Shown here piece after piece: positions 1 through 64,000 of a DNA stretch of 64,000 bases; within the stretch, counting starts at the first letter, position 1, and each line of letters opens with the position of its first letter. The stretch comes from a virus (lineage: Duplodnaviria; Heunggongvirae; Uroviricota; Caudoviricetes): positions 85,621 through 149,620 of the IMG/VR virus record IMGVR_UViG_3300046692_000144. One strand, written 5' to 3'. The notes beneath the pieces are model-generated. The model was not told where the DNA came from, did not search any database, and saw nothing but the letters and a program-made list of their open reading frames with translations. Both the position numbers and the translations under genes were made by a program.

Positions 1-2498
1 TCCAGGATACCGACGCCTTCCAGCATATTCACATCTTTACCGATAGAATCACTTAAGCCTTTGCGAATCCTATCTGCCTTAGTGGACTTCTCTACTGGAT
101 CTACCAGAGAAGTTTCCGAAGATAGAATCTGATCTACTAACCGGTTCTTACGACCCGAAGTCAATGGATCACCTAGCTTCTTATCTGCGTTCAATCTGTC
201 GATAGCTGCGGCACGATCTTCTCGTGGGCTATTTGGGTTAGTAGCAATTCGTGCGTCTTTATCTCCGTTACGGGCCAGCTCATTCAATGCATCTACGTGT
301 TTAACGTTACTAGTCATGAACTGAGATGCGCCAAGCTTACCGTTAGGGTCTGACGCAAACTCGTACATGCTGTTGACTACTTTGCCGAAGGGGTTAGCGT
401 TGAACATACCTTTAGCACGTTCACCTAGCGACGACCTCACTTCGTATCCACCACTACGAGATTCTGAACCTCCTACACCCTCGAAGTCATTGAATGAAGT
501 AGGTTCGGTGCCACCAGTGAGCGATCCGAAACGAGCGTTAGTCACACCGCTAGCGAGGTAGTCTTTTACCGAACCCGCTCCCTCGATTACGCTACCAACG
601 GAATCAGATCCACCTGCCTTAAAGCTCTTCCAGGCAGTTGCCACCGGATAAGTGATAGTGTTGAAACGGCCACCGTTAAGACCTTCTTGCTCAAGATACT
701 TCATTACGTCAGATTGCATTTGGCCATGAAGAGCTTTGGTATTCTGCTCTCCCGTACCGGAATAGCTCTGAACTTCCTTGAGCATAGCCTTGGCTTCCAT
801 ATCCGGAAGGCCCATGTACGTGGTCATAAGCATGTGAGCCTTTTCCACGTCAATGGAGCCATCAGGATTCTTCATTCCAGGCATTACGTCTGCGATTTGT
901 TTGATCTGATCAAGGAATGCACCAGAGCCTTTCTGCATCAATTGCTTACTGGTCATCTCGCCTTTGTAATAACCCATGGCACCGGCGATACCCATAGGAT
1001 CACCAGCAGCCATCTGACCGAAGCCGGACAGGTTGTTAACTACAGAGTTACCGTTCCCCTTACCAAAGTTCTCATTCATGAGCATCATTTGGTTGTACGG
1101 AGTCTGGGCAGCATTCACATGGCCGGTAACAGCAAGTTGAGTAGCACCTTCTCGACCCCCGAACTGAGCCATAGTGGAATCACTAATCAGACCCATTCGA
1201 TACGCAGAGGAGAACGCACCGTACGTAGATGCTGCTTGGGTTTGACCAAGGTATGGAGTCAGGCCGTTAGACTGGTAGATGTACTGACCCTGAGCACCAA
1301 CGGTGTTCATCATCTTCTGTACAGACACGCCCGCAATAGCAGACGATCCTGCGATATTCTGTAGAACCTTACCTACGCTTCCCGCACCGGCACCCGCAAC
1401 TTTCAGCTCAGACATCATCTCCATAGCTGCTCGAAAGTCTGGTTCGTTGGCCACCCGCATCATGACCTTGACCTGCTTGCCGAGTTGCTTCATGCGGCTT
1501 TCGATCTGCTCAAGCTTTACGTCATCGAGCTGTCCCGAACGAGCAGCAAGGTCCGTAAGATCACCCATGCCATAGGTGTCAAACGTCATGTCCTTGATAC
1601 TTGCGTGAGTCAGTTTCGAGGCTAGCTTGGCAGAGAACTTATCAGACATGCCGAAGCCGTTAACGGAGTTACCGTTAGAGCCATCACCACCCATGATATG
1701 TTGGAAGTTGCTATTAAGACCTCGTTGAGCATTACGAGTAGCAGAATACGGAGTAAACAGAGCCGCGTCAGCTACGCCAGTGATAGCTTCACCCACAACT
1801 AGACCGCTCGCTACCGCACCAATACCTGCACCAACTAGACCTGCTCCTCCAATGAACCCACGAGCACCAAAACCACCAGCCTCTACTCCCATGCCTCGTG
1901 CAAGACCACCCGCAAGGCCTTGACCCACTGAAGAACCGAATCTTGCACCAAGACCCATTTCGCCTGCGGATACGGCGTTCTTAGCCAGTTCACGTTGAAG
2001 CGTTGCGTGTGAAGCACCAGAAGCAGCACCGCTAGCCATACGACCTGCATGGCGAACATGGCTCCAGGAGTTGTTCCACCCCTGCATAGTTGCTGAGTAG
2101 GCAGCACTGTTAGACGTTACTTTTACCGAAGAGGCCTTCATACCCGCTGCAAAAGCAAGCGCAGGCACGATAACTCTCTGGGTTGCCCAGGTAGCATTGT
2201 CTAATGGCCGATAGGCCATAGCGGAATAGTAAGGATCGTCTTGAGATACAGGATCACCATACATATGGCTATTGCCAAATGGAGTCATGGTGTTGTAGAC
2301 AGAGGTCCCAAAACCTACGTTTTGACTTGGAGGAGGAGCCCCCTGTGGACCTTGATACTGCGGACGATATGGTGCTGCGTAACTCGGGGTGAGGTACGTA
2401 GGATCTATGCCCCAAGAACCCTGAGTCGTGTTGAAAGGGTTCAGCGGATCTTGAAAGGAGTTATTGGCAACGTTCGCAGTAGTTTGAAACAAGCTCAC
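1..2498 (-). CDS. Tape-measure-like tail protein, truncated by the window edge; absent from the ORF track
   Basis: Manual translation of sampled segments shows one frame from GTG 2498 (MSLFQTTANVANN...WGIDPTYLTPSY) still open at base 1. Gly/Ala-rich helical sequence, directly downstream of the frameshifting chaperone pair. Confidence 0.7.
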   Translation of the reverse strand, partial: MSLFQTTANVANNSFQDPLNPFNTTQGSWGIDPTYLTPSYAAPYRPQYQGPQGAPPPSQNVGFGTSVYNTMTPFGNSHMYGDPVSQDDPYYSAMAYRPLDNATWATQRVIVPALAFAAGMKASSVKVTSNSAAYSATMQGWNNSWSHVRHAGRMASGAASGASHATLQRELAKNAVSAGEMGLGARFGSSVGQGLAGGLARGMGVEAGGFGARGFIGGAGLVGAGIGAVASGLVVGEAITGVADAALFTPYSATRNAQRGLNSNFQHIMGGDGSNGNSVNGFGMSDKFSAKLASKLTHASIKDMTFDTYGMGDLTDLAARSGQLDDVKLEQIESRMKQLGKQVKVMMRVANEPDFRAAMEMMSELKVAGAGAGSVGKVLQNIAGSSAIAGVSVQKMMNTVGAQGQYIYQSNGLTPYLGQTQAASTYGAFSSAYRMGLISDSTMAQFGGREGATQLAVTGHVNAAQTPYNQMMLMNENFGKGNGNSVVNNLSGFGQMAAGDPMGIAGAMGYYKGEMTSKQLMQKGSGAFLDQIKQIADVMPGMKNPDGSIDVEKAHMLMTTYMGLPDMEAKAMLKEVQSYSGTGEQNTKALHGQMQSDVMKYLEQEGLNGGRFNTITYPVATAWKSFKAGGSDSVGSVIEGAGSVKDYLASGVTNARFGSLTGGTEPTSFNDFEGVGGSESRSGGYEVRSSLGERAKGMFNANPFGKVVNSMYEFASDPNGKLGASQFMTSNVKHVDALNELARNGDKDARIATNPNSPREDRAAAIDRLNADKKLGDPLTSGRKNRLVDQILSSETSLVDPVEKSTKADRIRKGLSDSIGKDVNMLEGVGIL

Positions 2499-2520
2499 AG
2501 GAGGTACTCGTATCTATGTT

Positions 2521-2868
2521 TTATAGCCCTTCCACACTTAGAATGCCGTTAGTACTGACAAGCTTCACGTTTCTGGACTTCATGGCTTCGTATTCTTTGA
2601 GCCAACGCATTTCGTCTTCTTCTCTGGACGGGCCAGCCTTCTTCTGAACTTCTCCACCAATCTCAAGGGCTACCAACTCTTCCCACAATTCCTTAAGAAC
2701 TCGTTTGTTCTCAGGTCCTGCTGCAATAGCGGCTATCGTCCAATTGATCTGTTCTGACTTGAGTCTCCGAAGAGTCTCATGCTCCATGAACCCTCGTAGG
2801 ATTTTGTCCTTGATCGACCCTAGGCCAGGCAGCTTGACTCCGGACGTGAACATCCGAAGTCTTTGCAT
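2521..2868 (-). CDS. Tail assembly chaperone, C-terminal (GT-like) part, probably reached by -1 frameshift
   Basis: Lies in the -1 frame of 2883..3425 and is open from the A AAT TTT heptamer; precedes the tape measure gene. Confidence 0.65.
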   Translation of the reverse strand: MQRLRMFTSGVKLPGLGSIKDKILRGFMEHETLRRLKSEQINWTIAAIAAGPENKRVLKELWEELVALEIGGEVQKKAGPSREEDEMRWLKEYEAMKSRNVKLVSTNGILSVEGL

Positions 2869-2882
2869 TGCCCAGGGTCGTT

Positions 2883-3425
2883 TTAAAAATTTTCTTCGCC
2901 GTGGGCTACGGCTGCCTCCACCTTCAAATCGAACTTGACCAAAGCCTTGATCATTGCCCCGATTACAGCAGAAGGCATATCTTCGATGAGTTCCAGTTTC
3001 TTCTCGAAGGTTTCGCCAGAAATGTCCTTACCATTGACGATAACGGTAGACTGGACGAGGTTGCAAAGAGCACGCATGCTCTCCATGGTCAAGCCCATCT
3101 GATAACGAGATTTGTCCAGTAGCTCAACAATGCTGCGGATCTCTTTACCGGTACGTGTTTTCAGAGTCAAGGTCAGACGACCACCGATCTTTACTTCTTC
3201 CATGTACGCGTTATCGAACATCAATGCATCGAAGATTGAATCCAGCTCGGCTTCATCATACTCCGGGCTACCACCCTCTACTACGTGGACTTGCTCACCA
3301 ACCGCTTCTTCTCTAGCCGGAGTCACTGCCTCTTCCTTCAAAGTAGGAGTCTCTTTTGGGGTCTTGGCACTACGACCGCCTTTGATCACTGGCTCTTCTT
3401 TTGGGAACTCAAAATCGTTGTTCAT
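2883..3425 (-). CDS. Tail assembly chaperone (G-like)
   Basis: 180 aa acidic ORF ending at a slippery heptamer upstream of the tape measure gene. Confidence 0.6.
   Translation of the reverse strand: MNNDFEFPKEEPVIKGGRSAKTPKETPTLKEEAVTPAREEAVGEQVHVVEGGSPEYDEAELDSIFDALMFDNAYMEEVKIGGRLTLTLKTRTGKEIRSIVELLDKSRYQMGLTMESMRALCNLVQSTVIVNGKDISGETFEKKLELIEDMPSAVIGAMIKALVKFDLKVEAAVAHGEENF
2886..2892 (-). other. -1 slippery heptamer A AAT TTT
   Basis: X XXY YYZ pattern in the correct frame just before TAA; a shift gives ...EENF-LKRPWA-MQRL. Confidence 0.7.
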
Positions 3426-3448
3426 TTTTACTCTCTGATATTTTAGGT

Positions 3449-5146
3449 CTAGTAGTCTTCACGGCCCAAGCCGCCAAACATATTATCGTCGTCATCACCT
3501 GCACCCCAAGCATCTTTGTCGTCAAAACCGCCAGCGACAACACCGTGTGGAATGTGGGACCCAACTTCGAGCCCTTCGACGTATTTGAATTCTTGACGAA
3601 GAATCATTAATCCGATATTAGCAAAGACAACACTGTGAAGCCAGTCGTCTGGAATATCAGGATTCTTACAGTAGATCCTTCGCCCTGCCCGGGTCTCCTC
3701 TTCATGTACGCTCAGTGCATCTCTCCAGAACCCTGCCGTCTTCTCCCAGCTTGGGGTTTCGAAGCTATTGCGGCCAAGCTTCATCTTCATGATAACGGAG
3801 TCTATACACATTGTACGATCCGCTGCGAAGTACTGACCTTCTTTGTCCCAACGAAGAGCGGACTTAGATGCCACGTAGTTGATTGGTGCTACAAAGTCAC
3901 GACCCATCTCATTCTGCAACAACTGACACTGTAGAACACCAACCCCACGGTCGGAGGCAATGATCTGAGCCTTATACTTACGAGCTATGTACATTACGTG
4001 ACGGACTTGGTCCAAGATGTCTACACCGTTCAGACGCTCAGAATACAGTAGAAAGGTCTTGCCAAGCATGTTGGTCCCGATCACCGTAATGATCGTGTAG
4101 GACTTCGATGCAGAGGTTACAGACCAGTCCACCCCCAAAGACACTTGTAGGATACCCCGATCATCCGTAGGCCAGCCTTCTTCAAACTCAGTCCTCTCAG
4201 TGTTGCAGCAAAGCATGGCCTCTCGCTGAGTAAGGATCTTACCACCCATACCCGCTGCTAAGCCGAATACTTCGTTGGCTAGTTTCTGAGGGTTATACAT
4301 GGTGAGCTTGTCTTGCAGCTCCCTCCATTTCTTCGGCTTGGTACGAGCACCAATGATGAACTGAGGAATGTGTAGACCAATGCTGCGGGTAATCTCAGGG
4401 TTGAACGAAACCCAAGCACCTTTCGTAACGTCGATTACGTGATGGCAATACGGGCAGCCAGGACCGCCTTTATGCTCAAGGATCTTCATGCAGGTGTCGT
4501 AGTCATAAGCTGCGATATGACGACTGCACCCCTGACACTTCATAACCCATTCACACTGATTGCTCGCACGCCACTTTATCTCAAGGGTGTTGTTCTCAGT
4601 CTTGGCGGTGCCGGTAAGACGCTTGTAAGCGTAATCAGATGCGGAGAGGGTTTCGTACAGTACAGGCAGAGCGTCCAAACTCACGTCTTGGATTTCATCC
4701 ACGCAAAGCAAGTCGGCGTTGACTCCTCGAATACGGTCGGCGTCGGCTTCCGTCTCGGCGTATCCCAGATAGATCGTGGATTTGTTCTTGAAGGACTTCT
4801 GGAAAACGTTCTTCCGGGAAGAGGTGTCTCGATAGTACTTCTGGAGCAACGGTGACTCCATGAAGGTATCTAGGTAGCCAGTTGAGAAACGACTTGTCTG
4901 CTGGCTTAGAGGAGCGATGTACAAGGAGTTGAAATAGCTAGTCGAGGCACTGTTGGATACGAGCGCTCCTGAAAGGGACACCGACTTCCCTATCTGACGC
5001 CCGCACTTAAGCACCATCTCATCTGGGTACAGATCGTACACGTCAATGAAAGGTAAGTACTCATCGAAGGACAAAGGCTTACCTTTGATCTCTAGGAGAG
5101 CGGTTGCAAGTTGTGCCCGCGTAAGGGCCGTAGGTTTGTTGGTCAT
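3449..5146 (-). CDS. terL: Terminase large subunit
   Basis: Walker A GRQIGKS, Walker B LCVDEIQD, nuclease motifs LGVDW and PDDWLHS, CxxC...CxxC insert. Confidence 0.9.
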   Translation of the reverse strand: MTNKPTALTRAQLATALLEIKGKPLSFDEYLPFIDVYDLYPDEMVLKCGRQIGKSVSLSGALVSNSASTSYFNSLYIAPLSQQTSRFSTGYLDTFMESPLLQKYYRDTSSRKNVFQKSFKNKSTIYLGYAETEADADRIRGVNADLLCVDEIQDVSLDALPVLYETLSASDYAYKRLTGTAKTENNTLEIKWRASNQCEWVMKCQGCSRHIAAYDYDTCMKILEHKGGPGCPYCHHVIDVTKGAWVSFNPEITRSIGLHIPQFIIGARTKPKKWRELQDKLTMYNPQKLANEVFGLAAGMGGKILTQREAMLCCNTERTEFEEGWPTDDRGILQVSLGVDWSVTSASKSYTIITVIGTNMLGKTFLLYSERLNGVDILDQVRHVMYIARKYKAQIIASDRGVGVLQCQLLQNEMGRDFVAPINYVASKSALRWDKEGQYFAADRTMCIDSVIMKMKLGRNSFETPSWEKTAGFWRDALSVHEEETRAGRRIYCKNPDIPDDWLHSVVFANIGLMILRQEFKYVEGLEVGSHIPHGVVAGGFDDKDAWGAGDDDDNMFGGLGREDY

Positions 5147-5152
5147 GCTATC

Positions 5153-5158
5153 AGTTTA
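5153..5158 (-). promoter_or_regulatory. Late promoter-like hexamer TAAACT
   Basis: Exactly 6 nt before the terL ATG. Confidence 0.55.
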
Positions 5159-5357
5159 CTACTCCGCTAGCCCTATCTCATTGGTAGCCCCTAGGAGCGC
5201 TCCTGGCGATAGTAATACGTGAAGGACTACCGTTGGGTACACCGTAGCTCTATCAGTCCTCCAGCAGCCTCTCAGGAGCTCGTATACGAATCAGGAGCAT
5301 GCTCTACGGATCATATACGGACCAACCTCCAAAACGCCTCCCGGAGACCATTGATCT

Positions 5358-5975
5358 AGAGCCTGCGCGGAACGAGGCCTTGATCTACGTGGCTTGCAGA
5401 GGAGCGTCTAAGCCGTAGACAAAACATGTCTACGCTAAGAGGCCCGTGCTAGAGCCTTTAGACAGAATCTTAGACATCTAGACAAAGTTTTGTCTAAGTC
5501 ATGTCTACGGCTGTAAGCCACGGCCCGTATGGCTTTGAGTGGTGCGCTAGACATTTAGACATGAATTTTCTCCACACAAGCACTAGGGCTCAGAAACCAG
5601 GAAATAAAAAACAAGAAATGGAGACAGTCATATACATACATATATATATTTATATATTTATAACTATATTAATGTACCCATGACATGGCTATGGCTCGTA
5701 GGTAGGGATCACAGAGTTGTTTTTTTATTTGTGTGTTTCCAAGCTCTGGGTGCTCGTGCGGAGAAAATTCATGTCTAAATGTCTAGCGCACCCCTCAAAG
5801 CCATACGGGCCGTGGCTTACAGCCGTAGACATGACTTAGACAAAACTTTGTCTAGATGTCTAAGATTTTGTCTAAAGGCTCTAGCACGGGCTTCTTAGCG
5901 TAGACATGGTTTGTCTACGGTTTAGACATGCCTCTGGAGGCCCCGTATATCAAGCCTTGTAGCCGCGCAGGCTCT
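5358..5975. repeat. Large imperfect palindrome (copy 1) with TAGAC/GTCTA iterons and AT-rich asymmetric core; origin-like
   Basis: Arms of about 255 bp (5358-~5613 vs ~5717-5975) are reverse complements; about 20 TAGAC pentamers; core 5615-5715. Confidence 0.95.
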
Positions 5976-6041
5976 ATATCGCGTGTTTCCGCGTGTATAC
6001 GCAATATTATCGAAATAAAATTCAATAATTCCCATAAGTCT

Positions 6042-6048
6042 GGTATAA
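6042..6048 (+). promoter_or_regulatory. Early-type promoter motif GGTATAA
   Basis: Recurrent motif upstream of plus-strand genes; precedes the Ubl operon. Confidence 0.7.
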
Positions 6049-6116
6049 CTATTGTGTAGCGGGGAACATATCGTTCTTATTGTTACACAACCTTTTAGAC
6101 TATTAGGAGTTTCACC

Positions 6117-6314
6117 ATGGCTATCACTTCGACCAAGATCGTTATCAGCACCACTGGCCAGACCTTCATCGTTCCTGGCGCCAGCACTGCTGAACAGGTC
6201 AAAAACCTGTACGGTTCTTCGGTTCCTGCCATCAACTCGATGGACGCCGACGTAAGCGATGACGGCGAAGTCCGTACCATCACCTTCCGTGCTCGTACCG
6301 GCACCAAAGGCTAA
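6117..6314 (+). CDS. Prokaryotic ubiquitin-like protein (PRTRC protein C-like)
   Basis: 65 aa, ends RARTGTKG, AGGAG SD, first gene of an E2/JAB/E1 operon. Confidence 0.8.
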   Translation: MAITSTKIVISTTGQTFIVPGASTAEQVKNLYGSSVPAINSMDADVSDDGEVRTITFRARTGTKG

Positions 6315-6344
6315 TTCCGAACCCTCGGTCTTAGCTTGATTGAG

Positions 6345-6376
6345 AAAGCCTCCCTAGTGGAGGCTTTTTCTTTTAG
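6345..6376 (+). terminator. Intrinsic terminator after the Ubl gene
   Basis: AAAGCCTCC-CTAGT-GGAGGCTTT plus T-tract. Confidence 0.8.
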
Positions 6377-6393
6377 TCATCTGGAGGATTTTC

Positions 6394-7329
6394 ATGTTTT
6401 CATTTGATGAGAACGGGAACGTTCTAATTGACACTGAGCAGTCTGATGCGATTACTCGTGCGACTAGCAACCGCACAATCTCTGCTCGTGCAACTGCACT
6501 TACCCGTGGGCAGTACGTTCCGATCAACCCAATCACCGCTAGTACTCTGCAACCGTTTCTGACGAGCTTGGGTGAACGTTACAAAGCTGTTTGCAACAAT
6601 CTTCGTGGTGGCGCTTCCAGGATTGCCTACCCACGGAGTCCGTCTGATCTTGACGTAATCAGTAACCGTGCAGTTGCTGACTGGGTGTCCGTAGAACTAC
6701 AAGGGTTTGAAGGGCCTCTGCCTATCCTGGAAGTGGAAGGGGTTCGCACTATTGATTTCTTGCTTCCTGCGGACGGCGCGGTGATTCGTTACCTGGGCCG
6801 ACTGCTACACAACTCGAAAGGGTTGGTCCATGCGGAGATCGTTGTTAACGGGGATCGTCGTCCAAGTGCAGTCCGTACTCTGGACGCCTCGGAAGCGGTT
6901 AACCCTAACGGAGACCACACCATGCGTCTTCGTATTTTCATGCGGTATTCCCATGGAACTTCCGGGCGTTTTGAAAACGCTGTTCCTGATACGTTGGTGG
7001 CTCTTCTGAAGATGATGGATATCGAGGAGGAGTTTCCGGCTCTGCCACGAGTACTGAGAACTCTGTCTCGCAAGCTTCGTAGCACTACTGGCAACTGGGG
7101 TGAAGAACCTCGATTCCCGGTAGTTAACTTTCGAGGCAAGATGGATGGCTACATGAGCAACGGGCGAGTTGAACTCTCTCTCATCCATCACTTGTTTCAT
7201 GGTAACCGTTCTCAGATGTACTCCGACAAGAGTGTCTACGCGGTGATGGACGAAAACATGAAGCAACCACTCCTAGCCACTAAACCAATAACTTCAACTG
7301 GAGCTGCCCAATGGATAACGCCAGCGTAG
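6394..7329 (+). CDS. Hypothetical protein in the Ubl operon
   Basis: 311 aa ORF with GGAGG SD; no family recognised. Confidence 0.75.
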   Translation: MFSFDENGNVLIDTEQSDAITRATSNRTISARATALTRGQYVPINPITASTLQPFLTSLGERYKAVCNNLRGGASRIAYPRSPSDLDVISNRAVADWVSVELQGFEGPLPILEVEGVRTIDFLLPADGAVIRYLGRLLHNSKGLVHAEIVVNGDRRPSAVRTLDASEAVNPNGDHTMRLRIFMRYSHGTSGRFENAVPDTLVALLKMMDIEEEFPALPRVLRTLSRKLRSTTGNWGEEPRFPVVNFRGKMDGYMSNGRVELSLIHHLFHGNRSQMYSDKSVYAVMDENMKQPLLATKPITSTGAAQWITPA

Positions 7330-7799
7330 CTGTAGAAGTAACTCGTTTCGACGGTCTTAACTTTGGTCAGGCATGCGCTCTTCTGTTTGCAGAGTGTAAG
7401 TCGAGCGCCCCAGAGGTAGACGGGTTTCAGAACCTCATCACGTATGTGAAGAGCATGCATGAGACTCTGGGTCTTGAGTTCAAGGTAGAGGAGTACTGGA
7501 ATCCGGAAACGGTTTCGGGTACGTACCCGGTGTGGCCTGACGCTATTGCTCGGTGGCAGCCTTCTGAGGCTATCGCAGGCCCAGTTACTCGGGAGAGCAC
7601 TCAAGCCCTTCTGAAAATACTGAGAGATACAACTCGGCTGGCAGATACTTACCGTCGAGGTATCGACGCTGTCAGTCAAAACTCTCAACGACGTGGTCGT
7701 GAAGGTCTCATCGATCCGAACATGCTCGTCCGTGCGGTTAACACCGCCCCTCTGTTCGTACCGGAAGCGTCTGAAGACGATGAAGATGACTTCCTCTAA
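7311..7799 (+). CDS. Hypothetical protein in the Ubl operon
   Basis: 162 aa ORF overlapping the previous stop; acidic C-terminus. Confidence 0.7.
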   Translation: MDNASVAVEVTRFDGLNFGQACALLFAECKSSAPEVDGFQNLITYVKSMHETLGLEFKVEEYWNPETVSGTYPVWPDAIARWQPSEAIAGPVTRESTQALLKILRDTTRLADTYRRGIDAVSQNSQRRGREGLIDPNMLVRAVNTAPLFVPEASEDDEDDFL

Positions 7800-7813
7800 C
7801 TGGGGGAGTTCCT

Positions 7814-7820
7814 GGTATAA
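7814..7820 (+). promoter_or_regulatory. Early-type promoter motif GGTATAA
   Basis: Upstream of the E2 gene. Confidence 0.7.
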
Positions 7821-7858
7821 GCATTATGCAAGAGAAATCTTTAGCAATAGGAGGCTAA

Positions 7859-8545
7859 ATGTCTAATCAACTTTTGGATATCAAACTTTTTGATACCCAT
7901 GCTTTGATCACTCGACCCGGATCGAAGCTTGCAAAACCAGTTGGGGTTAAGGATCTGGTGAGTGTTCTGAGTGAGTCTGCTCAGAACGTTCTCAACTACT
8001 CCCGATCAGAAACTCTGCGTCTGCCGAGCAATGTCTACATGACGAGCTACGCAGGCAACATGCTGAACCTCTGCATGTATTTCGAACAACGTCCGCTCAA
8101 GGTTCGTCACATCGACGATAGCAAGGGCAAGGACTACGAGATCATGATGCCTAACGTGGTTATCCACTTGGCGCTCAAGGTCAGCAACAACGGCGGCAAA
8201 CACGAAGTAACCGGTGCATGGTACTACTGCACTCCGGAGACTCGTGACAACCTGCCGACAGTAATCCCGGGGAAACTGAAGGGCATCTTCGGCTGGTTGC
8301 CTTTCCCGAACTGCTACGAGAACTTCACTCTCTGCTATGGCCGAAACAGTGTGTTCCACGCAGTAGAAGGCGGTGACCTTCGTATCTTCAACGTCTACTA
8401 CGACGTGCTCGTCAACAGTGCGTTTAACAACGACCTGCGTCTGATGGGTGTGAACTTCGATGGTCGTAACCGTGACTGGTTCGCCAAGATGGCTGAGGTT
8501 TACAAAACCGAACAACGTTTCCCCTACGAACTGATTAAATTCTAA
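7859..8545 (+). CDS. Prokaryotic E2-like conjugating enzyme (PRTRC protein B / Prok-E2 family D-like)
   Basis: LPFPNCYENFTLCYG matches the PF.N....G.iC.G active-site region; MPNVV strand; operon context. Confidence 0.75.
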   Translation: MSNQLLDIKLFDTHALITRPGSKLAKPVGVKDLVSVLSESAQNVLNYSRSETLRLPSNVYMTSYAGNMLNLCMYFEQRPLKVRHIDDSKGKDYEIMMPNVVIHLALKVSNNGGKHEVTGAWYYCTPETRDNLPTVIPGKLKGIFGWLPFPNCYENFTLCYGRNSVFHAVEGGDLRIFNVYYDVLVNSAFNNDLRLMGVNFDGRNRDWFAKMAEVYKTEQRFPYELIKF

Positions 8546-8558
8546 GAGGTCCTGAACA

Positions 8559-9581
8559 ATGACTCTACAAGTAGTATTGCCGCATTTCTCGTGCATCGTC
8601 TCCAGCGACGAGGCTCTCAAGCAAGCTGAAGAAGAAGGCTACTGCGAGATCTTCATCATCTCCCAGACTGGTCTGTTCAAACGTACTGGCTTGACCCACG
8701 GTCGTAGCGTTACTGTTCCTTGTGCAGCGCTTCCAGGTAACGTTTCCCTGCCGAAAAGCGGTCAAGACGTTTCCAAGTTTTTCCCTGCTGGCAAGATCCC
8801 TAAGCACTTCCTGGCAAAGATCATCAGCTTCTTCAAAGCAGTAATGGTCGAAAACAAAGGCACCAACCTGGAAGCACAAGCGTTCGTAATCTGGAACCCG
8901 GAACTGGGCTACCACATTCGAATCCCTGAGCAGACTGTTGCCGGTGCTTCGGTAAGCTACTCCTGGGAAAACTTCCTGGGTCCAAACGATGTGGTTGTTC
9001 TGGACATGCACTCCCACAACAACATGAACGCGTTCTTCAGCGGCACCGACGACCGCGACGACAATGGCAACTGCACCATCTCAGGTGTAGTAGGCAAGCT
9101 GAGCACCACCTGTGAATTGGTGTTCCGCTTCAACCTGCCTGGCAACCTGAAGATCAACCCTCTGGGCATGGACTTCATCTTCGCAGAAGAGGAGGACAAC
9201 TTCGAAGTCCCAAAGGACTGGCTGAACAACGTTAAGCGTCAGGTGTACGTTCCGCCTGTTGTTCCGGTTGGTGGCTACAACTACGGCGGCAACGGCTACA
9301 ACAAACGTAACTACGGCAAGAACGCGACCGCTGGGGGTGTCGTCCACAACGAAAGCTTTCGCGGACAGAATGGCCAAATGGCCATGGATGATGCTGGACT
9401 AAGCCAGGACGACGCGGAGGTGCTGGCCAGTTTCGGTCACCCTTTTCCGTTTAGCGGTGAAGGAGGTAACCAACCCCCTTTCACCGAGCGCCCGCTGACA
9501 AAGGGGCGCAAAACTCAGAAGCAAGCGAGCAAGGTAACTCGGCTGAAAACGAAGGCTCGCAGCCCCCGGATTATTATCTGA
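8559..9581 (+). CDS. JAB/MPN metallopeptidase (PRTRC protein A-like), unshifted isoform
   Basis: Upstream Glu (EAQA) and DMHSHNNMNAFFSGTDDRDD zinc motif. Confidence 0.85.
   Translation: MTLQVVLPHFSCIVSSDEALKQAEEEGYCEIFIISQTGLFKRTGLTHGRSVTVPCAALPGNVSLPKSGQDVSKFFPAGKIPKHFLAKIISFFKAVMVENKGTNLEAQAFVIWNPELGYHIRIPEQTVAGASVSYSWENFLGPNDVVVLDMHSHNNMNAFFSGTDDRDDNGNCTISGVVGKLSTTCELVFRFNLPGNLKINPLGMDFIFAEEEDNFEVPKDWLNNVKRQVYVPPVVPVGGYNYGGNGYNKRNYGKNATAGGVVHNESFRGQNGQMAMDDAGLSQDDAEVLASFGHPFPFSGEGGNQPPFTERPLTKGRKTQKQASKVTRLKTKARSPRIII
9460..9509 (+). other. Putative -1 programmed frameshift signal (SD, C CCT TTC, hairpin)
   Basis: GGAGG 9462-9466, heptamer 9476-9482, GCGCCC/GGGCGC stem 9488-9509. Confidence 0.7.
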
Positions 9582-9856
9582 CGGGCGAAGATGGCTTTGC
9601 GAAGCTTGACTGGAAAAACCCAGCCGTAGCAGACGCAGCGCTGCCTCTGTTGGACGTGGACGAGGATGATGACTTCTGGGTTCTCCAGGAGACAGAAGGC
9701 CTGAACACGGCGATGGCGTACACCGTGGGTAAAAACTGTATCGACGCGATGCTTGCAGAAGGTCAGCTTGATTGGCTTTCCGAGCTTCTAGACTACGCAG
9801 AAGATACTCTCGGCTTGGACGCTCTCGCAGCAGAAGCGGGTGCCGAAAAGAGTTAA
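9479..9856 (+). CDS. Acidic C-terminal extension of JAB in the -1 frame (the track's 9650..9856 ORF is its tail)
   Basis: Frame open from 9470 to TAA 9856, with no start codon at SD distance from the GGAGG. Confidence 0.6.
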   Translation, partial: FHRAPADKGAQNSEASEQGNSAENEGSQPPDYYLTGEDGFAKLDWKNPAVADAALPLLDVDEDDDFWVLQETEGLNTAMAYTVGKNCIDAMLAEGQLDWLSELLDYAEDTLGLDALAAEAGAEKS

Positions 9857-9861
9857 AGCTT

Positions 9862-9868
9862 GGTATAA
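9862..9868 (+). promoter_or_regulatory. Early-type promoter motif GGTATAA
   Basis: Upstream of the E1 gene. Confidence 0.7.
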
Positions 9869-9922
9869 CTAAGGTAGTGGAGGATACCCTCCCTACCTTT
9901 TGTCTTTTGGAGAGGCTCAGTA

Positions 9923-11188
9923 ATGTCTACGAATTTTACGTTTCAACTACCATACATTCCACAGACCGTAGTCGTATTCGGTTGCGGTGGTACGGGCAGT
10001 CGATTGGTTCCACCGATTGCTCAACTGATGTCCACCCTCCAAACTCTGGTTGCTCCTGAGCTGGTTCTGGTGGACTTCGACGAAGTAGAGGAGAAGAACC
10101 TCGCTCGTCAAAACTTCGCCAAGTCCGACATCGGCAAGAACAAGGCTACTGCCCTGGCATCTCGTTACTCTAAAGCGTATCCGACTCTGAAGATCACTCC
10201 GATCACAGTAGCTGCGGGTACTCCGGAGTATGGCGAAGCGCTGGGTATGTTCAACCTGCAAGACCGTCTGACGGGTCCAGCAGCGTATATCCTGGCGGTG
10301 GACTCGGCCAAAGCTCGTCGTGAGATCCTTGCAAGGGCTCTGTCTCCACAATCGGGTTCGGGTAACTCCAGTATCGTAATCGACGCTGGTAACGAAGACA
10401 TCTTCGGCCAGGTGAGCTTCTTCACCACGGGCAAGATCGGAAAGAATTCGGCCAAGGACCTGGAATTCATCTACAACTGGTATCAGGGCATTATCCCAGG
10501 TGACATGATCCTGAGCGAATTCCCAATCGACGTAATGGCTTATCTGAACATGCAGGAAGGCCAGTCCACTAAGTCGTGTGCTGATCTCGATCAGACCCTG
10601 GCGATCAACAACCTGATGGCCGCTCAGGTAGTGGCGTACGTTCAGAACTTCTTGATGGGTAAGCCTGTTCGTTCGTGGCGTACCAACTTCGATCTGTTCA
10701 ACGGCGTAAGCTACGACACGATTTCCGTTCCGGAGGTTCTTCGCCGAGCGGTAGAAGCGAAAACCAAAGGTCGTGAGGGTGAGACCTTCTTGAGTAACAT
10801 CCATCAGCGTATGCGTGCAAGCTCGGCTCCGATGGACGTGGTGTTCACTGACCTGAGCTCGTCTCTGGAAGATGAAATGCTTTCGGAAACTCCAACTCGC
10901 TACGAGACTGCGAAGATGATTCGTACCTCGTTGAACATGGGTCAGTTTGAACCGAGCTTGTTGTTCGAGGCGGACTTCCCTGACTACTACACCGACGCTT
11001 TCAAAGCTCTGTGGCGTAAAGGGTTCGAGCTTCCAGAAACTTCGGAAGACGAACGCAATACCTACCAGGTTGCTCTGAAGATCATGGAGGAGATGCAAGC
11101 AGAGGTAGCCGCAGCGGCTGCCGCAACTCAAGTCCCTACCATGGCAACTACCGAAGCTGAAGAAGAGGAAGAAGCCGACGAAGATTGA
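9923..11188 (+). CDS. ThiF/E1-like activating enzyme (PRTRC ThiF-like)
   Basis: GCGGTGS loop, D..VEEKNLARQ, IDAGN, KSCAD candidate catalytic Cys. Confidence 0.9.
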   Translation: MSTNFTFQLPYIPQTVVVFGCGGTGSRLVPPIAQLMSTLQTLVAPELVLVDFDEVEEKNLARQNFAKSDIGKNKATALASRYSKAYPTLKITPITVAAGTPEYGEALGMFNLQDRLTGPAAYILAVDSAKARREILARALSPQSGSGNSSIVIDAGNEDIFGQVSFFTTGKIGKNSAKDLEFIYNWYQGIIPGDMILSEFPIDVMAYLNMQEGQSTKSCADLDQTLAINNLMAAQVVAYVQNFLMGKPVRSWRTNFDLFNGVSYDTISVPEVLRRAVEAKTKGREGETFLSNIHQRMRASSAPMDVVFTDLSSSLEDEMLSETPTRYETAKMIRTSLNMGQFEPSLLFEADFPDYYTDAFKALWRKGFELPETSEDERNTYQVALKIMEEMQAEVAAAAAATQVPTMATTEAEEEEEADED

Positions 11189-11204
11189 TTTCGTCGAGTC
11201 AAGG

Positions 11205-11235
11205 AAAAGCCAGGATCACTCCTGGCTTTTTTTAG
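11205..11235 (+). terminator. Bidirectional intrinsic terminator
   Basis: AAAAGCCAGGA-TCAC-TCCTGGCTTTT between convergent genes. Confidence 0.85.
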
Positions 11236-11246
11236 TCTCTCTACGG

Positions 11247-11645
11247 TTAGATAGAGATACGGGAGTACGCAAGTTCAAGAGTGTCGTCAGCCGTATAGAT
11301 CCCAAGGACAGAACCATCTTGACGATACATGGTCATGACCTTTGTAGACTTGTCCCACTCCCATGCACCAAGGGCTTGGTCCTCTAGATTACGGAGGATA
11401 GATAACTGACTACGACCTACGACTTCAAACGATTCAATCTTCTGACCATCAACGATAAGGTCGAAGACTCCGGTCTCAACTGGAGTGAAAGAAGCAGAGT
11501 ACCAATCAGTACCCACGATAGAAGTGCAGGTCACCGCAGTTGCATCCAAGGCCCCGTCTTTAAAAACAAACGACGTTACTGGGGCAGAACTTGAGTAAAG
11601 AGAGGCCCTAGCAGCAGAGCCTAGCTGTAGTTGCATCATGTCCAA
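11247..11645 (-). CDS. Hypothetical (probable virion) protein
   Basis: 132 aa, beta-rich, end of a late operon. Confidence 0.65.
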   Translation of the reverse strand: MDMMQLQLGSAARASLYSSSAPVTSFVFKDGALDATAVTCTSIVGTDWYSASFTPVETGVFDLIVDGQKIESFEVVGRSQLSILRNLEDQALGAWEWDKSTKVMTMYRQDGSVLGIYTADDTLELAYSRISI

Positions 11646-12163
11646 GACTCCATATGTTCGATGTACTTAGCCACTGCTTCGGCCTTGGCGGTACGGTCTT
11701 CGATTTCTTGTCCTTGTACAAGGCGATCCGGGAAGCAGACTTCTTGCAGGGCAATAGGTGCCTCCGAGTAACCTTCTTCATTCAGAAGCTTAGTTACCCC
11801 GATGCGGACTTCATCGTCGAATTCACCGTCTACAACGTTGTGAATCTCTACCGCAGCCCAAGCGATTTGTAGACTGTTTGGAAGAGGGAAGGTCTCAAAG
11901 TCAGCAGGGATGTTGTTAAAGACATCTGTAGCATGCAGGAAGAACAGAAGGTCCTGATAGAACATTTCAGGCTCCAGGACAAGAATACGAAGAACGTTGA
12001 TCTTGTCTAGGAGCAAAGGGCTCAAGGCCAATTCCATGTCGAGACTGATCGTCTCTGGTTCCAGGTCTACCCATTCCTCACCGTACTTAGAAGTGAGGAT
12101 TTTCAGTAGTGTCGGGAGGCGCACATTATCTGTGCCCTCCGAAGGTGATTTCAAATCGATCAA
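11636..12163 (-). CDS. Hypothetical protein
   Basis: 175 aa ORF coupled to its neighbours. Confidence 0.7.
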   Translation of the reverse strand: MIDLKSPSEGTDNVRLPTLLKILTSKYGEEWVDLEPETISLDMELALSPLLLDKINVLRILVLEPEMFYQDLLFFLHATDVFNNIPADFETFPLPNSLQIAWAAVEIHNVVDGEFDDEVRIGVTKLLNEEGYSEAPIALQEVCFPDRLVQGQEIEDRTAKAEAVAKYIEHMESWT

Positions 12164-13020
12164 ACGAATCTCCCCAAGGCATTCTTCTCGTCAAGAGGCA
12201 GGGATTCCAGAACAGCCTTGTCATTACCGTAATCACCGGTCAGAGCGTCGGCTACGTCTTTACCCAGGATATCTCCAATATGGGCCGAACCCAGACGGGC
12301 GATCTTTTCAAATGGGACAGTCTTGCTGCCAAGGTTGATGTTGTATGAGGCTTCCTTTACGAATGCTTCTTTGTAGAAGTCCCCGTTATAGAAGTGTTCC
12401 TGATCTAGACTTACTACGGCCTTAGCTACGCTTGCACGTTTCTCTTGACCGCCCAGGTTAAGGCTTTCAACACCGAACTCGGTAACCACGGTAAGGATGT
12501 CGTTGTAGCGAGTATCACCTGTCTCGTAGGCACGCTTCTGCAATGCATTAGACACTTCGGATTCACCGAAAGGAAGACCGGCAGAGTACAGGCTGGTTTC
12601 GTAACCGAATGCTTGGCCATTGAATCGTGCAGTGATGTCTTCGGCGTAGCTAGCAACCTTGATCAGATCCTGGTGGAAGCCCAGGCTGCCACGAAGCACT
12701 TCTTCTTGTAGCTGCAAGCTCTCCTGAGCGTTGTAGAGCGACGCTTGCTTCTCGGCCATACCGAAGGCCTCGATACGAGATGCAAGCTTCTCAAGCTCAT
12801 CAGAGAGGCCGTAGGCCAAGACAGCACGGGAGACACGTTCTTGAGTTGCGTAGTCAACGGACTCACCAGCAACTTTGGTCAGGTAGGAGATTTGCAGACC
12901 GGACGCCAGAGCGGAGTCACGACTGTCTACTGGGAACTCTTCTGACAGGGAGGCTTCTTTTACCATCCCGACAGCTTCAGGGACGATTTGCAGAATGTTG
13001 TTTAGATCGTAGGCAAGCAT
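12160..13020 (-). CDS. Probable head protein rich in K-x-A motifs
   Basis: KEAS, EKLAS, EKQAS, EKRAS, VKEAS, EKIA. Confidence 0.65.
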   Translation of the reverse strand: MLAYDLNNILQIVPEAVGMVKEASLSEEFPVDSRDSALASGLQISYLTKVAGESVDYATQERVSRAVLAYGLSDELEKLASRIEAFGMAEKQASLYNAQESLQLQEEVLRGSLGFHQDLIKVASYAEDITARFNGQAFGYETSLYSAGLPFGESEVSNALQKRAYETGDTRYNDILTVVTEFGVESLNLGGQEKRASVAKAVVSLDQEHFYNGDFYKEAFVKEASYNINLGSKTVPFEKIARLGSAHIGDILGKDVADALTGDYGNDKAVLESLPLDEKNALGRFV

Positions 13021-13022
13021 TG

Positions 13023-13538
13023 TTAGCTCCGGGTAATTACGTTGAGTGCATCTTCTTGGGTATTAGAACCCGGTTGGTCTTTTAGCATGCTCTTGACCAT
13101 ATTCATATTCTTACGGGCGTTCATAGCAGTATAGAACTTTGGAACTGCAATACCTGCACCGGCTGCTCGTACGGCAAGATCTGTTATACCTTTGCTTTTG
13201 AATACGGGTGCAGGCTCATTGAATGGTTCTCCTGCCCCGAGAGCTTCATACTTGGAGACTGAATGGTGGTACGCATTCATTGTTCCTTTTACGGTATCCA
13301 AGATAGGGTCTGCCAATATTAACGCAGTACCTGCAACTCCTAACCCAATATCCTTCCAGAACCGACTATCGGTTTTAGCACCTGCACGGATAGTATGCCC
13401 GTGATCCGTTAGGAGTTCGACCTTCTCGGAAAGTGGCAACGCCTTAAATCTAGGATCGGTAATAACACGATCCAAGCTTAGACCAGAAGCTTGATAATTA
13501 CTAATAAGCTTAAGGAACATGTCTTCATGTAGGGTCAT
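13023..13538 (-). CDS. Hypothetical late protein with hydrophobic Gly/Ala segments
   Basis: 171 aa; IGLGVAGTALILA segment. Confidence 0.65.
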   Translation of the reverse strand: MTLHEDMFLKLISNYQASGLSLDRVITDPRFKALPLSEKVELLTDHGHTIRAGAKTDSRFWKDIGLGVAGTALILADPILDTVKGTMNAYHHSVSKYEALGAGEPFNEPAPVFKSKGITDLAVRAAGAGIAVPKFYTAMNARKNMNMVKSMLKDQPGSNTQEDALNVITRS

Positions 13539-14482
13539 ACAGTATCCAGTTCACCGTCAGCATCTCCGTTGTAGACAGGCTGACGTAGTTTTGTACCAGT
13601 AGGCGTCATCGCCTCAACCTGGATCAGCTTGTTTAACCAAGCGTTAGGGTGTTTGAAAATGTCTTCTCTGGTTCTACGGTCAAACCCCGTACCTACTTTG
13701 CCAACCTCACGTCCGGTAGCATCTTCCAACAGGAGAGCACCCGCACTAGGCTTAGGCTTACCGGAGATATCCTTCTCTTGAAGAATGGCTTTGACCTTTA
13801 GATTATAGTGGTTCTTATGCTTAAGTTTAACCCTCGGGTTCTTTGCCTCTGGAGCAGTAGGATCAAGGGTTATGACGCCTTCACGGCCTTCTTTTTTAGA
13901 TTTCTCAATGAGAGCGTTCATCCCCTCCACACCATGAGCATACTCAGGATGGAACATGAGATTGGTATCTCCGAAATCAGAGATCAATCCTTGTATGTGA
14001 GGAAGCTTATCGTTGAAGGTACTTACTCTAGGTTCGATCATGTCGAACACTACTGCTCGGATAGGACCGTCTTGAGACTGTTCCCTAATAGAACGCTCAG
14101 GAAGAGAGTTAAGTAGGCCAGATACTCGGGCATGTGACTCAAGGGCATAAGGATCGTGACCTGTATGAATAAGCTCTACGTTGTAAACCTTTCCTGCCTG
14201 AGACGGCAAAGTCTTGGCCAAGTGAGGAACTCGGTCAGCCTTCTCTATAACTGCACCTGTCACGGAAGGCCTACGGGAAACAAACGTAGGAATTCCGTAA
14301 TGGTCATAGCATAGAAAATACGAAGCGCCATCATATTTCAATGACGATAGCTTTGGTTTGTCATCACTACCTTTCTTGAAAGTGTCGTTGTATTTAGCAC
14401 GGGAATGCATAGAAGCAGATTTCTCCAGGTACGGGTTTGGATGTGGTGAGTTCATTGTAGTACCTGGAGAAGTATTGGTCAT
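13535..14482 (-). CDS. lig: Minimal ATP-dependent DNA ligase with N-terminal NPYLEKSAS tag
   Basis: KYDG motif I, YNVEL, VVFDMI, EGVI, RVKLK, OB-fold GKVGTGF. Confidence 0.9.
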   Translation of the reverse strand: MTNTSPGTTMNSPHPNPYLEKSASMHSRAKYNDTFKKGSDDKPKLSSLKYDGASYFLCYDHYGIPTFVSRRPSVTGAVIEKADRVPHLAKTLPSQAGKVYNVELIHTGHDPYALESHARVSGLLNSLPERSIREQSQDGPIRAVVFDMIEPRVSTFNDKLPHIQGLISDFGDTNLMFHPEYAHGVEGMNALIEKSKKEGREGVITLDPTAPEAKNPRVKLKHKNHYNLKVKAILQEKDISGKPKPSAGALLLEDATGREVGKVGTGFDRRTREDIFKHPNAWLNKLIQVEAMTPTGTKLRQPVYNGDADGELDTV

Positions 14483-15024
14483 TTAGAAAGAGAAGCTGCT
14501 TTCTGCAAATATTGGTTATGAACGCCTTCTAGGTATTCATCCGCCTTCTCTTCGCCACGGCCAAGAGCATGCTTAGTAGCAGAGTAAGCACCAAGACCCA
14601 TACCTGTGATACCTGCACCCATGATTACCAACGGATGCTTGGTCAGCAGCCTTGCCGAAGCCACCCCACCTACTCCACCCAAAAGCATTGCCCCTGCACC
14701 TTTCCAGGAAGCACCGTTATGAGCAAGACCGTCTGCCTTTCTGACCACGTCACTGCCGTAGTCTCGTTCAATGGTAGCGTTGATGTGACGGGTCTTCATT
14801 CGATCACGGACTAGACCATTCAGATCGGGTGTTACAACGTCACCGTTCTCATCTACGTAAGTCTCATCACGGAAGTCAGCGATAGCCTTCTGAGTTATAC
14901 GGCCTGGAATATGTCCTGCCCAATCACGGTGGTAGATCTCGTCAGCTTCTCGGTTGAGATTCTTACGGTAGTCTTTGAGATCTTGGTAGTGGCCTGCGAG
15001 TTTCTCTAGGTAGACGTTGGTCAT
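14479..15024 (-). CDS. NxYLEK-tagged probable internal head protein
   Basis: Starts MTNVYLEKLAG, ends NQYLQKAAS; glycine-zipper-like helices. Confidence 0.7.
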   Translation of the reverse strand: MTNVYLEKLAGHYQDLKDYRKNLNREADEIYHRDWAGHIPGRITQKAIADFRDETYVDENGDVVTPDLNGLVRDRMKTRHINATIERDYGSDVVRKADGLAHNGASWKGAGAMLLGGVGGVASARLLTKHPLVIMGAGITGMGLGAYSATKHALGRGEEKADEYLEGVHNQYLQKAASLSK

Positions 15025-15774
15025 TTACTTGTTCGCCTTTTCAATAGCTTTATTCTTTACATGCTTCGCCCAAGAAGCTGCGCCTACACCAGTTGCAGTA
15101 GCAGCTAAGTACGTACCGTATGCAGGGGCCATTTTCTTTAGGAACTTCTTAGCCACGCTGGCACCACGAGTCTTCAGGAGGTGTTTTGCAGGACTGAGAG
15201 ATGCTTGAGCCTCTTCCACTAGCATTGGTAGTGCAGAAGCAGCGACTGCGTACGGGGCTGCCTTTCGAACTTTCTCGTTATCGGAAGTAGCAGCATAACC
15301 GCCAGCCAATGCTCCTAGACCAAGAGCCGATCTTTGAGAAAGGGAGTGCATTATGAATTTACCCCTGACGCCTTTTCCACCGATGGCCTTCCGATACTTG
15401 TTGAAGCTGTGAGCGTGGCCATACTCATGCATTGCAAGGTCAGCACCTTTAGCATTTACGGTTGGACGCTTTACCCCCCTGAATCCAGGAGGGAGGTAGT
15501 GAGCAGCAAGCTCATGGTCGAACATCCCATTACCGCCCCTAATGACATGTCGTAGGTTTTTACTTTTCCGATAGGAGTTTACGTCTGACTCCGTAACTGC
15601 GGAGTTCCCTGCCAGGCCTTTGTGTGCGGCTCGTACCAGTCCATGGTTTATCGGGGTGGATAGGGCTATGGCCCCCGCAGTCGTCCCAACGACCGTACCG
15701 GTACGGGTCCACCCGTGTATGTGGTCCCTCTTTTTTTCAGTTGAAGCGATTTTCTCCAAGTAGATATTCATCAC
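15025..15774 (-). CDS. NxYLEK-tagged probable internal head protein, possible zincin-like metallopeptidase
   Basis: Starts MMNIYLEKIAS; contains HEYGH and a downstream EE.QAS. Confidence 0.6.
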   Translation of the reverse strand: MMNIYLEKIASTEKKRDHIHGWTRTGTVVGTTAGAIALSTPINHGLVRAAHKGLAGNSAVTESDVNSYRKSKNLRHVIRGGNGMFDHELAAHYLPPGFRGVKRPTVNAKGADLAMHEYGHAHSFNKYRKAIGGKGVRGKFIMHSLSQRSALGLGALAGGYAATSDNEKVRKAAPYAVAASALPMLVEEAQASLSPAKHLLKTRGASVAKKFLKKMAPAYGTYLAATATGVGAASWAKHVKNKAIEKANK

Positions 15775-16622
15775 TTCTTATCCGAAAGTACGCCTACGAT
15801 AAATTCTCGTGCTCCGTCACCAGGTTCACGTTTCTTAGCGACCTTCTCCAAGAAGACGTTAGACTCGCTCGCCTTTTTATCATGCCCCTTATACGCTCGG
15901 TAGGCCGCATGTCCTATCATGGCCACACCTGTACCGATAGCTACCTTGCGAGTTACCTTGGCCGCAATATTTGCACGATCTACCATCTTCGAGTTCGTAG
16001 TGGCCCCGGTCACAAGCTCAGACATGTATCCTTTTGAAAATGGCTTTCCAGCAGCTTTTGCCTTAGCCATATAGTTTTCACGATGCAGTTCAATAGCAGG
16101 CTTCATCTTCTCCGCTACCTTCTTACCAAGGTACTTCGAGCTTGCAGCAAGGCCGAGGCCAGCATAGCCTTCCATCGCTACGGACGCATCGTTGTTCTTA
16201 GCAGCAGCGGCCTTTTCAAGGTAGGGGTTCTTGTCGTCCAACGCTTTCTTCCTGAGAAATAGCCAAGCCTTCTCACCGTAATGTTCAGGGGCTTTTTTGA
16301 TTAAGAAACGATCACCGTTGTTTAGCTCAAGATGATAGTCATTGTTGATTGTCTGGGAACTACCTTTCTGAGCGTAGTCTATTACTTGGGTACCTGCCCC
16401 GTACTGACCGTCAGGGATAACGATGCTTGGAGTAGTGGCGTAATGGGCCGTATGGACTGGCTGCTCCCATAGGATCGTAGGTTTACCTACTTCCGGGAAC
16501 TCCTTTTTAGACGCCCACGAAAAAGCTTTGTCATCAATTACGATTCTATAGTCGTAATGTAATCCCGCTCGTTTAGCGTCGTGCTTCTGTCTAACGAAAA
16601 GTACTGGGGTCGGATTCTTCAT
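15771..16622 (-). CDS. LigD-type 3'-phosphoesterase domain fused to a tagged basic C-terminal segment
   Basis: QKHDAKRAGLHYDYRI..SWA, PVHTAHY, IPDGQYGAG; internal NPYLEKAAA and NVFLEKVAK. Confidence 0.85.
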   Translation of the reverse strand: MKNPTPVLFVRQKHDAKRAGLHYDYRIVIDDKAFSWASKKEFPEVGKPTILWEQPVHTAHYATTPSIVIPDGQYGAGTQVIDYAQKGSSQTINNDYHLELNNGDRFLIKKAPEHYGEKAWLFLRKKALDDKNPYLEKAAAAKNNDASVAMEGYAGLGLAASSKYLGKKVAEKMKPAIELHRENYMAKAKAAGKPFSKGYMSELVTGATTNSKMVDRANIAAKVTRKVAIGTGVAMIGHAAYRAYKGHDKKASESNVFLEKVAKKREPGDGAREFIVGVLSDKK

Positions 16623-16628
16623 TTTTCT

Positions 16629-16634
16629 ATTTTA
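16629..16634 (-). promoter_or_regulatory. Late promoter-like hexamer TAAAAT
   Basis: Exactly 6 nt before ATG 16622. Confidence 0.6.
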
Positions 16635-16654
16635 ACGGCGACCCTACCTTGATT

Positions 16655-16661
16655 GGTATAA
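16655..16661 (+). promoter_or_regulatory. Early-type promoter motif GGTATAA
   Basis: Back-to-back with the late motif at 16629. Confidence 0.7.
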
Positions 16662-16680
16662 GAGATATGGATAACAACAC

Positions 16681-17067
16681 ATGGGGAGATTTCGCATGCA
16701 ATCCAAAAGATACATATCTGATCTTGCAAGACTTACGTACATAGGTAAGGAAAAACTCTTAAGTCTATTTCGAGTGAAGCCTACAAAACCTGTGGATATC
16801 ATAAAGGCGGAACTGGAAGCAATGGTTACCCGTCTTGCTCAGGATCATAAGACCTCAGAAGAGGCTATCAAAAATCTCATGACGGAGGCCTCGGAGTTAC
16901 TAGAGGAGCTCAGAGTTCGTGAGGAAGAAGAGATGAAACAGTGGAGGGCCAATGCAAGTGAGTGGCTGCTTAAGGCAGGAGTCGATTCAAAATGTGTTGA
17001 GGAGTTCCTCAAAAATCCTACATTGGCAAACCTCGAAGAGTTACGTAAAAAATACCCTTGCTCTTAA
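16681..17067 (+). CDS. Hypothetical coiled-coil protein
   Basis: 128 aa between promoter motif and terminator. Confidence 0.7.
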   Translation: MGRFRMQSKRYISDLARLTYIGKEKLLSLFRVKPTKPVDIIKAELEAMVTRLAQDHKTSEEAIKNLMTEASELLEELRVREEEEMKQWRANASEWLLKAGVDSKCVEEFLKNPTLANLEELRKKYPCS

Positions 17068-17080
17068 AAGTAAGGGACTG

Positions 17081-17107
17081 GAGGCCCGTAACTGGGCTTC
17101 TTTTAGC
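17081..17107 (+). terminator. Intrinsic terminator
   Basis: GAGGCCC-GTAACT-GGGCTTC plus TTTTAGC. Confidence 0.75.
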
Positions 17108-17130
17108 CTGTCAATAAAACAAACCGTTTT

Positions 17131-17137
17131 GGTATAA
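17131..17137 (+). promoter_or_regulatory. Early-type promoter motif GGTATAA heading the RT operon
   Basis: GGTATAACTAAAGTGTAG. Confidence 0.7.
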
Positions 17138-17152
17138 CTAAAGTGTAGCACC

Positions 17153-17389
17153 TTGTTTTACGATGAGAAGCCCACTCAAGGAAATTGTAAACCAAACCCA
17201 ACCCTCAAAGAAAAACTAAATACGGTAAACATGACTATGAACGCAGGCACTTTTGATTTTTCCGCAATGTCCTCTGAACAACTGCTCGCCCTTGTCAAAC
17301 ATCTGGCCTTGGAAGTATGGGCTAGATCTAGCGGGGTGAGAAAGGTAGTTGTACATGTTGTGAAACGAATCAAAGGCTGGTTTATCTAA
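17153..17389 (+). CDS. Small hypothetical protein (start uncertain; may be ATG 17231)
   Basis: First ORF of the RT operon. Confidence 0.5.
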   Translation: MFYDEKPTQGNCKPNPTLKEKLNTVNMTMNAGTFDFSAMSSEQLLALVKHLALEVWARSSGVRKVVVHVVKRIKGWFI

Positions 17390-17410
17390 CCGAGCTTAGG
17401 AGGCTCTCTA

Positions 17411-17908
17411 ATGGCGATTCGCCCTAGCACCACCGCTTCACCTCGGGATACGTTGAAATGTCTTCGACCTCACAAGGGTCTTATGTGTTTTAACTCCGAG
17501 GCAGGCCACTACGAGAAATACGCAGTGGTCACGGGAACCCCTAACAACGCGGGGTTCGTTCCTCTTGAAAAGCATGTAGGAGTAGTGCGCCTTGGCGTTA
17601 TCTACTTGAAGAATATCGGATCTGTTCGGAGTGGTTTCTATGCTGTCTTCCCTCGTGACATCTACCGTCGAAGAATCGACGCAAGACCCGTTCGACGACT
17701 CTCAATTGAGGAAGCAACTCTCCTCCTTGGAGGGAACCTTGATCACCTTGGATTGCCAGAAGCAACCCTTGGAGAACTCGATGCCTCAATCGAACCGCGA
17801 ACTATCGAAACTTCTCAGAGTGCAGAGCTCAGCGACGCTGACGTATGCTTCGAAGAACAAATCCGATCACTACAAGCTTCTGAAGATTCCGAAGAAGGGT
17901 GGTTATAG
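17411..17908 (+). CDS. Hypothetical RT-associated protein overlapping the RT gene
   Basis: AGGAGG SD; 165 aa with beta-rich core and acidic tail; 3' end overlaps the RT start. Confidence 0.65.
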   Translation: MAIRPSTTASPRDTLKCLRPHKGLMCFNSEAGHYEKYAVVTGTPNNAGFVPLEKHVGVVRLGVIYLKNIGSVRSGFYAVFPRDIYRRRIDARPVRRLSIEEATLLLGGNLDHLGLPEATLGELDASIEPRTIETSQSAELSDADVCFEEQIRSLQASEDSEEGWL

Positions 17909-18743
17909 GGTCGTTTACAACCCAAGCAATCTCATGCGTTTGTTGCAGTTCCGAATCTTGAAGGAGGTCCTAGAGAAGTACTTCGAGATCCCGGATTACA
18001 TTTACGCTTTCGAACGGGATAAATCTATCCCGGTCATGGCGAAGATGCATGAGGGTAGCTTGCAAGTTGTAAGCCTTGACATCAAGGACTACTTTCCGAG
18101 CATTAAGCAAAACGTTCTGAAAGACTTGATGCAAAGCGTCGGCTTCGGAGAGTCTCCGGCCCGCACCTTGTCGGAGCTTATGACCTTAGGGCCAAATGTT
18201 CCGCAGGGTGGATTGACCAGTCCAAAGATTAGCAACGTGGTTGCCTCTAGGACTTTCGGGCCTGTGGTAAAGAAGTTCTGCGAAGACAGGGGCCTGGCCC
18301 TTACCATCTACGCAGATGACATCACGATTTCTTCGAAGGCAGACTTCAACGCCCAAGAAGCTATCGAGTTCGTGTCTGGGGTTCTCGTCGGCTTTGGCTT
18401 CCGGGTCAATAAGGCTAAGACGAAAGTAATGAAGAAAGGTACTCGACGCAGTCGTTTGTATGTGTGCGGTACCGTTGTGAACGAGAAGGTGAATCTCCTC
18501 CGGAACGAGCGTCTTCGGTTAAGAGCCGTCGTTCACAACAGTGTTAAAAATGGTCTGGAAGCAGAAGCGTCTAAGACCGGTCTCACCGCAAACGAATTCT
18601 TAATGAGAGTTCGTGGCAAGCTCAACTGGTTTGGACAGCTAAACCCTGAAGGGTCTTCGAAACTCATCGAACGATTCCAAGGGGCATGCACGGATTGGGA
18701 AGTGATCAACCGATCAACTCCTTACCAACACCAGCCTGGGTAA
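17781..18743 (+). CDS. Retron-type reverse transcriptase (frame open from 17610; ATG 17781 has a GGAG SD)
   Basis: IPKKGGYR, AFERDKS, SLDIKDYFPSI, VPQGGLTSP, YADD, GFRVN..KT, YVCGTVVN. Confidence 0.9.
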   Translation: MPQSNRELSKLLRVQSSATLTYASKNKSDHYKLLKIPKKGGYRVVYNPSNLMRLLQFRILKEVLEKYFEIPDYIYAFERDKSIPVMAKMHEGSLQVVSLDIKDYFPSIKQNVLKDLMQSVGFGESPARTLSELMTLGPNVPQGGLTSPKISNVVASRTFGPVVKKFCEDRGLALTIYADDITISSKADFNAQEAIEFVSGVLVGFGFRVNKAKTKVMKKGTRRSRLYVCGTVVNEKVNLLRNERLRLRAVVHNSVKNGLEAEASKTGLTANEFLMRVRGKLNWFGQLNPEGSSKLIERFQGACTDWEVINRSTPYQHQPG

Positions 18744-18860
18744 AACGCTGTACAACGCAAACTGTTTGGAATCTGAACATGAACAGTAAGCTATGGGCTT
18801 CTCAAGATTCGATCAAAGAAAACACTGTGCTTCAACACCAATAAAGACTACACCCGTTTT

Positions 18861-18898
18861 GAGGATTCCTCGGCGAAAGCCGGGGGCCTCGTTTTAGC
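18861..18898 (+). terminator. Intrinsic terminator of the RT operon
   Basis: Long GC stem with GAAA loop plus GTTTTAGC. Confidence 0.75.
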
Positions 18899-18918
18899 CC
18901 AGATGAGGTCTCTAAATT

Positions 18919-18925
18919 GGTATAA
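18919..18925 (+). promoter_or_regulatory. Early-type promoter motif GGTATAA
   Basis: Upstream of 18959. Confidence 0.7.
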
Positions 18926-18958
18926 GTATTATGTAATGAAACTAGAGGTTGTACGCTA

Positions 18959-19345
18959 ATGAAAACCGTAATCTGGAATCGTCGCCTGATTGATGGATCA
19001 ATTCAGGAAGTCAGTTTTACAGCACTGTTTTCGGAAGATCACCAGTCTGTAGATACCTACTTAGAAGAAATGGCCAGGAGGGCAGGGGTTATCCGAAGCA
19101 AGGCAACATTCACGGAGGAGATGAGCCGAATTGAGCTTGCGTATGAAATCGATCTAATCTTTGCTAAAGACAGAGACGATATCATTAAGGCCAGTGAATA
19201 CTATACTGCCAAGGCGATGATCTTGGTGGTGCGATACGCCCTCTCGGACGAAAGGGATTCGCAGGAAGTAGCGCAGGAAACATTCAAACACTTCCTTGCC
19301 AAGGTTAAATTCAACCCGTCATCTGATGTTGAGATGGCTGCATGA
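18959..19345 (+). CDS. Hypothetical protein
   Basis: 128 aa with its own promoter motif and terminator. Confidence 0.7.
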   Translation: MKTVIWNRRLIDGSIQEVSFTALFSEDHQSVDTYLEEMARRAGVIRSKATFTEEMSRIELAYEIDLIFAKDRDDIIKASEYYTAKAMILVVRYALSDERDSQEVAQETFKHFLAKVKFNPSSDVEMAA

Positions 19346-19348
19346 ACT

Positions 19349-19370
19349 GAGGGCTTCCGCCCTCTTTTAA
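19349..19370 (+). terminator. Intrinsic terminator
   Basis: GAGGGC-TTCC-GCCCTC-TTTT. Confidence 0.7.
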
Positions 19371-20509
19371 CCTAGCTGAACCCCCGCAGGAGTGATGTGT
19401 ACGAAGTGGCCACCAGAGGCGTCCATGAGGATAGAGTCAACCAGGACCTGTGTAACGGTACTTCCTTTTTTAGTAACTACGCCAGTAGCATTGATCGTCA
19501 CAGAAGAGTCGTTGTTGTAATTCAGAACAATGGTGTCCTTTACTACGCTAACGGTGCAGAAGGTGCCGTTGGTTGTGGTTACGGCCCAAGCAGCGTTGGT
19601 ATTGTTGACTGCACTTGTGCTAGTACCGTCAGTAGTAGTCATTGTCCACGCACCGTTGGTATTGACCATGGTGCTGTAGTGGGAACCGTCTGGAGTTTTA
19701 GTAGTGGTGGTTACGTTCCCGAGGAGGTCAGTCTCTTCGATACGAAGAGTGGCACCGGTACCATCTACAACCATGACTCGTTTTAGAGGCCCGCCTGGGG
19801 TTGCAGAGCCACCGGCTGAACCTAGTTCATAGGTGTCCTTCAGAGCCGCAGCAGTATCCACGTCTCCGTACATTTCTTGGTAACGGAAAATACCTGACCG
19901 AGCTTCTGCTACGGTTCGAGCGTAAGCAGAGTACTTGTATACTGTTCCTTTTACCGAAGCGTATACATCGACGCCCACCTCAGACATAAACTCTAGGTTC
20001 CGACCTACGAGTCGAACACAGTCATCGAACTTACTAATGATGATCTGAGCGAGGACGCTGGCCTTAAGCAGAACCGTGCCTGCACGAAGAACACCCATCA
20101 TGCCACCGCCCTCAGAAGAGAGGATGGTATCTCCTGCCATCATATCTCCGGCCTTACCGGAGTTGTACGAGTCACCAGAGAGTGGGGTGAGCTTGCCGGT
20201 ATCTCCGAAAGAGGAGCCCGTGTCAATTGCCAGAGGCGTAGATGGATCTCGGTCGATTCTAGGAAGGAATCCGTCAATGACGGGATAACCAAGACCGGTA
20301 GATAGCTTTACCCGATCACCCATCTTTGGAGTGAACGAAGATGAAGCCCGGCCACCACCACCAGACGGAGATACCCAGATAACGTTGTCGTAACGTTGAC
20401 CTTGAATGGTTTTAACGGTGCAGCAATACCGCTGAGCATCTACGCTCAGAACTGTGCCTTCGAGGACGTCCCGGGAAACCGGAGTGGTTTGATTGAATAT
20501 GCTACTCAT
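19367..20509 (-). CDS. Baseplate central spike / gpV-VgrG-like protein
   Basis: N-terminal OB-fold-like region (GTVLSVD..RY.CTV...P..GDRV); Thr/Val-rich beta-helix-like C-terminus. Confidence 0.65.
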   Translation of the reverse strand: MSSIFNQTTPVSRDVLEGTVLSVDAQRYCCTVKTIQGQRYDNVIWVSPSGGGGRASSSFTPKMGDRVKLSTGLGYPVIDGFLPRIDRDPSTPLAIDTGSSFGDTGKLTPLSGDSYNSGKAGDMMAGDTILSSEGGGMMGVLRAGTVLLKASVLAQIIISKFDDCVRLVGRNLEFMSEVGVDVYASVKGTVYKYSAYARTVAEARSGIFRYQEMYGDVDTAAALKDTYELGSAGGSATPGGPLKRVMVVDGTGATLRIEETDLLGNVTTTTKTPDGSHYSTMVNTNGAWTMTTTDGTSTSAVNNTNAAWAVTTTNGTFCTVSVVKDTIVLNYNNDSSVTINATGVVTKKGSTVTQVLVDSILMDASGGHFVHITPAGVQLG

Positions 20510-20515
20510 AATCTC

Positions 20516-20521
20516 AGTTTA
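20516..20521 (-). promoter_or_regulatory. Late promoter-like hexamer TAAACT
   Basis: Exactly 6 nt before ATG 20509. Confidence 0.55.
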
Positions 20522-20535
20522 ACGTTGTCCATTCG

Positions 20536-20542
20536 GGTATAA
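20536..20542 (+). promoter_or_regulatory. Early-type promoter motif GGTATAA
   Basis: Precedes two micro-ORFs. Confidence 0.65.
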
Positions 20543-20580
20543 GTAAGGTAGATAAAACTATTACTAACCTAGGAGGAGTC

Positions 20581-20679
20581 ATGAAAGTGTTCTTGATGCT
20601 GGTGAGAGATCTTACCATCGCAGCACTACTGCTCTATGCTCTGTCCCTCACTATCCTATACTTGGTGTTAAAAGTATGA
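20581..20679 (+). CDS. 32 aa hydrophobic peptide (not in track)
   Basis: AGGAGG SD; MKVFLMLVRDLTIAALLLYALSLTILYLVLKV. Confidence 0.65.
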   Translation: MKVFLMLVRDLTIAALLLYALSLTILYLVLKV

Positions 20680-20783
20680 CCCACCTGATTTTCAACTTCG
20701 TTACAGAACATCCCATCAGCATGATCGCTATCGTAGCTGCCTTGATACTTTGGGGGGCGGATATGGTGATAGGCTCTAAGTAG
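20676..20783 (+). CDS. 35 aa hydrophobic peptide (not in track)
   Basis: ATGA overlap with the previous ORF; MTHLIFNFVTEHPISMIAIVAALILWGADMVIGSK. Confidence 0.6.
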   Translation: MTHLIFNFVTEHPISMIAIVAALILWGADMVIGSK

Positions 20784-21630
20784 AAGAACCCGTCGCGTGC
20801 GATATTGCAGCGGCGGTTCTTTTTAGGTGTGCAGAAGTAGGATTACCTAGATACTTATACGCTTCATGCTTAAAGCCGCCTACCGGAACCTTAGACTCTG
20901 CACCATGTTTGAGAGGGTTTGTGATGAAAGTCTTCTTGAGGAAATCTACGGCTTTCTTACCGTACTTGTTTCCTTGAACAGCCTTGCTCCCTGCAAGAGC
21001 TTTTGCACCGTCGAGAATAGCTGCACCAGGTTCAATAGGAGCTACGGACATTGCGCTTAGCAACGGCAGTGCCTGAGTGTGCTTGCCGGGAACAAAGTTA
21101 GATCCTACTGGGACCTTACCATGACCAATGTTCTTAGCAATGTTACTGAGCAACGGATGACTTTTGTCCTTCCACAGTTTTGACAATTCACCTAAGTGCT
21201 TATCGCTAAGGTTTTTGATCGTCGGCAGGTGCTTCTGAAGAACTCCGTGAACCGCCTTAACTACGGGGTCCTCGTGCATATTCAGTTTCTTAAGCGTATC
21301 GAACTTACCTTCTACAGCCATTCGTGCAGCAGCTCGTTGACGTTTGGTAGCACCATGAAGGACTTCACTGAGATGACCGCCAGCCTCATGAGCAGCGGTG
21401 TGAGCCGCAGCCACGTCTGGGGTAATTACCGACGTTGCACTCCTCGCAGCCTTTGCTTTGAAAGATTTGTTTACTACACCGTGGTATCCCTCAGTAAAAG
21501 AGTTGGCGAGGTACTTCGCAACCTTCTTACTCTTGAGAGCTTGGTTGGTAGCGATGTTCTGTGCAAGGTGAGAAATGGCAGTACCAGCCAAGAGGCTAGA
21601 CTGTTTCTCCAGGTAGGGGTTCTTAGTCAT
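20776..21630 (-). CDS. NxYLEK-tagged basic probable internal head protein
   Basis: Starts MTKNPYLEKQSS; rich in Lys, His and Ala. Confidence 0.7.
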   Translation of the reverse strand: MTKNPYLEKQSSLLAGTAISHLAQNIATNQALKSKKVAKYLANSFTEGYHGVVNKSFKAKAARSATSVITPDVAAAHTAAHEAGGHLSEVLHGATKRQRAAARMAVEGKFDTLKKLNMHEDPVVKAVHGVLQKHLPTIKNLSDKHLGELSKLWKDKSHPLLSNIAKNIGHGKVPVGSNFVPGKHTQALPLLSAMSVAPIEPGAAILDGAKALAGSKAVQGNKYGKKAVDFLKKTFITNPLKHGAESKVPVGGFKHEAYKYLGNPTSAHLKRTAAAISHATGSST

Positions 21631-21636
21631 GGATGA

Positions 21637-21642
21637 ATTTTA
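21637..21642 (-). promoter_or_regulatory. Late promoter-like hexamer TAAAAT
   Basis: Exactly 6 nt before ATG 21630. Confidence 0.6.
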
Positions 21643-21646
21643 GCGC

Positions 21647-21796
21647 AAAAGAAAACCCGTACTAGACGGGTTGAAGTGGTTAAGACCTGTTTGTTTCGTG
21701 GCGGAATTCCCTCTGGAAAACCCTAAGACCCCAATTAGGGTCAGACCCCGCCTCTACCTCTCGCGGTAAAGTACGGCAGGAATGTTTCTATTAGAC
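21647..21796 (-). ncRNA. Candidate ~150 nt structured late small RNA
   Basis: Own TAAAAT motif (21803-21808), several stems, own terminator (21647-21672), no plausible ORF. Confidence 0.5.
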
Positions 21797-21810
21797 GGTA
21801 ATATTTTAAC

Positions 21811-21896
21811 AAAAAGAAACCCGCATTGCACGGGCCTTAGGGCACTCACTAGGCTGAAGCTAGGAGGAAGGTGGGTGAAAGCTAGGCTATCACGTT
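21811..21896 (-). ncRNA. Candidate ~86 nt small RNA containing an anti-SD-like CUUCCUCCUA
   Basis: GTTAATAT promoter variant (21903-21908) and terminator 21811-21836. Confidence 0.3.
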
Positions 21897-21930
21897 GAGG
21901 GTATATTAACTCAATATCTGAAAACGGTTT

Positions 21931-21937
21931 GGTATAA
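21931..21937 (+). promoter_or_regulatory. Early-type promoter motif GGTATAA
   Basis: Upstream of the Bro-N gene. Confidence 0.7.
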
Positions 21938-21984
21938 CTAGATTGAGGAAGAACCTCACTACTATTCTCTACGAGACCTTACCA

Positions 21985-22746
21985 ATGAACCAACTTGCTT
22001 TAGCTGTTCAGGCTCCAAACCCGCTCGACATCTTCAACTTCGAAGGTAACGAAGTCCGGACCTCCTTGATAAACGGAGAGCCTTGGTTCGTATGCGCTGA
22101 TGTATGTGCGGCGTTGGATATCGGTAATAATCGAATGGCGATATCTCGACTAGACGAGGAAGACCGGGGCGTAACTACTACTGACACCCCCTCCGGACGG
22201 CAGGAGATGGGGGTAATTAATGAATCAGGTCTTTACTCCCTGATCTTCAAAAGCAGAAAACCAGAAGCTATACGGTTCAAGCGCTGGGTGACTTCTGTTC
22301 TTATCCCTGGAATTCGCAAGAAGGAATTCGTACACGTTTCCGAAGCTCAAGTCCCAGTCAGTGTTCTTACTCAGGTCCTGGCAGCGTTCGAAACCTTGCG
22401 AAGCGACATGGCTGATATCCGTAAGGAGCTTCATGACTCCAGGCCACAAGTACCTGCGATTGCTGCTCCGGTTCTCAGTAAACCTGCTCGTGAACCTGTG
22501 AAAAGCCATCTCTTCTCAACTGCAAAGTTGGCGAACAAGCTAGGGGTTACGGCATCCCGTTTGAACGCAATCTTTGAAGTTCTCGGCTATCACACTCGGG
22601 TAGCCAACCGCTATGCTCCAACCCAGAAAGCTATGAGAATGGCTGAGGTAGTTGGTAAGACCATAGATCGTGGCCAAGGTGCCAGAGACAAGTACCTCTG
22701 GAAAGAAGAGATCATCTCCAAGATTCCAAAGAAATACTACATGTAA
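21985..22746 (+). CDS. Bro-N domain / antirepressor-like DNA-binding protein
   Basis: FNFEGNEVRT..INGEPWFVCADVC..L, INESGLYSLIFKSRKPEA..FKRWV; KilA-C/ANT-like C-terminus. Confidence 0.9.
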   Translation: MNQLALAVQAPNPLDIFNFEGNEVRTSLINGEPWFVCADVCAALDIGNNRMAISRLDEEDRGVTTTDTPSGRQEMGVINESGLYSLIFKSRKPEAIRFKRWVTSVLIPGIRKKEFVHVSEAQVPVSVLTQVLAAFETLRSDMADIRKELHDSRPQVPAIAAPVLSKPAREPVKSHLFSTAKLANKLGVTASRLNAIFEVLGYHTRVANRYAPTQKAMRMAEVVGKTIDRGQGARDKYLWKEEIISKIPKKYYM

Positions 22747-22777
22747 AGTACAACTAGCTCCATTGGAGCGGGTTAAC

Positions 22778-22812
22778 AAAAACCCCAGCCTAGGCCGGGG
22801 TTCTTTTTTAGC
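22778..22812. terminator. Bidirectional intrinsic terminator
   Basis: A-tract, GC stem-loop and T-tract between Bro-N and the tube gene. Confidence 0.8.
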
Positions 22813-22838
22813 TTATGGTACTCAAATCTGAGTACCTT

Positions 22839-23513
22839 TTAAGTAATGCTAACCGGGACAGGTCGGTCATACTGAATCGAAACACCTTCGACGATAACTG
22901 GGGACTGAGCGTTGACCGAGAAGTTGTAGCCTTCGATCATGCAGTATTCCAGGTATACGGCGGTCAGGGTTTTGCCGTAGCCATCAGAGTCACCACCACG
23001 GGTCTTGAACACCAGAAGCAGACCGAAAGGAACTGCGAAGTACTCAGAGTCCAAGTTCATCATGATGCTTGGAGTAGGTGACTCGGCACCGGAAGCTTTC
23101 ATGCCGTCTGTGTTCATCAATGGACGGTAAGCGTTACGGCTCAGAGCGTACAAGATGTTACCGTTGTCAGCCAGCATTCGACCGAACGATATGGAGCTTG
23201 CAGTCTTACCGCGAGTGAAGAACGCACGGTTAGAACCAATCTCGTACAGACGAGCCAGGTTTGCGCTAGCGCCGTATTGGATGCCGTCGGTAAGACCGAT
23301 TGGAACCAAGTCGGAAGTAGAGTTAGACAGGCCGGTATAACGGGCAGGACCTGCGAACATCAAGGTGGTATCTGGGGATGCAGAAAACTGACTGAAACGT
23401 TCGTAACCGTCATCAGCTAGCTTGCTTACATAGTCCCCTTTCCAGTCCCAGCCAGTGCTGAAACCGTAGTCGGCTGTTGAGCCGAGCTGATCGTTTTGCT
23501 TAGTTACAGACAT
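22839..23513 (-). CDS. Tail tube protein
   Basis: 224 aa downstream of the sheath; beta-strand pattern (LYEIGS..., YLEYCMIEGYNFSV). Confidence 0.65.
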   Translation of the reverse strand: MSVTKQNDQLGSTADYGFSTGWDWKGDYVSKLADDGYERFSQFSASPDTTLMFAGPARYTGLSNSTSDLVPIGLTDGIQYGASANLARLYEIGSNRAFFTRGKTASSISFGRMLADNGNILYALSRNAYRPLMNTDGMKASGAESPTPSIMMNLDSEYFAVPFGLLLVFKTRGGDSDGYGKTLTAVYLEYCMIEGYNFSVNAQSPVIVEGVSIQYDRPVPVSIT

Positions 23514-23525
23514 GATCTGAAATCC

Positions 23526-23696
23526 TTAGTGAAGAGAAGCTTTGATTCGTTGGATCAACGGCGTTTTGGCCATTGAGTGAAACCCGAAATTGCGTTTCAT
23601 CGAGCCCGCAGACCGAATGAGACCGGCAGCTCCACCAACCTTAGTAACCGGCAGCTTCAGGATCGAAGCCGCCTTCTCTAGATACCGATTATCCAT
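23526..23696 (-). CDS. 56 aa NxYLEK-tagged basic peptide (not in track)
   Basis: TAATG overlap with the sheath stop; starts MDNRYLEKAAS. Confidence 0.7.
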   Translation of the reverse strand: MDNRYLEKAASILKLPVTKVGGAAGLIRSAGSMKRNFGFHSMAKTPLIQRIKASLH

Positions 23697-26305
23697 TAGA
23701 TGATCAGGTAAAGGTTGGTGTAGTTGTTCGGGTACACGACCGAGATGTTCAGGCGGACATCAATGTTATCTTTGTTGACGGTGCTCTGAGCAATACTGGT
23801 CAGCTTGTAGTCAACCAACGGAGGCCCGATCTTCGGCAGTTTCTTAGACTTCAGCAGTTCAGCAGAAGCGGTAATGGTCTGACGAATGTTGTTCAGGGTA
23901 TCGGTGGTGATGTTCCAGCTACCAATGAACGGCTTCAACTTATCGTAGAAGTAGTAGCTCAGGAAGTCCCAGTTCTTCACTACGAGGAATTCACGATATT
24001 CCAGTACGGAGATATCAGTGGTCATCGCGTGGCGAACATACGGGGTTCCGCCTTGTACGTCTTGAACGATCAAGAAGGTACCAGTCTCAGCCATACGGTC
24101 CATCTGAGAGCGGGTGAAGTAGAAGTTACTACGCTTCAGATCGGTGATACCGGCTAGGCCGATGTTGGTGAAGCCTTGCTGAACTGCGAAACCAGCGGTC
24201 ATACCGGCAACGGCACAAGCCAGGTAGTAGCCAGGCAGGTACTGAGTAACACCGCCGATGCTAACACCACAAGTATCCGGCTGGATGTTGATAACACGCT
24301 TGTCGTTGAACTGAGCGGAAGTCTCTGCTACCCATTCTGCCTTCTGAGTTTTGGTCAGAGTGCGGGAAGCCCAGTAAGTGATACCGGTAGCTGCCTGAGT
24401 TGCATCTACTACTACTTGCTGGTTGCTGACTACCTGCTGAACAACGTAGGTATTGATAGCGCCAGAAGGAGTCGCAGCAGTAACGTTGATGATGTCACCT
24501 GGAACCATGCCGTCGCTCAGGAAAGCTGCGTTGGCTGCGTGCAGAACAAACTTACCAGCGATGTTATCGATGGTGATGCCTGCTGCGGAGTTCTGGAAAT
24601 CAACAGAGTACTGACCGATGGACTGTGCATCTGGAGTCTTAACGTTTATCAGGGCCACACGCCACGAAGCTTTCTCAGGAACCGACAGTTGGTCGCAGTG
24701 AGTTTTTAGAGCGTTGATGATTGCGATGTCTTGGGTCAGTGGAACCAGTGCGTATAGACGCATGTTCTCTGCCAGCTCAAGAGCAACTTGGTAACCGATC
24801 AGGTCGTTCGACGGAACGGAGATGCAGCGAACCGAGGTAGCAGTGTTGGCTAGAGCCAGTTGCACGCCAAGGGACAGCGGGTTAGTGACGGTAGGGGCAC
24901 CAAGTACGCCTTCCAGGTCATTAACGTCTGCGATTTCCATTACAGTGCCAGCCAGGTCAGTACGCAGAGCACGGTAGCCAACGTGTACTTCAGCCGAGAT
25001 GATTGGGCCGTATACCAGTTCAGGAGCAGCATTGATAGTGAACTGAGAGAAAGTGCCGATATCATCAGTAGCGTAGTTGGTGCCGGTGGTCAGGGGCTTG
25101 TTCAGAGGAAGCAGTTGATCGCTGTAACCCTTCTGGACAAACACAGTAGCGGTATTCAAGGAGTAAACCTGAACGCCTGCTTGGGTTGCCGGAATGGAAT
25201 CTGCCAGAGTGAACACCGAGCCTGCGATACCAACGATGGAGCTGTAGATATCGAAGCCAGTACCTACGACACGGACCTTTCCATTAACGCTGAAGCCGGT
25301 TGGGCTTGCAACAGTAATGGCAGCAGTGCTAACTACGGTAGAAGCAGTAGTCTTTGCACTCAGATCGGTAGGCAGAGCGTCAGTCAGCGACAGGTTAGTG
25401 ATACCACCAGCCGAAGTAGTTACGCTTTGTACCAGAGTAGTGAAGATCGAGGAGACAGCCGAAGTGTTGGTGTAAGCAACTTTCAGGGTATCGCCAGGCT
25501 CAGCAACGTAGGTATTGGTCAGTGGGTTGACCGACAGCGGGTTGTTCTTGGTTACGGCAGCGCTCGCAACGGTGGTAACGATTGGGGTGGCGATGGTGAT
25601 CACCGAACCGACAATGTTAACGATCTTCGAAACGAGGTTCACGCCAGAAGCGCCTGCGCCTGCAACGGTAATACGATCACCGATTACAAAGCCGGTAGCA
25701 CTTGCAACAGTAACAGTCGAAGCGGCAGCAGTGGCAGCGCCAGTGGTAGCAGCAGCGGTTACGGTCAGTACGTTACCTTGGTTGTGACCCGACGCCTGAG
25801 TAGTCATGGTATTAACCAGGACGTTGTTCAGGTAGACCTTGGTTTCTGGAGCAACAACTACCATGCCTGGTTTAACGCCTGGCAGAGAGTAAGTGTTAGG
25901 GACAGAAGCGTTCACCAAGAGGCCTTTCTTGGACAGTGGCGAACTGGTAACTGCGGTAACAACTGCGGTGTCGATAGTAACTACGTTACCTACGACAGAA
26001 ACTACGGTAGCGGCCAGCGGTCCAGCGGATGCAGCAGCACCTTCCAGAATCACGCTGTCACCAGCGAAGAAACCAGAGATGGAAGCAACGGTAATATCTT
26101 TACTACCTACGATTGCGGTACCCGTAGTAGTGGTTGACGATTTGGCCGAGGTGAGAACCAAGGCGTCAGTCGATCCAGCTACGTAAGTGACTTCGGTGTA
26201 GCAAGGGCCAATGATGCACGCGTGCAGATCCGGGGTCGAATTGAGTACGCCACCGCTGTTCTCCAGTTGTTGGTATACTAAAACGGAGGGGGTTACGTAA
26301 GCCAT
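23696..26305 (-). CDS. Contractile tail sheath protein
   Basis: MAYVTPSVLVYQQ N-terminus; C-terminal YVRHAMTTD..NWDF..PFIG..NIT; Thr/Val-rich insertion domains. Confidence 0.8.
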   Translation of the reverse strand: MAYVTPSVLVYQQLENSGGVLNSTPDLHACIIGPCYTEVTYVAGSTDALVLTSAKSSTTTTGTAIVGSKDITVASISGFFAGDSVILEGAAASAGPLAATVVSVVGNVVTIDTAVVTAVTSSPLSKKGLLVNASVPNTYSLPGVKPGMVVVAPETKVYLNNVLVNTMTTQASGHNQGNVLTVTAAATTGAATAAASTVTVASATGFVIGDRITVAGAGASGVNLVSKIVNIVGSVITIATPIVTTVASAAVTKNNPLSVNPLTNTYVAEPGDTLKVAYTNTSAVSSIFTTLVQSVTTSAGGITNLSLTDALPTDLSAKTTASTVVSTAAITVASPTGFSVNGKVRVVGTGFDIYSSIVGIAGSVFTLADSIPATQAGVQVYSLNTATVFVQKGYSDQLLPLNKPLTTGTNYATDDIGTFSQFTINAAPELVYGPIISAEVHVGYRALRTDLAGTVMEIADVNDLEGVLGAPTVTNPLSLGVQLALANTATSVRCISVPSNDLIGYQVALELAENMRLYALVPLTQDIAIINALKTHCDQLSVPEKASWRVALINVKTPDAQSIGQYSVDFQNSAAGITIDNIAGKFVLHAANAAFLSDGMVPGDIINVTAATPSGAINTYVVQQVVSNQQVVVDATQAATGITYWASRTLTKTQKAEWVAETSAQFNDKRVINIQPDTCGVSIGGVTQYLPGYYLACAVAGMTAGFAVQQGFTNIGLAGITDLKRSNFYFTRSQMDRMAETGTFLIVQDVQGGTPYVRHAMTTDISVLEYREFLVVKNWDFLSYYFYDKLKPFIGSWNITTDTLNNIRQTITASAELLKSKKLPKIGPPLVDYKLTSIAQSTVNKDNIDVRLNISVVYPNNYTNLYLII

Positions 26306-26387
26306 CAGGCTAAGACTCCTTGGGGGTTAACTATAGACCTGCGTTTGGCAAGCCCTTGATGAATTTCTGAATCTATTTTAGCTAGGA

Positions 26388-26972
26388 CTATGCCTTACTA
26401 AACGTTATGAATAGATCTCTGAGTTTCAAAGCATCATTCTCTGCGTTCCACGCTTCTTCAATCGTGTAGGGAACAGAGATTTCAACCATGAAGAATTCAG
26501 TGTCTATCTTGCTTTGATGGGTGGGGCTTATCTGCATTGGCAATGCAAAGTCCTTGAATCCCAGCACGTCACAAATGTGAGGGCGGGACCATTGAAGGAT
26601 GTGCATTACCATGTCAGTGAGAACTTCGGCACTGCCTTCGTTACGTGACTTCACGATAACGGTTGCTTGGCCGTTGTATATGAGAAGGTTTCTACGTTTG
26701 TATAGACCTTGTGTCTCAGACATTGGTTGGGCATCAAGCATGTTATCGCTTAACCCTGTCTTCTGAACTGTGACGCTTCCACGGTTTACGAGGATCTGCA
26801 TGTCGTTATCGACATCTTCTTTGTTGATGTCATTGACCATGGAGATATCTATTTTAGACTTCTTCGCATCCGGGTCCCAGTAAAACTGAGCGGCTGGACT
26901 GTAATTGTGGAAGAAGTGTCGAATAGGCTCAAGGATTAGTCGGCCAACGCCTATAGGGGACATCCGTCTCAT
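26388..26972 (-). CDS. Tail terminator/completion-like protein
   Basis: 194 aa between neck genes and sheath; assigned by position. Confidence 0.45.
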   Translation of the reverse strand: MRRMSPIGVGRLILEPIRHFFHNYSPAAQFYWDPDAKKSKIDISMVNDINKEDVDNDMQILVNRGSVTVQKTGLSDNMLDAQPMSETQGLYKRRNLLIYNGQATVIVKSRNEGSAEVLTDMVMHILQWSRPHICDVLGFKDFALPMQISPTHQSKIDTEFFMVEISVPYTIEEAWNAENDALKLRDLFITFSKA

Positions 26973-27814
26973 AGGTTGTAGTTCTCAGATAATTGGTACT
27001 CTACGTAGTTCTTCGGAAGTTCAACCAATTGAAATCTCTGGCTGACACCCTTGGTCATAAGCTCAGTACTGGCTACTGCATCGATCCGATACATCCTGCG
27101 GTCTTTCTGACGGAACACGATGTCCCACTCATCAAGGTTTGGGAATGAGATCGTCACACCTTGAATGGTGTTGGGCTCACTACGACCAAGCTCAGTAAGG
27201 TTCGTTGCGTTAGGAGTGGCATCGAACTGGATGAGAGTCTTGTACGGTTCCATGTAGCCACCGCTCCATCCTGTGCCAAAGCACTCTGGACACCTATCGT
27301 TGGTTACTTTTAGGTTGCGGTCGTCCCAGCAGGTAGCACATCTCATACCGAAGTTCTTACGTTTGAAAACGTACGACTCTACGCCCATGAACTTACGGAG
27401 CATCAACCAGAAACGTCTCTGGATCTCAATGCTTCGTAGCTCCACCCAACGACTTTGATGACGCTGCCAGGTAGTAGGGACTGAACGCAGAAGAGCATCG
27501 TTCTTATCGTGGAGTATGACTTCGACGATGAAATAGGACTCGTGATACTTCGAGAACTTACGGTGAGAGGTATCTACGAAGAACAGACCCGTGATGGGTG
27601 TGGCGTTCATCTTCTCGAATGAGCCTGTCTCGGAATCACTCTTGTAAACGTTGAATGAGCAATTACCCCAGTCAGAGGGGATCTTCCAAGTTAGATCTGC
27701 TGACTCAAACCAATGAGGAAGAACGTCAACATCTATCTTTGGATTCTCAATGGTTGCAAGAGCCCCGCCCTTATAGAAGAACGAGGAGTACAGTACTCCG
27801 GGACGCAGTCTCAT
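26969..27814 (-). CDS. Neck / head-completion-like protein with zinc finger
   Basis: RCATCW...RCPECFGTGW; position in the head-tail cluster. Confidence 0.5.
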   Translation of the reverse strand: MRLRPGVLYSSFFYKGGALATIENPKIDVDVLPHWFESADLTWKIPSDWGNCSFNVYKSDSETGSFEKMNATPITGLFFVDTSHRKFSKYHESYFIVEVILHDKNDALLRSVPTTWQRHQSRWVELRSIEIQRRFWLMLRKFMGVESYVFKRKNFGMRCATCWDDRNLKVTNDRCPECFGTGWSGGYMEPYKTLIQFDATPNATNLTELGRSEPNTIQGVTISFPNLDEWDIVFRQKDRRMYRIDAVASTELMTKGVSQRFQLVELPKNYVEYQLSENYNL

Positions 27815-27818
27815 TTAC

Positions 27819-28265
27819 TCACCAAAGAGGGAAGCTAGCTTGGTCACTACTTACGCTACCCCAGCCATCTTCGATGTTGAGGTGTTGCTTCAACCGTCCT
27901 ACCGAAGATAGGAAGGTAGACTGAAATTGGGCTGCCATACCTTGGTATAGCTGCATACGTTCTTCGATTGGCAGAGTGATACCGCCATCGCTGTAGCTCA
28001 TAGTGTTACGAGCCAAAAGGGCAGCCTGGCCTTCGAACAGTTTCCAGAGAACCCCAGACATGAGGATCGCCTTGCCTGCCCGAAGGAAGCTGTTTATCGA
28101 GACCGCACCGATAGGCGGGGTCATATTGTATTCCGAGATTGCCAACTCAGCGGCCAGTGAAATGCGGGTGTCGCTGAACTCAACGCCATCAAGTAAATGG
28201 TTATTTTCGACGTAATCAGCGATAAACTCTCGGACTTCATCTGGGGTTATTACTGGAGTTGACAT
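27819..28265 (-). CDS. Head-tail adaptor-like protein
   Basis: 148 aa helical; position downstream of the capsid gene. Confidence 0.45.
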   Translation of the reverse strand: MSTPVITPDEVREFIADYVENNHLLDGVEFSDTRISLAAELAISEYNMTPPIGAVSINSFLRAGKAILMSGVLWKLFEGQAALLARNTMSYSDGGITLPIEERMQLYQGMAAQFQSTFLSSVGRLKQHLNIEDGWGSVSSDQASFPLW

Positions 28266-28278
28266 CTCGGAATCTCAA

Positions 28279-28662
28279 TTATTCAGCAGTAGGTGCAGCT
28301 TTGGCTTTATTAGCTTTCTTAGTGGCCGGAGCCTCTTCGACTTCTTTAGCTTCCACTACTGCTTCCGGCTCAGCTTCTGGAGCAGGTGCAGGCTCAGATA
28401 CTGCTGGGACGATTGGCTTTGCTTCACCAGGATATTCCGAAGTGCCTGCAGAAGGGGATACTTCGAAAGTCTGGCCACCGTCACCGAAGGAGATCTCCGC
28501 AGGGACTTCGTCATGCAGACTTGCCCAGCGAGCACGCAGAGCGTATGCAGTCTCTTCCGATTCCAGAATGTAGGCATCGGCGTGAAGGTATTTGCCTGGT
28601 TTGATTTCGGCGTATTTACCGACGCTCAGGATGGTGTTGGTAAGGTTGAGAATGTAGGCCAT
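28279..28662 (-). CDS. Hypothetical virion protein with Pro/Ala/Glu-rich tail
   Basis: 127 aa with GAGG SD. Confidence 0.65.
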   Translation of the reverse strand: MAYILNLTNTILSVGKYAEIKPGKYLHADAYILESEETAYALRARWASLHDEVPAEISFGDGGQTFEVSPSAGTSEYPGEAKPIVPAVSEPAPAPEAEPEAVVEAKEVEEAPATKKANKAKAAPTAE

Positions 28663-28677
28663 GTTGTCCTCTTACAA

Positions 28678-29370
28678 TTAGTAGTAATACGATTGAGGAA
28701 GAGCTTCGCTCTTCTTTTTGCCATTGGCGTAAGCGAGACTGATACCTGCAATTCCACCGTAGGCACCTACTCTTGCTTTGCTCTGTTGGCCATGTAGCTT
28801 CTTTAGTTTATCAAGGTTTGCACCAGTCACCATGTCTTTTTGAGACTTTCTTTTGGCGCTGACGAATTTATGATAAGCAGGAGTATTATCCCCGAAAGTA
28901 TCCAAGCCCATTTGTTTGATCTTACCGCCATTGGCAGTGTTCAAAACATCCAGACCAGTGTTAACAACTTTTGCAGTACCCTTGGCAGCCAAGCTACCTG
29001 CTTTTTTAGCGTAGGTCACAGTCTTCTTTGCGAGGCTGACTGAGTTAGAAGCAACTCCCGCCTGCTTGTTCAAGAAGAGTTCTTGCATGTTCTTTGAGGC
29101 TATTCGGTTCTGGTGTTCTCGGTACGCACTCGCCCCGTAGATACCGGCAGCAGCAATCGCAGCCAGCCCTCCACTGGTCTTCATTCTGGCCTTGAAGGTC
29201 CTTTGTCCAGAATTGTGGATGCGCTTAGTCAGACCCTCGACCGTATCATTGTTGGCAATCGCTCGCTCAAAGTGATACTTCCGGGCCGTAAGGTCCTTGT
29301 GTTCTTTACCAGTTAAGTCCTTCCAAAAGTCATACATGGAAGCGGCTTTTTCGAGATATGGATTTGACAT
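28678..29370 (-). CDS. NxYLEK-tagged basic probable internal head protein
   Basis: Starts MSNPYLEKAAS; two Gly/Ala hydrophobic helices. Confidence 0.7.
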   Translation of the reverse strand: MSNPYLEKAASMYDFWKDLTGKEHKDLTARKYHFERAIANNDTVEGLTKRIHNSGQRTFKARMKTSGGLAAIAAAGIYGASAYREHQNRIASKNMQELFLNKQAGVASNSVSLAKKTVTYAKKAGSLAAKGTAKVVNTGLDVLNTANGGKIKQMGLDTFGDNTPAYHKFVSAKRKSQKDMVTGANLDKLKKLHGQQSKARVGAYGGIAGISLAYANGKKKSEALPQSYYY

Positions 29371-29376
29371 GTTTCT

Positions 29377-29382
29377 ATTTTA
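29377..29382 (-). promoter_or_regulatory. Late promoter-like hexamer TAAAAT
   Basis: Exactly 6 nt before ATG 29370. Confidence 0.6.
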
Positions 29383-29403
29383 CCTCGCTAATCTACAGAT
29401 ACG

Positions 29404-29430
29404 AAAAAGGCCCCAAACGAGGGGCCTTTC
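29404..29430 (-). terminator. Intrinsic terminator after the capsid gene
   Basis: AGGCCCC stem-loop followed by a T-tract on the minus strand. Confidence 0.8.
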
Positions 29431-29457
29431 TCTGATTTGCCTTTCGGCCAACTTTGA

Positions 29458-30345
29458 TTAGAAGTTGATAACAGCAGCGCCGTTGACGTTGCCGAAACCG
29501 ATGCCGACAGACTCGTAAGTCTTGAAGGATAGCAGGTCAGCTTCAGTCTTCAGATATACCATCGCGTCTTGCATGATGTACATCTGACCCAGGTACTGGG
29601 TAGGAGCGAAAACGATCATCTGGTTGTTCGGCAGGATATCGTTCTTGTTGGTAACGATGATCTGGTTGCCGTACGGGGTAGCTACACCAGTTTGGCCCAT
29701 GAACAGAGCCGAAGCTGCGTCCGAACCGATCTGGGTGGCTGGCTGAGCCATGAAGTCAGCATACATTTCCTGAGTCATCAGGATCTTGCCGACAGGCAGT
29801 TGCTTAGCCAATAGTTTCTTCACGCCAGCTTGGAAGTTGACCATGTTGAAACCACCAGAGATGGTGTAAACGTTGCTAGCAGCGGTAGCCATTGCCAGGA
29901 CGTTAGCGTAGAAGCTGGTATCTTCTACCTTTTGGATATCTTTAACACTGTTCTCTTGCAGAACGGTGCGGATATCGGTGCGGTAGGTAGCCAGTTCGAA
30001 CTTCGACTTCTTGAACTCTTTACTCTCGATCTTCGAGAAGTTCACGGCGTAACGATCGCCTTTGAAGTAGCGCAGTTCTGCACGACCACGGAAGCCCATC
30101 GAGGCTGCTACCGAATCAGGTTCTTTCTCGATGATGATCTGAGGTTCGTCGGTCAGACCACGATCCAGATCAGCAGCGGTAACCATTTGCGGTTCCATGA
30201 TTTTGCGGGTAAAGCCGTCTTCACGAAGCTTCTGACGCACGAATGCGCTAGCAGCTACCGAAGCTTCCTTCTCCATGCCGTTATCGACCTTATCGATGAA
30301 CGATTGGTTGAGGAATTGAACGTTAGTAGTTTCAGTACCGTACAT
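29458..30345 (-). CDS. Major capsid protein (HK97-like)
   Basis: 295 aa, biased codon usage, strong SD and terminator, downstream of protease, scaffold and decoration genes; N-terminal MEKEAS. Confidence 0.8.
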   Translation of the reverse strand: MYGTETTNVQFLNQSFIDKVDNGMEKEASVAASAFVRQKLREDGFTRKIMEPQMVTAADLDRGLTDEPQIIIEKEPDSVAASMGFRGRAELRYFKGDRYAVNFSKIESKEFKKSKFELATYRTDIRTVLQENSVKDIQKVEDTSFYANVLAMATAASNVYTISGGFNMVNFQAGVKKLLAKQLPVGKILMTQEMYADFMAQPATQIGSDAASALFMGQTGVATPYGNQIIVTNKNDILPNNQMIVFAPTQYLGQMYIMQDAMVYLKTEADLLSFKTYESVGIGFGNVNGAAVINF

Positions 30346-30355
30346 GAGTCGCTCC

Positions 30356-30772
30356 TTATTTAACCAAGATAATCAGTGAGTTATCTTCGGCAACGATTTC
30401 CAGAACGGAGCCAACAACCGGGTCAGTACCAGCTACGCCAAGGGCGAACTTGCCGGACTTAGCAGTGACTTCAGAACCAGGAACGTAGGCACCGGCTGCA
30501 TAGCCAGTCGAAGCGACACGAGCAATGTAGTTGCTCCACAGAACTACGCACTTGCCAACTTGGGCAGACGAAGAACTGTCACCATTACCTTGAACAACAA
30601 CGCCAACTTTGTTAGAGGCGGATGCGCCCGACAGGTCAACGGTACCGTCAGTTTGTTTAGCAACAACATCACCGTTCTTAAGGGTAACGCCTGCTTTGAT
30701 GGGCTCGACGCGATCCAGGGCACCGTCTTGTGGGTAACCGCGAACTACTTCGAAGGCATATTCCATCTTCAT
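30356..30772 (-). CDS. Head decoration/cement protein
   Basis: 138 aa (IKAGVTLKNGDVV...) directly upstream of the capsid gene. Confidence 0.65.
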   Translation of the reverse strand: MKMEYAFEVVRGYPQDGALDRVEPIKAGVTLKNGDVVAKQTDGTVDLSGASASNKVGVVVQGNGDSSSSAQVGKCVVLWSNYIARVASTGYAAGAYVPGSEVTAKSGKFALGVAGTDPVVGSVLEIVAEDNSLIILVK

Positions 30773-30836
30773 ACTAGTTTTCTCTCCTAAAGAGTTTTAC
30801 TAATCTAGGATTAATTCCTAGACTAAGACTGTCCTG

Positions 30837-31361
30837 TCACCGACCTAAACAGAAACGTTCAATCGGGTCCAGTGAATCAGCAGTTGGGCTGCCTGAGCTG
30901 TGACCCATTTCCCACGGGGAACCCGTGATGTGCGCCATTTTTTCCAAAATTCCAGTGTCAGCCATGATCTTAACTTGGTCATTGCTGAAACCGTACGATT
31001 GGAGGTTTTCTGCATCAGGACCAGAAATGGCGGCTGCCTTACTGAACCCTTCGCTATTTTTAATTTTAACTTGCAGATCTGCAATAGTTCCTTCAAGCTC
31101 CTCAATATATGAAGCTGACTTCTCTAATACAGTTACTACAAACTGAGGCTCAATAGTCACCGGTAGGGGAGCCAGGTCTTTAAGCTCTTCAGCTTGTTTG
31201 ACCATGGACAACGAATCTTCCGGGCTAACCCCAGCTTCCACCAAAGCTTCGGCAGCGGCCAGAGTAGTCTGCTCAAAGAGCGCAACTTGCTCAGCCTGCT
31301 TTTCGAGTTGTTCGGTGATTTGCTCCGCTTGTTCACGAAGCAGTTGTGAAATCTCAGACAT
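30837..31361 (-). CDS. Scaffold-like head protein
   Basis: Acidic coiled coil with EKQA/VKQA/EKSAS motifs; start at MSEISQ has a GAGGA SD. Confidence 0.55.
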   Translation of the reverse strand: MSEISQLLREQAEQITEQLEKQAEQVALFEQTTLAAAEALVEAGVSPEDSLSMVKQAEELKDLAPLPVTIEPQFVVTVLEKSASYIEELEGTIADLQVKIKNSEGFSKAAAISGPDAENLQSYGFSNDQVKIMADTGILEKMAHITGSPWEMGHSSGSPTADSLDPIERFCLGR

Positions 31362-31390
31362 CTGGGTGTGTCCTCTGCTATGCATGTATT

Positions 31391-31768
31391 TTAATGCGTC
31401 GAAACAAGTTCGGCTGCTTTGTGAAGGTATTTGTTCTTTCGAGAGTCATCAAGAGCGGCAACGCCCTTCATCGCCCCGTAAGAACCGATAGCTCCTAAAA
31501 CGTGGGCACCGACTTCGCTACCTAGGTGAGTACCTGTGATAACTGCGTCCTTACCGAACAATTTTCGACCTATGGCTTGAGCCATTGGTTTAGCAGCGAT
31601 TAGTTTACCCAGAGGTTTTGAACCTAGACGCCCGCCTATAAGGCCACCGGCAAGACCTGCGGCCACGCCAAGACCTTCTGACAGAGCAAAGGTTTTCTCA
31701 GTACTTGTGCGTTTCGGATTAAGAGGGAGTACCGCTTCAGCGATCTTCTCTAGATATACGTTTGACAT
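31391..31768 (-). CDS. NxYLEK-tagged glycine-zipper protein
   Basis: Starts MSNVYLEKIAE, ends NKYLHKAAE. Confidence 0.7.
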   Translation of the reverse strand: MSNVYLEKIAEAVLPLNPKRTSTEKTFALSEGLGVAAGLAGGLIGGRLGSKPLGKLIAAKPMAQAIGRKLFGKDAVITGTHLGSEVGAHVLGAIGSYGAMKGVAALDDSRKNKYLHKAAELVSTH

Positions 31769-31777
31769 GGTTCACCG

Positions 31778-31800
31778 AAAAAAGGCCCCGAAGGGCCTTC
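31778..31800 (-). terminator. Intrinsic terminator
   Basis: AGGCCC stem with TTCG loop (minus strand) and T-tract. Confidence 0.75.
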
Positions 31801-31807
31801 GTTTGTC

Positions 31808-32227
31808 TTACAGAGAAGCTTGGATCAGAGCAACAGCGTCGTCGAACGAATAACCTTCTTCGGTCAGTTCGTTGAAAGCAGCTTCTTTCTGAAGCTCAAG
31901 ATCGGCATCAGCAACTTGACCGAAAGCGGAGTAGAAATCCATACCACTTTCAACTAGCTCGTTCAGAGCAGCAGCCTTCTGAAGCTCAGCAACACGGTCG
32001 GTAGGAACCACTTCAGCAGATTGAGTTGCCAGGCCACGTTGCAGGGACTCAATAGTCTGGCCTTCAATGGTGTTACCCGATTGAAGAGCCGAGGCATTGA
32101 TAGCCTGTTGAGCAGCAGCGGTAGCTGCGTTCTGTGCGTGATGCAGTTGAGGTTGGGCAGGACCCTGAGTGCCTTCGGAGGCTTCTTTGATCAGGGCACG
32201 GATGTTTTGCATAAGGATATCGGACAT
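31808..32227 (-). CDS. Scaffold-like repeat protein, paralog of part of 32244..33683
   Basis: Two KxAA..EL...G.SF.DA repeats; DNA similarity to ~33030-33300. Confidence 0.65.
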   Translation of the reverse strand: MSDILMQNIRALIKEASEGTQGPAQPQLHHAQNAATAAAQQAINASALQSGNTIEGQTIESLQRGLATQSAEVVPTDRVAELQKAAALNELVESGMDFYSAFGQVADADLELQKEAAFNELTEEGYSFDDAVALIQASL

Positions 32228-32243
32228 TTTGTTCTCTCGGAGA

Positions 32244-33683
32244 TTAGGCCTGGACAGCGGCCAGAGCTTGGTTAAAGGTGTAGCCGTCGTTCATCAGTTC
32301 ACTCATGGCGGCTTCTTTGGTCATAGCTTTTTTAGCTGCTACGCCAGCACCGGCTGCAACAGCAGTACCACCGGCTACGGCAAGTTTACCCTTGTTACGC
32401 TTAACAGCGTTAGAGGCCATATGCTTACCACGAATTTTAGCCATGGTTGGATTGGTTTTGCGCAAACTCTTATATTTAGCCACATCTTTGCCTAGTTGGC
32501 CAACTTCTTTTCGAAGAGGGTCTGCAACTTTGTTAGCAAGACTTTTAATGGTGGAGCCTACGCTAGCTTCTTTGACCAGTTCAACTGCATCATCAAACGA
32601 GTGACCTTCGGCCAAAAGTTCAGACAGTGCAGCTTGCTTGCTCATAGCTTTGTTTACACCTGCGGTAACTGCACCAGCAGCAAGAGATCCACCGGCTACG
32701 CTCAGAGGAATAACGTTGCGCTTCAAAGCACTTTTCAAACGAGCTTTACCGACGGTTGAGGCATCGCCTGGCGAGTGCTGCTTCATGTACTTGTACGCAG
32801 AGACGTCATCTTTAAGGTTGCGACCCTCGGCCTTAACTGCGCCAACAGCAGCGCCGCCTTTAGCCTTGATGGTGTTCAGGGCGCCTTTAGCGAGGTCACC
32901 TAGACCAGCTTCTTTGATCATCTCAGCAGCGTCTTCGAAGCGGTAGCCTTCATCTAGCAGACCCTGGAAAGCAGCTTGCTTGTCCATTTCTTCGTACTGG
33001 GATTCTTCAACTTCAGAAGCAGCTTTGATCAGGGCAACTGCGTCGTCAACCGAATAACCTTCTTCGGTCAAAGCGTGGAAGGCAGCTTCTTTCTGAAGCT
33101 CTTCGTCAGCCATAGATACCAGAGAAGCAGCATCATAGAAAGAGTGGCCTTGGGTGACCAGTTCGGTAACCGCAGCAGCTTTCTGCATGTTGTCTTCTAC
33201 ACGGTCAACGAGGTCTACGCTGGTAGCGGTAGCAGATGGAGTGGTCAAACCTTTCTGAATAGACTCAGTTGTCTGAGATTCAACAGTGCCACCGCTTTGT
33301 TCAGCGTTAGCATTTACTTGGGTCTGGGCAGCGGCGAGTTCAGCATTTTCTTGGTGAGCAAGATGCGGCTGTGCTTCGACGGTGCTGGCTTCTTTGACCA
33401 AAGTGGTTTGTACGGAAGCAGCAAGCTCAGAAAGCTTATCGCCCAGAATTACTTCGGGTTCAGCGACAACTTCAGATGCAGCTTTCTCCATCAGACGTTG
33501 GGCCAGTTGACGGCCTAGGTCACTAGCTTCACCGGCAAGGGCGGAAGCAGACTTAGTCATCAGGGCTGACCGCAGCTCTTCGGCAACGTTCGGAACGTTG
33601 ACTTCAGGAGCTTCGCTAGCCTGCTTCTCTTGACCTTCCGAACCGGACAGATCAGCGATAAGCTGGTTGATATCAAAATTCAT
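32244..33683 (-). CDS. Scaffold/core-like repeat polyprotein
   Basis: Five KxAA..EL..EG.SF.DA repeats and two basic Gly/Ala inserts. Confidence 0.65.
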   Translation of the reverse strand: MNFDINQLIADLSGSEGQEKQASEAPEVNVPNVAEELRSALMTKSASALAGEASDLGRQLAQRLMEKAASEVVAEPEVILGDKLSELAASVQTTLVKEASTVEAQPHLAHQENAELAAAQTQVNANAEQSGGTVESQTTESIQKGLTTPSATATSVDLVDRVEDNMQKAAAVTELVTQGHSFYDAASLVSMADEELQKEAAFHALTEEGYSVDDAVALIKAASEVEESQYEEMDKQAAFQGLLDEGYRFEDAAEMIKEAGLGDLAKGALNTIKAKGGAAVGAVKAEGRNLKDDVSAYKYMKQHSPGDASTVGKARLKSALKRNVIPLSVAGGSLAAGAVTAGVNKAMSKQAALSELLAEGHSFDDAVELVKEASVGSTIKSLANKVADPLRKEVGQLGKDVAKYKSLRKTNPTMAKIRGKHMASNAVKRNKGKLAVAGGTAVAAGAGVAAKKAMTKEAAMSELMNDGYTFNQALAAVQA

Positions 33684-33757
33684 TCTAATTCCTCGTTTCT
33701 TAACCCGGAGTATGGGGCTTAGTTAAGCAAGCCAGGTGCCTGCTACTGATTTCTAGT

Positions 33758-35353
33758 TTAACTCGGATTACCTTTGACGATTTGACTATGAGCTGCGCTA
33801 AGCACCTTCAAAGCCACTGTCAATTTAGCATTTCCTTTACTTGGAGACTGTAACGCAGATACTGCCTTGGACAGAGCCTTGAGCGGTACGGTAGCCTTAC
33901 GATCTTCAAAAGACATTTCATGTGCAGCAGACATGCTTGCCATCTTAACAATGGTAGGCATACTACGTTCCTGGGACTGAGCGAGACGCTTCTCGATTAT
34001 AGAGTTAATGTACGCTTTTGCCCATAGAGCAGCACCGCCAATAGCAATAAGAGTCGAGATCGGATTCTCCGCAGCAGCCTGAAGTAAAGTGCGTTCAGGA
34101 TTCGCCAAGTGTCTCTGGCGATCCAGGTCTCTACGAATATCTTCTTCTCTGATAGGGATTTTAGGACCCATACCGGAATAACCAGTAGTAGTAACGTATG
34201 CACGCTTCTCTACGAACTCAGGGAATAGTGAACTAGTGTCCTGGTACTTACTAAGTACCTGACTAACCAGAGGACTCACTTTACGATCTACGTTCATCTC
34301 AGTATCTGGAATAGAAATACCAGAAAGCTTTGATTCGTGCAGGGCCTTGAGAACCTTCGAACCAATTCCAGGGCCGCCGTGGCCCATACGGAATGCAATG
34401 ATCTCCGCAAGGAACTTCAGGCTAGGGCTGATGCCTAGTTCACCGAAGGTCTGGAAGAGTTCATCCATAGGCACTGATTCGAGCTTACGAACATCCTCAA
34501 TGTCTGGGTCCTGAATCTGAGCAAGGATATTCTCCATGTTCTTATCAGTGCCCTGAACGTAGCCTTCGATCTCTTTGATTAGTTCGGAGACTTTGGCAAG
34601 GGATGCTTTCTTAACTCGATCTTCGCCATAGCTAAGACCTTCTTCTTCACCCAGCAACGCAGAGGATACTGCACCATCTTCGTTTGCAACTTTCTGCAAT
34701 ACCGAGCTGGTGATGTCCGCAGGTTTAACTACGATACTGATGTCGAAGAAACGCAGTGGAGCAGAGTTAATAGACATGACCCGACGGCCATCCGGCATTA
34801 CGCGACCCAAGTGTTGTTTCAGGTGGACGCAGTACTCTTGACGGGTGTGGGCTTTGTTATGGCAAATAGAGCAAACATCGTAGGGTGTCTTACACGCCAT
34901 GGATGTTGCTGGGAAATCACCGGCTGCAATACGACTCTCCACGTCAGAACCAAGACCGCGATCTACTTCTGCAACCAATTCAACTCGGTGCATGCGTTCG
35001 TTGTACAAGGCAAAGATAACCCGACCGATAGCACGGGCAGGATCTTTGTTGATGTGGTGACGGAAAACGTGGGCCGGGGAGGTCTCAAAAGTCTTGTAGT
35101 AGAGCTTCAGAGTTTCTTCAGGGAAGTAGTCGCCATTGCGGTTAGGGCCGTAGAACTCACCGGCCCCCATCGCATTGATATGCAGATACATTTTCCCAGG
35201 CTGAATCTTTAGGTTGTCCATGACGTACGATTTGACTCGATCGTCAGCGGCAGCCTTGGTCAGTTCTTCCTGAATGCCGGGACCGCTCAGGATAGTTACC
35301 TGGAGATCTTCAGCGTCGAAGAATGAACTGCTATCAATGAGTTTGTACATCAA
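33758..35353 (-). CDS. Prohead maturation protease-like protein
   Basis: NRNGDYF, VFRHHINKD...IGRV, ATSMAC..YDVCSIC; heads the head operon. Confidence 0.75.
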   Translation of the reverse strand: MMYKLIDSSSFFDAEDLQVTILSGPGIQEELTKAAADDRVKSYVMDNLKIQPGKMYLHINAMGAGEFYGPNRNGDYFPEETLKLYYKTFETSPAHVFRHHINKDPARAIGRVIFALYNERMHRVELVAEVDRGLGSDVESRIAAGDFPATSMACKTPYDVCSICHNKAHTRQEYCVHLKQHLGRVMPDGRRVMSINSAPLRFFDISIVVKPADITSSVLQKVANEDGAVSSALLGEEEGLSYGEDRVKKASLAKVSELIKEIEGYVQGTDKNMENILAQIQDPDIEDVRKLESVPMDELFQTFGELGISPSLKFLAEIIAFRMGHGGPGIGSKVLKALHESKLSGISIPDTEMNVDRKVSPLVSQVLSKYQDTSSLFPEFVEKRAYVTTTGYSGMGPKIPIREEDIRRDLDRQRHLANPERTLLQAAAENPISTLIAIGGAALWAKAYINSIIEKRLAQSQERSMPTIVKMASMSAAHEMSFEDRKATVPLKALSKAVSALQSPSKGNAKLTVALKVLSAAHSQIVKGNPS

Positions 35354-35790
35354 TCTTCCTTCCTAATAATCGAAGGCCAGTAATCGCCAGCGACATGATT
35401 CCGATACAGATAACTCTTCACAGGACCCTCGGTAGCCGATTCACTGTCCAGAGTCTGAACATTTCCTGCGGAGGCCAGTCCAATGCCAGATACAGCACCC
35501 AAACCATAGCCTATGCCAGCACCTATAACGGAGTTAAGAACTCTGCCTTTCCAAGAACTCGCCATCAATGGTGATGTACCAATTAAACCACCTAGACCTG
35601 CTCCGATTACTCCGAAAACTTTAGCACCATCACTCTTCTGACTTTGGAAGTGGGGTTGCAACTGGGATATAGCAATGCGACGTCTAGCCGCATCCGTCAC
35701 ATGAAACTCCCACTCCCTATCCGGGTCGTTGTACACCCCGTCTTCCAGAGAGACCATTGCTGCAATTTTCTCAAGATAGACGTTAGTCAT
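35350..35790 (-). CDS. NxYLEK-tagged glycine-zipper protein
   Basis: Starts MTNVYLEKIAA; two GxxxG-rich helices. Confidence 0.7.
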   Translation of the reverse strand: MTNVYLEKIAAMVSLEDGVYNDPDREWEFHVTDAARRRIAISQLQPHFQSQKSDGAKVFGVIGAGLGGLIGTSPLMASSWKGRVLNSVIGAGIGYGLGAVSGIGLASAGNVQTLDSESATEGPVKSYLYRNHVAGDYWPSIIRKED

Positions 35791-35800
35791 TAAAACGACC

Positions 35801-36352
35801 TTAAGTCAAATGCTTAGGCTGGAAGCTGTTGCGGCCTGGGCCATAACGTTCTTCAAGACGGGTGATGGTCTCGATAGTGTTAGGGTCAACGCCTTCACCG
35901 TGAATTGCGTTAGCCAGGAGTTGGCTAAGCAGGTTCACATCAGAAGCAACGTGTGGAGCAAATTTGAAAATGGTTTCGGCGTACGACATGACTTTGTTAC
36001 GGTCGGCGTTACGAACGATGCGATTGGACTCAACCACAGTCTTCAACGACTCGGTGAACTTGCGATACAGCAAGGAGTCTTTAGCAGAGCCTACTAGGGA
36101 AGCGATGCCGCTAACAACTGAGTTGACTGCCAGGTTACCGATACCACCGCCGATGCTCTTGCCGAAGCTGTCACCAATGCCTTTAACTACGTCTTGACCT
36201 AGAGTGCCGCCAGGAGATTTGTCACCGCCAGTGCGAGTTTCATAGTCAAACATAGAAGCTTCTTTAACGAAGCCCTCTACAAAGGCGTCAGCCTGTGCAT
36301 CAGTGAAGCCCATCTTTTCTTGAGCTTCTTTGCGGAGTTCTAGAACGTCCAT
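35801..36352 (-). CDS. Probable head protein
   Basis: RKEA and VKEAS motifs; Gly-rich helix. Confidence 0.65.
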   Translation of the reverse strand: MDVLELRKEAQEKMGFTDAQADAFVEGFVKEASMFDYETRTGGDKSPGGTLGQDVVKGIGDSFGKSIGGGIGNLAVNSVVSGIASLVGSAKDSLLYRKFTESLKTVVESNRIVRNADRNKVMSYAETIFKFAPHVASDVNLLSQLLANAIHGEGVDPNTIETITRLEERYGPGRNSFQPKHLT

Positions 36353-36365
36353 TGAATTTCCTCAG

Positions 36366-37382
36366 TTATTCGTAAATGTTGGACCAGACATCGTTTGAAC
36401 GTCCGGTACGTTGATTGACAGGTGGCGTGTAAGAGGCCGCTGAAATACCAACGGTAGCCACGGCCCCAAGACCGATTCTATTACGTAGTTTATACGTATG
36501 CTTGGCAGCGTTAGTAGGGTCAGGTATTTTCTTTGCGACTATGGCACGAGCGGCTTTGAAGGTCCCGCTAGCAGCAGCGGTTGGGACGTAGGTTGCGGCA
36601 GAGGCAAGTCCTTTGACGGGGTCTTTCACAAACGCTGATGCACCCCCGACTACGGATTTACCCATGCCTAGCAGCTTTCCCAGAGCAAACCCTGCCTTCT
36701 TTTCCAGGTCTTCCAATTCGGAACGTTTGGTTTGAAGTTCAGCGGCTTGTTTGATGAGGCTGACAACGGCAGTAGCAACTTCAAGTTCACGACCTACGAA
36801 GACCATGTCATTCAGGCTAGCAGCCTTCTCAAAACCACTCTTGCCAAAGGCAGTCATGATTCGGTCGAAGTCTTCCTTAGCTGCGAATTCAAGTCGTTCC
36901 TGCCAGTGAGCCTGCTTAACCAAAACTGGGATAGCTCGCTCAAGATCAGATACACAGTTGTAGTGTTCCTGAGCAACCTTCTCCAGGTCTGCTTTCAGAT
37001 GAGCAGCAACCTTGAACAGCGTCTGATGACGTTGATCTTCTGGAATTTCCGAGGTCACAGAGAAGGCGACTTTATCCAGAGTTGAACACTCCGGACCTGT
37101 CACGTCCACGTAGGCACGATCTTGGAAATTACCGAGGATTGCGTCCATGACTCCTGGGAAGCTTGCGACTTGGAATTCAAAGGTCTTATCCTCTGCACCA
37201 TCTCGTAGCTTTAGGAAAGCGATAACGTTGGTCGATTCGACTACCCGTTTCACTTGGTCTTCGTTCAACTTCAAGGACTTCGCTTTTTCCGCGATGGATA
37301 CATCGAGGGGAACTTTGTTCGAAACGAACTGTTGTACGGCGTAAACCGAAAGTTCCTTGATAGTGTCTTGATCAAATTGCAT
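36366..37382 (-). CDS. Probable head protein rich in K-x-A motifs
   Basis: FKVAA, EKVAQ, EKAAS, IKQAA, EKKAG. Confidence 0.65.
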   Translation of the reverse strand: MQFDQDTIKELSVYAVQQFVSNKVPLDVSIAEKAKSLKLNEDQVKRVVESTNVIAFLKLRDGAEDKTFEFQVASFPGVMDAILGNFQDRAYVDVTGPECSTLDKVAFSVTSEIPEDQRHQTLFKVAAHLKADLEKVAQEHYNCVSDLERAIPVLVKQAHWQERLEFAAKEDFDRIMTAFGKSGFEKAASLNDMVFVGRELEVATAVVSLIKQAAELQTKRSELEDLEKKAGFALGKLLGMGKSVVGGASAFVKDPVKGLASAATYVPTAAASGTFKAARAIVAKKIPDPTNAAKHTYKLRNRIGLGAVATVGISAASYTPPVNQRTGRSNDVWSNIYE

Positions 37383-37384
37383 AG

Positions 37385-38098
37385 TTAGTCCGGGGTCTCT
37401 TCATCACTCTCGATAGGCACATCAACATCAGCCGCTTTACTTCTCACGTCTTCGAACAGGTCTTTGAAAGTGTCAACGGAAGGGAATGTTGCGATAACTT
37501 CCTTAACCCGTATCTCAAGTTCTTTCTGAGCTTCGTTACCATCAGTGGACCAGGCCTTCAAGAGACGGGCTACGTCCATGGATAACTTCACCCATTTAGT
37601 GCTTTCTTGAGCTGCTTTAGATTCACTGCTGTTAAAAAAAGCCTCTTTGGCTTTGAACAGGCAAGTATCGAATAGCTGCTTCAACCCATCCAGAGGAGGG
37701 GTCACATCAGTTCTCTTTCCAAGCCTCCATGCCAAAAACGTAAGGCCTTCTGTTAGGCCCCAAAGCTTGAGAGTACTTTCTTCTTTGTTCCTGACATTGG
37801 CCATCTGGAGTTTATCCAGCCGATCCATGTCATCTGTGATGTAGTATATTTTAGAGTAGAACTCAATCAACTCTGGACTGATGTCGAGAATCCTGCCGAT
37901 CTCCGTAAAGTTAGAAGAAGCAAGTAGGCAGGCCTCTATGTAGTGACGCTTTAGGTCACTTTCGTTCAACGGTTTGACTCTCTGAAATAGCAGGCCGTTT
38001 TCCCCAGTGGGGTTTGTGAGGATATCATCGACCATCTCATCCTCACCGACCTGCTCCTTACGTAGAAGAATCTCCCGGTAGTTATGACGCTTTGACAT
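37385..38098 (-). CDS. Hypothetical protein (HTH-like segment; small terminase possible but unsupported)
   Basis: NFTEIGRILDISPELI resembles a helix-turn-helix. Confidence 0.55.
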   Translation of the reverse strand: MSKRHNYREILLRKEQVGEDEMVDDILTNPTGENGLLFQRVKPLNESDLKRHYIEACLLASSNFTEIGRILDISPELIEFYSKIYYITDDMDRLDKLQMANVRNKEESTLKLWGLTEGLTFLAWRLGKRTDVTPPLDGLKQLFDTCLFKAKEAFFNSSESKAAQESTKWVKLSMDVARLLKAWSTDGNEAQKELEIRVKEVIATFPSVDTFKDLFEDVRSKAADVDVPIESDEETPD

Positions 38099-39992
38099 TG
38101 GAGATTAGCTGCTCCAGTTTAACCAGGTTATCTCCAAGGTTGCGGTATACAGCCTTAACCGATGCAATTGTAGACATTGCCGAGTCACTACCGCTAGCCT
38201 GGATAAGTTGATCCATGCGTACACGACTCATGAACAGAATCCGGCCTAGGCGATCAACTGCTTCATTGATATCAGGGAGGTACTCTGCGATCACGCTGAA
38301 CAAGTCAGGTGACTGCAAGAGCTCAGAAATAACCATTGCGTCTGCAATCTGTTTATCCCCGGAGTCAAGTGCTTGTCCGATATTAGCAGAACTCATCTTG
38401 GTTTCGGCTTGTGGCTGAGGTTTTTCTCCAAACTCTGGGATTTCTCCAGGACTGAAATCAGCTTTCTTCGACATCAAAACATTGCATTTACGAGTCAGGG
38501 CGGCACGCTTAACCAATGACTCCGCACGGGAAGGCTCCACGCCTTCATTGACTATTAGCATCTCGATTGCTTTGTGGGCTGGGCCGACAGAAGAACCGTT
38601 GAAGCCGAAGTCCACACCGTCATGAGTAATGCTCAGACGATCCTGTAGAGTAACCATTGCCTGTGCAGACAACAGAGCCTTAGCAGTGTTGACGCTCATG
38701 TCGTCAATGCTACGGGCCTCTTCTTCATCCTCGTAGTTACGACCGAGTTGCAGAACTGGGTAGCCATCTGGAATGCAGATAACTCCAGAAGCATCAGTAA
38801 GTACCGACTTCAGTCCCTTGATGAAAGAAACCTTAACAGCACCGTCGGTAGTATCGACATCAACAGTTACTGCATCTTGGCGGATATTCACTTTACGAGT
38901 AGTGCCCGTAACGAGGATTCCCAAGCCTGGGGTCAGAACTGCAACTCGCTGATGCGACTGTAGGTCACGACAAGTAGTGATAGGGTTAGTAGCACTGAAC
39001 TTGCTCAGAATACGGGATACGACTTCCAGATTGCTTTCCTGACCTACAAGCTCATCACCGACCGCGATGAATCGAGTCAGAGGAAGGGCACGACCTGAAG
39101 AAGTAACCACGAAGCCACGACGAACTACTGGTGTGTTAGAACGCAGACTTGGTTCGTGTGGAGACTTCAATTTGGTAGGAACTCGGATCTCTTCCTTGGC
39201 CACATAGGCTTCAACGATGTTGCCATCGGAAGTCATGAGACGGAAACATTTACCTTGTTCAGTAGCAGTAGTCAGTTGGTGCAGTTGACCATGGTACTCA
39301 AACTCTTCCTGAGGAATAGCCACACGACTTGCGTGAGGATACGAGTGATTCAGGGAGTAACCTTTGTCCAGCACTTCTTTGACCTGAGCGTCATCCAAAG
39401 CATCACCGTAAGTGAGAACAGCCTTGGCATCAATTTCATGGCGTTGAGGAGCTTCGACTTCAACGTCTTTCAGGGCGTTGATGAAGTCTTCGATTCCGTA
39501 GATCTTGTGGATCTTGTTAGCCAATTCGGAGTCGTCACGAACGCGAGTACGAACAAAAGCTTTGATGTGATTAGGAGTAGATGCCAGAAACTCGGTAACT
39601 CGACTGTCACTTGCATATACAAATTTGCCGGTACGTGGTGGATTTACCAAGTCGTAAACGCTTGGGTTACGGGATACGCCCTTAGGAACTTTGGCTTTCT
39701 TACCCGGATCAATCTTGCTAGCGTTAAGGATACGGCTAACAGTACTCTTCGACAGAGGGCGGAATTTCCGCTCGTCACAGAAGAACACCGAATCGATAGG
39801 GTGGGTAGTGTGGTCTTTTTTAATTACAGGGATGTAATACGAAGAAGCCCCAGACTGAAGAATGAACGCACCCACGGTAACGTCAATCTCCGCAGATGCC
39901 TCCTCTGAAATGTCGCGGAAGGCGACGATTAGGTTAACCAGTTCAGGGGCAGTCTGGCTAAGCTTTTGCATTGCGATTTCGGGGAAATCCAT
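38082..39992 (-). CDS. Large probable head/virion protein
   Basis: 636 aa, first gene after the late motif at 40030-40035; KKAD and C-terminal VKAS. Confidence 0.65.
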   Translation of the reverse strand: MDFPEIAMQKLSQTAPELVNLIVAFRDISEEASAEIDVTVGAFILQSGASSYYIPVIKKDHTTHPIDSVFFCDERKFRPLSKSTVSRILNASKIDPGKKAKVPKGVSRNPSVYDLVNPPRTGKFVYASDSRVTEFLASTPNHIKAFVRTRVRDDSELANKIHKIYGIEDFINALKDVEVEAPQRHEIDAKAVLTYGDALDDAQVKEVLDKGYSLNHSYPHASRVAIPQEEFEYHGQLHQLTTATEQGKCFRLMTSDGNIVEAYVAKEEIRVPTKLKSPHEPSLRSNTPVVRRGFVVTSSGRALPLTRFIAVGDELVGQESNLEVVSRILSKFSATNPITTCRDLQSHQRVAVLTPGLGILVTGTTRKVNIRQDAVTVDVDTTDGAVKVSFIKGLKSVLTDASGVICIPDGYPVLQLGRNYEDEEEARSIDDMSVNTAKALLSAQAMVTLQDRLSITHDGVDFGFNGSSVGPAHKAIEMLIVNEGVEPSRAESLVKRAALTRKCNVLMSKKADFSPGEIPEFGEKPQPQAETKMSSANIGQALDSGDKQIADAMVISELLQSPDLFSVIAEYLPDINEAVDRLGRILFMSRVRMDQLIQASGSDSAMSTIASVKAVYRNLGDNLVKLEQLISNVKAS

Positions 39993-40053
39993 AGTTGATC
40001 CACTTTCCGGCTAGGAAGCTAATGTGTCTATTTTAACGATTGATGGGTAGTGT

Positions 40054-40060
40054 GGTATAA
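40054..40060 (+). promoter_or_regulatory. Early-type promoter motif GGTATAA
   Basis: Upstream of the lipoprotein gene. Confidence 0.7.
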
Positions 40061-40096
40061 CCACTATGTAACCCCAATAACTCAGGACTAATAGCG

Positions 40097-40711
40097 ATGT
40101 TTACAAAATCTGCTCTTGCTCTTTCGGTACTTACTGCAACTTTGACCCTCGCTGGTTGTGACGGAGAAGAGCCGTCTACTGATGACGTTCATGACTATGT
40201 CGAACAAGAGACAAAGTCTCAGACTATGGAGTCTATCTCTAAAGAGGAGGTAGAACTCAAAAAGTCTTTAGAAGAACTCCATAGAACTGATCCTTCCGTA
40301 AAAGATCTGTACTACTCCTCGGATGAGAACGGCGGGAGACAATTACACGTCGTTCGAGACGCTCCTACCAAGGAGTCTGCTTCTTCAGTGTCAGAAACGG
40401 TCTGGCCTATTTTAGGAGGAGTCGCCGCAGGTGCATTGGTGAGCCACATGATAAGCTCAGGCGGGGTTAGTAACTACACAAGAAGCAACCCCCCATTCAG
40501 CGATTCATATTACAGCCAGGAAGACCAGAGGAAGAAAAAGAACGAATATACCTCTGGTTACGTAAATTCAATGGTAGCTCAGAATAGAACACGACTATAC
40601 GCAAGCCCAGGCTTATCTAGCAACGTAAGGGCTGCGGTAAGCTCGCGTTCAAGTGGCGTATTTGCTTCCTCATCTTCTGCTCGCTCTGGCGGCTATGGTA
40701 TGGGTTCCTAA
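40097..40711 (+). CDS. Lipoprotein, DUF1190/YgiB-like
   Basis: Lipobox LAGC; Ser-rich tail ending RSGGYGMGS; upstream of a GSP-synthase-like gene. Confidence 0.7.
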   Translation: MFTKSALALSVLTATLTLAGCDGEEPSTDDVHDYVEQETKSQTMESISKEEVELKKSLEELHRTDPSVKDLYYSSDENGGRQLHVVRDAPTKESASSVSETVWPILGGVAAGALVSHMISSGGVSNYTRSNPPFSDSYYSQEDQRKKKNEYTSGYVNSMVAQNRTRLYASPGLSSNVRAAVSSRSSGVFASSSSARSGGYGMGS

Positions 40712-40713
40712 TA

Positions 40714-42012
40714 ATGAATTTCGAAAGATACAAAATTAACTTCGACATCGAAAACGTCCTCCCTACACATCTTCCGTATCTGAGCGAGTTTTATAACTCT
40801 ACTCAAGAATTACGAAATGACGTGAAAGATCTGTTTTCGTTCCCACTGGCTAACAAGGAGGCAATGCCTTTCTACACAATCAGTGGCATAGCTTGTGATG
40901 ATATTGCGACCGTTGCTGAAGACGTCTACGGTGCGATGATCAACGCAGTCGATTACTTGTTTGAAAACCCAGTTCTGATTCCTCAGTTCTACGACTGTGA
41001 AATGCTCCGTTCAAACGAAGGTCTAGCCTTTATAGACTATGCTCAGCACACGTTCCGTCAAAAGAACATGCTGAGCCAAGCTTTGTACGGTAGATTCGAT
41101 ATGGCCATTGATCCGAAGACAGACCGAGTTACTGGAGTCTATGAGTTCAACGGCGATACTCCCGTGATGCTATTCGAGTCCACTGCTTTAGAGAGTGACT
41201 TCGTTCGTCAGATCGATATTACGGGTGAGTCTCAATTCAACGAGTACTACGAACGTATCTCCGAGTCTCTTCGTCAGCATCGACTAGGCCTCTGCGATAA
41301 GTTTGCAATTGTTTTTAACTCCGACTACATCGAGGATATGGCTACTTGCGAAATCCTTACCGAGCTCTTGGGTCAGCACGTAACTGCTTTCATGGTTGAT
41401 ATCAAAGAGCTAGATTACGATCATGCAGGCGGTAGTAAACCTTTCATATACAGTGATATCGTTCTCGATGGCATGTTCGTTCTTTCCCCGTGGGAAGAAA
41501 TGGTGACGGCGTTCCCTGCTGCATTCCTTAACTGGAAGCAATGGGCAGACTCAGTTGTAATCATGGAACCGTCTTGGAGATGGTTCATGTCGAACAAAGG
41601 TGTATGGGCGTTAATGACATGCATGATGTCTGAAGAATCACGTTGGGCTCATGCCTGGAAGGACCTCCCCTTACTCAAGACGTACATGAGCAAAGAACCC
41701 CTTCTCGGCAATCCACAAGTGTCCAAACCTTCTCTTGGTCGCCTATCCTCCAACATCGAATTTCTCGGTGCGGATGGTGAAGTAATCGTATCTAGTGAAG
41801 GGTACTACGGTGACACAGAACGGGTGTATCAAGAACTCTGCCCTGCTGGTAGTGTACGTCAAGGCAAGAACTTCATCGCAGGTGTTTGGATGGCCCCACA
41901 CTGTTCTCGAAACAACCTCTACGCTCGTGCAGGTACTCTGTGCTTCCGAGAGTTTGATAACGAAATCATTGAGACAATGAACGAACGGTTCATTCCTCAT
42001 TTGGTTGTGTAA
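40714..42012 (+). CDS. Glutathionylspermidine synthase-like ATP-grasp ligase (YgiC/YjfC-like)
   Basis: LYGRFD, YEFNGDTP..LFES, ED..T, WEE, EP.W..FMSNKG, SKP.LGR..SNI. Confidence 0.85.
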   Translation: MNFERYKINFDIENVLPTHLPYLSEFYNSTQELRNDVKDLFSFPLANKEAMPFYTISGIACDDIATVAEDVYGAMINAVDYLFENPVLIPQFYDCEMLRSNEGLAFIDYAQHTFRQKNMLSQALYGRFDMAIDPKTDRVTGVYEFNGDTPVMLFESTALESDFVRQIDITGESQFNEYYERISESLRQHRLGLCDKFAIVFNSDYIEDMATCEILTELLGQHVTAFMVDIKELDYDHAGGSKPFIYSDIVLDGMFVLSPWEEMVTAFPAAFLNWKQWADSVVIMEPSWRWFMSNKGVWALMTCMMSEESRWAHAWKDLPLLKTYMSKEPLLGNPQVSKPSLGRLSSNIEFLGADGEVIVSSEGYYGDTERVYQELCPAGSVRQGKNFIAGVWMAPHCSRNNLYARAGTLCFREFDNEIIETMNERFIPHLVV

Positions 42013-42013
42013 T

Positions 42014-42046
42014 AAAAACCGGGCTTAATCGCCCGGTTCTTTTTAG
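42014..42046. terminator. Bidirectional intrinsic terminator
   Basis: AAAAACCGGGC-TTAATC-GCCCGGTTCTTTTT. Confidence 0.8.
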
Positions 42047-42831
42047 GATGGAGTCACTCCGCAGCCCGGTGAGGTACCTGGGCGGTACCCAGTACTTTGT
42101 GCAACCTTAACCGAGTTATTAGATACGCCCATGTACTTAGATGAACCCCCTGCATAAGAGTTTGCACTGTTCATTACTCGGGACAAGTAGTCGCCGGAGG
42201 AAATGCCTGTGACGGCGTCAACTGAGTTTGGGTCTCCGAGGTGTGATCGGATAGTAGCCTCAATTGCAGCAGTTTTGTTACCTGGATACTTCTTCAGGAA
42301 TATTTTGTAGTTGGTCTCTAGAATACAAAGACCTGCAAATAAACCCCTCCGAAGTCCATCCGCATCTTGAGTAAACCTAGCCGTAATGGACTCCCCAGGA
42401 TTTACCAGAAGATCCATGGCCTCAGCAACTGACTTGTAGTTGTTCTGTACGTGCCCGAACCCTTTAGGTCCTAGCTGTAATCCCCGGATAAGATAGGCGC
42501 CCATCGTTCCAAGCAAGGATTGAGCTAATCGACCCTGACTCAGATTTGACTGGTTGACCGCCAAGCTTTTACGTGCGTTCTGAGTTACTTGGTGTTGTTC
42601 AAACGATAAGCCGAAGCCTGACGTCGCAGGAACCATTCTGTGAGCAACGTCAACGTTGCCCCAGTTTAGTCCTGCACCCGATTCAGTAGCGATAACACCT
42701 ACGATGATCTTATCTACATCTTGGTATGAACCGAGAATAGAGAAGTTACCCCCAAGCTGAATATCCATTTCAGATTGGAGGGCTTGGCGGAACGCACTTG
42801 AAGAAGTAGGACCTGCTGCTGCACTAGCCAT
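42043..42831 (-). CDS. Possible lytic transglycosylase-like virion protein
   Basis: GVIATESG resembles the SLT catalytic Glu motif; other motifs weak. Confidence 0.4.
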   Translation of the reverse strand: MASAAAGPTSSSAFRQALQSEMDIQLGGNFSILGSYQDVDKIIVGVIATESGAGLNWGNVDVAHRMVPATSGFGLSFEQHQVTQNARKSLAVNQSNLSQGRLAQSLLGTMGAYLIRGLQLGPKGFGHVQNNYKSVAEAMDLLVNPGESITARFTQDADGLRRGLFAGLCILETNYKIFLKKYPGNKTAAIEATIRSHLGDPNSVDAVTGISSGDYLSRVMNSANSYAGGSSKYMGVSNNSVKVAQSTGYRPGTSPGCGVTPS

Positions 42832-44651
42832 TAATACTCCCCAGGATTGCCTTGGCCAAAGTCTCGGCCCATTACATACGGAGTGATAGGATCAGTATCA
42901 TGGATTTTCGAAGAAGATCCAATAGCAGCCGATTCCTGGATGGTGGAGCGGATCTTGTTGAAGGCCAGTTTAGAGATCCAGTTAGGGTCAAGAAGCTTAG
43001 CCGACTGAAGACCTGGGACCAACGGAGTCACTTTCAAACCTGAAGTCGTTGCATGGATAGAGCTGATCCCACGCATTGCCAAGCTATCAACGTGGTTCTG
43101 AGTCAGGTAGGTACCAGGTACTTCTTCCAGAACGCCGTGTGACAGAGTACGTCCAACTGCGCTGTGGATTGGAACTGCTTCACTGTTCTTTGCCAGCTCA
43201 TCTTGGATCTGGTTAACGTCTATCTCTTGTCCCGGCAGGAACCCGGTTTCACCAGGATCGTTTACCTTGACGTATTTGATGAGGTTACGAGCAATCAAAT
43301 CAAAGTGACGAGTATCCAGACCTGAGCCGTAGATATCACGGAGTTTGTTAGCCATGTACAGACGACCCGCACCAACCCCTTTCAAGGATACGAGCTTACG
43401 AGGGTTGACTGTACCGGTAGACATCTGATCACCGGCCTTCATTTCCTGACCTTTCTTAACCGTCAAGTCCTGCTCTCGGCTTACGAAGTGAGGTACGCCA
43501 TTGACGTAGATCTCATGGTCTTTCAGTGCTGTCTGACGAATCTCAGATACAGTACCATTCAACTTGGAAATTGTAGCCTCATCCTGGAAGTTATCCGCAG
43601 GGTTGTTCAGAAGGTTACTTGCCTCTTCATACGCATTTCGCTTTTTACCCGCAACACCACCGGAGTGCTTAGTACCCAGCATCGCTTGGGTGAGACGTTC
43701 GGACACAGATTGAGATGCGATAACACCTACGTTAGTACCGATGGTAACGAGATGACCGTCTGAAGCTTGACCGTAGCATTTCTGGCATACGCCTTTCTTC
43801 GCTTCGCAAGTCATGGTGTTACGAACTTTCACCTGTTTATGGCTTTGCTCAAGTTCACGTTGATACGTTTCGTCAATGAACTTGTTAGTTCCTGCTTCGT
43901 ATCGACCGATCAAAGCCTTCCGATCAGTTGATGGAGTCATCACACCGTTCACGGTATGGCAGTCAGGGACCGTCACAACCTCGTGGTAGACGTTCGGAGT
44001 CAGCTTCTTAAACAGGGCACCGGGTAGAGACGTAGATAGCTGTGCGGCTACGGTAGAGGCTCGACCGGCGTAAGACATCGCCAAGTACTCGCCAGGAGTA
44101 AGTCCCTCAGCAAAGGAGTGCATCACCGCGATTGGTACCGGCATACCCCGTACGTCTGCCGCCATGAGTGGAGAGGATGTACCCCAAGCCAACTGAGACG
44201 GGTTACCACGAGCACCAGTAGCAGCCATCTTCGCTGCGGTAGAGCCTCGGCTGGCCAAGTAGTTGATGTTCTGCTTACTGATCTTGCCCGACATATCTGC
44301 GGCAAGAGTAGACAGGGCATTCGACTTCTCCTGAGTCGAAACCTTGCTTTTTAGAATCTCTGCAACCTTGTGCTCGAACTCCCCCAGCAAAGCAGCTCGC
44401 TCGCTGGAATCGTTGATGTAGTCAGAGAGAGGAGTCGAAGCCCCGATCTCAGTGGCCTTGCCAAAGAACAGTCGAGCGAGATCGTTGATGACTTCGAAGT
44501 CAGAATCTTCGTTCTTGATGAGTAGCTGAATAAGTCCTTGCACCCCACCCTTATCTAGGACGCGGTGTAGATCGTACTTCTCCCGAGCACCTACAGGAAG
44601 CATGTGCTTGATCATTACTGAGCCGGGAGTTGTGTATTTTTGGTCTGCCAT
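42831..44651 (-). CDS. rpoC: RNA polymerase beta-prime, C-terminal piece
   Basis: EGLT..EY..MSYAGR bridge helix, Zn site (CHT..CEAKKGVCQKCYG), SQSVSERLTQAMLGTKHSGG trigger loop. Confidence 0.85.
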   Translation of the reverse strand: MADQKYTTPGSVMIKHMLPVGAREKYDLHRVLDKGGVQGLIQLLIKNEDSDFEVINDLARLFFGKATEIGASTPLSDYINDSSERAALLGEFEHKVAEILKSKVSTQEKSNALSTLAADMSGKISKQNINYLASRGSTAAKMAATGARGNPSQLAWGTSSPLMAADVRGMPVPIAVMHSFAEGLTPGEYLAMSYAGRASTVAAQLSTSLPGALFKKLTPNVYHEVVTVPDCHTVNGVMTPSTDRKALIGRYEAGTNKFIDETYQRELEQSHKQVKVRNTMTCEAKKGVCQKCYGQASDGHLVTIGTNVGVIASQSVSERLTQAMLGTKHSGGVAGKKRNAYEEASNLLNNPADNFQDEATISKLNGTVSEIRQTALKDHEIYVNGVPHFVSREQDLTVKKGQEMKAGDQMSTGTVNPRKLVSLKGVGAGRLYMANKLRDIYGSGLDTRHFDLIARNLIKYVKVNDPGETGFLPGQEIDVNQIQDELAKNSEAVPIHSAVGRTLSHGVLEEVPGTYLTQNHVDSLAMRGISSIHATTSGLKVTPLVPGLQSAKLLDPNWISKLAFNKIRSTIQESAAIGSSSKIHDTDPITPYVMGRDFGQGNPGEY

Positions 44652-44722
44652 GAATGTATTGGCCTGGTGAAGGTTAGGTATCTGGGATTTTAACTGAGGT
44701 TCAATTACGAGGATGCCATTGA

Positions 44723-44729
44723 GGTATAA
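44723..44729 (+). promoter_or_regulatory. Early-type promoter motif GGTATAA
   Basis: Upstream of 44792. Confidence 0.7.
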
Positions 44730-44791
44730 GTACTGTGTAGAAGGAGTACCTCCTATTCACGAATGCTTCCCCACATCACTGGAGAATCAGA

Positions 44792-45256
44792 ATGCGCTAC
44801 GGTCACGAAACTAATTCAGAAGCAGCAGGCAACTACGGTGCAGCAGTGTTCATGACAGGCATGGCACTCGTATTTGCAGCCACGGGTATCGGATACCTCA
44901 AGGCAGCACTCTTCCCACGGAAGAAACAACAAGACATCGGCGACTTCTTTGCTGAAGAACTCAGCAACGTTGCGAAGGAGCTCTTGGCCAAGAAGGCAGT
45001 CACCATGCCTAACGGCGAAAGTATCGTACAGGAGAACCTGGAAAACCCAATAACCTTCTATGTAAAGAAGGCGTATAAACCGGAAGTCAAGTTGGGTGAC
45101 TTGATTCCGGAAACCCACCTCGTCGTGAAGACGGATTCCATTACTGAAAAGGACTGGTCTGAAATGGAAAACGTTAAGTTCATTTGCCGACGAAAAGTAG
45201 TAATCAACGGCAAATCTTCACTGTTTGAAGTTGGTGAGTTCGTCGGAATTCAATAA
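44792..45256 (+). CDS. Single-pass membrane protein
   Basis: N-terminal TM helix NYGAAVFMTGMALVFAATGIG. Confidence 0.7.
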   Translation: MRYGHETNSEAAGNYGAAVFMTGMALVFAATGIGYLKAALFPRKKQQDIGDFFAEELSNVAKELLAKKAVTMPNGESIVQENLENPITFYVKKAYKPEVKLGDLIPETHLVVKTDSITEKDWSEMENVKFICRRKVVINGKSSLFEVGEFVGIQ

Positions 45257-45271
45257 CAAGGTAGCGGTTCA

Positions 45272-45278
45272 GGTATAA
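45272..45278 (+). promoter_or_regulatory. Early-type promoter motif GGTATAA
   Basis: Upstream of 45330. Confidence 0.7.
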
Positions 45279-45329
45279 GGATAGTGTAGAAGGAATATAT
45301 CTCTTCAACAATAAATAGCAGGTGAGACG

Positions 45330-45503
45330 ATGGCCGAGATAATGGGTTTGGATTCATACCCTCAGGAAACACGTTCTGAGGCGGTAGTGAACTACGCAGC
45401 AGCAGCATTCCTCGTTGGGTTGGCAGTTCTTGCCATTGGTTCCGGCGTCGGCATCCTCGTTGGTAAATTCAAAACACCGAAAACCGAACCGAACGCTTCG
45501 TAA
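45330..45503 (+). CDS. 57 aa membrane peptide (not in track), paralog of the 44792 N-terminus
   Basis: ETRSEAVVNYAAAAFLVGLAVLAIGSGVG vs ETNSEAAGNYGAAVFMTGMALVFAATGIG. Confidence 0.7.
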   Translation: MAEIMGLDSYPQETRSEAVVNYAAAAFLVGLAVLAIGSGVGILVGKFKTPKTEPNAS

Positions 45504-45545
45504 TAACCAGGGCCTTGATACTGAGGCCCTACAACTTAACAACTC

Positions 45546-45782
45546 ATGGGAGGATGCATGAGAGCCCCACTTGAACACTTGGAGTCCAGCACTCCCATGG
45601 GTGCCGGAGAAGGTGCGGTATACGTCTTGATGGCAGGGGCACTAGTCGGACTAGGTGCTCTGGCAGGATACGCAAAGGCCTCATTCAGCAACTCTCGTAA
45701 AGAGAAAGAGCGGAAAGAGGAAGAACTTGCCAGGCTCAAACGGAGCAGTCGAGCTCACAATCAACGCGGTACCCGCAACTAA
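45546..45782 (+). CDS. Small single-pass membrane protein
   Basis: GxxxG TM helix followed by a basic tail. Confidence 0.6.
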   Translation: MGGCMRAPLEHLESSTPMGAGEGAVYVLMAGALVGLGALAGYAKASFSNSRKEKERKEEELARLKRSSRAHNQRGTRN

Positions 45783-45827
45783 TTCAACCAACAACCACTA
45801 AAACTAAATTTCAACAAGGGTAACATC

Positions 45828-46088
45828 ATGAACGAAGCAATGGGCACTGACGTAATGAACACTGAAACTCCTGTCGAGGAGTCCGGTGTAGGTAAATACA
45901 TCGCTATCGGCATCGCTACCGCATTCGTTGCGATTGGCACTGGCATCGGCTTCGTAGTCGGCACCAAGCGCGGCGCAAAGAAAGGCGAAGAAGCGGCAAA
46001 GGCAAAGCTGGACGCAGCCGTCACAAAGATTACTGAAACCGTTCAGGCAGCAACCGGTGCAGCTCCGGAAACTCCTGCGGCTAAGTAA
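45828..46088 (+). CDS. Small single-pass membrane protein
   Basis: YIAIGIATAFVAIGTGIGFVVG then Lys-rich. Confidence 0.7.
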   Translation: MNEAMGTDVMNTETPVEESGVGKYIAIGIATAFVAIGTGIGFVVGTKRGAKKGEEAAKAKLDAAVTKITETVQAATGAAPETPAAK

Positions 46089-46094
46089 TAACTA

Positions 46095-46125
46095 AGAGAG
46101 GAGGGCCAACCCCTCTCTTTTTAGC
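46095..46125 (+). terminator. Intrinsic terminator
   Basis: AGAGAG..GGG-CCAA-CCC..CTCTCT plus TTTTAGC. Confidence 0.7.
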
Positions 46126-46136
46126 TGAGCGTGATT

Positions 46137-46143
46137 GGTATAA
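46137..46143 (+). promoter_or_regulatory. Early-type promoter motif GGTATAA
   Basis: Upstream of 46176. Confidence 0.7.
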
Positions 46144-46175
46144 GATGTATGGAATCATATAAGGGAGTACACGCC

Positions 46176-46580
46176 ATGCTGAAAGTTGCAATGCCTGCTG
46201 GGAAATACGGAGAAGCACTTCAACGCTGTATGGAGGATGTCGTAGAGAACATGCGAGGAGATCTGTCTGCTCATGCAGAGGGCGTTCGTATGTACCCAGA
46301 AGACATCTCGGAGTGTACCGTCTGGGTAGAGCAACTTTGGGATCAAATCCACGATCTCCGAAATGCGGCGTCATTCTCCCTGAGTAACCTTGTTGATCTC
46401 GGAGAGTCCTACGACCTCTCCCCTGAAGACCCTCTGATGGTGGTGACGAAGAACGCACTACTGCTTGAGTTCGTGGATATCGAAATCGGACTGAATAAAA
46501 GAAACCCTATCAGCATTGTCCTAGGGTATATCCTGTTCAATCCGAATTTCCCAGATGGTGGACCCAGAGTCTACCACTGA
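46176..46580 (+). CDS. Hypothetical acidic protein
   Basis: ATG 46176 with AAGGGA SD inside the track ORF 46131..46580. Confidence 0.65.
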   Translation: MLKVAMPAGKYGEALQRCMEDVVENMRGDLSAHAEGVRMYPEDISECTVWVEQLWDQIHDLRNAASFSLSNLVDLGESYDLSPEDPLMVVTKNALLLEFVDIEIGLNKRNPISIVLGYILFNPNFPDGGPRVYH

Positions 46581-47822
46581 GAGATATTCAAGGCCCTGAC
46601 ACTGTCGGGGCTTTTCTTTTAGTCTGCGTAGGGTTTTGCGATCAAAGTAGTGACGACCAGGGTTCACATTCATGTGCTTCAAGAACCCCGCAGCAGAGAA
46701 ATCACCTACGGTGAACTCCGGCCAGTCTAGACTCGTCTTCATCAGCATGACCCCCGACGTAACCATCAATCTGTGAATAGGCTTTATCCCGTATTCACTC
46801 CAACAGTCTATGGCTACCCCTTCTTTAACCCGGAACCCTGCTATAGGCTTACCACGAAGAATCAAATGGTAATCACCGGAGTATTCCTCCAGAGGGTACG
46901 ATGGACTTAGGTCAGGACAGGTGGCTGGGGAAAGTATCTTTCGAATCTTGGCCATCGTGTATTCTTTGTTCAGGTCCCAGTCAGACTCATAGACATGGAA
47001 CAAACGATACCCGGCCTGTCGTGCCTTCATGGTTTTGTTCTGGTGATACTCCGCAGCCTTTCCCACCTGCTCAGAGTGCCAAAAGATACCATTGAACTCG
47101 AAGGCAACCCGCTCAGCAGGAAGGGCTACATCTAGCTCTAAAGGCGGTATGATCTTACGAGAGTTTCTGACAATATCGAATCCCAATCCGTGAATGAAGT
47201 CTGCTAACTCGTTCTCCGGGGACGATCCGTTTGGTCTGCATTTTGGGCAACCACGTCCATGCACATGATCAGATGCCACGACAGTAAATGCTCCGTGAGT
47301 AGGGCACACTACGTCAATGTCATCTGACATGAATCGAAGAGATACCTCCGCATATCCGTAGGAGGAACCGTGACGTTCTACGGCGGAATCAAAGAAGTCT
47401 TGGTACATAACGCTTTGGGCATACCTGTTCTTCACTCTACCGCAAGAAGGGCAGCCACGTTTCTCCTGTATGTGTTTTACGGCTAAGGTACTGAACTCAC
47501 CGTGTATAGGGCAGAGGATGTCTATCTTACTCCTAGAAGAAACGTACACCGTTTTAGAGTAATCGTAAAAATCTTCATGAGCTTCGGTTGCTCTTCGAAT
47601 GAACTCCTCCTGAGTTATTCCAGAAACTCTGCCCTGGTTACTACGCCCACAGGAAGGACACCCTCTCCCACGCATATGGTGGTCGGGTGCCTGTAGGAAA
47701 TCTCCGTGCTGAGGACAACCAATCACTACCTTAGATTTGCTGGTAGTAACTTCCGACTTTGAATAGTCGTATCGGTGGCCATGTCTCAGAATTGACTTTG
47801 TTTCAAATTCAGAATGATCCAT
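46521..47822 (-). CDS. Zinc-ribbon repeat plus Vsr/DUF559-like endonuclease (homing-endonuclease-like)
   Basis: Three CPxHG.F....H...GCPxC repeats, then LELDV...VAFEFNGIFWHS. Confidence 0.8.
   Translation of the reverse strand: MDHSEFETKSILRHGHRYDYSKSEVTTSKSKVVIGCPQHGDFLQAPDHHMRGRGCPSCGRSNQGRVSGITQEEFIRRATEAHEDFYDYSKTVYVSSRSKIDILCPIHGEFSTLAVKHIQEKRGCPSCGRVKNRYAQSVMYQDFFDSAVERHGSSYGYAEVSLRFMSDDIDVVCPTHGAFTVVASDHVHGRGCPKCRPNGSSPENELADFIHGLGFDIVRNSRKIIPPLELDVALPAERVAFEFNGIFWHSEQVGKAAEYHQNKTMKARQAGYRLFHVYESDWDLNKEYTMAKIRKILSPATCPDLSPSYPLEEYSGDYHLILRGKPIAGFRVKEGVAIDCWSEYGIKPIHRLMVTSGVMLMKTSLDWPEFTVGDFSAAGFLKHMNVNPGRHYFDRKTLRRLKEKPRQCQGLEYLSVVDSGSTIWEIRIEQDIP
46591..46623 (+). terminator. Intrinsic terminator (near-inverted copy of the 49281/49882 terminators)
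   Basis: GGCCCTGAC-ACT-GTCGGGGC plus TTTTCTTTTAGT. Confidence 0.75.
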
Positions 47823-47869
47823 GAGTCAGAGGTTAACCCTACCCTATGGAAAGTCAAGGACGTAGTTTT

Positions 47870-47948
47870 GGTATAAGTACTGTAAGCAGCTAGTCATGGA
47901 GTCCGACCGACACCGTAGATTACATACGGGAAGCTCGTTTAGGTATAA
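47870..47948 (+). promoter_or_regulatory. Two tandem early-type GGTATAA motifs
   Basis: 47870-47876 and 47942-47948. Confidence 0.65.
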
Positions 47949-47996
47949 GAATAGTGTAAGAGGAATATCATCTTCTACTAACACGAGACCTTTGAA

Positions 47997-48554
47997 ATGA
48001 CTCCATCTATCCTTGTCCAAGAGCAATCCAAGAAAGTACTTCAAGTACTTGCTGGAGAACAACCACTGCTCAAACGACTCCATGAAATCACCATGCAAGA
48101 ACTGGCAAAGACAACGCCAAATCTGACGGAGGTAACTGAAGGTATTCTCCGAAGTGGTGATCGTACTGTTCGTTTGTCATCGGAACTCATCAACCTGCTT
48201 CTCGAAAGCATGTCTGTTGAGGAACTACAGCCACAACTGGACTACATCTTTACGGTATGTCTGGAAAACAAATCAGAGGAACACATCTCTGCTCTCGAAC
48301 CCGAGCTCGCAGAGTTGGTCCGTTCCCACCTTGCGTTCACGGATGGCCTCAATAACGAGATCACCCGAACGTACGGTCCAAAGGCCATGGAAAAGGCGCT
48401 TGCGAAAACCCACTCGCTTGAAGACTTTATCGATAGCGTCAAGGACATTCCAGGCTTCGAGGAAATGGCGCGGAAGATCTCCGACGATGGCGATGCACTC
48501 GCAACTGAAATGGCACCGGTAGTAGAAGGCTTGGCGAAAGGCGACATCATCTGA
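47997..48554 (+). CDS. Hypothetical helical protein, paralog family member 1
   Basis: ELAKTTPNLTEV; shares motifs with 48672. Confidence 0.7.
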   Translation: MTPSILVQEQSKKVLQVLAGEQPLLKRLHEITMQELAKTTPNLTEVTEGILRSGDRTVRLSSELINLLLESMSVEELQPQLDYIFTVCLENKSEEHISALEPELAELVRSHLAFTDGLNNEITRTYGPKAMEKALAKTHSLEDFIDSVKDIPGFEEMARKISDDGDALATEMAPVVEGLAKGDII

Positions 48555-48671
48555 TGTAAACGGGGATCTGATCTCAGGTCCCCAGTTTCAATTCCAAGAT
48601 ACAAATGCTGATATAAGTAAAGTAGAGGAAGAATATACTTTCTCACAATCCCAATAGAAGAGACCTTAATC

Positions 48672-49265
48672 ATGTTCAATACCAATCTGCAAAACGTACT
48701 GAAACAAGCAATGGCCAAAAACTTGGAGTTCCGTCCAGAAATGGTCGCAGCTCAGCGTCTCACCGAAGTTGAGTTGGCCAAAGAAACACCGGATATGAAA
48801 GAGTTAATCCGCTGCTCTGCGGAATTGACTGCCCGCATCATGAAACACAGCATTGATATGGAAAGTGCTCTGGCTAACTCCGGGTCTTTACCAGAAGAAC
48901 TATTAATGGTACCCAACGTAGTTAACGGGTCTGTTAACCGCAGTGAATACGTGGATCACGAACTGGTTGCTATCTTCGAAGAAAATGAACAGTTTGGTTC
49001 GGAACTTTCCCAACCAATGGTGGAGATGTACGGCGATCGTGCCCGCACTATCCTCATGGAAAAACTTGAAGAGCAGGGGTTGATCGGTGAGTTCACCGAT
49101 GCAATCACTAAAGCTGTCGAGTCCGCTGCACCGTCTGAAAGTGACAAGGAAAGTCTTGCACGAGTATGGACAAAAGAAAACGTAGCAAAAGCCTGCCCAA
49201 AGCTTGCCGACGATTTCAATAAGGGCTGGGACCTGGCAGCGTCGCAAGATGCCACTAAGCACTAA
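48672..49265 (+). CDS. Hypothetical helical protein, paralog family member 2
   Basis: ELAKETPDMKEL; YGDRA vs YGPKA. Confidence 0.7.
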   Translation: MFNTNLQNVLKQAMAKNLEFRPEMVAAQRLTEVELAKETPDMKELIRCSAELTARIMKHSIDMESALANSGSLPEELLMVPNVVNGSVNRSEYVDHELVAIFEENEQFGSELSQPMVEMYGDRARTILMEKLEEQGLIGEFTDAITKAVESAAPSESDKESLARVWTKENVAKACPKLADDFNKGWDLAASQDATKH

Positions 49266-49280
49266 GCACTAAGCACTAAG
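49253..49280. repeat. Tandem heptamer (CACTAAG)x4
   Basis: Four exact copies across the stop codon of 48672..49265. Confidence 0.95.
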
Positions 49281-49320
49281 TAACAAAGAAAAGCCCCGAC
49301 TTCTGTCAGGGCTTTTTAGC
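49281..49320. terminator. Intrinsic terminator, identical to 49882-49921
   Basis: 40 nt exact direct repeat. Confidence 0.85.
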
Positions 49321-49364
49321 CTATCAACACGCTCAGTAAGTTTCAATTTCAATACATCAGAATC

Positions 49365-49371
49365 GGTATAA
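49365..49371 (+). promoter_or_regulatory. Early-type promoter motif GGTATAA
   Basis: Leader closely similar to that at 48610. Confidence 0.7.
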
Positions 49372-49428
49372 GTAAAGTACAGAAAGAATATACTTTCTCA
49401 ATCATAACTAATAGAAGAGACCTTTGAC

Positions 49429-49884
49429 ATGAACAAATATAGCCAAGAAGTACAAAACATCCTGCGTACATTCTTCATGGAACTGAACGCAAACCGTTCT
49501 GCAATGGCGAACATGGGCCAATCCCTGAGTGCCGAACTGGACGCTGAAGTTAAAACCCCTGAGGTGTTCCTCAAGGAAATCTTGAGTACCGTAAAAACGT
49601 TAACTTCGGTTACTTCCAAAGTTGCTCACGGGCTGCAAGAGCTTAATATGGACTTGCAGGATGCAGGCGAGCTGTGTGACGTCATGGAGTGGGATGAAGA
49701 TCTCTGTGCAAAACTCGACGACGATCTGGTAGCCACTCGTAATGAGTACCTGTTGTTCAAGGAAGACCTGGAATCCGGGTACAAAGAAAATTACGGAAAA
49801 GATGCTGATCCCCTCATGGTGTACTTGACCGAAACCGGGAAACTTGAATACTTCTTCGAGCTACTCAGTAACCCGGAAGCGTAA
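49429..49884 (+). CDS. Hypothetical acidic helical protein, possible distant paralog 3
   Basis: Same promoter/leader/terminator cassette as 48672. Confidence 0.7.
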   Translation: MNKYSQEVQNILRTFFMELNANRSAMANMGQSLSAELDAEVKTPEVFLKEILSTVKTLTSVTSKVAHGLQELNMDLQDAGELCDVMEWDEDLCAKLDDDLVATRNEYLLFKEDLESGYKENYGKDADPLMVYLTETGKLEYFFELLSNPEA

Positions 49885-49921
49885 CAAAGAAAAGCCCCGA
49901 CTTCTGTCAGGGCTTTTTAGC
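49882..49921. terminator. Bidirectional intrinsic terminator
   Basis: Identical to 49281-49320; lies between convergent genes. Confidence 0.85.
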
Positions 49922-49925
49922 TTCC

Positions 49926-51077
49926 TCATTTTTTAAGTGAGATGGTGATCGGTGTATTCTCGTCCACCGTACCCGCCTTGAGTGCTGCAAGGACGTGCTC
50001 TTCACTTTCAAAGTGCTGGGGCTTTTTGTCCATATCCGCTTCAGTCAAGTGAACCGAACCAAGGATAGCTTCGTGGCCAGGTGCAATCAGAGATTCCCCG
50101 TAACCCATACGGGCGTCGTAGATCTGCTTCGAAGGCATGAGCTTATCTCGTGCTTCTTTAACCGCAGCAGGACCCATAGGCAAGAACAAGGACAATGCGT
50201 CACCGTCGTAGTCCCCTGCGAACATTGGTAGGTGCAGAGGGTTTACACCAATGGAGTTACCTTCAACCGGAACTGGGAAGAACGCCGAGATGTTGGACTT
50301 CATCAGAGTAGGGTTACGGTTGGCAATGATCGGAACTTCTTTGATGATCTTACCGAATGAAGAAGTAGCCGAATCGTTTCGCTCACTGTACGCCTTCTCA
50401 GCGTTCATGTACGAGTGACCTTGACGGGTCATATCTCGAATGACGTGAAATTTGTACATGGACCAAAGTGTATCTTTCGGAATCGCCATCTCGTTGAAGC
50501 CAAGACGTGGTTCAGCATAGATAGTGCCTCGACCCGAGAAGTCCTGTTTCTTACTCAAAATCTTGCTGTGGAAGAGACCCGCCTTTGGCGAACCTTTACC
50601 AGCAATCTGAACCAGCAACCCTTTTAGATCACGGCCACGAGAGTTAGGGGAGATAGGGTCACCCAAACCAACAACTGCTTTCAGACCGTTGTACATCTCC
50701 TTCCGAGCATTGACCAGCATAGTAGATTCGTCCGGCAAAACGCCTTTCAAACCTTTGAAGGTCTCGTTTGAAACGATGTGGTCACGGTAGAGCTGGTTGA
50801 CGTCAGAGTATTCAAGACGGCCTCCGCCCTGAACCATCATAGGACGAGTAACGGGAGGAACCACTGCTACGTTGCGAACAACGTAGGCTTGGTCCGGGGT
50901 AACGCCCATTTTCTTAAGGCCCGCAAGATACTTGATCTTCTTAATGGCCTTGTCTCTTTTAGCTACCGAAGTAGCATGCACTGCTTCATGTGAGTTGTCT
51001 TTCAAACTCTGGTCAATGTTGATTGCACCAAGGAGGGCCTCAAAGGCCGCTCCCCCCATCAGTACTGGTTCTGTCAC
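49926..51077 (-). CDS. rpoC: RNA polymerase beta-prime, catalytic middle piece
   Basis: VAVVPPVTRP, SKKQDFSGR, NRNPTL, catalytic FAGDYDGD. Confidence 0.9.
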   Translation of the reverse strand: MTEPVLMGGAAFEALLGAINIDQSLKDNSHEAVHATSVAKRDKAIKKIKYLAGLKKMGVTPDQAYVVRNVAVVPPVTRPMMVQGGGRLEYSDVNQLYRDHIVSNETFKGLKGVLPDESTMLVNARKEMYNGLKAVVGLGDPISPNSRGRDLKGLLVQIAGKGSPKAGLFHSKILSKKQDFSGRGTIYAEPRLGFNEMAIPKDTLWSMYKFHVIRDMTRQGHSYMNAEKAYSERNDSATSSFGKIIKEVPIIANRNPTLMKSNISAFFPVPVEGNSIGVNPLHLPMFAGDYDGDALSLFLPMGPAAVKEARDKLMPSKQIYDARMGYGESLIAPGHEAILGSVHLTEADMDKKPQHFESEEHVLAALKAGTVDENTPITISLKK

Positions 51078-54000
51078 ATCGTCACCTTCTTAATCACCTT
51101 ACTGTCGTCACCATGGGTAACAAGATGGAACTCTTTGTCCCCTACCTTTTTCAGACCGAGTTCACCAGAAGCGAGCTTGTCGAATTCAGTAGATGTTAGA
51201 CCTGTAAGGTGCTTAACCGCGTTCTCGAAGACTGGGTTTACGACAGGCTCTGCAAGCTTGTAGTGTCCCCACTTCTGACCACGAATACCACCAGTGATAC
51301 TCATGTCGAACAGACCGCCTTCTTCTGGCTCCATGTTCTTGGCAGCAACGAAGTCAGCGTTCTTGATCTCACCGTTGCTCATCTCAAGTATGTCTTTGTC
51401 CATGAGAGGAGAGGCAGTGATGTGTTCGCTATCCACGTTTACCTTGACGCCAGAACCATGCAGGTAGTCGATGAACTTCTTAGTAGCAAAGGTAGTGTCC
51501 GGCTTAGGCAGAGGCTGACCGCGCAGAAACTTTGTCCAGTACTCCGAGTTTTCTTGAGACTTGGAAGTACCGATTTCTTGCAGGTTGTGGTTTGCACCTG
51601 AGCCCAGCAGACCGAGGAACTCCATGTAACCAACAGACTTCGAACCTTCGTGACCACCCTTGGTAGGTTGGAGTACGTTGTCGTAGCCACCCACGTTACG
51701 AGCCGACAAGTTCTGGTCAGTAGTCTTATAGAGTTTCATCATGTACTGAGGACCGGCCAGGACTTTTGGATAAGTCTTGCCATTCTCAGGATCTACTACT
51801 TCATCCGTGTCGCTCAACCCATGCGCTTTCAGTTCGTCAGTCAACTCTTGAACGTTGGAGTTCTTCGAGAAGTTGTGAACTAGGTACGGAGAACCTTTCT
51901 TACGAGCAATCTTCGCCGCAGCTACTTCCATCAACTGACCAAGGTTTACCCGGCTGGTTACAGAGGCAGGGTTGAGCAAGAGATCGTATGGCTTACCGGT
52001 TTCTTTGTTGTATGGCATTTTCTCATCTGGCAGGATAAGAGACACGATACCTTTGTTACCATGCATACCAGTCAGCTTGTCACCGATTTCCAGTTGCTTA
52101 ACTGCACGAAGAATTACACGAATCTCTTTGGCATCGACGTGACGGTCAACTACCTCAGCAGGGTCATCGTAGCCCCACAGATCTGCGTTAACACGGTAAG
52201 GGTTAACCAGTGTCTTATGTAGACGTCCAAGCATACGGTCTTCAGCCGTCGGCTCTCTTTTTTCAAGTACCGCATACACCGGGTCTCCGTGTTTCAAGAT
52301 AGAGCCCACGGTTGCAACGCCTTGTTCATCCAAGTGGCTCAGTTGTTCTGCTGTGAACTTACCTGGGAAGTAACGTTTAAGCAATGATTTACGAGGAACG
52401 GAGTACTCCATGATGTTGTAATCGACTTTGTATGCGTGATGGCTAGACAAGCTATCAGAGGCAGTCTGGGAGATTACCAATCCGTCTTCGTGGTTGAAGC
52501 CCTTGTAAGGGATGTAGGCGACGTCCAGGTTCCTACCTAGGGCAAGGACACCATTCTTAGTGTAGTTGTTCTCAGCGACGATCTGGCCTGCCTTCACGGC
52601 CTCACCAACCGCAACGTGAGGAGCCTCGTCATCCAGGAAACCTTTCATGTTGAACGGAAGGTTCTTAACAAGGTTCACTTTGTGGACGGTTCCGGTGCTG
52701 CTCTCAATATGAACTTCAGTAGGGGTGATCTTGCGAATAGTGCCGTCTACTGGGGATTTCGTACTGAACACATTAGCGATAGACTTCACAAAGGAAGTGC
52801 CGCTACCGGTAGCAGTCTGAACCAAAGGCTCTTCACGATTAACCAAAGACAGCGCCTGAGGAATAGCCTTACCAGCCATGGTCAGACGACCCGGGTGGTT
52901 ACTGTTCAGGAACGGTACAAGGTTAGTAGTTACGGTGTACAGGCTGTTACCACTTGCAAACCAATACTGTACCTTGCTCCGATCAACTTCAGAAAGTACG
53001 CCATGGTCTTGGGCCTGAACTCTGGCCTTGCCCTCTTGGTTTGGGAAGCCAACGACCGAGGTCATCAAATCGTGAACAGAGAGAGTGTGCTTCCCACCCT
53101 TGTTATCTACGACCGTCGAGTAAAGAGTTCCGTAATCGTCGCGATGAGCAGAAATTGTAAAGCGTAGATCAACACCAGCGTGATCAGACTCAGGAGTACG
53201 ACTAGGGTCAAGAATCCCAGTATGAGACGCATCGATATTTCGAGCAGATTTAGGAACGGCTCGAATATTGGAAATACCACCTTCTTGAGCGCCAAGAACC
53301 GTAACCTTGCCCACGTTCTCAATCGATTCGATAGCATTGGTTTCCTCCGGGGTGGATACCAGGGTGGATTTCAGGATGTAGTCTTGGTAGATCTTGTTGA
53401 ACGGCTTGGCAGGAATCACCTTACGGATCTTCGGATCAGCGTGGTCTACACGTTCAAGGTTGAAACCAAGTTTGTTCTTAACCTTAGTAACACTTTCGTG
53501 CTCACGGCCAGTTTCAAAACGACGAGCCAGGAAGTCTGGAAGGTTCTGTACACGCTTGAACTGAAGGCTATCCCGGTTATCTTCCTCACGATCACCACGA
53601 CGTACTGCAACCATGTTGGCCATAGCACGCAACAGGGTCTCATGGGTGATGTTCGAAAAAGGTTTACCAAGAGTGATCTCAGTAGATTTCGCAGAAAGAG
53701 TGGAGCCCGCAAACGCTTCCTGCAAGGCAACGATCATGTCTTCGTACGACAGGGTTTTATCCTGTTTGAACTTGGAAGTCAGTTGACCATACAAAGTCTT
53801 GATTGCTTTCTGTTCTTGTCCTTTTGCAGCCGCAACGTTTCGCTCCCACAATTCTTCCGGGAGGTACTGAAGAATCTCCTTAGGCGAAATGTGAAAGATC
53901 TGCGTGAAGATCGGGGCTACCAGTACACGAGAGGTGGACTTATCCGCATTCAGATAAATCAACTCGTGCTCCGGGTCAAGAGTCAGCGAGAAGCTACGGC

Positions 54001-54430
54001 CTTTCTGGGTGTTGAAGTGAGCCTCCAGTTCTCCGTTTTCCTTGGTGCGAGTAAACACACCAGGACTCAGTTGGAGCTGGTTGGCAACAATGTAGTTGTT
54101 ACCCTTGTAGAGCATCGTGTGCTTCCCAGTAAGGAAGAACGAGTCCATCAAAGGGAAGTCCTTCTCCTTATCGACTACTGCACCAGTGGCCTTATGGATC
54201 ATGGTCAAAGTACCCTTGATAGGGTACGTCAACGATTTGGAACGGAGGATTGCATCCTTCTCATCCTTCTGGTCGAACTCCTTACGGTCCACATGCACAT
54301 CACTCAGGTGAAGCTGATAGTGCTTGTTCTCGATAGGGAAGTGAGACGTCAGCCCATTTACGAGAGCTGCGTCTGCCTTATCATTGATCGACCGTGGATC
54401 AGAGAAAATCGGGTATGGGGTATTCGGCAT
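51074..54430 (-). CDS. rpoB: RNA polymerase beta subunit fused to the beta-prime N-terminal segment
   Basis: RTPES, PFLNSNHPGRLTM, GFNHEDG, GDKLTGMHGNKG, NPASV.SRVNLGQ; then beta-prime-like SNGEI..EGGLFD..GHYKLAEPV. Confidence 0.9.
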   Translation of the reverse strand: MPNTPYPIFSDPRSINDKADAALVNGLTSHFPIENKHYQLHLSDVHVDRKEFDQKDEKDAILRSKSLTYPIKGTLTMIHKATGAVVDKEKDFPLMDSFFLTGKHTMLYKGNNYIVANQLQLSPGVFTRTKENGELEAHFNTQKGRSFSLTLDPEHELIYLNADKSTSRVLVAPIFTQIFHISPKEILQYLPEELWERNVAAAKGQEQKAIKTLYGQLTSKFKQDKTLSYEDMIVALQEAFAGSTLSAKSTEITLGKPFSNITHETLLRAMANMVAVRRGDREEDNRDSLQFKRVQNLPDFLARRFETGREHESVTKVKNKLGFNLERVDHADPKIRKVIPAKPFNKIYQDYILKSTLVSTPEETNAIESIENVGKVTVLGAQEGGISNIRAVPKSARNIDASHTGILDPSRTPESDHAGVDLRFTISAHRDDYGTLYSTVVDNKGGKHTLSVHDLMTSVVGFPNQEGKARVQAQDHGVLSEVDRSKVQYWFASGNSLYTVTTNLVPFLNSNHPGRLTMAGKAIPQALSLVNREEPLVQTATGSGTSFVKSIANVFSTKSPVDGTIRKITPTEVHIESSTGTVHKVNLVKNLPFNMKGFLDDEAPHVAVGEAVKAGQIVAENNYTKNGVLALGRNLDVAYIPYKGFNHEDGLVISQTASDSLSSHHAYKVDYNIMEYSVPRKSLLKRYFPGKFTAEQLSHLDEQGVATVGSILKHGDPVYAVLEKREPTAEDRMLGRLHKTLVNPYRVNADLWGYDDPAEVVDRHVDAKEIRVILRAVKQLEIGDKLTGMHGNKGIVSLILPDEKMPYNKETGKPYDLLLNPASVTSRVNLGQLMEVAAAKIARKKGSPYLVHNFSKNSNVQELTDELKAHGLSDTDEVVDPENGKTYPKVLAGPQYMMKLYKTTDQNLSARNVGGYDNVLQPTKGGHEGSKSVGYMEFLGLLGSGANHNLQEIGTSKSQENSEYWTKFLRGQPLPKPDTTFATKKFIDYLHGSGVKVNVDSEHITASPLMDKDILEMSNGEIKNADFVAAKNMEPEEGGLFDMSITGGIRGQKWGHYKLAEPVVNPVFENAVKHLTGLTSTEFDKLASGELGLKKVGDKEFHLVTHGDDSKVIKKVTM

Positions 54431-54432
54431 GG

Positions 54433-54708
54433 TTAGATTCGTTTCTGATAGTAGCGAAGAACTACGAAGAAGCGTCCTTCGAAAGAATAGGTCTGACGGT
54501 CAGTAAGCACAATATCATCACCACGAAGCCCTACGGTTTCGATACGTTGCAGTTCCAAGGTTTCACTAGGTTCATCTAGGTCCGCCCGGAAGTACTTAAC
54601 TGTGTAACTAGCCGCGATCTCATCTTCGAACTGACGATCTGGGAGCATGGACGGCATAGAAGCCGTCCCGTGCGCCTGTTGCTGTTTGTTCATATCTTTG
54701 TTGTTCAT
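54433..54708 (-). CDS. Small hypothetical protein between portal and RNAP
   Basis: 91 aa, coupled on both sides. Confidence 0.65.
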   Translation of the reverse strand: MNNKDMNKQQQAHGTASMPSMLPDRQFEDEIAASYTVKYFRADLDEPSETLELQRIETVGLRGDDIVLTDRQTYSFEGRFFVVLRYYQKRI

Positions 54709-56471
54709 TGGTCTTCACCCTGTGGCTTTTCGGATTTTCCAGAGGCCTGCTGACCTGGGCTTCCGCCCTCTTGTCCAGGAGCCTGACCTTGCTGTGCAGC
54801 AATAGCGTTTGCACCTGCGACCTGAATACCCTCAAGCAAAGCACGGATCTTGATGGACATTGCAGGATCTTCTACATCCATCATGCTCAACTGAAGCTCA
54901 ACTTCTTGAGGGTCCATGGCCATGAATTCCATCGCCTGAGTAATACAGGTACGCATGAACTCAGCTTGCTCCGAAGAAGTCTCGGCATTACGAGTAGAGA
55001 TTTTACGAGCAGCAGTCGTAGTAGCCTCACCAGTTTCGATCTGAATTTCGACAGCCATAACTGCACGGTCGATAGCTTCTTTCTTCTGGTTAGCCATCTC
55101 CTCGTCATAGTCCTCACCGATACTATCGAAGAACTTACGCATCGACATCTTGCCCTGAGTAGCCAGGTTGGCAAACATCTGCTGCATAGTAGTGTCATCG
55201 ATCAGCTTGAATTCTTTCAAGGTAACCTTCGCAGGCTCTAGACTCAGATACTGAGACATCTTACCGAACATCCACTCTAGGAGAGAGTTCAGTTGAGCCA
55301 CGTAGGCATCCATGCTGTTTTCCATCAGTCGAAGACCGACAGTAGACGAAGTCCAGTTAGTAGTACCGCTAAGCAACTCACGAGAAACGCCAAGACTCAG
55401 AAGCATCGTTTCTTCAGCCTGCTGGATCTCCTGGTTTACAAGAAGAGCACGGCCTTCGCCAGTAATAGTCCCGTAACCGATAGGGCCAGGAGCAACCACG
55501 ATGTGAGCACCGTCACGCTTGTGCTTCTTAAGTGCCGCCTCCATATTCCCACGGAAGTTACGCATACTCATGCTAACGGATGGATCTGCGGAACCGTTTG
55601 GAAGAGGGTACACGACACGCAATGGGTGCAGGAACTCGGTAGCAATCGATTCGTTAGCCTTGCGCAGAGTCTGTTGATAGAACACAAGACCGAACAAGGA
55701 GATCAGCGGAGGTACTGCAATACCGTTAAGACTGTGGGTAGTCAGTGACGGGGCCTTCAGGTGATAGATACCATCATCATCGAATTTGTAATCTTGGTTC
55801 GACTTAACTGCCTCGATGAACGACCACGGCGTAGACGAAAGGAAAAGCATATCGCCATCAGCAATCTTCCGACGAATCTCATTCGGGATAGAGTAGTAGT
55901 ACTCAGAGCGACCGGTGATCGGATTGTTGTTCACGATGATGTTCAGAGCATCCCACTGGATGATGTTCATATCGCGGATGTCCATAGACTTACGATCGAT
56001 ACGCTGGAAGACACCATTGTGGTTGCAATGAGGGCAAACACCTAGGAACTCGTATTTCTTGAACTTAACAAACCCAGCCTTACGCATCGGGTAGTCAGTC
56101 TCGCACGCAGTACACCGAAGTACGCGAGTGATGGGGTAGTAGATCGAGATGAAGACGTTACCCAGCGTGTGGTAGCCAAACCCAATTTCTTGGAGGTTCT
56201 GGCGGAGACGCAGGCACTTGAATACTTCTTTGTATTTCTCAGTAGTAGTCTTTTCTTTCGAATCAACGACAAAGTCAGTGATCGGATAGGACGACAGCTT
56301 CCTGATTACCTCAGTGGTAGTCGGGGACTGAGTGGTGATGTACTTCGACCAACGAATGACGTCGTGTAGGTTCCTTGGCAGGAACTGGTTGGCAACAGTG
56401 AACCACGGGCTAGGAGTCTGCCCGGCATTCATAGTATTGCCGAAGGAGGGATTTAGGTAATCAGTGCTCAT
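54705..56471 (-). CDS. Portal protein with zinc-finger insert
   Basis: 588 aa; LGNVF, IYHLK..GIAVPPL, coiled-coil and acidic tail; CTAC...CPHC. Confidence 0.7.
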   Translation of the reverse strand: MSTDYLNPSFGNTMNAGQTPSPWFTVANQFLPRNLHDVIRWSKYITTQSPTTTEVIRKLSSYPITDFVVDSKEKTTTEKYKEVFKCLRLRQNLQEIGFGYHTLGNVFISIYYPITRVLRCTACETDYPMRKAGFVKFKKYEFLGVCPHCNHNGVFQRIDRKSMDIRDMNIIQWDALNIIVNNNPITGRSEYYYSIPNEIRRKIADGDMLFLSSTPWSFIEAVKSNQDYKFDDDGIYHLKAPSLTTHSLNGIAVPPLISLFGLVFYQQTLRKANESIATEFLHPLRVVYPLPNGSADPSVSMSMRNFRGNMEAALKKHKRDGAHIVVAPGPIGYGTITGEGRALLVNQEIQQAEETMLLSLGVSRELLSGTTNWTSSTVGLRLMENSMDAYVAQLNSLLEWMFGKMSQYLSLEPAKVTLKEFKLIDDTTMQQMFANLATQGKMSMRKFFDSIGEDYDEEMANQKKEAIDRAVMAVEIQIETGEATTTAARKISTRNAETSSEQAEFMRTCITQAMEFMAMDPQEVELQLSMMDVEDPAMSIKIRALLEGIQVAGANAIAAQQGQAPGQEGGSPGQQASGKSEKPQGEDQ

Positions 56472-56546
56472 TTAGAAGAAGTGTCCTTGATTGATCTCGA
56501 TTTTAACGGAAAGAAGCCAAGTACTCAATAGCACATATACGTCCCT

Positions 56547-56553
56547 GGTATAA
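56547..56553 (+). promoter_or_regulatory. Early-type promoter motif GGTATAA
   Basis: Upstream of 56604. Confidence 0.7.
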
Positions 56554-56603
56554 GAGTAGTGCAAGAGAATACTTAACCGCCGACCTTTGGAGCTATAACA
56601 ATT

Positions 56604-57149
56604 ATGGGAGCAGCGGCAAAATCTGGTGATGGGGGGAATAAGGAGTTGGAAGACCTTATCCATCAGCTATCCGACAGGGTCGTGGGGAAGATGATTGTTG
56701 TAAACGGCAAGACGGGTGAACGTTCCCAGATGGTGTCCTTTGATTTTGATGCTCGGGATTCCATCGAAGTAATGTTCGAAGGCGTTCCTCCAGTGGAGGG
56801 GGAGGAAGAAATCTTCACTTATAGCTTTCCGAAAGAATCTGACAATGCTGAGGCTGATCTAGAAATGGCTAGAGATGGATATCGTAAGGGCGGAAACTCC
56901 TCAGCAGAGACTCTGGAGGCTGCCTTAGGCGAGGCGCTTCGGGAAAGCGATCTCGAAAACAGGGAACCTACGTACGAGGATTTCCTTATCAACATTGACA
57001 TTCATTTTGAGGACCTGAGCCAACCAGAGAAAAATAAAGCCATGATCCATGACCTTGATGACTTGCTGGACCTGTACGAAAGCCTCGGTTACTCCGAGGA
57101 GGAAAAGAAGAAGACTAAGAAAGGCTTCTTCTCAAAGATGTTCTCTTAG
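56604..57149 (+). CDS. Hypothetical acidic protein
   Basis: 181 aa followed by a TTCG hairpin. Confidence 0.65.
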   Translation: MGAAAKSGDGGNKELEDLIHQLSDRVVGKMIVVNGKTGERSQMVSFDFDARDSIEVMFEGVPPVEGEEEIFTYSFPKESDNAEADLEMARDGYRKGGNSSAETLEAALGEALRESDLENREPTYEDFLINIDIHFEDLSQPEKNKAMIHDLDDLLDLYESLGYSEEEKKKTKKGFFSKMFS

Positions 57150-57162
57150 GCAAATAGACATG

Positions 57163-57182
57163 CCGGACCCTTCGGGGTCCGG
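57163..57182 (+). terminator. GC hairpin with TTCG loop (terminator-like, weak T-tract)
   Basis: CCGGACCC-TTCG-GGGTCCGG. Confidence 0.55.
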
Positions 57183-57767
57183 TTCTAGACAAAACTAGAC
57201 AAAGTCATGTCTACGCTGAGAGGCCCGTCCTAGAGCCTTCTAGACAAAATTTAGACATTTCCAAAAGTTCACGTCTAAGGCATGTCTACGGCTGCAGCCC
57301 AGGTGGGCCGTGGCTTCCAGCCTTTTTTAGACAAAAAGACATGAATTTTCCCCGCACGAGCACCCAGAGCTTGGAAACACGGAAATAAAAAAACAACTCT
57401 GTGATCCGTACCTACGAGCCATAGCCATGTCATGGGTACATTAATATAGTTATAAATATATAAATATATATATGTATGTATATGACTGTCTCCATTTCTG
57501 TTTTTATTTAGTGGAGAATCTGAGCCCCAGTGCTTGTGCCAGGAAAATTCATGTCTAAATGTCTAGCGCACCACTCAAAGCCATACGGGACGTGGCTTAC
57601 AGCCGTAGACATGACTTAGACAAAACTTTTCAGAAATGTCTTAGATTCTGTCTAACCGCTCTAGTCCGGGCCTCTTAGCCTAGACATGGTTTGTCTACGG
57701 CTTAGACATTCCTCTGAAGGCCGCGTAGATCAAGGCCTCGTTCCGCGCGGTGTCTAGATCAATGGTT
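57183..57767. repeat. Large imperfect palindrome (copy 2), inverted relative to 5358-5975
   Basis: Core 57398-57498 is the reverse complement of 5615-5715 at 100/101; TAGAC-rich arms are diverged. Confidence 0.95.
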
Positions 57768-57818
57768 TCAGAGTGGGCATGAGAAGGTGTAAACTAGACC
57801 TCACTAGGAGATCACTAC

Positions 57819-58157
57819 ATGAACTACGACTTTTCCATTGAGAACCCACAGATCAAAGGTTGGCTTAACCGAGAGAACGACCTCGTACCTGTCAGGGAAT
57901 TCGTCTACCTGCATGACCACCCACTGATTCGACCGAACTTCCTTTCCGACATTGAGGTGCTTATTTTTGTCACCGGGCAGCATATGCTTGCTCGCGGTAT
58001 CTCTGGTGCAGCAGGCAAGCGCCTCCTCGCCTTCTCTGAGACGTTTGCCAATCGACTTGAGGTCTTCGTTAGGGAGAAGTCGGAAAACGTCGCTAAGGAG
58101 GTCTTAGAGAGTCTGAGAGAGATCTATCTCCTCTGCGAGAAGATTCGGAAGATGTAA
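57819..58157 (+). CDS. Hypothetical protein
   Basis: 112 aa with AGGAG SD and a terminator. Confidence 0.7.
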   Translation: MNYDFSIENPQIKGWLNRENDLVPVREFVYLHDHPLIRPNFLSDIEVLIFVTGQHMLARGISGAAGKRLLAFSETFANRLEVFVREKSENVAKEVLESLREIYLLCEKIRKM

Positions 58158-58158
58158 C

Positions 58159-58192
58159 AAAAACCCCGCCTTATGAGCGGGGTTTTTTTAGC
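58159..58192. terminator. Bidirectional intrinsic terminator
   Basis: AAAAACCCCGC-CTTATGA-GCGGGGTTTTT. Confidence 0.85.
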
Positions 58193-58202
58193 CTTCTAAG
58201 AC

Positions 58203-59177
58203 TCAGTCGGTGTAGAACTCGATGATTCCCAGGTAGGCAGGGGAGCTTGCACTGATAATTACGTTACCCGATGCAAACACCGTTACCGTTACGCTTCCGC
58301 TACCCCCGTTAGAGGCCCCGAAGGCGTTATTGGTTAGAGGTCGGAATCCCGCTGGTAGGGTAAAAGCTACGGAACCTGCGGAACCGCTCTGCAACGCACC
58401 TCGGATGATAACTTTGCTGCCCACCCGCTTGTACTGAACTGCTTGGTAGCTGGAGACGTTCACCCAGGAGTTGACCAGAGTAGGGGTGACCCATTGTTCT
58501 TCAGCTACAGTCTGGATCAGACGGGTAGGAGACGAAGCGTTAATGGTAATAACCGGTGAAGACCCAGATACGCTAACTACGGTATAGAGTGGGTAGAAAC
58601 CTGGAGTTACCGAAGGCGCTATCGAAGTGCCGGTGTTCGCCTGAGCGCCTGCTACAACGTTTACAGTCAGGTAGCCGTTCAGCAAGTTTGACTGCAACAG
58701 TGGGTTGGCGGAATCGAAGTTAGGATACGAGGTAGTGCCAGTGAACTCAGTGAATCCAGCCTGGACGATGTAGGTCATCTCTTGGCCCAAAGTTACGGGG
58801 GCAGGAGTGTTCAAGGTTACAGTGGTGTGGCTACCCGCTACCCGAAGGATAGGAGTGGCATCCGCAACCGAGATTGCTCCTGGCAGCATCATTGCACCTG
58901 GAGCTACTGATACCGTGGAAGCAGAAGCAACGGATGCACGAAGTCCTACCAGAGACTGCCCGGAACCGTACATACCGGATTGCAACGCAGAGGCTCTCAG
59001 GGCTTCGATTAGGACACCGCGACGACCGGCATCTGCTGCGTTTGCTAGGCTACTGGAGTTGGTGCTTAGGTCCTGAAGCGGGCGGTTATCAATGGTGTAG
59101 TAGTACGGGTCCAGCTCAGTATAGAGGCGAACCGAAGTAAAGTTCGATGAGGAAGACGTGAAAGATGGGGTAGACAC
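58203..59177 (-). CDS. Tail-fibre-like / receptor-binding virion protein
   Basis: C-terminal W..PTL.NSW...QYKR.G..V.IRG...FTLPAGFRP domain. Confidence 0.65.
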   Translation of the reverse strand: MSTPSFTSSSSNFTSVRLYTELDPYYYTIDNRPLQDLSTNSSSLANAADAGRRGVLIEALRASALQSGMYGSGQSLVGLRASVASASTVSVAPGAMMLPGAISVADATPILRVAGSHTTVTLNTPAPVTLGQEMTYIVQAGFTEFTGTTSYPNFDSANPLLQSNLLNGYLTVNVVAGAQANTGTSIAPSVTPGFYPLYTVVSVSGSSPVITINASSPTRLIQTVAEEQWVTPTLVNSWVNVSSYQAVQYKRVGSKVIIRGALQSGSAGSVAFTLPAGFRPLTNNAFGASNGGSGSVTVTVFASGNVIISASSPAYLGIIEFYTD

Positions 59178-59312
59178 TAAGTAGCTCCTGAGTGTTTGAG
59201 ATGACGATATTCGTGCATTTTAAGAGGCAGAGGTCTTTGTTGGTACAAGAGAGGTGGACCACCGCAGATTATCTGCGTAAACTCATGCTTCTAGAAAATT
59301 GGTAACTATGCT

Positions 59313-59867
59313 ATGTGGAATTTTAACAAGGTGGGTAGGGTAATAAATACTCGAACCATCCAGCGTGGCTTGAAAGTAGAACTCCAATGGGTATGGCCTT
59401 GGAAACGTTCTACGTTGAATCTCTGCAAACCATACTTGGTCACGGTTACAAATCCTCAGGGTATCCGAGTTCATCATCAAGAGGCTGATGACAAGCTTTG
59501 CTTTAAACAAGTAGTTCTGGACTACTACCGAAAAAGCATACCTCTTGAAATGCACGATGAGGACGTTCAGGTTTGGGCCTTCAACCTTGAAACATCCCTT
59601 GAGCAGTATCTTGAGCGGTTTCTTCCTGACGGTGACTTTTTAGTACACGTACCTGTTTCAGAGAAGGCTAGTAGGAACTTCTGGAAGAAGAGGGTTGGGG
59701 TTGAGGAATCTAATGCTAGTCATCTTGATTGCGCTGTTACTAATATTACTGGCTATGACAAGCCTGCTATCTATCTCGCCTCACGGGCGAACCCACAGCA
59801 ACCAGGTAGATATCTCCTTATCACGGTTAGTGACGGCCACGTTAAGACCACGGTAAACCTCCTATGA
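59313..59867 (+). CDS. Hypothetical protein
   Basis: 184 aa coupled to the helicase gene. Confidence 0.65.
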   Translation: MWNFNKVGRVINTRTIQRGLKVELQWVWPWKRSTLNLCKPYLVTVTNPQGIRVHHQEADDKLCFKQVVLDYYRKSIPLEMHDEDVQVWAFNLETSLEQYLERFLPDGDFLVHVPVSEKASRNFWKKRVGVEESNASHLDCAVTNITGYDKPAIYLASRANPQQPGRYLLITVSDGHVKTTVNLL

Positions 59868-61630
59868 GACTGATCTCCAGCGGTAAGTACATCGAGGCTA
59901 TACCTCAGACTTCCAAGGAGATTTCTCAGATGGAGAAGTTTCCGGGCTTCTTCCGTAGTGGCCCTCGATACTTCGCAGTTAAGAAGACTCTGGTAGTTCA
60001 GAACTTGGCAAAGCGTTTAAAGGCTCACTTCGGGGCTCTGGACGTAGACCGAGAGGTGTTCAGCATTGCCAAAGGATCATTGAAGCTCAAGGACATCCCT
60101 GAGGACTTTGTATTCCACACTACTCCGCTAACTCCTCAGATGATTGCCCTGAGGTTCTTGTACACCCTTGAAAGTGCGGGGTTGCTTTTAGAACCGGGTA
60201 TGGGTAAGACCAAGATCTACCTGGACTACATCTTCCTGATGAAGTTCCGTCGTAGTTTGGTGGTATGTCCTATGGCTTTGCTGGGTACCTGGGAGGATGA
60301 GGTTGCAGTCCACCGACCTGAGCTGAATGTCTACCTTGTCAGGACTACGAACTGGGCCGAAGAGCTTCCGAAGATGAAAGAGGCTGATCTAGTGGTTATC
60401 AACTACGATAAAGCCGTTCGTCTGTACGAAGGTCTTAGCACGGAAATCCAGTTCGACTCGATGAACATCGACGAGGGCCTCATCAAGTCTCCGACTACGG
60501 CTCGAACCAAGTGTCTGACTGCTATTGGTCAGGAGGTGAAACATAAGGTAATCAACTCCGGCACCTTGATCAACAACTCCCCTCTCGATCTGTTTGCTCC
60601 TGTGCGTTACTTGGAGCCATCTTTGGTTGGCCGGGACTACAAGGTATTCAAAGAGCTCTACGCAATCGAGAGCAAGAAAGGTAAAGACGCTAGTGGTAAG
60701 CCGTTACGTCAGTTCGTAGTTGGCTATAAAAACGTCGAGGAGATGCGAGATACTCTTGAGTCTTGCTGCATCGTTATGAAGAAGTCGGAATGGTTGAAAG
60801 ACCTGCCTGAGAAGACTTTCCATATCGTAGATGTGAAGGCTTCCGAGGAACAGAAACGTGTCTTCGGGGAGTTGCAGTCCAACTTCATGGCTCTGTTCCA
60901 AGATCGATACGTGGAAGTTCCCAGCCCTCTTGTACTGGCAGCTAAGCAGTGCCAGGTTGCTAACGGATTCATCTATTACACCGAAAGTAAGGACATTCTT
61001 GCAGATGATCTCGATTATTTCAGTGAAGCTCAATTCAGTCGGATAAAGAAGAAGGAGAAGCTTGCAGTAAAACGAGAGACCTTATTCTTCCCGGAACAAC
61101 CGAAGCTTACCGAGTTGATGAGATTACTTCAGGTTCAGATGCCTGAAAGACGGGTCATGGTCTGGTACAACTCTCAAGCTGAGCGTGTTCTTATTGAGAG
61201 TGAATTCAACAACGTAGGCCTAGAGTTCCTCACCATTGCAGGTGGGGAAAAAGATACCTCGGGTAAGGTCCGTCTCTTTAACCGTGACAAGAAATACAAG
61301 GTTCTGCTATGCCAGGCCAAAGCTGTTAACTATGGCGTAACTGTCCTCGGCCACAAAGAGGATCATGAAGTAGATGTTGATACGGTATTCCGTGAGGTTG
61401 ACAGCACGGTCTACACGCAGATCTTCTACAGCCTGAACTTTAGCCTTGAGGTGTTCCTACAGCAACAGGATCGGGTTCACCGCATTGGTCAGAAGAAGGC
61501 ATGTGATTACTTCATTCTATTGACAGACTTCGACATAGAGAGGTATGTTTACAAGGTTCTCGGCGATAAAGAAGACGTGAAGGACACCATGATGGTGGAC
61601 TTCGTCAAAAGCCGAAAGGTAGACCTATGA
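59864..61630 (+). CDS. SNF2-family (SF2) helicase/ATPase
   Basis: EPGMGKT, IDEG, SGTLINNSPLDL, QQQDRVHRIGQ. Confidence 0.9.
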   Translation: MRLISSGKYIEAIPQTSKEISQMEKFPGFFRSGPRYFAVKKTLVVQNLAKRLKAHFGALDVDREVFSIAKGSLKLKDIPEDFVFHTTPLTPQMIALRFLYTLESAGLLLEPGMGKTKIYLDYIFLMKFRRSLVVCPMALLGTWEDEVAVHRPELNVYLVRTTNWAEELPKMKEADLVVINYDKAVRLYEGLSTEIQFDSMNIDEGLIKSPTTARTKCLTAIGQEVKHKVINSGTLINNSPLDLFAPVRYLEPSLVGRDYKVFKELYAIESKKGKDASGKPLRQFVVGYKNVEEMRDTLESCCIVMKKSEWLKDLPEKTFHIVDVKASEEQKRVFGELQSNFMALFQDRYVEVPSPLVLAAKQCQVANGFIYYTESKDILADDLDYFSEAQFSRIKKKEKLAVKRETLFFPEQPKLTELMRLLQVQMPERRVMVWYNSQAERVLIESEFNNVGLEFLTIAGGEKDTSGKVRLFNRDKKYKVLLCQAKAVNYGVTVLGHKEDHEVDVDTVFREVDSTVYTQIFYSLNFSLEVFLQQQDRVHRIGQKKACDYFILLTDFDIERYVYKVLGDKEDVKDTMMVDFVKSRKVDL

Positions 61631-61923
61631 AACTTACTGAATACGAATTGGATCTGTTATCACATTCCTTAGAAGCTGACGGTAATCGTGATCGTTACTA
61701 CGAAGCTTCTAAAGACACTTTGAAACTCGCCACGTCTCTGAACAAGTATGCAATCGGTCTTACCACTGAACGTAACCTTGCCAGAGACATCGGGGGTCTG
61801 TTCGTTGAGCTGAATCGATTGGTGCTTACTATGGAGGAGCCTTGGCTTGTCCAGATAAACATCAATCGTCGTATTTCCCAAGTTCGGGAAACCTACCTTG
61901 AAGCTCAAGGAGAGGCACAATGA
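61627..61923 (+). CDS. Possible inactive MazG-like paralog
   Basis: Aligns by eye with the next ORF but lacks its EE..E / E..D acidic residues. Confidence 0.45.
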   Translation: MKLTEYELDLLSHSLEADGNRDRYYEASKDTLKLATSLNKYAIGLTTERNLARDIGGLFVELNRLVLTMEEPWLVQININRRISQVRETYLEAQGEAQ

Positions 61924-62231
61924 GTCTTGTTCTTGATGATACCTTGGTTCTTCAAAACGCATTGGATACTTGGGGTTACGATGCTCAGCTAGGTATGGCT
62001 AACGAAGAGTTAGCAGAGCTGATCACCGCCATTAACCAGTGGAAACGTGGACGAATTACCAAAGAGCAATTGGCGAGCGAGGTTGCAGACTCGTTCATTA
62101 TGGTTACTCAGATGGCAATCATGGTGGGTGAAGAGTTGGTTCAGGACCACGTCCTCTTCAAGGTGAACCGGTTGAAACAACGTCTTGAAGATTACAATGC
62201 TCCAAAGGGTCTTGGTATAAGAGAAGTGTAG
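61920..62231 (+). CDS. MazG-like all-alpha NTP pyrophosphohydrolase
   Basis: ANEELAELI...LASEVAD. Confidence 0.8.
   Translation: MSLVLDDTLVLQNALDTWGYDAQLGMANEELAELITAINQWKRGRITKEQLASEVADSFIMVTQMAIMVGEELVQDHVLFKVNRLKQRLEDYNAPKGLGIREV
62214..62220 (+). promoter_or_regulatory. Early-type promoter motif GGTATAA
   Basis: Upstream of 62266. Confidence 0.7.
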
Positions 62232-62265
62232 AAGAACTTACTCTTATTAGAAAAGGACCTTACCG

Positions 62266-62586
62266 ATGAACCTGCAAAACTCTGATCGCACCTCCCTTTC
62301 CGCCGTACGCGTTTTGGATACGCCTGTCGAAGTAAACACTGGTAAGTCGGTAATGTTCGATCCGCTTTGTGCGGACCACCGAAATGCTTTCCGGATCATG
62401 ATCCTTGCCGGTAAGCAGACCGATATTCGGTTTGACCTGGAGGGGTTTACATCTGTACCTGCAATGATGCTATACAAGATGGCCGTATTCGGAGCAGGTG
62501 CTCTTGATACTGTTTCCCGAGACACGCGTGCCAACCTTGAGAAGCGTGTACATTTACACGTAGTTCCTTCCTACCGTCGAACCTAA
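62266..62586 (+). CDS. Hypothetical protein
   Basis: 106 aa with an AGGACC-N6-ATG leader. Confidence 0.65.
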   Translation: MNLQNSDRTSLSAVRVLDTPVEVNTGKSVMFDPLCADHRNAFRIMILAGKQTDIRFDLEGFTSVPAMMLYKMAVFGAGALDTVSRDTRANLEKRVHLHVVPSYRRT

Positions 62587-62640
62587 CAAAACAAACCTTA
62601 AGAGGCCTAGGATAGTCTAGGCCTCGGCAAGAGTGTGTCT

Positions 62641-62880
62641 ATGAGATTACTTCATTTAGTCTTCGCAGCAATTGCGGTAGTTACACCAACCCTTCCATCT
62701 CGTGCGGAAGACCCTATCAAGGTTCAAGCACCTGCTCCTGAGAAGAAGAGTGCAAGGCCTGTGGTTAGAAATTTCATGGTTACTGAATGTACGAAGAAAA
62801 CAGGATGCTTAATGAAGATGCGTCCTCACGAAAAGATCCTTGCTAAAGATGGTTCAATTACGTGGCGGAAAATTCAATAA
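62641..62880 (+). CDS. Small secreted/membrane protein
   Basis: Signal-peptide-like MRLLHLVFAAIAVV. Confidence 0.5.
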   Translation: MRLLHLVFAAIAVVTPTLPSRAEDPIKVQAPAPEKKSARPVVRNFMVTECTKKTGCLMKMRPHEKILAKDGSITWRKIQ

Positions 62881-62893
62881 TTTGCAATACACT

Positions 62894-62900
62894 GGTATAA
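62894..62900 (+). promoter_or_regulatory. Early-type promoter motif GGTATAA
   Basis: Upstream of 62974. Confidence 0.7.
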
Positions 62901-62973
62901 CAATAGTGCGAGAGAGTACTTACTTATTAGACTCTCCGCACTAAACCTTTCGAAAGTTTTTAGGAGTCTCAAA

Positions 62974-63369
62974 ATGAGTGCACTGAACCTGTCCGGCGTA
63001 TTTGGCGTTGCTTTCCAAGCTAACAAAGAACTGGCCAAAACCGCCGCGTACTTCGAAGCAGGCCGCATCATCAACAACAAGCTGGTTGGCCTGATCGTTC
63101 CGAAGCTGCCAATGATGATCCGTGGTTACGCGCAAACCGCTTTCGGCAAGCTGGCTCTGGCCAACCTGTTCCTGGTCGGCGTCCAGAAGTTCAAGCCTGA
63201 AAACGATCTGCTGGCCAAACTGGGCTACGCCGCCGTTACCAACGCTTACACCGAAGCGTTCCAAGACCTGAACATCGAAGGCCTGATCGACTCCTTCCTG
63301 GGCGACAGCAACATCGCCAAAGCAATCGGCCTGGTCGATGCTGCGGTAGCTGAAACCGCTGCTCAGTAA
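62974..63369 (+). CDS. Hypothetical protein, probably highly expressed
   Basis: AGGAG SD, strongly biased codons, own terminator. Confidence 0.75.
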   Translation: MSALNLSGVFGVAFQANKELAKTAAYFEAGRIINNKLVGLIVPKLPMMIRGYAQTAFGKLALANLFLVGVQKFKPENDLLAKLGYAAVTNAYTEAFQDLNIEGLIDSFLGDSNIAKAIGLVDAAVAETAAQ

Positions 63370-63391
63370 TTTCTGAGCGGCTTGACTTGAG

Positions 63392-63409
63392 GAGCCCCTA
63401 ACGGGGCTC
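63392..63409 (+). terminator. Intrinsic terminator hairpin
   Basis: GAGCCCC-TAAC-GGGGCTC followed by a T-rich tract. Confidence 0.7.
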
Positions 63410-63463
63410 TTCTCGTTTCTATCTTTCTGTTTTCTTTAGCCTCTTAGAGCTTTGGAGAAGAAT

Positions 63464-64000
63464 ATGAGTAGCGTACTTGCGTTTGTAATTGTTGACGCCT
63501 ACGAAGGCGTAATGAACTACGACGATCTTCGTGGTTTGGGTTTCGTGGGTCCTACCCTGGAGAAAGAGTACCTCTCTGGTGCTCACGGTATCAACGGTCT
63601 GATCAACATCATGGGCAATGCCCCGATCAAGCAGTTCCTCATCGAAAATGAAATGAAGGTCGGTGCGGTAACCACTCCTTGGTACAAGGATGGTTCTCTG
63701 ATGACTGAGCCAGAGATCCATGTAGAAATCGTAGGTAGCGACGAAGATGAATTTCTTCTGACCTTCGAGGTCGCAAATAACCTCACTAAGCTGTGCCTGC
63801 CGGATGGTGACGACGACGGTGATAATCATGCCGTATGGGCGAAGGCCAGCGTAATGATGGCTACCTCGACTTACCCGGTTCTGCCCTTCGACCTTCTCGG
63901 TGCGCTCGATCAGGAGTTCGTTAAGAAGGCTAAGCCGAAGAAAAAGGCTCCGGAGTTCATCACTCCTGCACCAGCGCCGAGCATGGATATCCCTATGCCG
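63464..64000 (+). CDS. Hypothetical protein, truncated by the window edge (not in track)
   Basis: GGAG SD; ATG 63464 (MSSVLAFVIVDAYEG...) open to the window end. Confidence 0.7.
   Translation, partial: MSSVLAFVIVDAYEGVMNYDDLRGLGFVGPTLEKEYLSGAHGINGLINIMGNAPIKQFLIENEMKVGAVTTPWYKDGSLMTEPEIHVEIVGSDEDEFLLTFEVANNLTKLCLPDGDDDGDNHAVWAKASVMMATSTYPVLPFDLLGALDQEFVKKAKPKKKAPEFITPAPAPSMDIPMP

Follow-up and report, generated by a model that had tools for sequence, protein, structure and literature searches.

Repeated, sequence-related and regularly spaced replication origins are known from large DNA viruses of eukaryotes, and to our knowledge none have been described in which related origins recur at regular intervals in a tailed phage. 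The HSV origins oriL and oriS are palindromic, with an AT centre between inverted boxes, and occur as three copies per genome, some of them mutually inverted. The large lytic phage T4 uses several origins (oriA, E, F and G) and then turns to recombination-dependent replication. Lambda ori (O protein) and SaPI ori, in the second of which an AT-rich region lies between two sets of iterons, consist of phased, partly dyad-symmetric boxes by an AT-rich stretch. The homologous regions (hrs) of baculoviruses have origin and enhancer activity in transient assays (PMC4535591).

Here we describe palindromic modules from a phage genome of 165 kb (G000), found by following up a window of 64,000 nucleotides, the whole stretch of DNA first analysed. 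They share with the hrs the pattern of several imperfect palindromes dispersed over the large, circular dsDNA genome of a virus, with copies that resemble one another in any one genome and differ from genome to genome. In the hrs, which belong to an insect virus, palindromes of ∼30 bp stand in tandem and are bound by IE-1; a phage module consists of a single large palindrome, in which arrays of boxes surround one AT centre and would be bound by a putative protein. As in lambda and SaPI ori, helically phased repeated boxes flank or adjoin an AT-rich stretch, but those replicons each rely on one origin, which lies within the initiator gene or next to it, while the modules occur in three to five copies and with no recognisable initiator. 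The likeness to oriL and oriS extends to palindromy, AT centre, inverted boxes, a copy number of three and the mutual inversion of some copies; HSV differs in that isomerisation arises from kilobase-scale inverted repeats and in that its origin-binding protein, UL9, is known, whereas the phage modules measure ∼600 bp and no isomers were seen. The T4 origins are unrelated to one another in sequence and are R-loop sites formed by a promoter and an unwinding element, unlike repeated palindromic box arrays. The Gin, Hin and Cin systems, like two of the phage modules, have inverted repeats that bracket a DNA segment, but they flip a few kilobases by means of a dedicated serine recombinase that acts at short crossover sites, while neither such a recombinase nor a second orientation was seen in the phage.

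Anatomy and genomic setting of the modules

Modules B and C, at 5337-5995 and 57183-57776 of the window, are mutually inverted copies of a palindromic module (Table 1), each consisting of an AT tract flanked by two mirrored arms of ∼250 bp that together carry about 20 TAGACA/TGTCTA boxes. A repeat finder delimits the arms of B at 5342-5583 and 5750-5991 (242 nt, 89% complementary) and pairs B with C over 5608-5785 and 57328-57505 (178 nt, 95% complementary) and over 5337-5594 and 57519-57776 (258 nt, 88% complementary). The preliminary description had reported near-identical inverted cores with diverged arms, and both observations hold: the 101 bp at 5615-5715 equal the reverse complement of 57398-57498 save for one substitution, and the divergence lies mainly in the left arm of C, which is 73–81% identical to the other arms, the remaining arms being 86–93% identical among themselves. 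Folded as single strands, B reaches −275 kcal/mol (z −31) and C −131 kcal/mol (z −14). A frame of 21 codons that begins within the B centre was discarded, as it is not kept in the relative G001, and Rfam searches on all three modules returned chance-level matches only.

Table 1. Modules B and C and neighbouring features, in window coordinates
Feature	Position	Strand	Remarks
Large terminase gene	3449..5146	-	Divergent from module B
Module B, arm 5′ of centre	5337..5594		∼10 TAGAC/GTCTA boxes, several of them paired as TAGACA-N5/6-TGTCTA dyads
GGC-N5-GCC dyad, one per arm	5509..5519; partners 5814-5824, 57312-57322, 57594-57604		Candidate AmrZ-like RHH site
Module B, asymmetric 101-bp centre	5615..5715	+	Near-pure AT tract at ∼5629-5674
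Module B, second arm	5750..5995		88–89% complementary to first arm; converted to same arm type
Early-type promoter box (TGGTATAAC at 6041-6049)	6017..6056	+	Just outside module B; reads into Ubl operon
GC-rich hairpin, end of upstream 181-aa gene	57163..57182		Directly abuts module C
Module C, shorter diverged arm	57183..57363		Arm type common to copy A; 94% identical to that of copy A
Module C, centre including AT tract	57398..57498	-	Reverse complement of B centre, one substitution
Module C, long arm	57519..57776		88% complementary to B 5337-5594

The inverted pair is thus real, but the count of two copies given before falls short, since a search of the full genome gives three. The third, copy A, is at genome positions 22528-23131, beyond the window, with the same polarity as C and directly upstream of the DNA polymerase genes, within the replication module. 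Of 127 TAGACA hexamers in the genome, 53 fall in the ∼1.9 kb of the three modules; there is no fourth cluster, and elsewhere in the genome the density of the box is that expected by chance. Spacings between boxes cluster at 8, 10–13, 21, 31 and 43–45 bp, the boxes being helically phased, and across six modules from three genomes 77% of the box columns are invariant, compared with 34% of the other columns. The three centres hold ranks 1–3 for lowest duplex stability in the 165-kb genome at 40, 60 and 100 bp (ΔG40 about −34 kcal/mol, against a genome mean of −55.6, s.d. 3.3, and a next best value of −42.7), as the two centres of G001 hold ranks 1–2 in theirs. Each module contains a cluster of repeated boxes of the kind that marks iteron-type origins, and the adjacent AT-rich unwinding element is present in this genome, in G001 and, locally, in the cultured relative Salmonella phage Arash. 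The gaps between modules in G000 are 68.5, 51.8 and 45.1 kb (P ∼0.06), so that evenness of spacing is no more than suggestive here. GC skew does not change polarity at the modules, a point against their serving as origins.

The interval between B and C contains the Ubl/JAB/E1 genes, a head protease gene and three RNA polymerase subunit genes, as first described, but the large terminase gene (terL) and ∼27 kb of adjoining minus-strand genes, structural by comparison with Arash, lie outside it, where most head and tail genes had been placed inside. The modules occur in both co-directional and divergent gene contexts, with A sitting between a terminator and an early-type promoter. Early-type TGGTATAA boxes keep to one strand on both sides of the modules (32/32 in G000, 17/18 in G001 and 9/9 in the Arash parts). 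Short-read contigs of relatives break 100–340 bp upstream of the large terminase gene.

Conserved loci and concerted evolution

Modules are found at the same loci in four relatives, the loci being occupied in relatives of ∼70–80% nucleotide identity. The order terL-B-Ubl is kept in G000, G001 and L039 (terL 77% identical) and the order of ribbon-helix-helix (RHH) gene, A and polymerase in G000 and L035, while the L037 contig ends in a box array downstream of the RHH gene. Polarity is free at a fixed locus, module C being present at its locus in G001 with its polarity reversed. In L039 the long palindromy is lost and the boxes and AT centre are retained.

Paralogous modules are 89–92% identical within G000 and 88% within G001, orthologues between genomes are 74–87% identical, and orthologous modules are no closer to each other than non-orthologous ones. 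Because copies within a genome are more alike than same-locus copies in different genomes, the modules are, on sequence comparison, undergoing concerted evolution and are not under strict sequence selection. The preliminary description had offered two explanations for the near-identical centres. Homogenisation by recombination is borne out by paralogues that are closer than orthologues. Strict sequence-specific selection on the centre as a whole is not supported by the alignment between genomes, in which only the ∼45-nt AT tract still aligns (84%); it is on the TAGACA boxes and on the AT tract that selection can be seen. As in the baculovirus hrs, dispersed palindromic copies evolve in concert, with three copies here, at least two in G001 and five in Arash.

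The five copies of the analogous module in Arash, at about 26.7, 66.5, 100.2, 138.5 and 173.3 kb, are all direct and separated by gaps of 33.8–39.7 kb (P ∼1e-4 for a maximum gap as small), and their centre is invariant over ∼120 bp that contain the locally least stable DNA. None lies directly upstream of terL in Arash. These modules go unmentioned in the paper describing Arash, and a search of the literature turned up no phage modules of this kind. A DNA search with module B against 50,697 phage records gave no match, and exact-pattern scans of viral contigs with the centre and with one arm pattern found nothing; a broader arm pattern recovered G001 alone in viral contigs and had no match in 185,579 prokaryote genomes. 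A more distant relative, with a terL at 53%, has no palindrome beside that gene.

Proposed replication origins and alternative readings

We consider it about an even bet (a probability near 0.5), judging from sequence, that A, B and C are dispersed protein-binding modules that act as several replication origins and are kept alike by recombination, the inverted B/C pair being no inversion device. The TAGACA boxes would be putative binding sites for a sequence-specific protein, and proteins bound on both arms would stress and open the AT tract, making each module one of several possible replication origins for the primase, helicases and split family-A polymerase of the phage. Copies would recombine with one another because of their common sequence; such recombination would keep the centres nearly identical and occasionally flip a module, and the inverted relation of B and C would be a by-product of free module polarity. 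The twin origins proposed earlier come close to this reading, with three modules in place of two here and five in Arash, and with origin function itself putative. Against it, the arrays of dyad sites between terminator and promoter also fit operators.

Among ∼70 proteins scanned there is no initiator family, whether Rep-type or other origin-binding (a scan short of a genome-wide search with the Rep_3 and lambda-O models), and family scans of the proteins flanking the modules (65-aa, 181-aa, 112-aa, 184-aa and others) found nothing. The only candidate initiators are an AmrZ-like RHH protein, whose gene adjoins copy A and is the sole DNA-binding gene beside any module, and a 947-aa primase whose C-terminal half is uncharacterised. 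As a binder of TAGACA the RHH protein is weakened, since its beta strand has the Lys-Val-Arg of AmrZ, and AmrZ reads GGC half-sites; it is predicted to read GGC rather than TAGACA. Six of the 31 GGC-N5-GCC dyads in the genome lie in the modules, one per arm.

A different function was proposed in the preliminary description, in which B and C cross over at their inverted centres, turning ∼52 kb around and yielding two functional genome isomers. It would have 178 nt at 95% identity in inverted orientation to act on, the copies do exchange sequence, and phage recombination could use such homology, but this proposal is now improbable in the extreme. The search for a recombinase suggested at the time came back empty for both the tyrosine and the serine type: in a six-frame search of the complete genome the Phage_integrase and Resolvase models gave no match, with controls positive. 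The suggested synteny check showed the parental order alone in G001, L035 and L039, with 5 of 5 bridged junctions parental and G001 (116 kb) collinear over 110 kb spanning both modules. Promoter boxes keep one strand on both sides of the modules, which implies that no large inversions are becoming fixed. Between A and C, which are direct repeats, the same process would delete 45 kb, and all five Arash copies are direct. Contigs at 4300–7300 from four public rhizosphere runs, in which the phage reaches ∼64–790×, break inside the arms, and their depth is flat per contig and thus uninformative as to a replication gradient. The lone joint of “opposite strands” in these contigs is the 68-kb A-to-B segment with inverted ends, neutral as to isomers. 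Rare recombinant isomers may occur; annotation of the inverted B/C pair as an invertible segment is to be avoided. The long inverted-repeat architecture, with multiple non-coding copies in both orientations, also recalls a selfish foldback or MITE-like element, in other words a transposon that is non-autonomous, bears long terminal inverted repeats and has spread to three sites. Such elements have variable insertion sites and target-site duplications, whereas the module loci are syntenic, the same three being occupied in relatives, and inspection of the module ends by eye reveals no target-site duplication. With no transposase among the genes scanned, internal boxes and an AT tract under selection, and the pattern absent from the 185,579 prokaryote genomes, a mobile element is very unlikely.

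There are two further readings. The modules might be regulatory hubs, with the arrays as operators, enhancers or insulators through which a phage transcription factor times the neighbouring operons (polymerase, terminase, Ubl) and the AT centre as a bend or promoter. The setting of A between terminator and early-type promoter, that of B beside an early-type promoter and the divergent terL, the adjoining gene for the AmrZ-like regulator with a GGC-N5-GCC dyad in each arm, and weak sigma-70-like matches in the centre all agree with this, and baculovirus homologous regions double as enhancers and origins (PMC4535591). We nevertheless regard it as rather unlikely: polarity flips at a fixed locus, contexts are both divergent and co-directional, no TGGTATAA box lies between C and the next gene, the TAGACA box is at chance density outside the modules, the even spacing in Arash is not what operators would lead one to expect, and extreme instability of the centre has been selected in three lineages. 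The same even spacing would suit periodic anchors for compaction, segregation, stepwise entry or packaging, such as RHH-bound centromere-like arrays. One copy adjoins terL, the phage families that the RHH protein matches bear a perhaps mistaken annotation as partition proteins, and the one-way early-type promoter boxes hint at directional genome entry. However, the ParA-type partner of a type Ib partition centromere has no match in the genome (a search with the AAA_31 model, CbiA/ParA PF01656 aside), Arash is without a copy at terL, and the extreme unwinding element has no evident role in genome handling, which makes such sites improbable.

Returning to the modules as multiple origins, we tentatively extend this reading, at less than even confidence, to 165–190-kb phages with a virion-packaged multisubunit RNA polymerase, which may carry three to five evenly spaced, homogenising origin modules, exchange between them flipping polarity and giving low-level isomers wherever two copies stand in opposite orientation. 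Such a family would be the phage equivalent of the baculovirus hrs and of the herpesvirus oriS and oriL. Should the modules prove to be origins, they would reveal how fast replication is organised in large phages and would explain the fixed break points in short-read assemblies of the clade. Arash grows on Salmonella Typhimurium, and the multiple-origin idea is therefore directly testable.

Three palindromic modules and their surroundings

The virus record is 165,460 bp long, with a 127-bp terminal overlap; the window covers its positions 85621-149620. The preliminary description reported an inverted pair of palindromes in the window, here modules B and C, and a repeat finder recovered both the palindromes and their inverted relation. 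The 101-bp centres differ at a single base, and the left arm of C is indeed the diverged one. B and C enclose the Ubl/JAB/E1 genes, a head protease and genes for three RNA polymerase subunits; terL and the long minus-strand block adjoining it lie outside. Single-strand folds reach -275 kcal/mol for B (z -31) and -131 kcal/mol for C (z -14).

Further copies had been thought worth seeking, and a search of the whole record found one more, module A, making three in total. Module A shares the polarity of C, has 15 bp inserted in its centre and sits in a gene-free gap of 1.4 kb. An Arc-like ribbon-helix-helix (RHH) gene lies on one flank and split family-A polymerase genes (UDG-exonuclease, then polymerase domain) on the other, within a replication region that includes the primase. 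Around the genome the modules are separated by 68.5, 51.8 and 45.1 kb (P about 0.06 that random placement gives so small a largest gap).

Each arm carries about ten TAGACA/TGTCTA boxes in conserved order, several arranged as TAGACA-N5/6-TGTCTA dyads, with A as the sixth base in 104 of 109 boxes. Box spacings group at 8, 10-13, 21, 31 and 43-45 bp, mostly near helical-turn multiples. The three modules hold 53 of the 127 occurrences in the genome, and no 500-bp bin outside them, genome-wide, contains four or more. The AT tracts of the centres are the three least stable windows of the genome at 40, 60 and 100 bp; at 40 bp they lie near -34 kcal/mol, when the next window reaches -42.7 and the genome averages -55.6 (sd 3.3). 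The centre has weak sigma-70-like matches, and an Rfam search of the modules gave no family match.

A GGC-N5-GCC dyad is present once per arm, so that the modules hold 6 of the genome's 31. The protein encoded by the RHH gene next to A can be aligned with AmrZ of Pseudomonas aeruginosa (PDB 3QOQ; E 1.8e-8) and has the same Lys-Val-Arg in its DNA-reading strand. AmrZ assembles as a dimer of dimers and recognises a pair of GGC half-sites separated by five base pairs (PMC3325190), so by analogy the GGC-N5-GCC dyad is a more likely target of the RHH protein than the TAGACA boxes. Possibly the phage carries a copy of a host global regulator here, and the match gives a hint that the host is Pseudomonas-like.

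Three copies of the 11-mer GAGCTCCTGAG exist in the genome (~0.04 expected per strand). Two of them, ~60-130 bp outside A and B, are oriented towards the polymerase and terL genes, and relatives carry a similar box upstream of terL; a promoter or leader element is a possible role.

Coordinates of modules and other features (window positions unless stated)
Feature	Position	Details
Module A	genome 22528-23131	
Module B	5337-5995	
Module C	57183-57776	
Arms of B	5342-5583, 5750-5991	242 nt, 89% complementary; repeat finder
Centres of B and C	5615-5715, 57398-57498	reverse complements bar one base
Shared by B and C	5608-5785, 57328-57505	178 nt, 95% complementary; repeat finder
Shared by B and C	5337-5594, 57519-57776	258 nt, 88%; repeat finder
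RHH gene	genome 21653-22006	117 aa; outside window, adjoins A
GAGCTCCTGAG	5273-5284; genome 23198, 59065	
TGGTATAA	6041, 9861, 17130, 21930, 40053, 62893 and elsewhere	plus strand
Arash modules (OQ632216.1)	26628-26867, 66375-66601, 100131-100341, 138419-138719, 173252-173454	about 200 bp, all direct
RNA polymerase subunit genes	42831-44651, 49926-51077, 51074-54430	
HNH or homing endonuclease gene	46521-47822	minus strand
Terminator-like hairpins	49280-49320, 49881-49921	identical 41 nt, 601 bp apart
Direct repeats	31814-33192	33-84 nt, 65-87% identical
Glutathionylspermidine synthase-like gene	40714-42012	plus strand; PHROG E 5e-91

Modules in related phages

With terL as a lead, we found a 116-kb fragment (G001, IMGVR_UViG_3300041407_000207; terL 90% identical) that is collinear, in reverse, with genome 41.9-151.4 kb. 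Its two modules occupy the places of B and C, and their centres are its two least stable windows. Among closer relatives (terL 81-91%), six short-read contigs all stop 90-340 bp upstream of terL, ending at the outermost boxes wherever the upstream sequence is long enough; thus the module is present at terL in these phages and breaks their assemblies. Contig L039 (terL 77%) bridges the B site, running from terL through box dyads around an AT centre to the Ubl genes, with no long palindromy there. At the A site, L035 reads from the RHH gene through a small terminator-bearing gene and a palindrome with 203-nt arms, TAGACA boxes and an AT centre into the polymerase gene; L037 stops within the box array. 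Across six complete modules from three genomes, 77% of box columns are invariant, compared with 34% of others, and the AT tract is nearly invariant too. The boxes and the meltable centre are what persists over time; long palindromy is retained in only part of the clade.

Among cultured phages, Salmonella phage Arash (180.8 kb) is nearest by terL (52% identity); its virions contain RNA polymerase subunits and a sigma factor, according to its description paper. We found no module adjoining terL in Arash. At 138.4 kb, a palindrome with 51-nt arms surrounds an AT stretch, and a search of the record with this region returned five copies (26.6, 66.4, 100.1, 138.4 and 173.3 kb) in one orientation, 88-97% identical to the query copy; the description paper does not mention these repeats. 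Their centre of ~120 bp is invariant, with GTTACAA-type dyads on both sides, and the least stable windows of the surrounding 50-kb stretches fall in the three copies examined. Neighbouring copies are 33.8-39.7 kb apart, and so small a largest gap arises in about 1 in 10,000 random placements. The module family is open to test in a cultured phage.

Sequence exchange, polarity and the question of inversion

The near-identical centres had been attributed to strict selection or to homogenisation. Whole modules are 89-92% identical within the genome and 88% within G001, compared with 74-87% at the same locus in different genomes. Different loci in different genomes are no less alike than the same locus (B and the A module of L035, 88%; both A modules, 87%), and coding DNA between these genomes is ~70-80% identical. 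These values support homogenisation and indicate concerted evolution, in which module copies exchange sequence. Strict conservation of the centre did not hold, as between genomes only its ~45-nt AT tract still aligns (84%).

The arms are of two types, each travelling with centre polarity; therefore the whole of B, not its centre alone, is inverted relative to A and C. The second arm of B now belongs to the first type through conversion, and B is the best palindrome as a result. Both modules of G001 share one polarity despite the collinear genomes, indicating that one module flipped after the two phages diverged. Such free polarity argues for a function that would be independent of direction.

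The earlier suggestion that a crossover between B and C flips ~52 kb is not supported, and we consider an invertible segment the remotest of the explanations. The crossover is physically possible, but nothing indicates its use: Phage_integrase and Resolvase models had no match in six frames of the complete genome, gene order and orientation in G001 are unchanged across both modules, and every bridged junction in L035 and L039 is parental. Contigs from public runs break inside module arms and so speak neither for nor against isomers within a population. The same recombination between A and C, which are direct repeats, would delete 45 kb. Moreover, the box TGGTATAA, probably the extended -10 promoter class of all early or middle genes, lies on the plus strand in all 32 occurrences (13, 8 and 11 per inter-module segment), 13-130 nt upstream of most plus-strand genes and with no fixed -35. 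In G001, 17 of 18 boxes obey this one-strand rule, as do 9 of 9 in 100 kb of Arash, always antiparallel to terL; the rule would be violated if an inversion between any inverted pair became fixed.

Candidate function and other window features

The best-supported reading is an origin-like design at several dispersed sites, and multiple origins, also raised earlier as twin origins, are plausible. With proteins bound to the phased boxes on both arms, the AT tract would open, and the several sites of this kind spread around the genome would act as multiple origins. This reading fits the unwinding element, selection on the boxes, direction independence, even spacing, the placement of A ahead of the polymerase genes and the exchange of sequence among copies. 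In that exchange the modules resemble the homologous regions of baculoviruses, which serve as origins and as enhancers (PMC4535591). Family searches of ~70 phage proteins found no initiator. A role as regulatory hubs is unlikely here, and one as genome-handling sites more doubtful still. A selfish foldback element is very improbable.

The HNH or homing endonuclease gene is situated amid those for the RNA polymerase subunits, and the terminator-like hairpins flank a 151-aa gene. The direct repeats occur both within and between two neighbouring late genes, a pattern suggestive of repeated segments in the encoded proteins. The glutathionylspermidine synthase-like gene has minus-strand gene blocks on either side.

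What the first reader, a model, noticed from the sequence alone, without database searches (positions are those of the whole stretch)
6117..11188. Phage-encoded complete ubiquitin-like conjugation pathway (Ubl-E2-JAB-E1)
Seen: a 65 aa Ubl ending TKG, an E2-like ORF with PFPN..LCYG, a JAB with HSH..FFS.TD.DD and a ThiF/E1 with GCGGTG and SC, all co-oriented behind early-type motifs and next to the palindrome. Known: this gene set resembles PRTRC-type prokaryotic Ubl cassettes, and bacterial Ubl/E1/E2/JAB systems (Bil, type II CBASS Cap2/Cap3) act in antiphage defence. Inference: the phage runs its own reversible protein-tagging system early in infection, to modify host or phage proteins or to counter host Ubl-based defence. 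The Ubl gene has its own promoter motif and terminator, consistent with excess Ubl.
Basis: partly seen in the sequence, partly recalled or inferred. Interest (0 to 1): 0.82.

Follow-up and report, generated by a model that had tools for sequence, protein, structure and literature searches.

The report
Phage ubiquitin-like protein-tagging gene cassette
A 165-kb uncultured lytic phage, together with its whole clade (including the culturable Salmonella phage Arash and three Vibrio phages), carries genes for a small ubiquitin-like tag, an activating enzyme, a carrier enzyme and a trimming protease. The set is a diverged, ParB-less relative of the never-tested plasmid "PRTRC" cassette, and what it tags is unknown.

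Summary
Window 6117-11188 (+ strand) encodes these products:
- a 65-aa beta-grasp protein ending GTKG;
- two fast-evolving unknowns of 311 and 162 aa;
- a 228-aa E2-like protein (FPN motif, invariant Cys 8 residues later);
- a JAMM/JAB peptidase with a complete motif;
- a ThiF-type E1 with all adenylation residues and one invariant Cys.

Order and sequence make it a distant relative of the plasmid/ICE PRTRC cassette (Iyer-Burroughs-Aravind operon type 6d). All curated PRTRC cut-offs are missed, and the complete genome has no ParB.

The cassette lies between the large terminase and a block of minus-strand genes in every related locus examined (10 loci). The E2-like family has about 240 clusters at 50% identity.

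Relatives make the tag as a precursor (+Cys, +5 residues, or a three-unit poly-Ubl). This implies cleavage after GTKG and argues for a real activation-and-transfer pathway.

A dedicated promoter-like motif and terminator around the tag gene are conserved. Early timing, the targets and a counter-defence role remain untested.

This scan has already flagged phage PRTRC-like cassettes on other DNA (208 notes). What this window adds is culturable hosts, poly-Ubl precursors, a -1 frameshifted JAB and group I introns in the JAB gene.

The parts
6040..6049 (+). Promoter-like motif CTGGTATAAC, an extended -10-like TGnTATAAx element, 77 nt upstream of the Ubl start codon
   Evidence: the motif occurs 23 times in the window against 5.6 expected by chance, and every copy with an exact TGGTATAA core is on the + strand; the same motif lies 69-82 nt upstream of the Ubl gene in L004, L005, L008 and Arash.
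6117..6314 (+). Ubiquitin-like protein, 65 aa, C-terminus RTGTKG followed by the stop codon
   Evidence: PRTRC_C, E 0.0013; hhalign against a plasmid PRTRC_C: probability 87%, E 3.8e-6; both end GTKG; Atlas model TM 0.72 to the PRTRC protein C / Prok_Ub cluster; the final Gly-Lys-Gly is invariant and the preceding Thr nearly so, in 15 and 11 homologues.
6342..6380 (+). Intrinsic-terminator-like hairpin (12-bp stem) plus T-run, directly after the Ubl gene
   Evidence: a GC-rich hairpin plus T-run is present at the same place in all 7 loci examined, with different stem sequences.
6394..7329 (+). p311: conserved accessory protein of unknown fold and function, possibly a specificity factor or a substrate
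   Evidence: 17 homologues at 39-66% identity, so it evolves faster than the enzymes; model pLDDT 83; no convincing fold match; no similarity to the 336-aa protein at the equivalent PRTRC position.
7311..7799 (+). p162: small accessory protein whose start overlaps the end of p311 by 19 nt, with an acidic C-terminal tail ending DDFL
   Evidence: No family hit.
7812..7821 (+). Second copy of the promoter-like motif (CTGGTATAAG), 47 nt upstream of the E2-like gene
   Evidence: (repeat family D5).
7859..8545 (+). E2-like protein, 228 aa. It has FPN at 149-151 and an invariant Cys159 eight residues after Asn151, the same spacing as HPN...Cys in canonical E2s
   Evidence: N151, C159 and G161 invariant in 52 sequences down to 21% identity; family links to Prok-E2_D and PRTRC_B; fold matches; active-site region aligns to PRTRC_B.
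8559..9581 (+). JAB/JAMM metallopeptidase, 340-aa zero-frame form. It has an N-terminal alpha+beta domain, the full E105 / H151-x-H153 / S161 / D164 motif, a Gly/Asn-rich linker and a basic tail
9476..9482 (+). Candidate -1 slippery heptamer C_CCT_TTC inside the JAB gene
   Evidence: CCCTTTY lies at the start of the open -1 frame in the window, L004, L005 and L007.
9470..9856 (+). Open -1 frame that includes the 68-aa ORF 9650-9856. It encodes an acidic C-terminal domain and would give a JAB fusion of about 432 aa
   Evidence: this domain is homologous to the in-frame C-terminus of the longer JAB proteins of L011-L014 (hhalign probability 90.8%, E 1.2e-6). One search gives the fusion length.
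9860..9869 (+). Third copy of the promoter-like motif (TTGGTATAAC), 63 nt upstream of the E1 gene
9923..11188 (+). ThiF-type E1, 421 aa, with a single adenylation domain. Invariant residues are GCGGTGSR 20-27, D51/D53, K58-N-L-x-R62-Q63, K74, D127 and Cys219 (SCADL). It has a lineage-specific C-terminal extension with an acidic tail
11196..11239 (.). Hairpin with 20-nt arms followed by a T-run, after the E1 stop codon. It is the likely end of the unit, between convergent genes
   Evidence: inverted repeat I7.

Best explanation
This is a functional, phage-encoded ubiquitin-like activation and transfer pathway of the PRTRC / operon-6d type.

Proposed steps:
1. The tag is transcribed from its own promoter, and a terminator attenuates read-through. 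This would give more tag than enzymes.
2. Where the tag is made as a precursor (in relatives), the JAB peptidase cuts after GTKG to expose the C-terminal glycine.
3. The ThiF-type E1 adenylates that glycine with ATP.
4. The tag is passed as a thioester to E1 Cys219, then to Cys159 of the E2-like protein.
5. The E2-like protein attaches the tag to lysines of target proteins. The JAB peptidase can reverse this.
6. The two fast-evolving proteins between the tag and the E2 (p311, p162) most likely set specificity or are themselves substrates.
7. In this sub-clade, a -1 frameshift gives the peptidase two alternative tails.

Shown here: the gene set, the intact catalytic motifs, homology to PRTRC, deep conservation and synteny, precursor forms in relatives, and the promoter and terminator anatomy.

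Inferred: every chemical step, protein (rather than other) targets, timing, and the role of p311 and p162. I lean slightly towards host proteins as targets, because the accessory proteins evolve about twice as fast as the enzymes. That is a weak inference.
For: 1. Catalytic completeness.
- E1 keeps every adenylation residue and has a single invariant non-loop Cys.
- In the E2-like protein, Asn151 and Cys159 are invariant across 52 sequences at 21-72% identity, with the canonical 8-residue spacing.
- The JAB protein has the full JAMM motif.

2. Homology to the predicted conjugation cassette PRTRC / 6d.
- Profile hits.
- The Ubl and a plasmid PRTRC_C both end GTKG (hhalign probability 87%).
- The Ubl model matches the PRTRC_C / Prok_Ub cluster at TM 0.72.
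- The E2-like family matches Prok-E2_D and PRTRC_B.
- The gene order is the same as on Sulfuricystis pSTJ1.
- It fits the description of operon type 6d, including an extra N-terminal domain on the JAB protein (PMC1779556).

3. Precursor forms that need cleavage after the glycine.
- Vibrio phage D69 encodes three Ubl units in one 263-aa protein. Each ends TGTKG, and the last is followed by 5 residues.
- 3 of 15 close homologues carry one extra C-terminal Cys.

4. Selection.
- The cassette is at the same place (terminase on one side, the same minus-strand genes on the other) in the window, L004, L005, L008, L011, L012, L014 and Arash (L002), and is also present on the partial or rearranged loci L007, L013 and D69 (L003), with E2 identity falling to 28%.
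- The E2-like family has 196 representatives at E <= 1e-10.

5. No sulfur-transfer genes in the complete genome.

6. The Arash homologues of E1 and the E2-like protein are annotated 'structural protein' from particle mass spectrometry (PMC10585845). This indicates at least that they are made.
Against: - There are no biochemical or expression data of any kind.
- The window's own Ubl and E2-like proteins fall below every curated family cut-off. Their assignment rests on profiles, transitive links and predicted structures.
- The E2-like model is only moderate (pLDDT 68.5), and its active-site loop is modelled with low confidence.
- Matches to solved E2, UEV and RWD structures are weak (Z 3-5).
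- PRTRC itself has never been shown to conjugate anything. I found no functional study.
- No E3 and no target is identifiable.
- The Arash particle proteome lists 116 proteins including metabolic enzymes, so it does not show virion association.
Confidence: 0.7

Rival explanations
1. Sulfur-carrier system. The Ubl is adenylated by the ThiF-type enzyme and converted to a C-terminal thiocarboxylate that donates sulfur, for example for a thiolated nucleoside or cofactor. The JAB peptidase only trims the precursor, as in the CysO/Mec+ or QbsE/QbsD systems.
For: The E1 belongs to the ThiF/MoeB family, and secondary NCBIfam hits are to ThiF and MoeB. The Ubl model also resembles ThiS/MoaD-type beta-grasp proteins (row 9). 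Ubl plus JAB plus E1 sets that serve sulfur transfer are known (PMC1779556).
Against: An E2-like protein with an invariant Asn and Cys is conserved in every locus, and sulfur-carrier systems do not have one. The complete 165-kb genome has no rhodanese, cysteine desulfurase or PP-loop thiolase. The C-terminus is GTKG rather than the GG usual for ThiS/MoaD (from general knowledge). A poly-Ubl precursor has no parallel among sulfur carriers that I know of.
Confidence: 0.07
2. Mainly a counter-defence device. Its principal job is to undo or swamp host Ubl-based immunity (Bil, type II CBASS). The JAB peptidase would strip host conjugates from phage proteins, and the Ubl, E1 and E2 would act as decoys or competitors, rather than tagging targets of their own.
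For: [quoted passage not shown] The fast-evolving accessory proteins p311 and p162 fit an arms race.
Against: A decoy role would not need the catalytic residues of E1 and E2 to stay invariant across about 240 clusters. The phage E1, E2 and Ubl belong to the PRTRC lineage, not the Bil or Cap2 lineage, so cross-recognition is not expected. No defence context could be tested here.
Confidence: 0.1
3. Adenylation used for something other than protein tagging. The Ubl C-terminus would be activated and joined to a non-protein acceptor (nucleotide, lipid, DNA end), or modified as in the MccB/microcin C pathway.
For: The best solved-structure sequence match of the E1 is MccB (E 6e-5). An ATP-dependent DNA ligase and a LigD-type phosphoesterase domain are encoded 2-5 kb downstream. 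PRTRC cassettes sit beside ParB and dnaN on plasmids.
Against: The MccB match covers only the shared nucleotide-binding region, residues 15-93. The E2-type Asn and Cys and the JAB isopeptidase are the parts specific to protein conjugation. No acceptor-specific enzyme is found in the cassette.
Confidence: 0.05
4. A passively carried or decaying module captured from a plasmid or ICE, with no role in infection.
For: The nearest described relatives are on plasmids and ICEs.
Against: The position is fixed and every part is intact in all related loci, across terminase identities of about 50% and E2 identities of about 28%. Catalytic residues are invariant. In two relatives group I introns sit at the most conserved JAB site yet leave the exons intact.
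Confidence: 0.03

Closest known systems
PRTRC system (ParB-Related, ThiF-Related Cassette; NCBIfam TIGR03734-TIGR03742), equivalent to operon type 6d of Iyer, Burroughs & Aravind 2006 (PMC1779556). Example: Sulfuricystis multivorans plasmid pSTJ1 (locus L017)
   Same: - Same parts in the same order: Ubl, a protein of about 300 aa, E2-like, JAB, ThiF.
- The Ubl ends GTKG in both.
- The E2 active site reads LPxxN, then 7 residues, then Cys in both.
- The JAB protein has an extra N-terminal domain, as described for type 6d.
- PRTRC models are the best NCBIfam hits for three of the four proteins.
   Different: - All scores are below the curated cut-offs.
- There is no ParB anywhere in the genome, and no hit to any other PRTRC model, so none to proteins E or F.
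- The ~300-aa protein is unrelated in sequence.
- JAB (340/432 aa) and E1 (421 aa) are much longer than PRTRC_A (229 aa) and PRTRC_ThiF (268 aa).
- Where PRTRC_B has S-H-P after the Cys, the phage family has N-N-D, so the conserved His described for 6d E2s may be missing.
- It is carried by strictly lytic-looking large phages next to the terminase gene, not by plasmids or ICEs.
- PRTRC function is itself unknown.
Bil (bacterial ISG15-like) systems type I/II, BilABCD
   Same: A four-part Ubl, E2, JAB and E1 set without an E3. In Bil, conjugation to lysines has been demonstrated, so Bil is the best mechanistic model (PMC11601596; bioRxiv 10.1101/2023.09.04.556158).
   Different: [quoted passage not shown] Here there is one ThiF domain. 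The E2 and Ubl belong to different families (Prok-E2_D and Prok_Ub). Bil is a host defence against phages, whereas this cassette is carried by the phage.
Type II CBASS Cap2 (E2-E1 fusion) / Cap3 (JAB)
   Same: E1, E2 and JAB chemistry in the phage-bacterium conflict. There is one weak NCBIfam hit of the E1 to a cap2_3-type model (E 3.4e-7).
   Different: In CBASS the E1 and E2 are fused, and the 'tag' is the CD-NTase itself with no separate Ubl. Here E1 and E2 are separate proteins and there is a dedicated 65-aa Ubl.
Lambda/T1 tail assembly proteins I (Ubl) and K (JAB + NlpC/P60)
   Same: The only long-known phage-encoded pairing of a beta-grasp protein ending in Gly with a JAB peptidase (PMC1779556).
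   Different: Those phages have no E1 and no E2, so there is processing but no activation or transfer. Their genes lie in the tail module and in the late orientation.
Bub (6E / DUF6527) operons
   Same: An uncharacterised-to-recently-characterised bacterial Ubl/E1/E2/peptidase family on mobile elements, in which the Ubl is released from a precursor by a peptidase (PMC11601596).
   Different: Different families and fused architectures (BubAB, BubCD). No Bub-type hits were obtained here.

Membership tests
PRTRC system (NCBIfam TIGR03734-03742) | ThiF-family protein scoring above the TIGR03736 cut-off (144.75 bits) | tested here: not met
   77.7 bits, E 8.3e-22. It is the best NCBIfam hit but is below the cut-off.
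PRTRC system (NCBIfam TIGR03734-03742) | PRTRC protein A (JAB) above the TIGR03735 cut-off (101.8 bits) | tested here: not met
   72.8 bits, E 2.5e-20, covering profile positions 11-187 of 192.
PRTRC system (NCBIfam TIGR03734-03742) | PRTRC protein C (Ubl) above the TIGR03738 cut-off (45.95 bits) | tested here: not met
   18.8 bits, E 0.0013. Homology is nevertheless supported by hhalign (probability 87%, with a shared GTKG end) and by structure (TM 0.72).
PRTRC system (NCBIfam TIGR03734-03742) | PRTRC protein B (E2-like), TIGR03737 | tested here: not met
   The window protein has no hit at E <= 0.1. 21 of 52 family members hit weakly (best E 1.9e-6). hhalign against a plasmid PRTRC_B gives probability 63.5%, E 6.8e-5. 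AFDB Foldseek matches PRTRC protein B at E 3e-7.
PRTRC system (NCBIfam TIGR03734-03742) | Associated ParB-family protein | tested here: not met
   No ParB_N (PF02195) match anywhere in the complete 165,460-bp genome.
PRTRC system (NCBIfam TIGR03734-03742) | Gene order C, (unknowns), B, A, ThiF | tested here: met
   The order is the same as on Sulfuricystis pSTJ1.
ThiF/E1-like adenylating enzymes (Pfam PF00899) | Score above the gathering threshold, plus the nucleotide-binding loop, Arg finger, Lys and Mg-binding Asp | tested here: met
   62.7 bits against 28.1. GCGGTGSR, D51, K58-N-L-x-R-Q, K74 and D127 are invariant in 7 sequences.
Thioester-forming E1 (as opposed to an adenylating-only enzyme) | Conserved catalytic Cys downstream of the adenylation core | tested here: inconclusive
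   Cys219 (SCADL) is invariant. Its position in a crossover loop was not verified structurally, and thioester formation cannot be tested with these tools.
JAB/JAMM metallopeptidases (Pfam PF14464 Prok-JAB) | Score above the gathering threshold, plus the E...HxH...S...D metal and catalytic motif | tested here: met
   28.6 bits against 25. E105, H151, H153, S161 and D164 are present and conserved in relatives.
Prokaryotic E2 family D (Pfam PF14460) | Match to the family model | tested here: inconclusive
   The window protein itself has no hit. 38 of 52 profile-linked relatives hit (best E 1.8e-8). The top Atlas structural match is a Prok-E2_D cluster (TM 0.52/0.54).
UBC/E2 superfamily (canonical E2) | HPN motif with the catalytic Cys about 8 residues downstream, on a UBC fold | tested here: inconclusive
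   FPN at 149-151 with Cys159 eight residues after the Asn; both Asn and Cys are invariant. The canonical His is replaced by Phe. Against solved chains the matches are only Z 3-5, although many of the rows are E2, UEV or RWD folds. PDB Foldseek found nothing.
Ubiquitin-like beta-grasp modifiers (Pfam PF14454 Prok_Ub) | Beta-grasp fold and a C-terminal Gly available for activation | tested here: met
   The protein ends in Gly65 directly before the stop codon. The final Gly-Lys-Gly is invariant and the preceding Thr nearly so. The Atlas model (pLDDT 0.75) matches Prok_Ub/PRTRC_C at TM 0.72 and other ubiquitin-like domains at 0.59-0.64. The Pfam sequence score itself is below threshold (13.4 against 25).
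Bil systems (BilABCD) | [quoted passage not shown] | tested here: not met
   There is a single ThiF stretch, residues 15-262 of 421. The Bil architecture is taken from PMC11601596.

The most novel reading that the evidence does not exclude
A large clade of lytic phages runs its own ubiquitin-like protein-conjugation system during infection. It has eukaryote-like features: a poly-Ubl precursor cleaved into units, an excess of tag over enzymes, and two peptidase isoforms made by a programmed -1 frameshift. It covalently tags host proteins (to disarm or reprogram the cell) or its own virion or replication proteins. That would be the first viral Ubl-conjugation pathway in prokaryotes and would give the first function for the PRTRC / 6d family. 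It is directly testable in Salmonella phage Arash on S. Typhimurium ATCC 14028.
Probability: 0.35. Interest if true: 0.85.

Novelty: new variant of a known kind. Interest (0 to 1): 0.6.

Why it matters
Ubiquitin-like conjugation in bacteria is currently understood as a host weapon against phages (Bil, type II CBASS). The PRTRC / 6d family was predicted in 2006, and I could find no experimental study of it.

This window shows that a diverged PRTRC-type cassette is a fixed, core feature of a large phage clade, whose E2-like family spans about 240 clusters at 50% identity. That clade includes phages that can be grown in the laboratory: Salmonella phage Arash and Vibrio phages D69, D148 and D181. 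In their published annotations these genes are only 'hypothetical' or 'structural', and the Arash tag gene is annotated in the wrong frame.

This makes an old open question testable with ordinary phage genetics and mass spectrometry: what do these cassettes tag, and why does a mobile element need them? The precursor variants (poly-Ubl, +Cys) also provide ready substrates for testing the peptidase.

Tried and rejected
- **Complex prediction.** Complex prediction with the Ubl against E1 residues 1-290 gave 'no answer' (score 0.01). This is evidence neither for nor against binding.
- **Nucleotide search.** Megablast of the cassette against the phage collection found no match. Relatives were found only at protein level.
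- **PHROGs.** No family hit for six of the seven ORFs.
- **E2-like model against PDB.** PDB Foldseek found nothing at E <= 0.001.
- **p311.** The model is confident (pLDDT 83), but there was no convincing match in PDB Foldseek, AFDB clusters, VIA wide (best Z 4.0) or the Atlas by shape (TM <= 0.29). Atlas feature hits to nucleotidyltransferase-like and DUF7275/7277 clusters were not backed by any other search, so I dropped the idea that p311 is a CD-NTase-like enzyme. hhalign of p311 against the 336-aa protein at the same PRTRC position gave probability 0.1%.
- **p162.** Atlas feature hits to T7SS-associated proteins were not followed and I do not rely on them.
- **Related-locus search.** The search for related loci with the wide E2 alignment failed for lack of a conserved stretch. 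With the narrow alignment only 3 IMG/VR loci were found.
- **JAB against solved structures.** The sequence search found nothing.
- **Literature.** Searches for phage-encoded Ubl/E1/E2 systems, PRTRC function and the Pfam/TIGRFAM identifiers found no functional study.
- **Arash proteome table.** The protein numbering in the Arash paper's proteome table could not be matched reliably to the GenBank numbering. I use only the GenBank 'structural protein' labels, with the caveat that 116 proteins were detected.
- **Link to the palindrome.** I considered that the cassette might be tied functionally to the neighbouring palindromic iteron module (a putative origin). I rejected this as a conserved feature, because L014 has only 86 bp between the terminase and Ubl genes and L008 has two other genes there.

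Full report
**What is there**

The window is bases 85,621-149,620 of a 165,460-bp IMG/VR virus record with direct terminal repeats, estimated complete. Between the large terminase gene (3449-5146, minus strand; 51.6% identical to that of Salmonella phage Arash) and a block of minus-strand genes starting at 11,247 lies a co-oriented + strand block:
- Ubl, 6117-6314 (65 aa)
- p311, 6394-7329
- p162, 7311-7799
- E2-like, 7859-8545 (228 aa)
- JAB, 8559-9581 (340 aa)
- a 68-aa ORF, 9650-9856
- E1, 9923-11188 (421 aa)

**Identity of the parts**

E1:
- It hits ThiF (PF00899, E 3.6e-17, above threshold) and, best of all NCBIfam models, PRTRC_ThiF (E 8e-22).
- In seven homologues at 32-71% identity, the nucleotide loop GCGGTGSR, D51/D53, K58-N-L-x-R62-Q63, K74, the Mg-binding D127 and one further cysteine (Cys219, in SCADL) are invariant.

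JAB:
- It hits Prok-JAB above threshold and PRTRC_A at E 2.5e-20.
- It has the full JAMM motif: E105, H151-x-H153, S161, D164.

E2-like protein:
- As a single sequence it hits nothing.
- A profile of 17 close homologues, searched exhaustively, found 240 cluster representatives (196 at E <= 1e-10). Of 52 aligned members, 38 match Pfam Prok-E2_D and 21 match PRTRC_B.
- Across those 52 sequences Asn151, Cys159 and Gly161 are invariant. The Asn-to-Cys spacing is 8, as in the HPN...Cys arrangement of canonical E2s (the E2 rule is general knowledge).
- The AlphaFold model is moderate (pLDDT 68.5).
- It matches 'PRTRC system protein B' in AFDB (E 3e-7) and a Prok-E2_D cluster in the Atlas (TM 0.52/0.54).
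- Against solved chains the matches are weak (Z 3-5), but many of the rows are E2, UEV, RWD or FANCL folds.

Ubl:
- It scores weakly against PRTRC_C (E 0.0013) and Prok_Ub (E 0.067).
- A profile of 11 diverse phage Ubls aligns to a bona fide plasmid PRTRC_C with probability 87% (E 3.8e-6), and both end GTKG.
- The Atlas model of this exact protein (pLDDT 0.75) has the PRTRC_C / Prok_Ub cluster as its best structural match (TM 0.72 over 63 of 65 residues). Other ubiquitin-like and ThiS/MoaD domains follow.

**Relation to PRTRC**

On Sulfuricystis plasmid pSTJ1 the annotated PRTRC genes run E, C (69 aa), 74 aa, 336 aa, B, A, ThiF. The phage order is Ubl, 311 aa, 162 aa, E2, JAB, E1, which is colinear from C onward. 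This is operon type 6d of Iyer, Burroughs and Aravind, who also noted an extra N-terminal domain on the JAB protein and a fast-diverging accessory protein (PMC1779556).

Membership in the strict sense fails on several counts:
- All four NCBIfam scores are below the curated cut-offs.
- The complete genome has no ParB.
- p311 shows no similarity to the 336-aa PRTRC protein.
- JAB and E1 are far longer than their PRTRC counterparts.
- Where PRTRC_B has S-H-P downstream of the Cys, the phage family has N-N-D.

I therefore file it as a diverged phage branch of the PRTRC kind, not as a PRTRC member.

**Conservation**

The same cassette occurs in the following:
- an IMG/VR contig (L004, E1 72% identical);
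- a 168.7-kb NCBI metagenome contig (L005);
- Logan contigs L007, L008, L013 and L014;
- IMG/VR contigs L011 and L012;
- Salmonella phage Arash (L002);
- Vibrio phage D69 (L003); D148 and D181 gave near-identical E1 hits.

Wherever the flanks are on the contig, apart from Vibrio phage D69, the terminase lies on one side and the same three minus-strand genes lie on the other. This holds with terminase identity near 50% and E2 identity down to 28%. Even the weakest E2 representative listed (E 6e-16) sits in this arrangement. The cassette is therefore ancestral to a large phage clade and under purifying selection.

The accessory proteins evolve faster than the enzymes. In L004, p311 is about 41% identical, against 65% for the E2-like protein, 72% for E1 and 74% for the Ubl.

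**Evidence that the tag is processed and activated**

The C-terminal motif (K/R)(T/V)GTKG is present in every locus but L014, which ends KVGEKG. In relatives the tag is made as a precursor:
- L004 and two database homologues carry one extra Cys.
- Vibrio phage D69 encodes a 263-aa protein with three Ubl units. Each ends TGTKG, they are separated by linkers, and the last is followed by five residues.

A poly-Ubl only makes sense if a peptidase cuts after the glycine, as with eukaryotic polyubiquitin. The adjacent JAB peptidase is the obvious candidate (inference).

The genome has no rhodanese, cysteine desulfurase or PP-loop enzyme, and an E2 with invariant catalytic residues has no place in sulfur transfer. 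For both reasons I rank the sulfur-carrier reading low.

**Transcription anatomy**

A motif TGGTATAA(C/G/T), which resembles an extended -10 element, lies upstream of the Ubl (6040), E2-like (7812) and E1 (9860) genes.
- In the window it occurs 23 times against 5.6 expected, and every copy with an exact core is on the + strand, in front of + strand units.
- The copy upstream of the Ubl gene is conserved in L004, L005, L008 and Arash (there as TGGTATAAT).
- A GC-rich hairpin plus T-run follows the Ubl gene in all seven loci examined, with different stem sequences.

That the motif marks early genes is not shown.

**Two JAB isoforms**

The 68-aa ORF is not an independent gene.
- In the window, L004, L005 and L007, the -1 frame relative to JAB opens just before a conserved heptamer C_CCT_TT(C/T) and stays open for 360-440 nt to the end of that ORF.
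- The encoded domain is homologous to the in-frame C-terminus of the longer JAB proteins of L011-L014 (hhalign probability 90.8%, E 1.2e-6).
- A -1 shift would give a protein of about 432 aa, the size of those long forms.

This agrees with a separate first-reader note (e1-5421401).

**Other observations**

- In L005 and L008 the JAB gene is interrupted right after HSHNxMG. The interruptions match the group I intron model over its full length (43 bits, E about 1e-9, below the 50-bit gathering score). The one in L005 carries a LAGLIDADG ORF.
- In Arash, the GenBank CDS gp251c is in the wrong frame. The real Ubl ORF is L002:107-307 and ends RTGTKG.
- The Arash E1 and E2-like homologues are labelled 'structural protein' from particle mass spectrometry. 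That proteome lists 116 proteins including ribonucleotide reductases, so it indicates that they are made, not that they are in the virion.

**Mechanism and rivals**

I commit to an E1 to E2 to target Ubl relay, with JAB processing and reversal, at confidence 0.7. p311 and p162 would be specificity factors or substrates. The target class is open.

The rivals are a sulfur carrier (0.07), a device mainly for deconjugation or decoy against host Ubl defences (0.10), a non-protein acceptor (0.05) and a passive passenger module (0.03).

**Novelty**

The kind of system was predicted bioinformatically in 2006. This scan has already noted phage PRTRC-like cassettes many times (208 notes in at least 180 genomes), including one that shares a few sequence words with this E1. 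I found no paper describing or testing such a cassette in phages.

This window adds the following:
- a clade-wide, fixed, ParB-less variant next to the terminase gene;
- culturable members;
- poly-Ubl and extended precursors;
- a frameshifted peptidase.

I rate it a new variant of a known kind, with moderately high interest because it is directly testable.

**Limits**

- The complex prediction gave no verdict.

Noticed in passing
window 5342-5991: A giant inverted repeat (242-nt arms, 89% complementary, 166-nt AT-rich spacer containing a TA palindrome) full of TAGACA/GTCTA iterons lies between the terminase and Ubl genes. Earlier notes on this genome describe it as one of several dispersed palindromic iteron modules, possibly origins. 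It is not conserved next to the cassette in L008 or L014.
   Followed up: partly
window 9470-9856 (slippery site 9476-9482): A probable programmed -1 frameshift in the JAB gene. The heptamer CCCTTTY is conserved at the start of a long open -1 frame in four relatives. The -1 domain is homologous to the in-frame C-terminus of longer JAB proteins elsewhere. It would give a short form with a basic tail and a long form with an acidic tail (about 432 aa).
   Followed up: yes
L005:7205-8254 and L008:9267-9855: In two relatives the JAB gene is split directly after the HSHNxMG metal-binding motif. The inserts match the Rfam group I intron model over its full length (43 bits, E about 1e-9, below the 50-bit gathering score). 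The L005 insert carries a LAGLIDADG-type ORF.
   Followed up: partly
L002 (Salmonella phage Arash OQ632216.1) 102-320 and L003 (Vibrio phage D69 OZ195729.1) 7001-7975: Public annotations look wrong at two places. Arash gp251c is called in the wrong frame: the Ubl ORF is L002:107-307 and ends RTGTKG. The D69 E1 gene is annotated from 7220, but homology starts at 7001, under a small opposite-strand CDS.
   Followed up: partly
L003:3418-4209 (Vibrio phage D69): A poly-Ubl gene: three beta-grasp units in one 263-aa protein. Each unit ends TGTKG, an acidic linker precedes the third unit, and five residues follow the last glycine.
   Followed up: partly
window 7770-7799, 9650-9680, 11150-11188, 9480-9581: Charged tails recur in the cassette. 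p162 ends in an acidic DDEDDFL, the -1 JAB domain contains DEDDDFW, and E1 ends in a Glu/Asp run. The zero-frame JAB tail is strongly basic and contains TKGR in three of four relatives, which resembles the Ubl cleavage site TKG. These may be docking or pseudo-substrate motifs. Untested.
   Followed up: no
window-wide, e.g. 16653, 17129, 18917, 21929, 40052, 47868, 56545, 62892: The motif TGGTATAA(C/G) occurs 23 times against 5.6 expected. Every copy with an exact core is on the + strand, in front of + strand gene blocks. The minus-strand genes, which make up most of the window, lack it. It is probably one temporal promoter class.
   Followed up: partly
window 13535-14482 and 15771-16622 (minus strand): An ATP-dependent DNA ligase-like protein (PHROG 114, E 2e-20) and a protein with a LigD 3'-phosphoesterase domain (PF13298, E 2.8e-8) lie among otherwise unassignable minus-strand genes just downstream of the cassette.
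   Followed up: no
An earlier scan note on another phage family reported a Ubl cassette always adjacent to a retron-type RT. I did not test whether the two are linked here.
   Followed up: no

Follow-up and report, generated by a model that had tools for sequence, protein, structure and literature searches.

A programmed -1 ribosomal frameshift most probably operates in the JAB peptidase gene of a phage ubiquitin-like conjugation cassette. From comparative sequence evidence we put the probability of this reading at about 0.85. One gene would then yield predicted products of 340 and 432 aa that have residues 1-308 in common and end in tails of opposite net charge, +10 and -22. The gene lies in what we call the window, the whole 64,000 nt stretch analysed, which is part of a 165,460 bp IMG/VR virus record with direct terminal repeats. 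Several rhizosphere metagenomes contain near-identical DNA, and none of the sequencing runs listed as holding the stretch is an RNA run. A preliminary description of this DNA had proposed that a Shine-Dalgarno (SD) sequence, a slippery heptamer and a hairpin together give the peptidase either a Lys/Arg-rich tail (340 aa) or an acidic one (432 aa). On recheck its coordinates for all three elements were correct to the base, and the computed tail charges agree with the two products it described. The features of the JAB gene and its -1 frame are as follows.

8559-9581, + strand: JAB/JAMM peptidase gene, zero frame, encoding the 340 aa short isoform (from the list of open reading frames)
9462-9466, + strand: SD-like GGAGG, candidate upstream stimulator, 10 nt before the P-site codon
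9476-9482, + strand: slippery heptamer C_CCT_TTC, of the form X_XXY_YYZ in the zero frame (from the codons CCC CCT TTC and from conservation)
9482-9856, + strand: -1 frame after the shift, 124 aa, net charge -22, stop codon TAA at 9854-9856 (from the open frame and substitution phase)
9483-9578, + strand: zero-frame basic tail, 32 aa, net charge +10, predicted to be disordered (from motif, charge and pLDDT)
9488-9509, + strand: GC-rich stem-loop, candidate downstream stimulator (predicted fold; GCGCCC at 9488-9493, GGGCGC at 9504-9509)
9620-9847, + strand: five-helix C-terminal domain of the long isoform (from an AF2 model and hhalign homology)

Conservation of the frame arrangement

The site was compared between the window and 11 relatives with DNA (L005-L015), to which collection scans added L018, L042 and L043. 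These 14 loci come from separate assemblies and amount to about 12 distinct relatives, with JAB proteins 43-79% identical; L018 and L042 are near-duplicates resembling L015, and L043 is one resembling L014. The closest relative known from protein, P0002, is 85% identical. At every locus (the 12 with DNA as well as L018, L042 and L043) an open reading frame lies downstream in the -1 frame of JAB and shares 79-139 nt with the 3' end of the gene. The last upstream stop in the -1 frame comes 0-8 codons ahead of a conserved Pro-Phe, past which 111-140 codons are open. In the window the closing stop is the TAA at 9467-9469, after which the frame runs open from 9470 to 9856, the endpoint given in the preliminary description. 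Because the overlap is poor in T, base composition accounts for part of this openness; taken per genome, a run this long would be open by chance with a probability of just 6e-4 to 4e-2.

In a tree of the JAB core, the split (frameshift) type occupies one side of a branch with support 100/99, and under midpoint rooting it nests among unsplit forms. Unsplit long JABs do exist, as relatives of 417-465 aa, as IMG/VR relatives of 426 aa, and in a cultured relative, Salmonella phage Arash, whose gp247c (412 aa) is a continuous JAB ORF.

Such unsplit relatives, and a C5 homopolymer exactly at the frame change, would fit a split that arose through an indel introduced into the C5 run by sequencing or assembly, as the preliminary description itself considered, or through a recent inactivating frameshift that left a pseudogene or truncated gene. 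The error version of this explanation is refuted by contigs from other samples (word depth 506 and 88), which span 9300-9900 with three substitutions and no indel, so the arrangement is not an assembly error. Two of those substitutions fall in the downstream ORF (9790 and 9796), both at -1-frame third positions. One further sequencing run, X5, has coverage limited to 9300-9422. Separately assembled relatives, down to 43% identity, have the same frame arrangement. As for decay, no stops or indels were seen accumulating in the -1 ORF of the relatives; that ORF evolves under purifying selection, and the zero-frame tail has been kept as protein sequence (see below). We consider an indel or a decayed gene exceedingly improbable.

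The slippery heptamer

The P-site codon of the heptamer is CCT (9477-9479), and all 11 close relatives carry NNC_CCT_TTY at this site, synonymous positions included. The residue preceding the heptamer Pro varies (P, R, L, A, H or G) and its codon always ends in C; the Pro itself is encoded by CCT throughout, including L007 and L010, in which just 4-6% of Pro codons are CCT. Naive codon-frequency products come to 1.7e-7 for the CCT and 3.4e-5 for the NNC. In the most distant subclade (L014, L043) the CCT-type heptamer is replaced by G_GGT_TTT, which retains the slippery pattern. Codon pairs that fit the pattern occur about once in 256, so a heptamer in a single sequence could be chance, and it is the conservation across relatives that goes far beyond chance. 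Both versions belong to classes measured in E. coli: H_HH.U_UU.Y heptamers are among the most efficient there, C_CC.U_UU.C being high-level, and R_RR.U_UU.Y heptamers are shift-prone (Sharma et al. 2014, PMC4066793).

A second in-phase heptamer, A_AAG_GGG, occurs at 9500-9506 within the 3' arm of the hairpin, and falls in a high-efficiency class for E. coli (PMC4066793). It is absent from the relatives and was rejected as a conserved shift site; some shifting at this heptamer could nevertheless produce a second, minor junction in the window phage.

Candidate stimulatory elements on either side

The hairpin is predicted to fold at -14.7 kcal/mol and is separated from the heptamer by a 5 nt spacer. 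A GC stem-loop stands 5-6 nt 3' of the heptamer in 12 of 12 loci, a spacing inside the 5-9 nt range that defines -1 sites of the bacterial and phage type. When the stems are aligned, 83% of cells are paired, compared with 37-55% when the partners are slid out of register, and three of the eight stem pairs are altered on both sides (GC/CG, CG/UA, UA/AU). This support for the stem must be counted as only moderate, since the region is dual-coding and its nucleotide conservation could partly reflect protein constraint.

Pairing of GGAGG with the anti-SD gives a duplex of -13.1 kcal/mol, within the top 0.8% of windows of the gene, a value to be read with the caution that the host's anti-SD may differ. 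An SD-like stretch is present 4-18 nt upstream in 12 of 12 loci; ranked by its duplex energy with the anti-SD, it comes in the top 0-10% for its gene, and at the top 4% or better in eight of the 12. The stretch also encodes a conserved Gly/Glu patch, and for this reason we count it as consistent with a stimulatory role rather than as proof of one. The three-part signal read from one sequence in the preliminary description, with the SD-like stretch as a candidate element, is present in every clade relative with DNA; the conservation in homologs that the description named as a check extends to heptamer, hairpin and frame arrangement alike.

The same two proteins would also result from RNA polymerase slippage on the C5/T3 run, in which mRNAs lacking one base would encode the long form, and slippage of this kind serves some dnaX and IS genes (PMC5009743). 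Known cases of productive slippage need A or T runs some 9 nt long (PMC5009743), whereas the runs at this site are just C5 and T3-T4, and in L014 and L043 the site is G3T4 rather than C5. Slippage by the polymerase would moreover leave both the hairpin at 5-6 nt and the SD-like element unexplained, and we judge it highly unlikely.

The zero frame and the short isoform

The zero-frame product matches Prok-JAB (PF14464) with 28.6 bits against a gathering cutoff of 25. It contains the JAMM motif E...HxH-x7-S-xx-D, whose residues E105, H151, H153, S161 and D164 are invariant in the alignment of relatives. A PDB sequence search with the JAB profile gave no match. The AF2 model of the short isoform is folded over residues 1-226, and Foldseek matches for this model are almost exclusively MPN/JAB chains, with weak E-values. 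Beyond the core, the model has a disordered linker rich in Gly and Asn, then a short helix at residues 283-290 that is conserved, and lastly the disordered basic tail, with pLDDT below 50 for residues 292-340. The shift site thus falls within a region modelled as disordered, where a change of frame would be structurally harmless.

Protein searches recovered 18 relatives (JAB 43-85% identical, 336-365 aa) with the same kind of basic tail, in which the motif PFxxRPxxxGRK...RLxxKxR is kept. In 12 of 12 loci the zero-frame tail carries a net charge of +8 to +12, over a length of 21-38 aa. This conservation as protein indicates that the short form is real and not the product of an error.

About ten further relatives are only 189-211 aa long (P0020-P0025, P0035, P0037, P0046 and P0047). 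Of these, P0025 aligns with residues 158-338 of the window JAB, starting exactly at AFFSGTD, from which it follows that the split in the JAB gene there falls within the JAMM motif and separates HSH from S..D. That genome retains the basic tail and the Pro-Phe site, and the split may be due to an intron, to the insertion of an element or to a further case of recoding.

The -1 frame and the predicted long isoform

The net charge of the -1 product is -14 to -24 in 12 of 12 loci, so that the opposition of charges described from the single sequence is conserved, and the -1 tail is conserved in sequence as well. One part of that description has to be tempered: within the overlap, some of the opposition is forced by the genetic code, because GAN read one base later gives AAN/AGN. 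The acidic character extends well past the overlap, and the basic tail has its own conserved motif.

In the AF2 model of the -1 product, residues 1-33 are disordered, with pLDDT below 50. A helical domain follows, with pLDDT of 83-93 over residues 41-110, falling to 71 and then 59 in the final two blocks of ten residues; its five predicted helices span residues 48-123. The -1 products of the relatives align well. The five-helix domain is homologous to the C-terminus of the unsplit 417-465 aa relatives (hhalign probability 95.5%, E 1.6e-8), where it is encoded in frame 0. A fold search with the domain against PDB and the ESM Atlas gave no meaningful match, nor did the -1 product match anything in PHROGs, Pfam or NCBIfam. 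A DNA search of GenBank phages and a tblastn search with the -1 product were likewise without match, and a first scan of viral contigs with that product found no relative.

Between relatives, substitutions fall at zero-frame third positions upstream of the site and at -1-frame third positions downstream of the JAB stop; within the overlap the two patterns mix, the zero-frame one slightly prevailing. In the pairs among L008, L012 and L015, 17 startless codons separate the JAB stop from the first ATG, and most of the changes in them are at third positions of the -1 frame (10/17, versus 3/16 and 1/17 at the others). The phases of these codons were read from these pairs, the alignment of the window with L005 being too gappy to read. 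Judged by these substitutions, both frames are shown to be under purifying selection.

The only serious rival to a frameshift is independent translation. On this explanation JAB ends at 9581 and the acidic helical protein has a gene of its own, translated through internal initiation or through reinitiation after termination at the JAB stop; heptamer and hairpin would then be incidental. Gene callers do predict a separate gene of 47-100 aa in every relative, and some loci offer a plausible start: in L007 and L010 an ATG that shares one base with the JAB stop, ATGA in L013, a start codon at or overlapping the JAB stop also in the P0002 contig, and AGGAG followed 6 nt later by ATG in L008, L012 and L015. 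Separate genes would not account for the window and L005. In the window the stop overlap reads ACG, and ATG, GTG and TTG are all absent from the -1 frame across 57 codons after the heptamer, the first candidate being a TTG at 9650 without an SD. In L005 there is no start codon for 76 codons after the heptamer. In both, the first possible -1-frame start falls within the conserved domain. The startless codons described above evolve as -1-frame coding sequence, and the unsplit relatives show the helical domain to belong on the JAB polypeptide. Separate genes would also leave unexplained both the fixed synonymous sites of the heptamer and its replacement by another slippery heptamer in L014 and L043. 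We regard two separate genes as unlikely, though a free C-terminal domain may be made alongside the fusion in some relatives.

The ubiquitin-like cassette

The shift site sits within a co-oriented cassette that encodes a ubiquitin-like protein (Ubl), two unknown proteins, an E2-like protein, JAB and ThiF/E1. Its other identified genes are as follows.

6117-6314, + strand: ubiquitin-like protein, 65 aa, ending in GTKG (weak match to TIGR03738, PRTRC_C)
7859-8545, co-oriented with the cassette: E2-like protein, 228 aa
9923-11188, + strand: ThiF/E1-like adenylyltransferase, directly downstream (PF00899, E 3.6e-17; TIGR03736 under its cutoff)

A Pfam scan of the cassette matched Prok-JAB and ThiF. 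The best NCBIfam matches are the PRTRC models for protein A, ThiF and protein C, each under its curated cutoff: TIGR03735 (protein A, the JAB) scores 72.8 against 101.8, TIGR03736 (ThiF) 77.7 against 144.75, and TIGR03738 (protein C, the Ubl) 18.8 against 45.95. No ParB-like domain was found by Pfam or NCBIfam among the six operon proteins scanned. By the curated equivalog cutoffs, the cassette is a PRTRC relative and not a member.

The 65 aa Ubl is identical in the window and L005, whereas the JAB proteins of the two are 79% identical. Its C-terminus is GTKG in the window, L005, L009 and L010, and GTKGC in L008, L012 and L015; the one-residue extension would need trimming before adenylation, presumably by the JAB peptidase. 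Directly 3' of the Ubl gene is a terminator-like hairpin with a 12 bp stem and a T run (window positions 6342-6370), and another terminator-like hairpin with a T run lies between the -1 ORF stop and the E1 gene (9873-9905). The latter comes directly after the stop, which supports the view that a coding unit really ends at 9856, and the two hairpins may tune the stoichiometry of the cassette.

In Salmonella phage Arash (L016, OQ632216.1 176281-179301), the genes flanking the unsplit JAB are annotated as structural proteins, and they hold the positions of the window's E2-like gene (before JAB) and E1 gene (after JAB). This annotation suggests that parts of the Ubl cassette are carried in the virion. 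In the frameshift clade (window and L005-L015) E1 has an acidic C-terminus, its last 40 residues having a net charge of -5 to -13. These acidic tails could pair by charge with the basic tail of JAB, an idea founded purely on correlation.

Proposed mechanism and origin

In the mechanism we favour, a programmed -1 frameshift, the GC hairpin 5 nt downstream would slow ribosomes that have CCU in the P site and UUC in the A site (9477-9482). The slowing would probably be reinforced by base pairing between the 16S rRNA tail and GGAGG, which lies 10 nt upstream. Some ribosomes would then slip back by one base, their tRNA-Pro and tRNA-Phe moving from CCU-UUC onto CCC-UUU. Ribosomes that do not slip would add the 32 aa disordered basic tail and stop at 9581, giving the 340 aa product. 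Those that slip would add an acidic linker of about 45 aa and the five-helix domain and stop at 9856, giving the 432 aa product with the predicted junction ...NQPPF|HRAPADK. The JAMM catalytic domain would be common to both. The long form would restore the architecture of the unsplit relatives, and the short form would be specific to the frameshift clade. That slipping takes place, and that it sets the ratio of the isoforms, we infer from these sequence features.

What the two tails do can only be guessed at. The helical domain might be a tethered docking module inherited from an unsplit ancestor, and the basic tail a newer, overprinted peptide that binds nucleic acid or an acidic partner. Joining these elements, we tentatively sketch a history that we consider less likely than not. 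An ancestral one-frame JAB (core, linker and helical domain) would have suffered a one-base indel in its disordered linker, the full-length protein being rescued by slippage at a nearby heptamer; the basic tail, overprinted on the acidic linker, would then have gained a function, and the phage would have come to depend on a fixed ratio of isoforms in a Ubl system that is perhaps virion-associated. If this history were true, a functional peptide would have been born by overprinting and locked in by recoding, and recoding would for the first time be known from a ubiquitin-like pathway of a prokaryote or virus.

Significance

The conserved frameshifts known in phages lie for the most part in genes for tail chaperones and in mobile elements. 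A conserved shift in a deconjugating peptidase would indicate that the phage needs two versions of the enzyme in fixed proportion, and two tails on one catalytic core would offer a handle on the targets and role of the cassette. Our literature search on recoding in JAB, PRTRC, Bil, Bub, CBASS or Ubl genes found none reported, in line with the preliminary description, whose author knew of no such event in a Ubl system; a search on phage Arash returned nothing relevant. There is also a consequence for annotation, as gene callers give a 340 aa JAB and a truncated orphan of 47-100 aa in every member of the clade, and the orphan should be joined to the JAB as the product of the frameshift. The clade further provides a natural series for the study of C_CCU_UUY sites, with at least 12 diverged sites, of which one has another heptamer and several differ in loop or stem.

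Comparison with known systems

The signal most resembles that of E. coli dnaX (tau/gamma), in which an X_XXY_YYZ heptamer is preceded at about 10 nt by an internal SD-like element and followed at 5-6 nt by a simple stem-loop (PMC5009743). The same three parts are found here, the SD-like stretch as a candidate stimulator, and in both cases one gene would give two products with a common N-terminus. The heptamers differ (A_AAA_AAG in dnaX, C_CCU_UUC in JAB), as do the proteins, a clamp-loader subunit in the one case and a phage JAB peptidase in the other. More importantly, the dnaX shift truncates, gamma ending one codon past the site, whereas the JAB shift would add 124 aa. The label "dnaX-style" given in the preliminary description accordingly fits the stimulators but not the outcome, since the addition of a domain is what is seen in lambda gpG/gpGT and in IS3/IS911 OrfA/OrfAB, where the shift likewise appends a domain. 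The arrangement of the lambda gpG/gpGT type is conserved across divergent phages, fixing the ratio of its products (PMC5009743, PMC4066793). The lambda and IS3 proteins are unrelated to JAB, and a further difference is that the non-shifted JAB product gains its own conserved tail of 21-38 aa, making the two C-termini alternatives rather than one a subset of the other.

Among gene systems, the cassette shares its set of Ubl, E2-like, JAB and E1 genes with PRTRC and with the Ubl-E2-JAB-E1 operons described by Iyer, Burroughs and Aravind in 2006 (PMC1779556). It departs from PRTRC in its scores, which are under the cutoffs, in having no ParB-related gene seen in the operon, and in its setting, a 165 kb phage in which it sits beside terminase and structural genes. 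Closest to the JAB itself are the unsplit phage JABs (for example Arash gp247c and the 426 aa IMG/VR relatives), which share the JAB core at 34-44% identity and a long disordered linker. The C-terminal helical domain, compared in the 417-465 aa unsplit relatives, is present there as well. Unlike the frameshift clade, they are encoded in one continuous frame, without the heptamer split or a basic alternative tail. What we propose for the JAB gene is a known mechanism in a new gene class.
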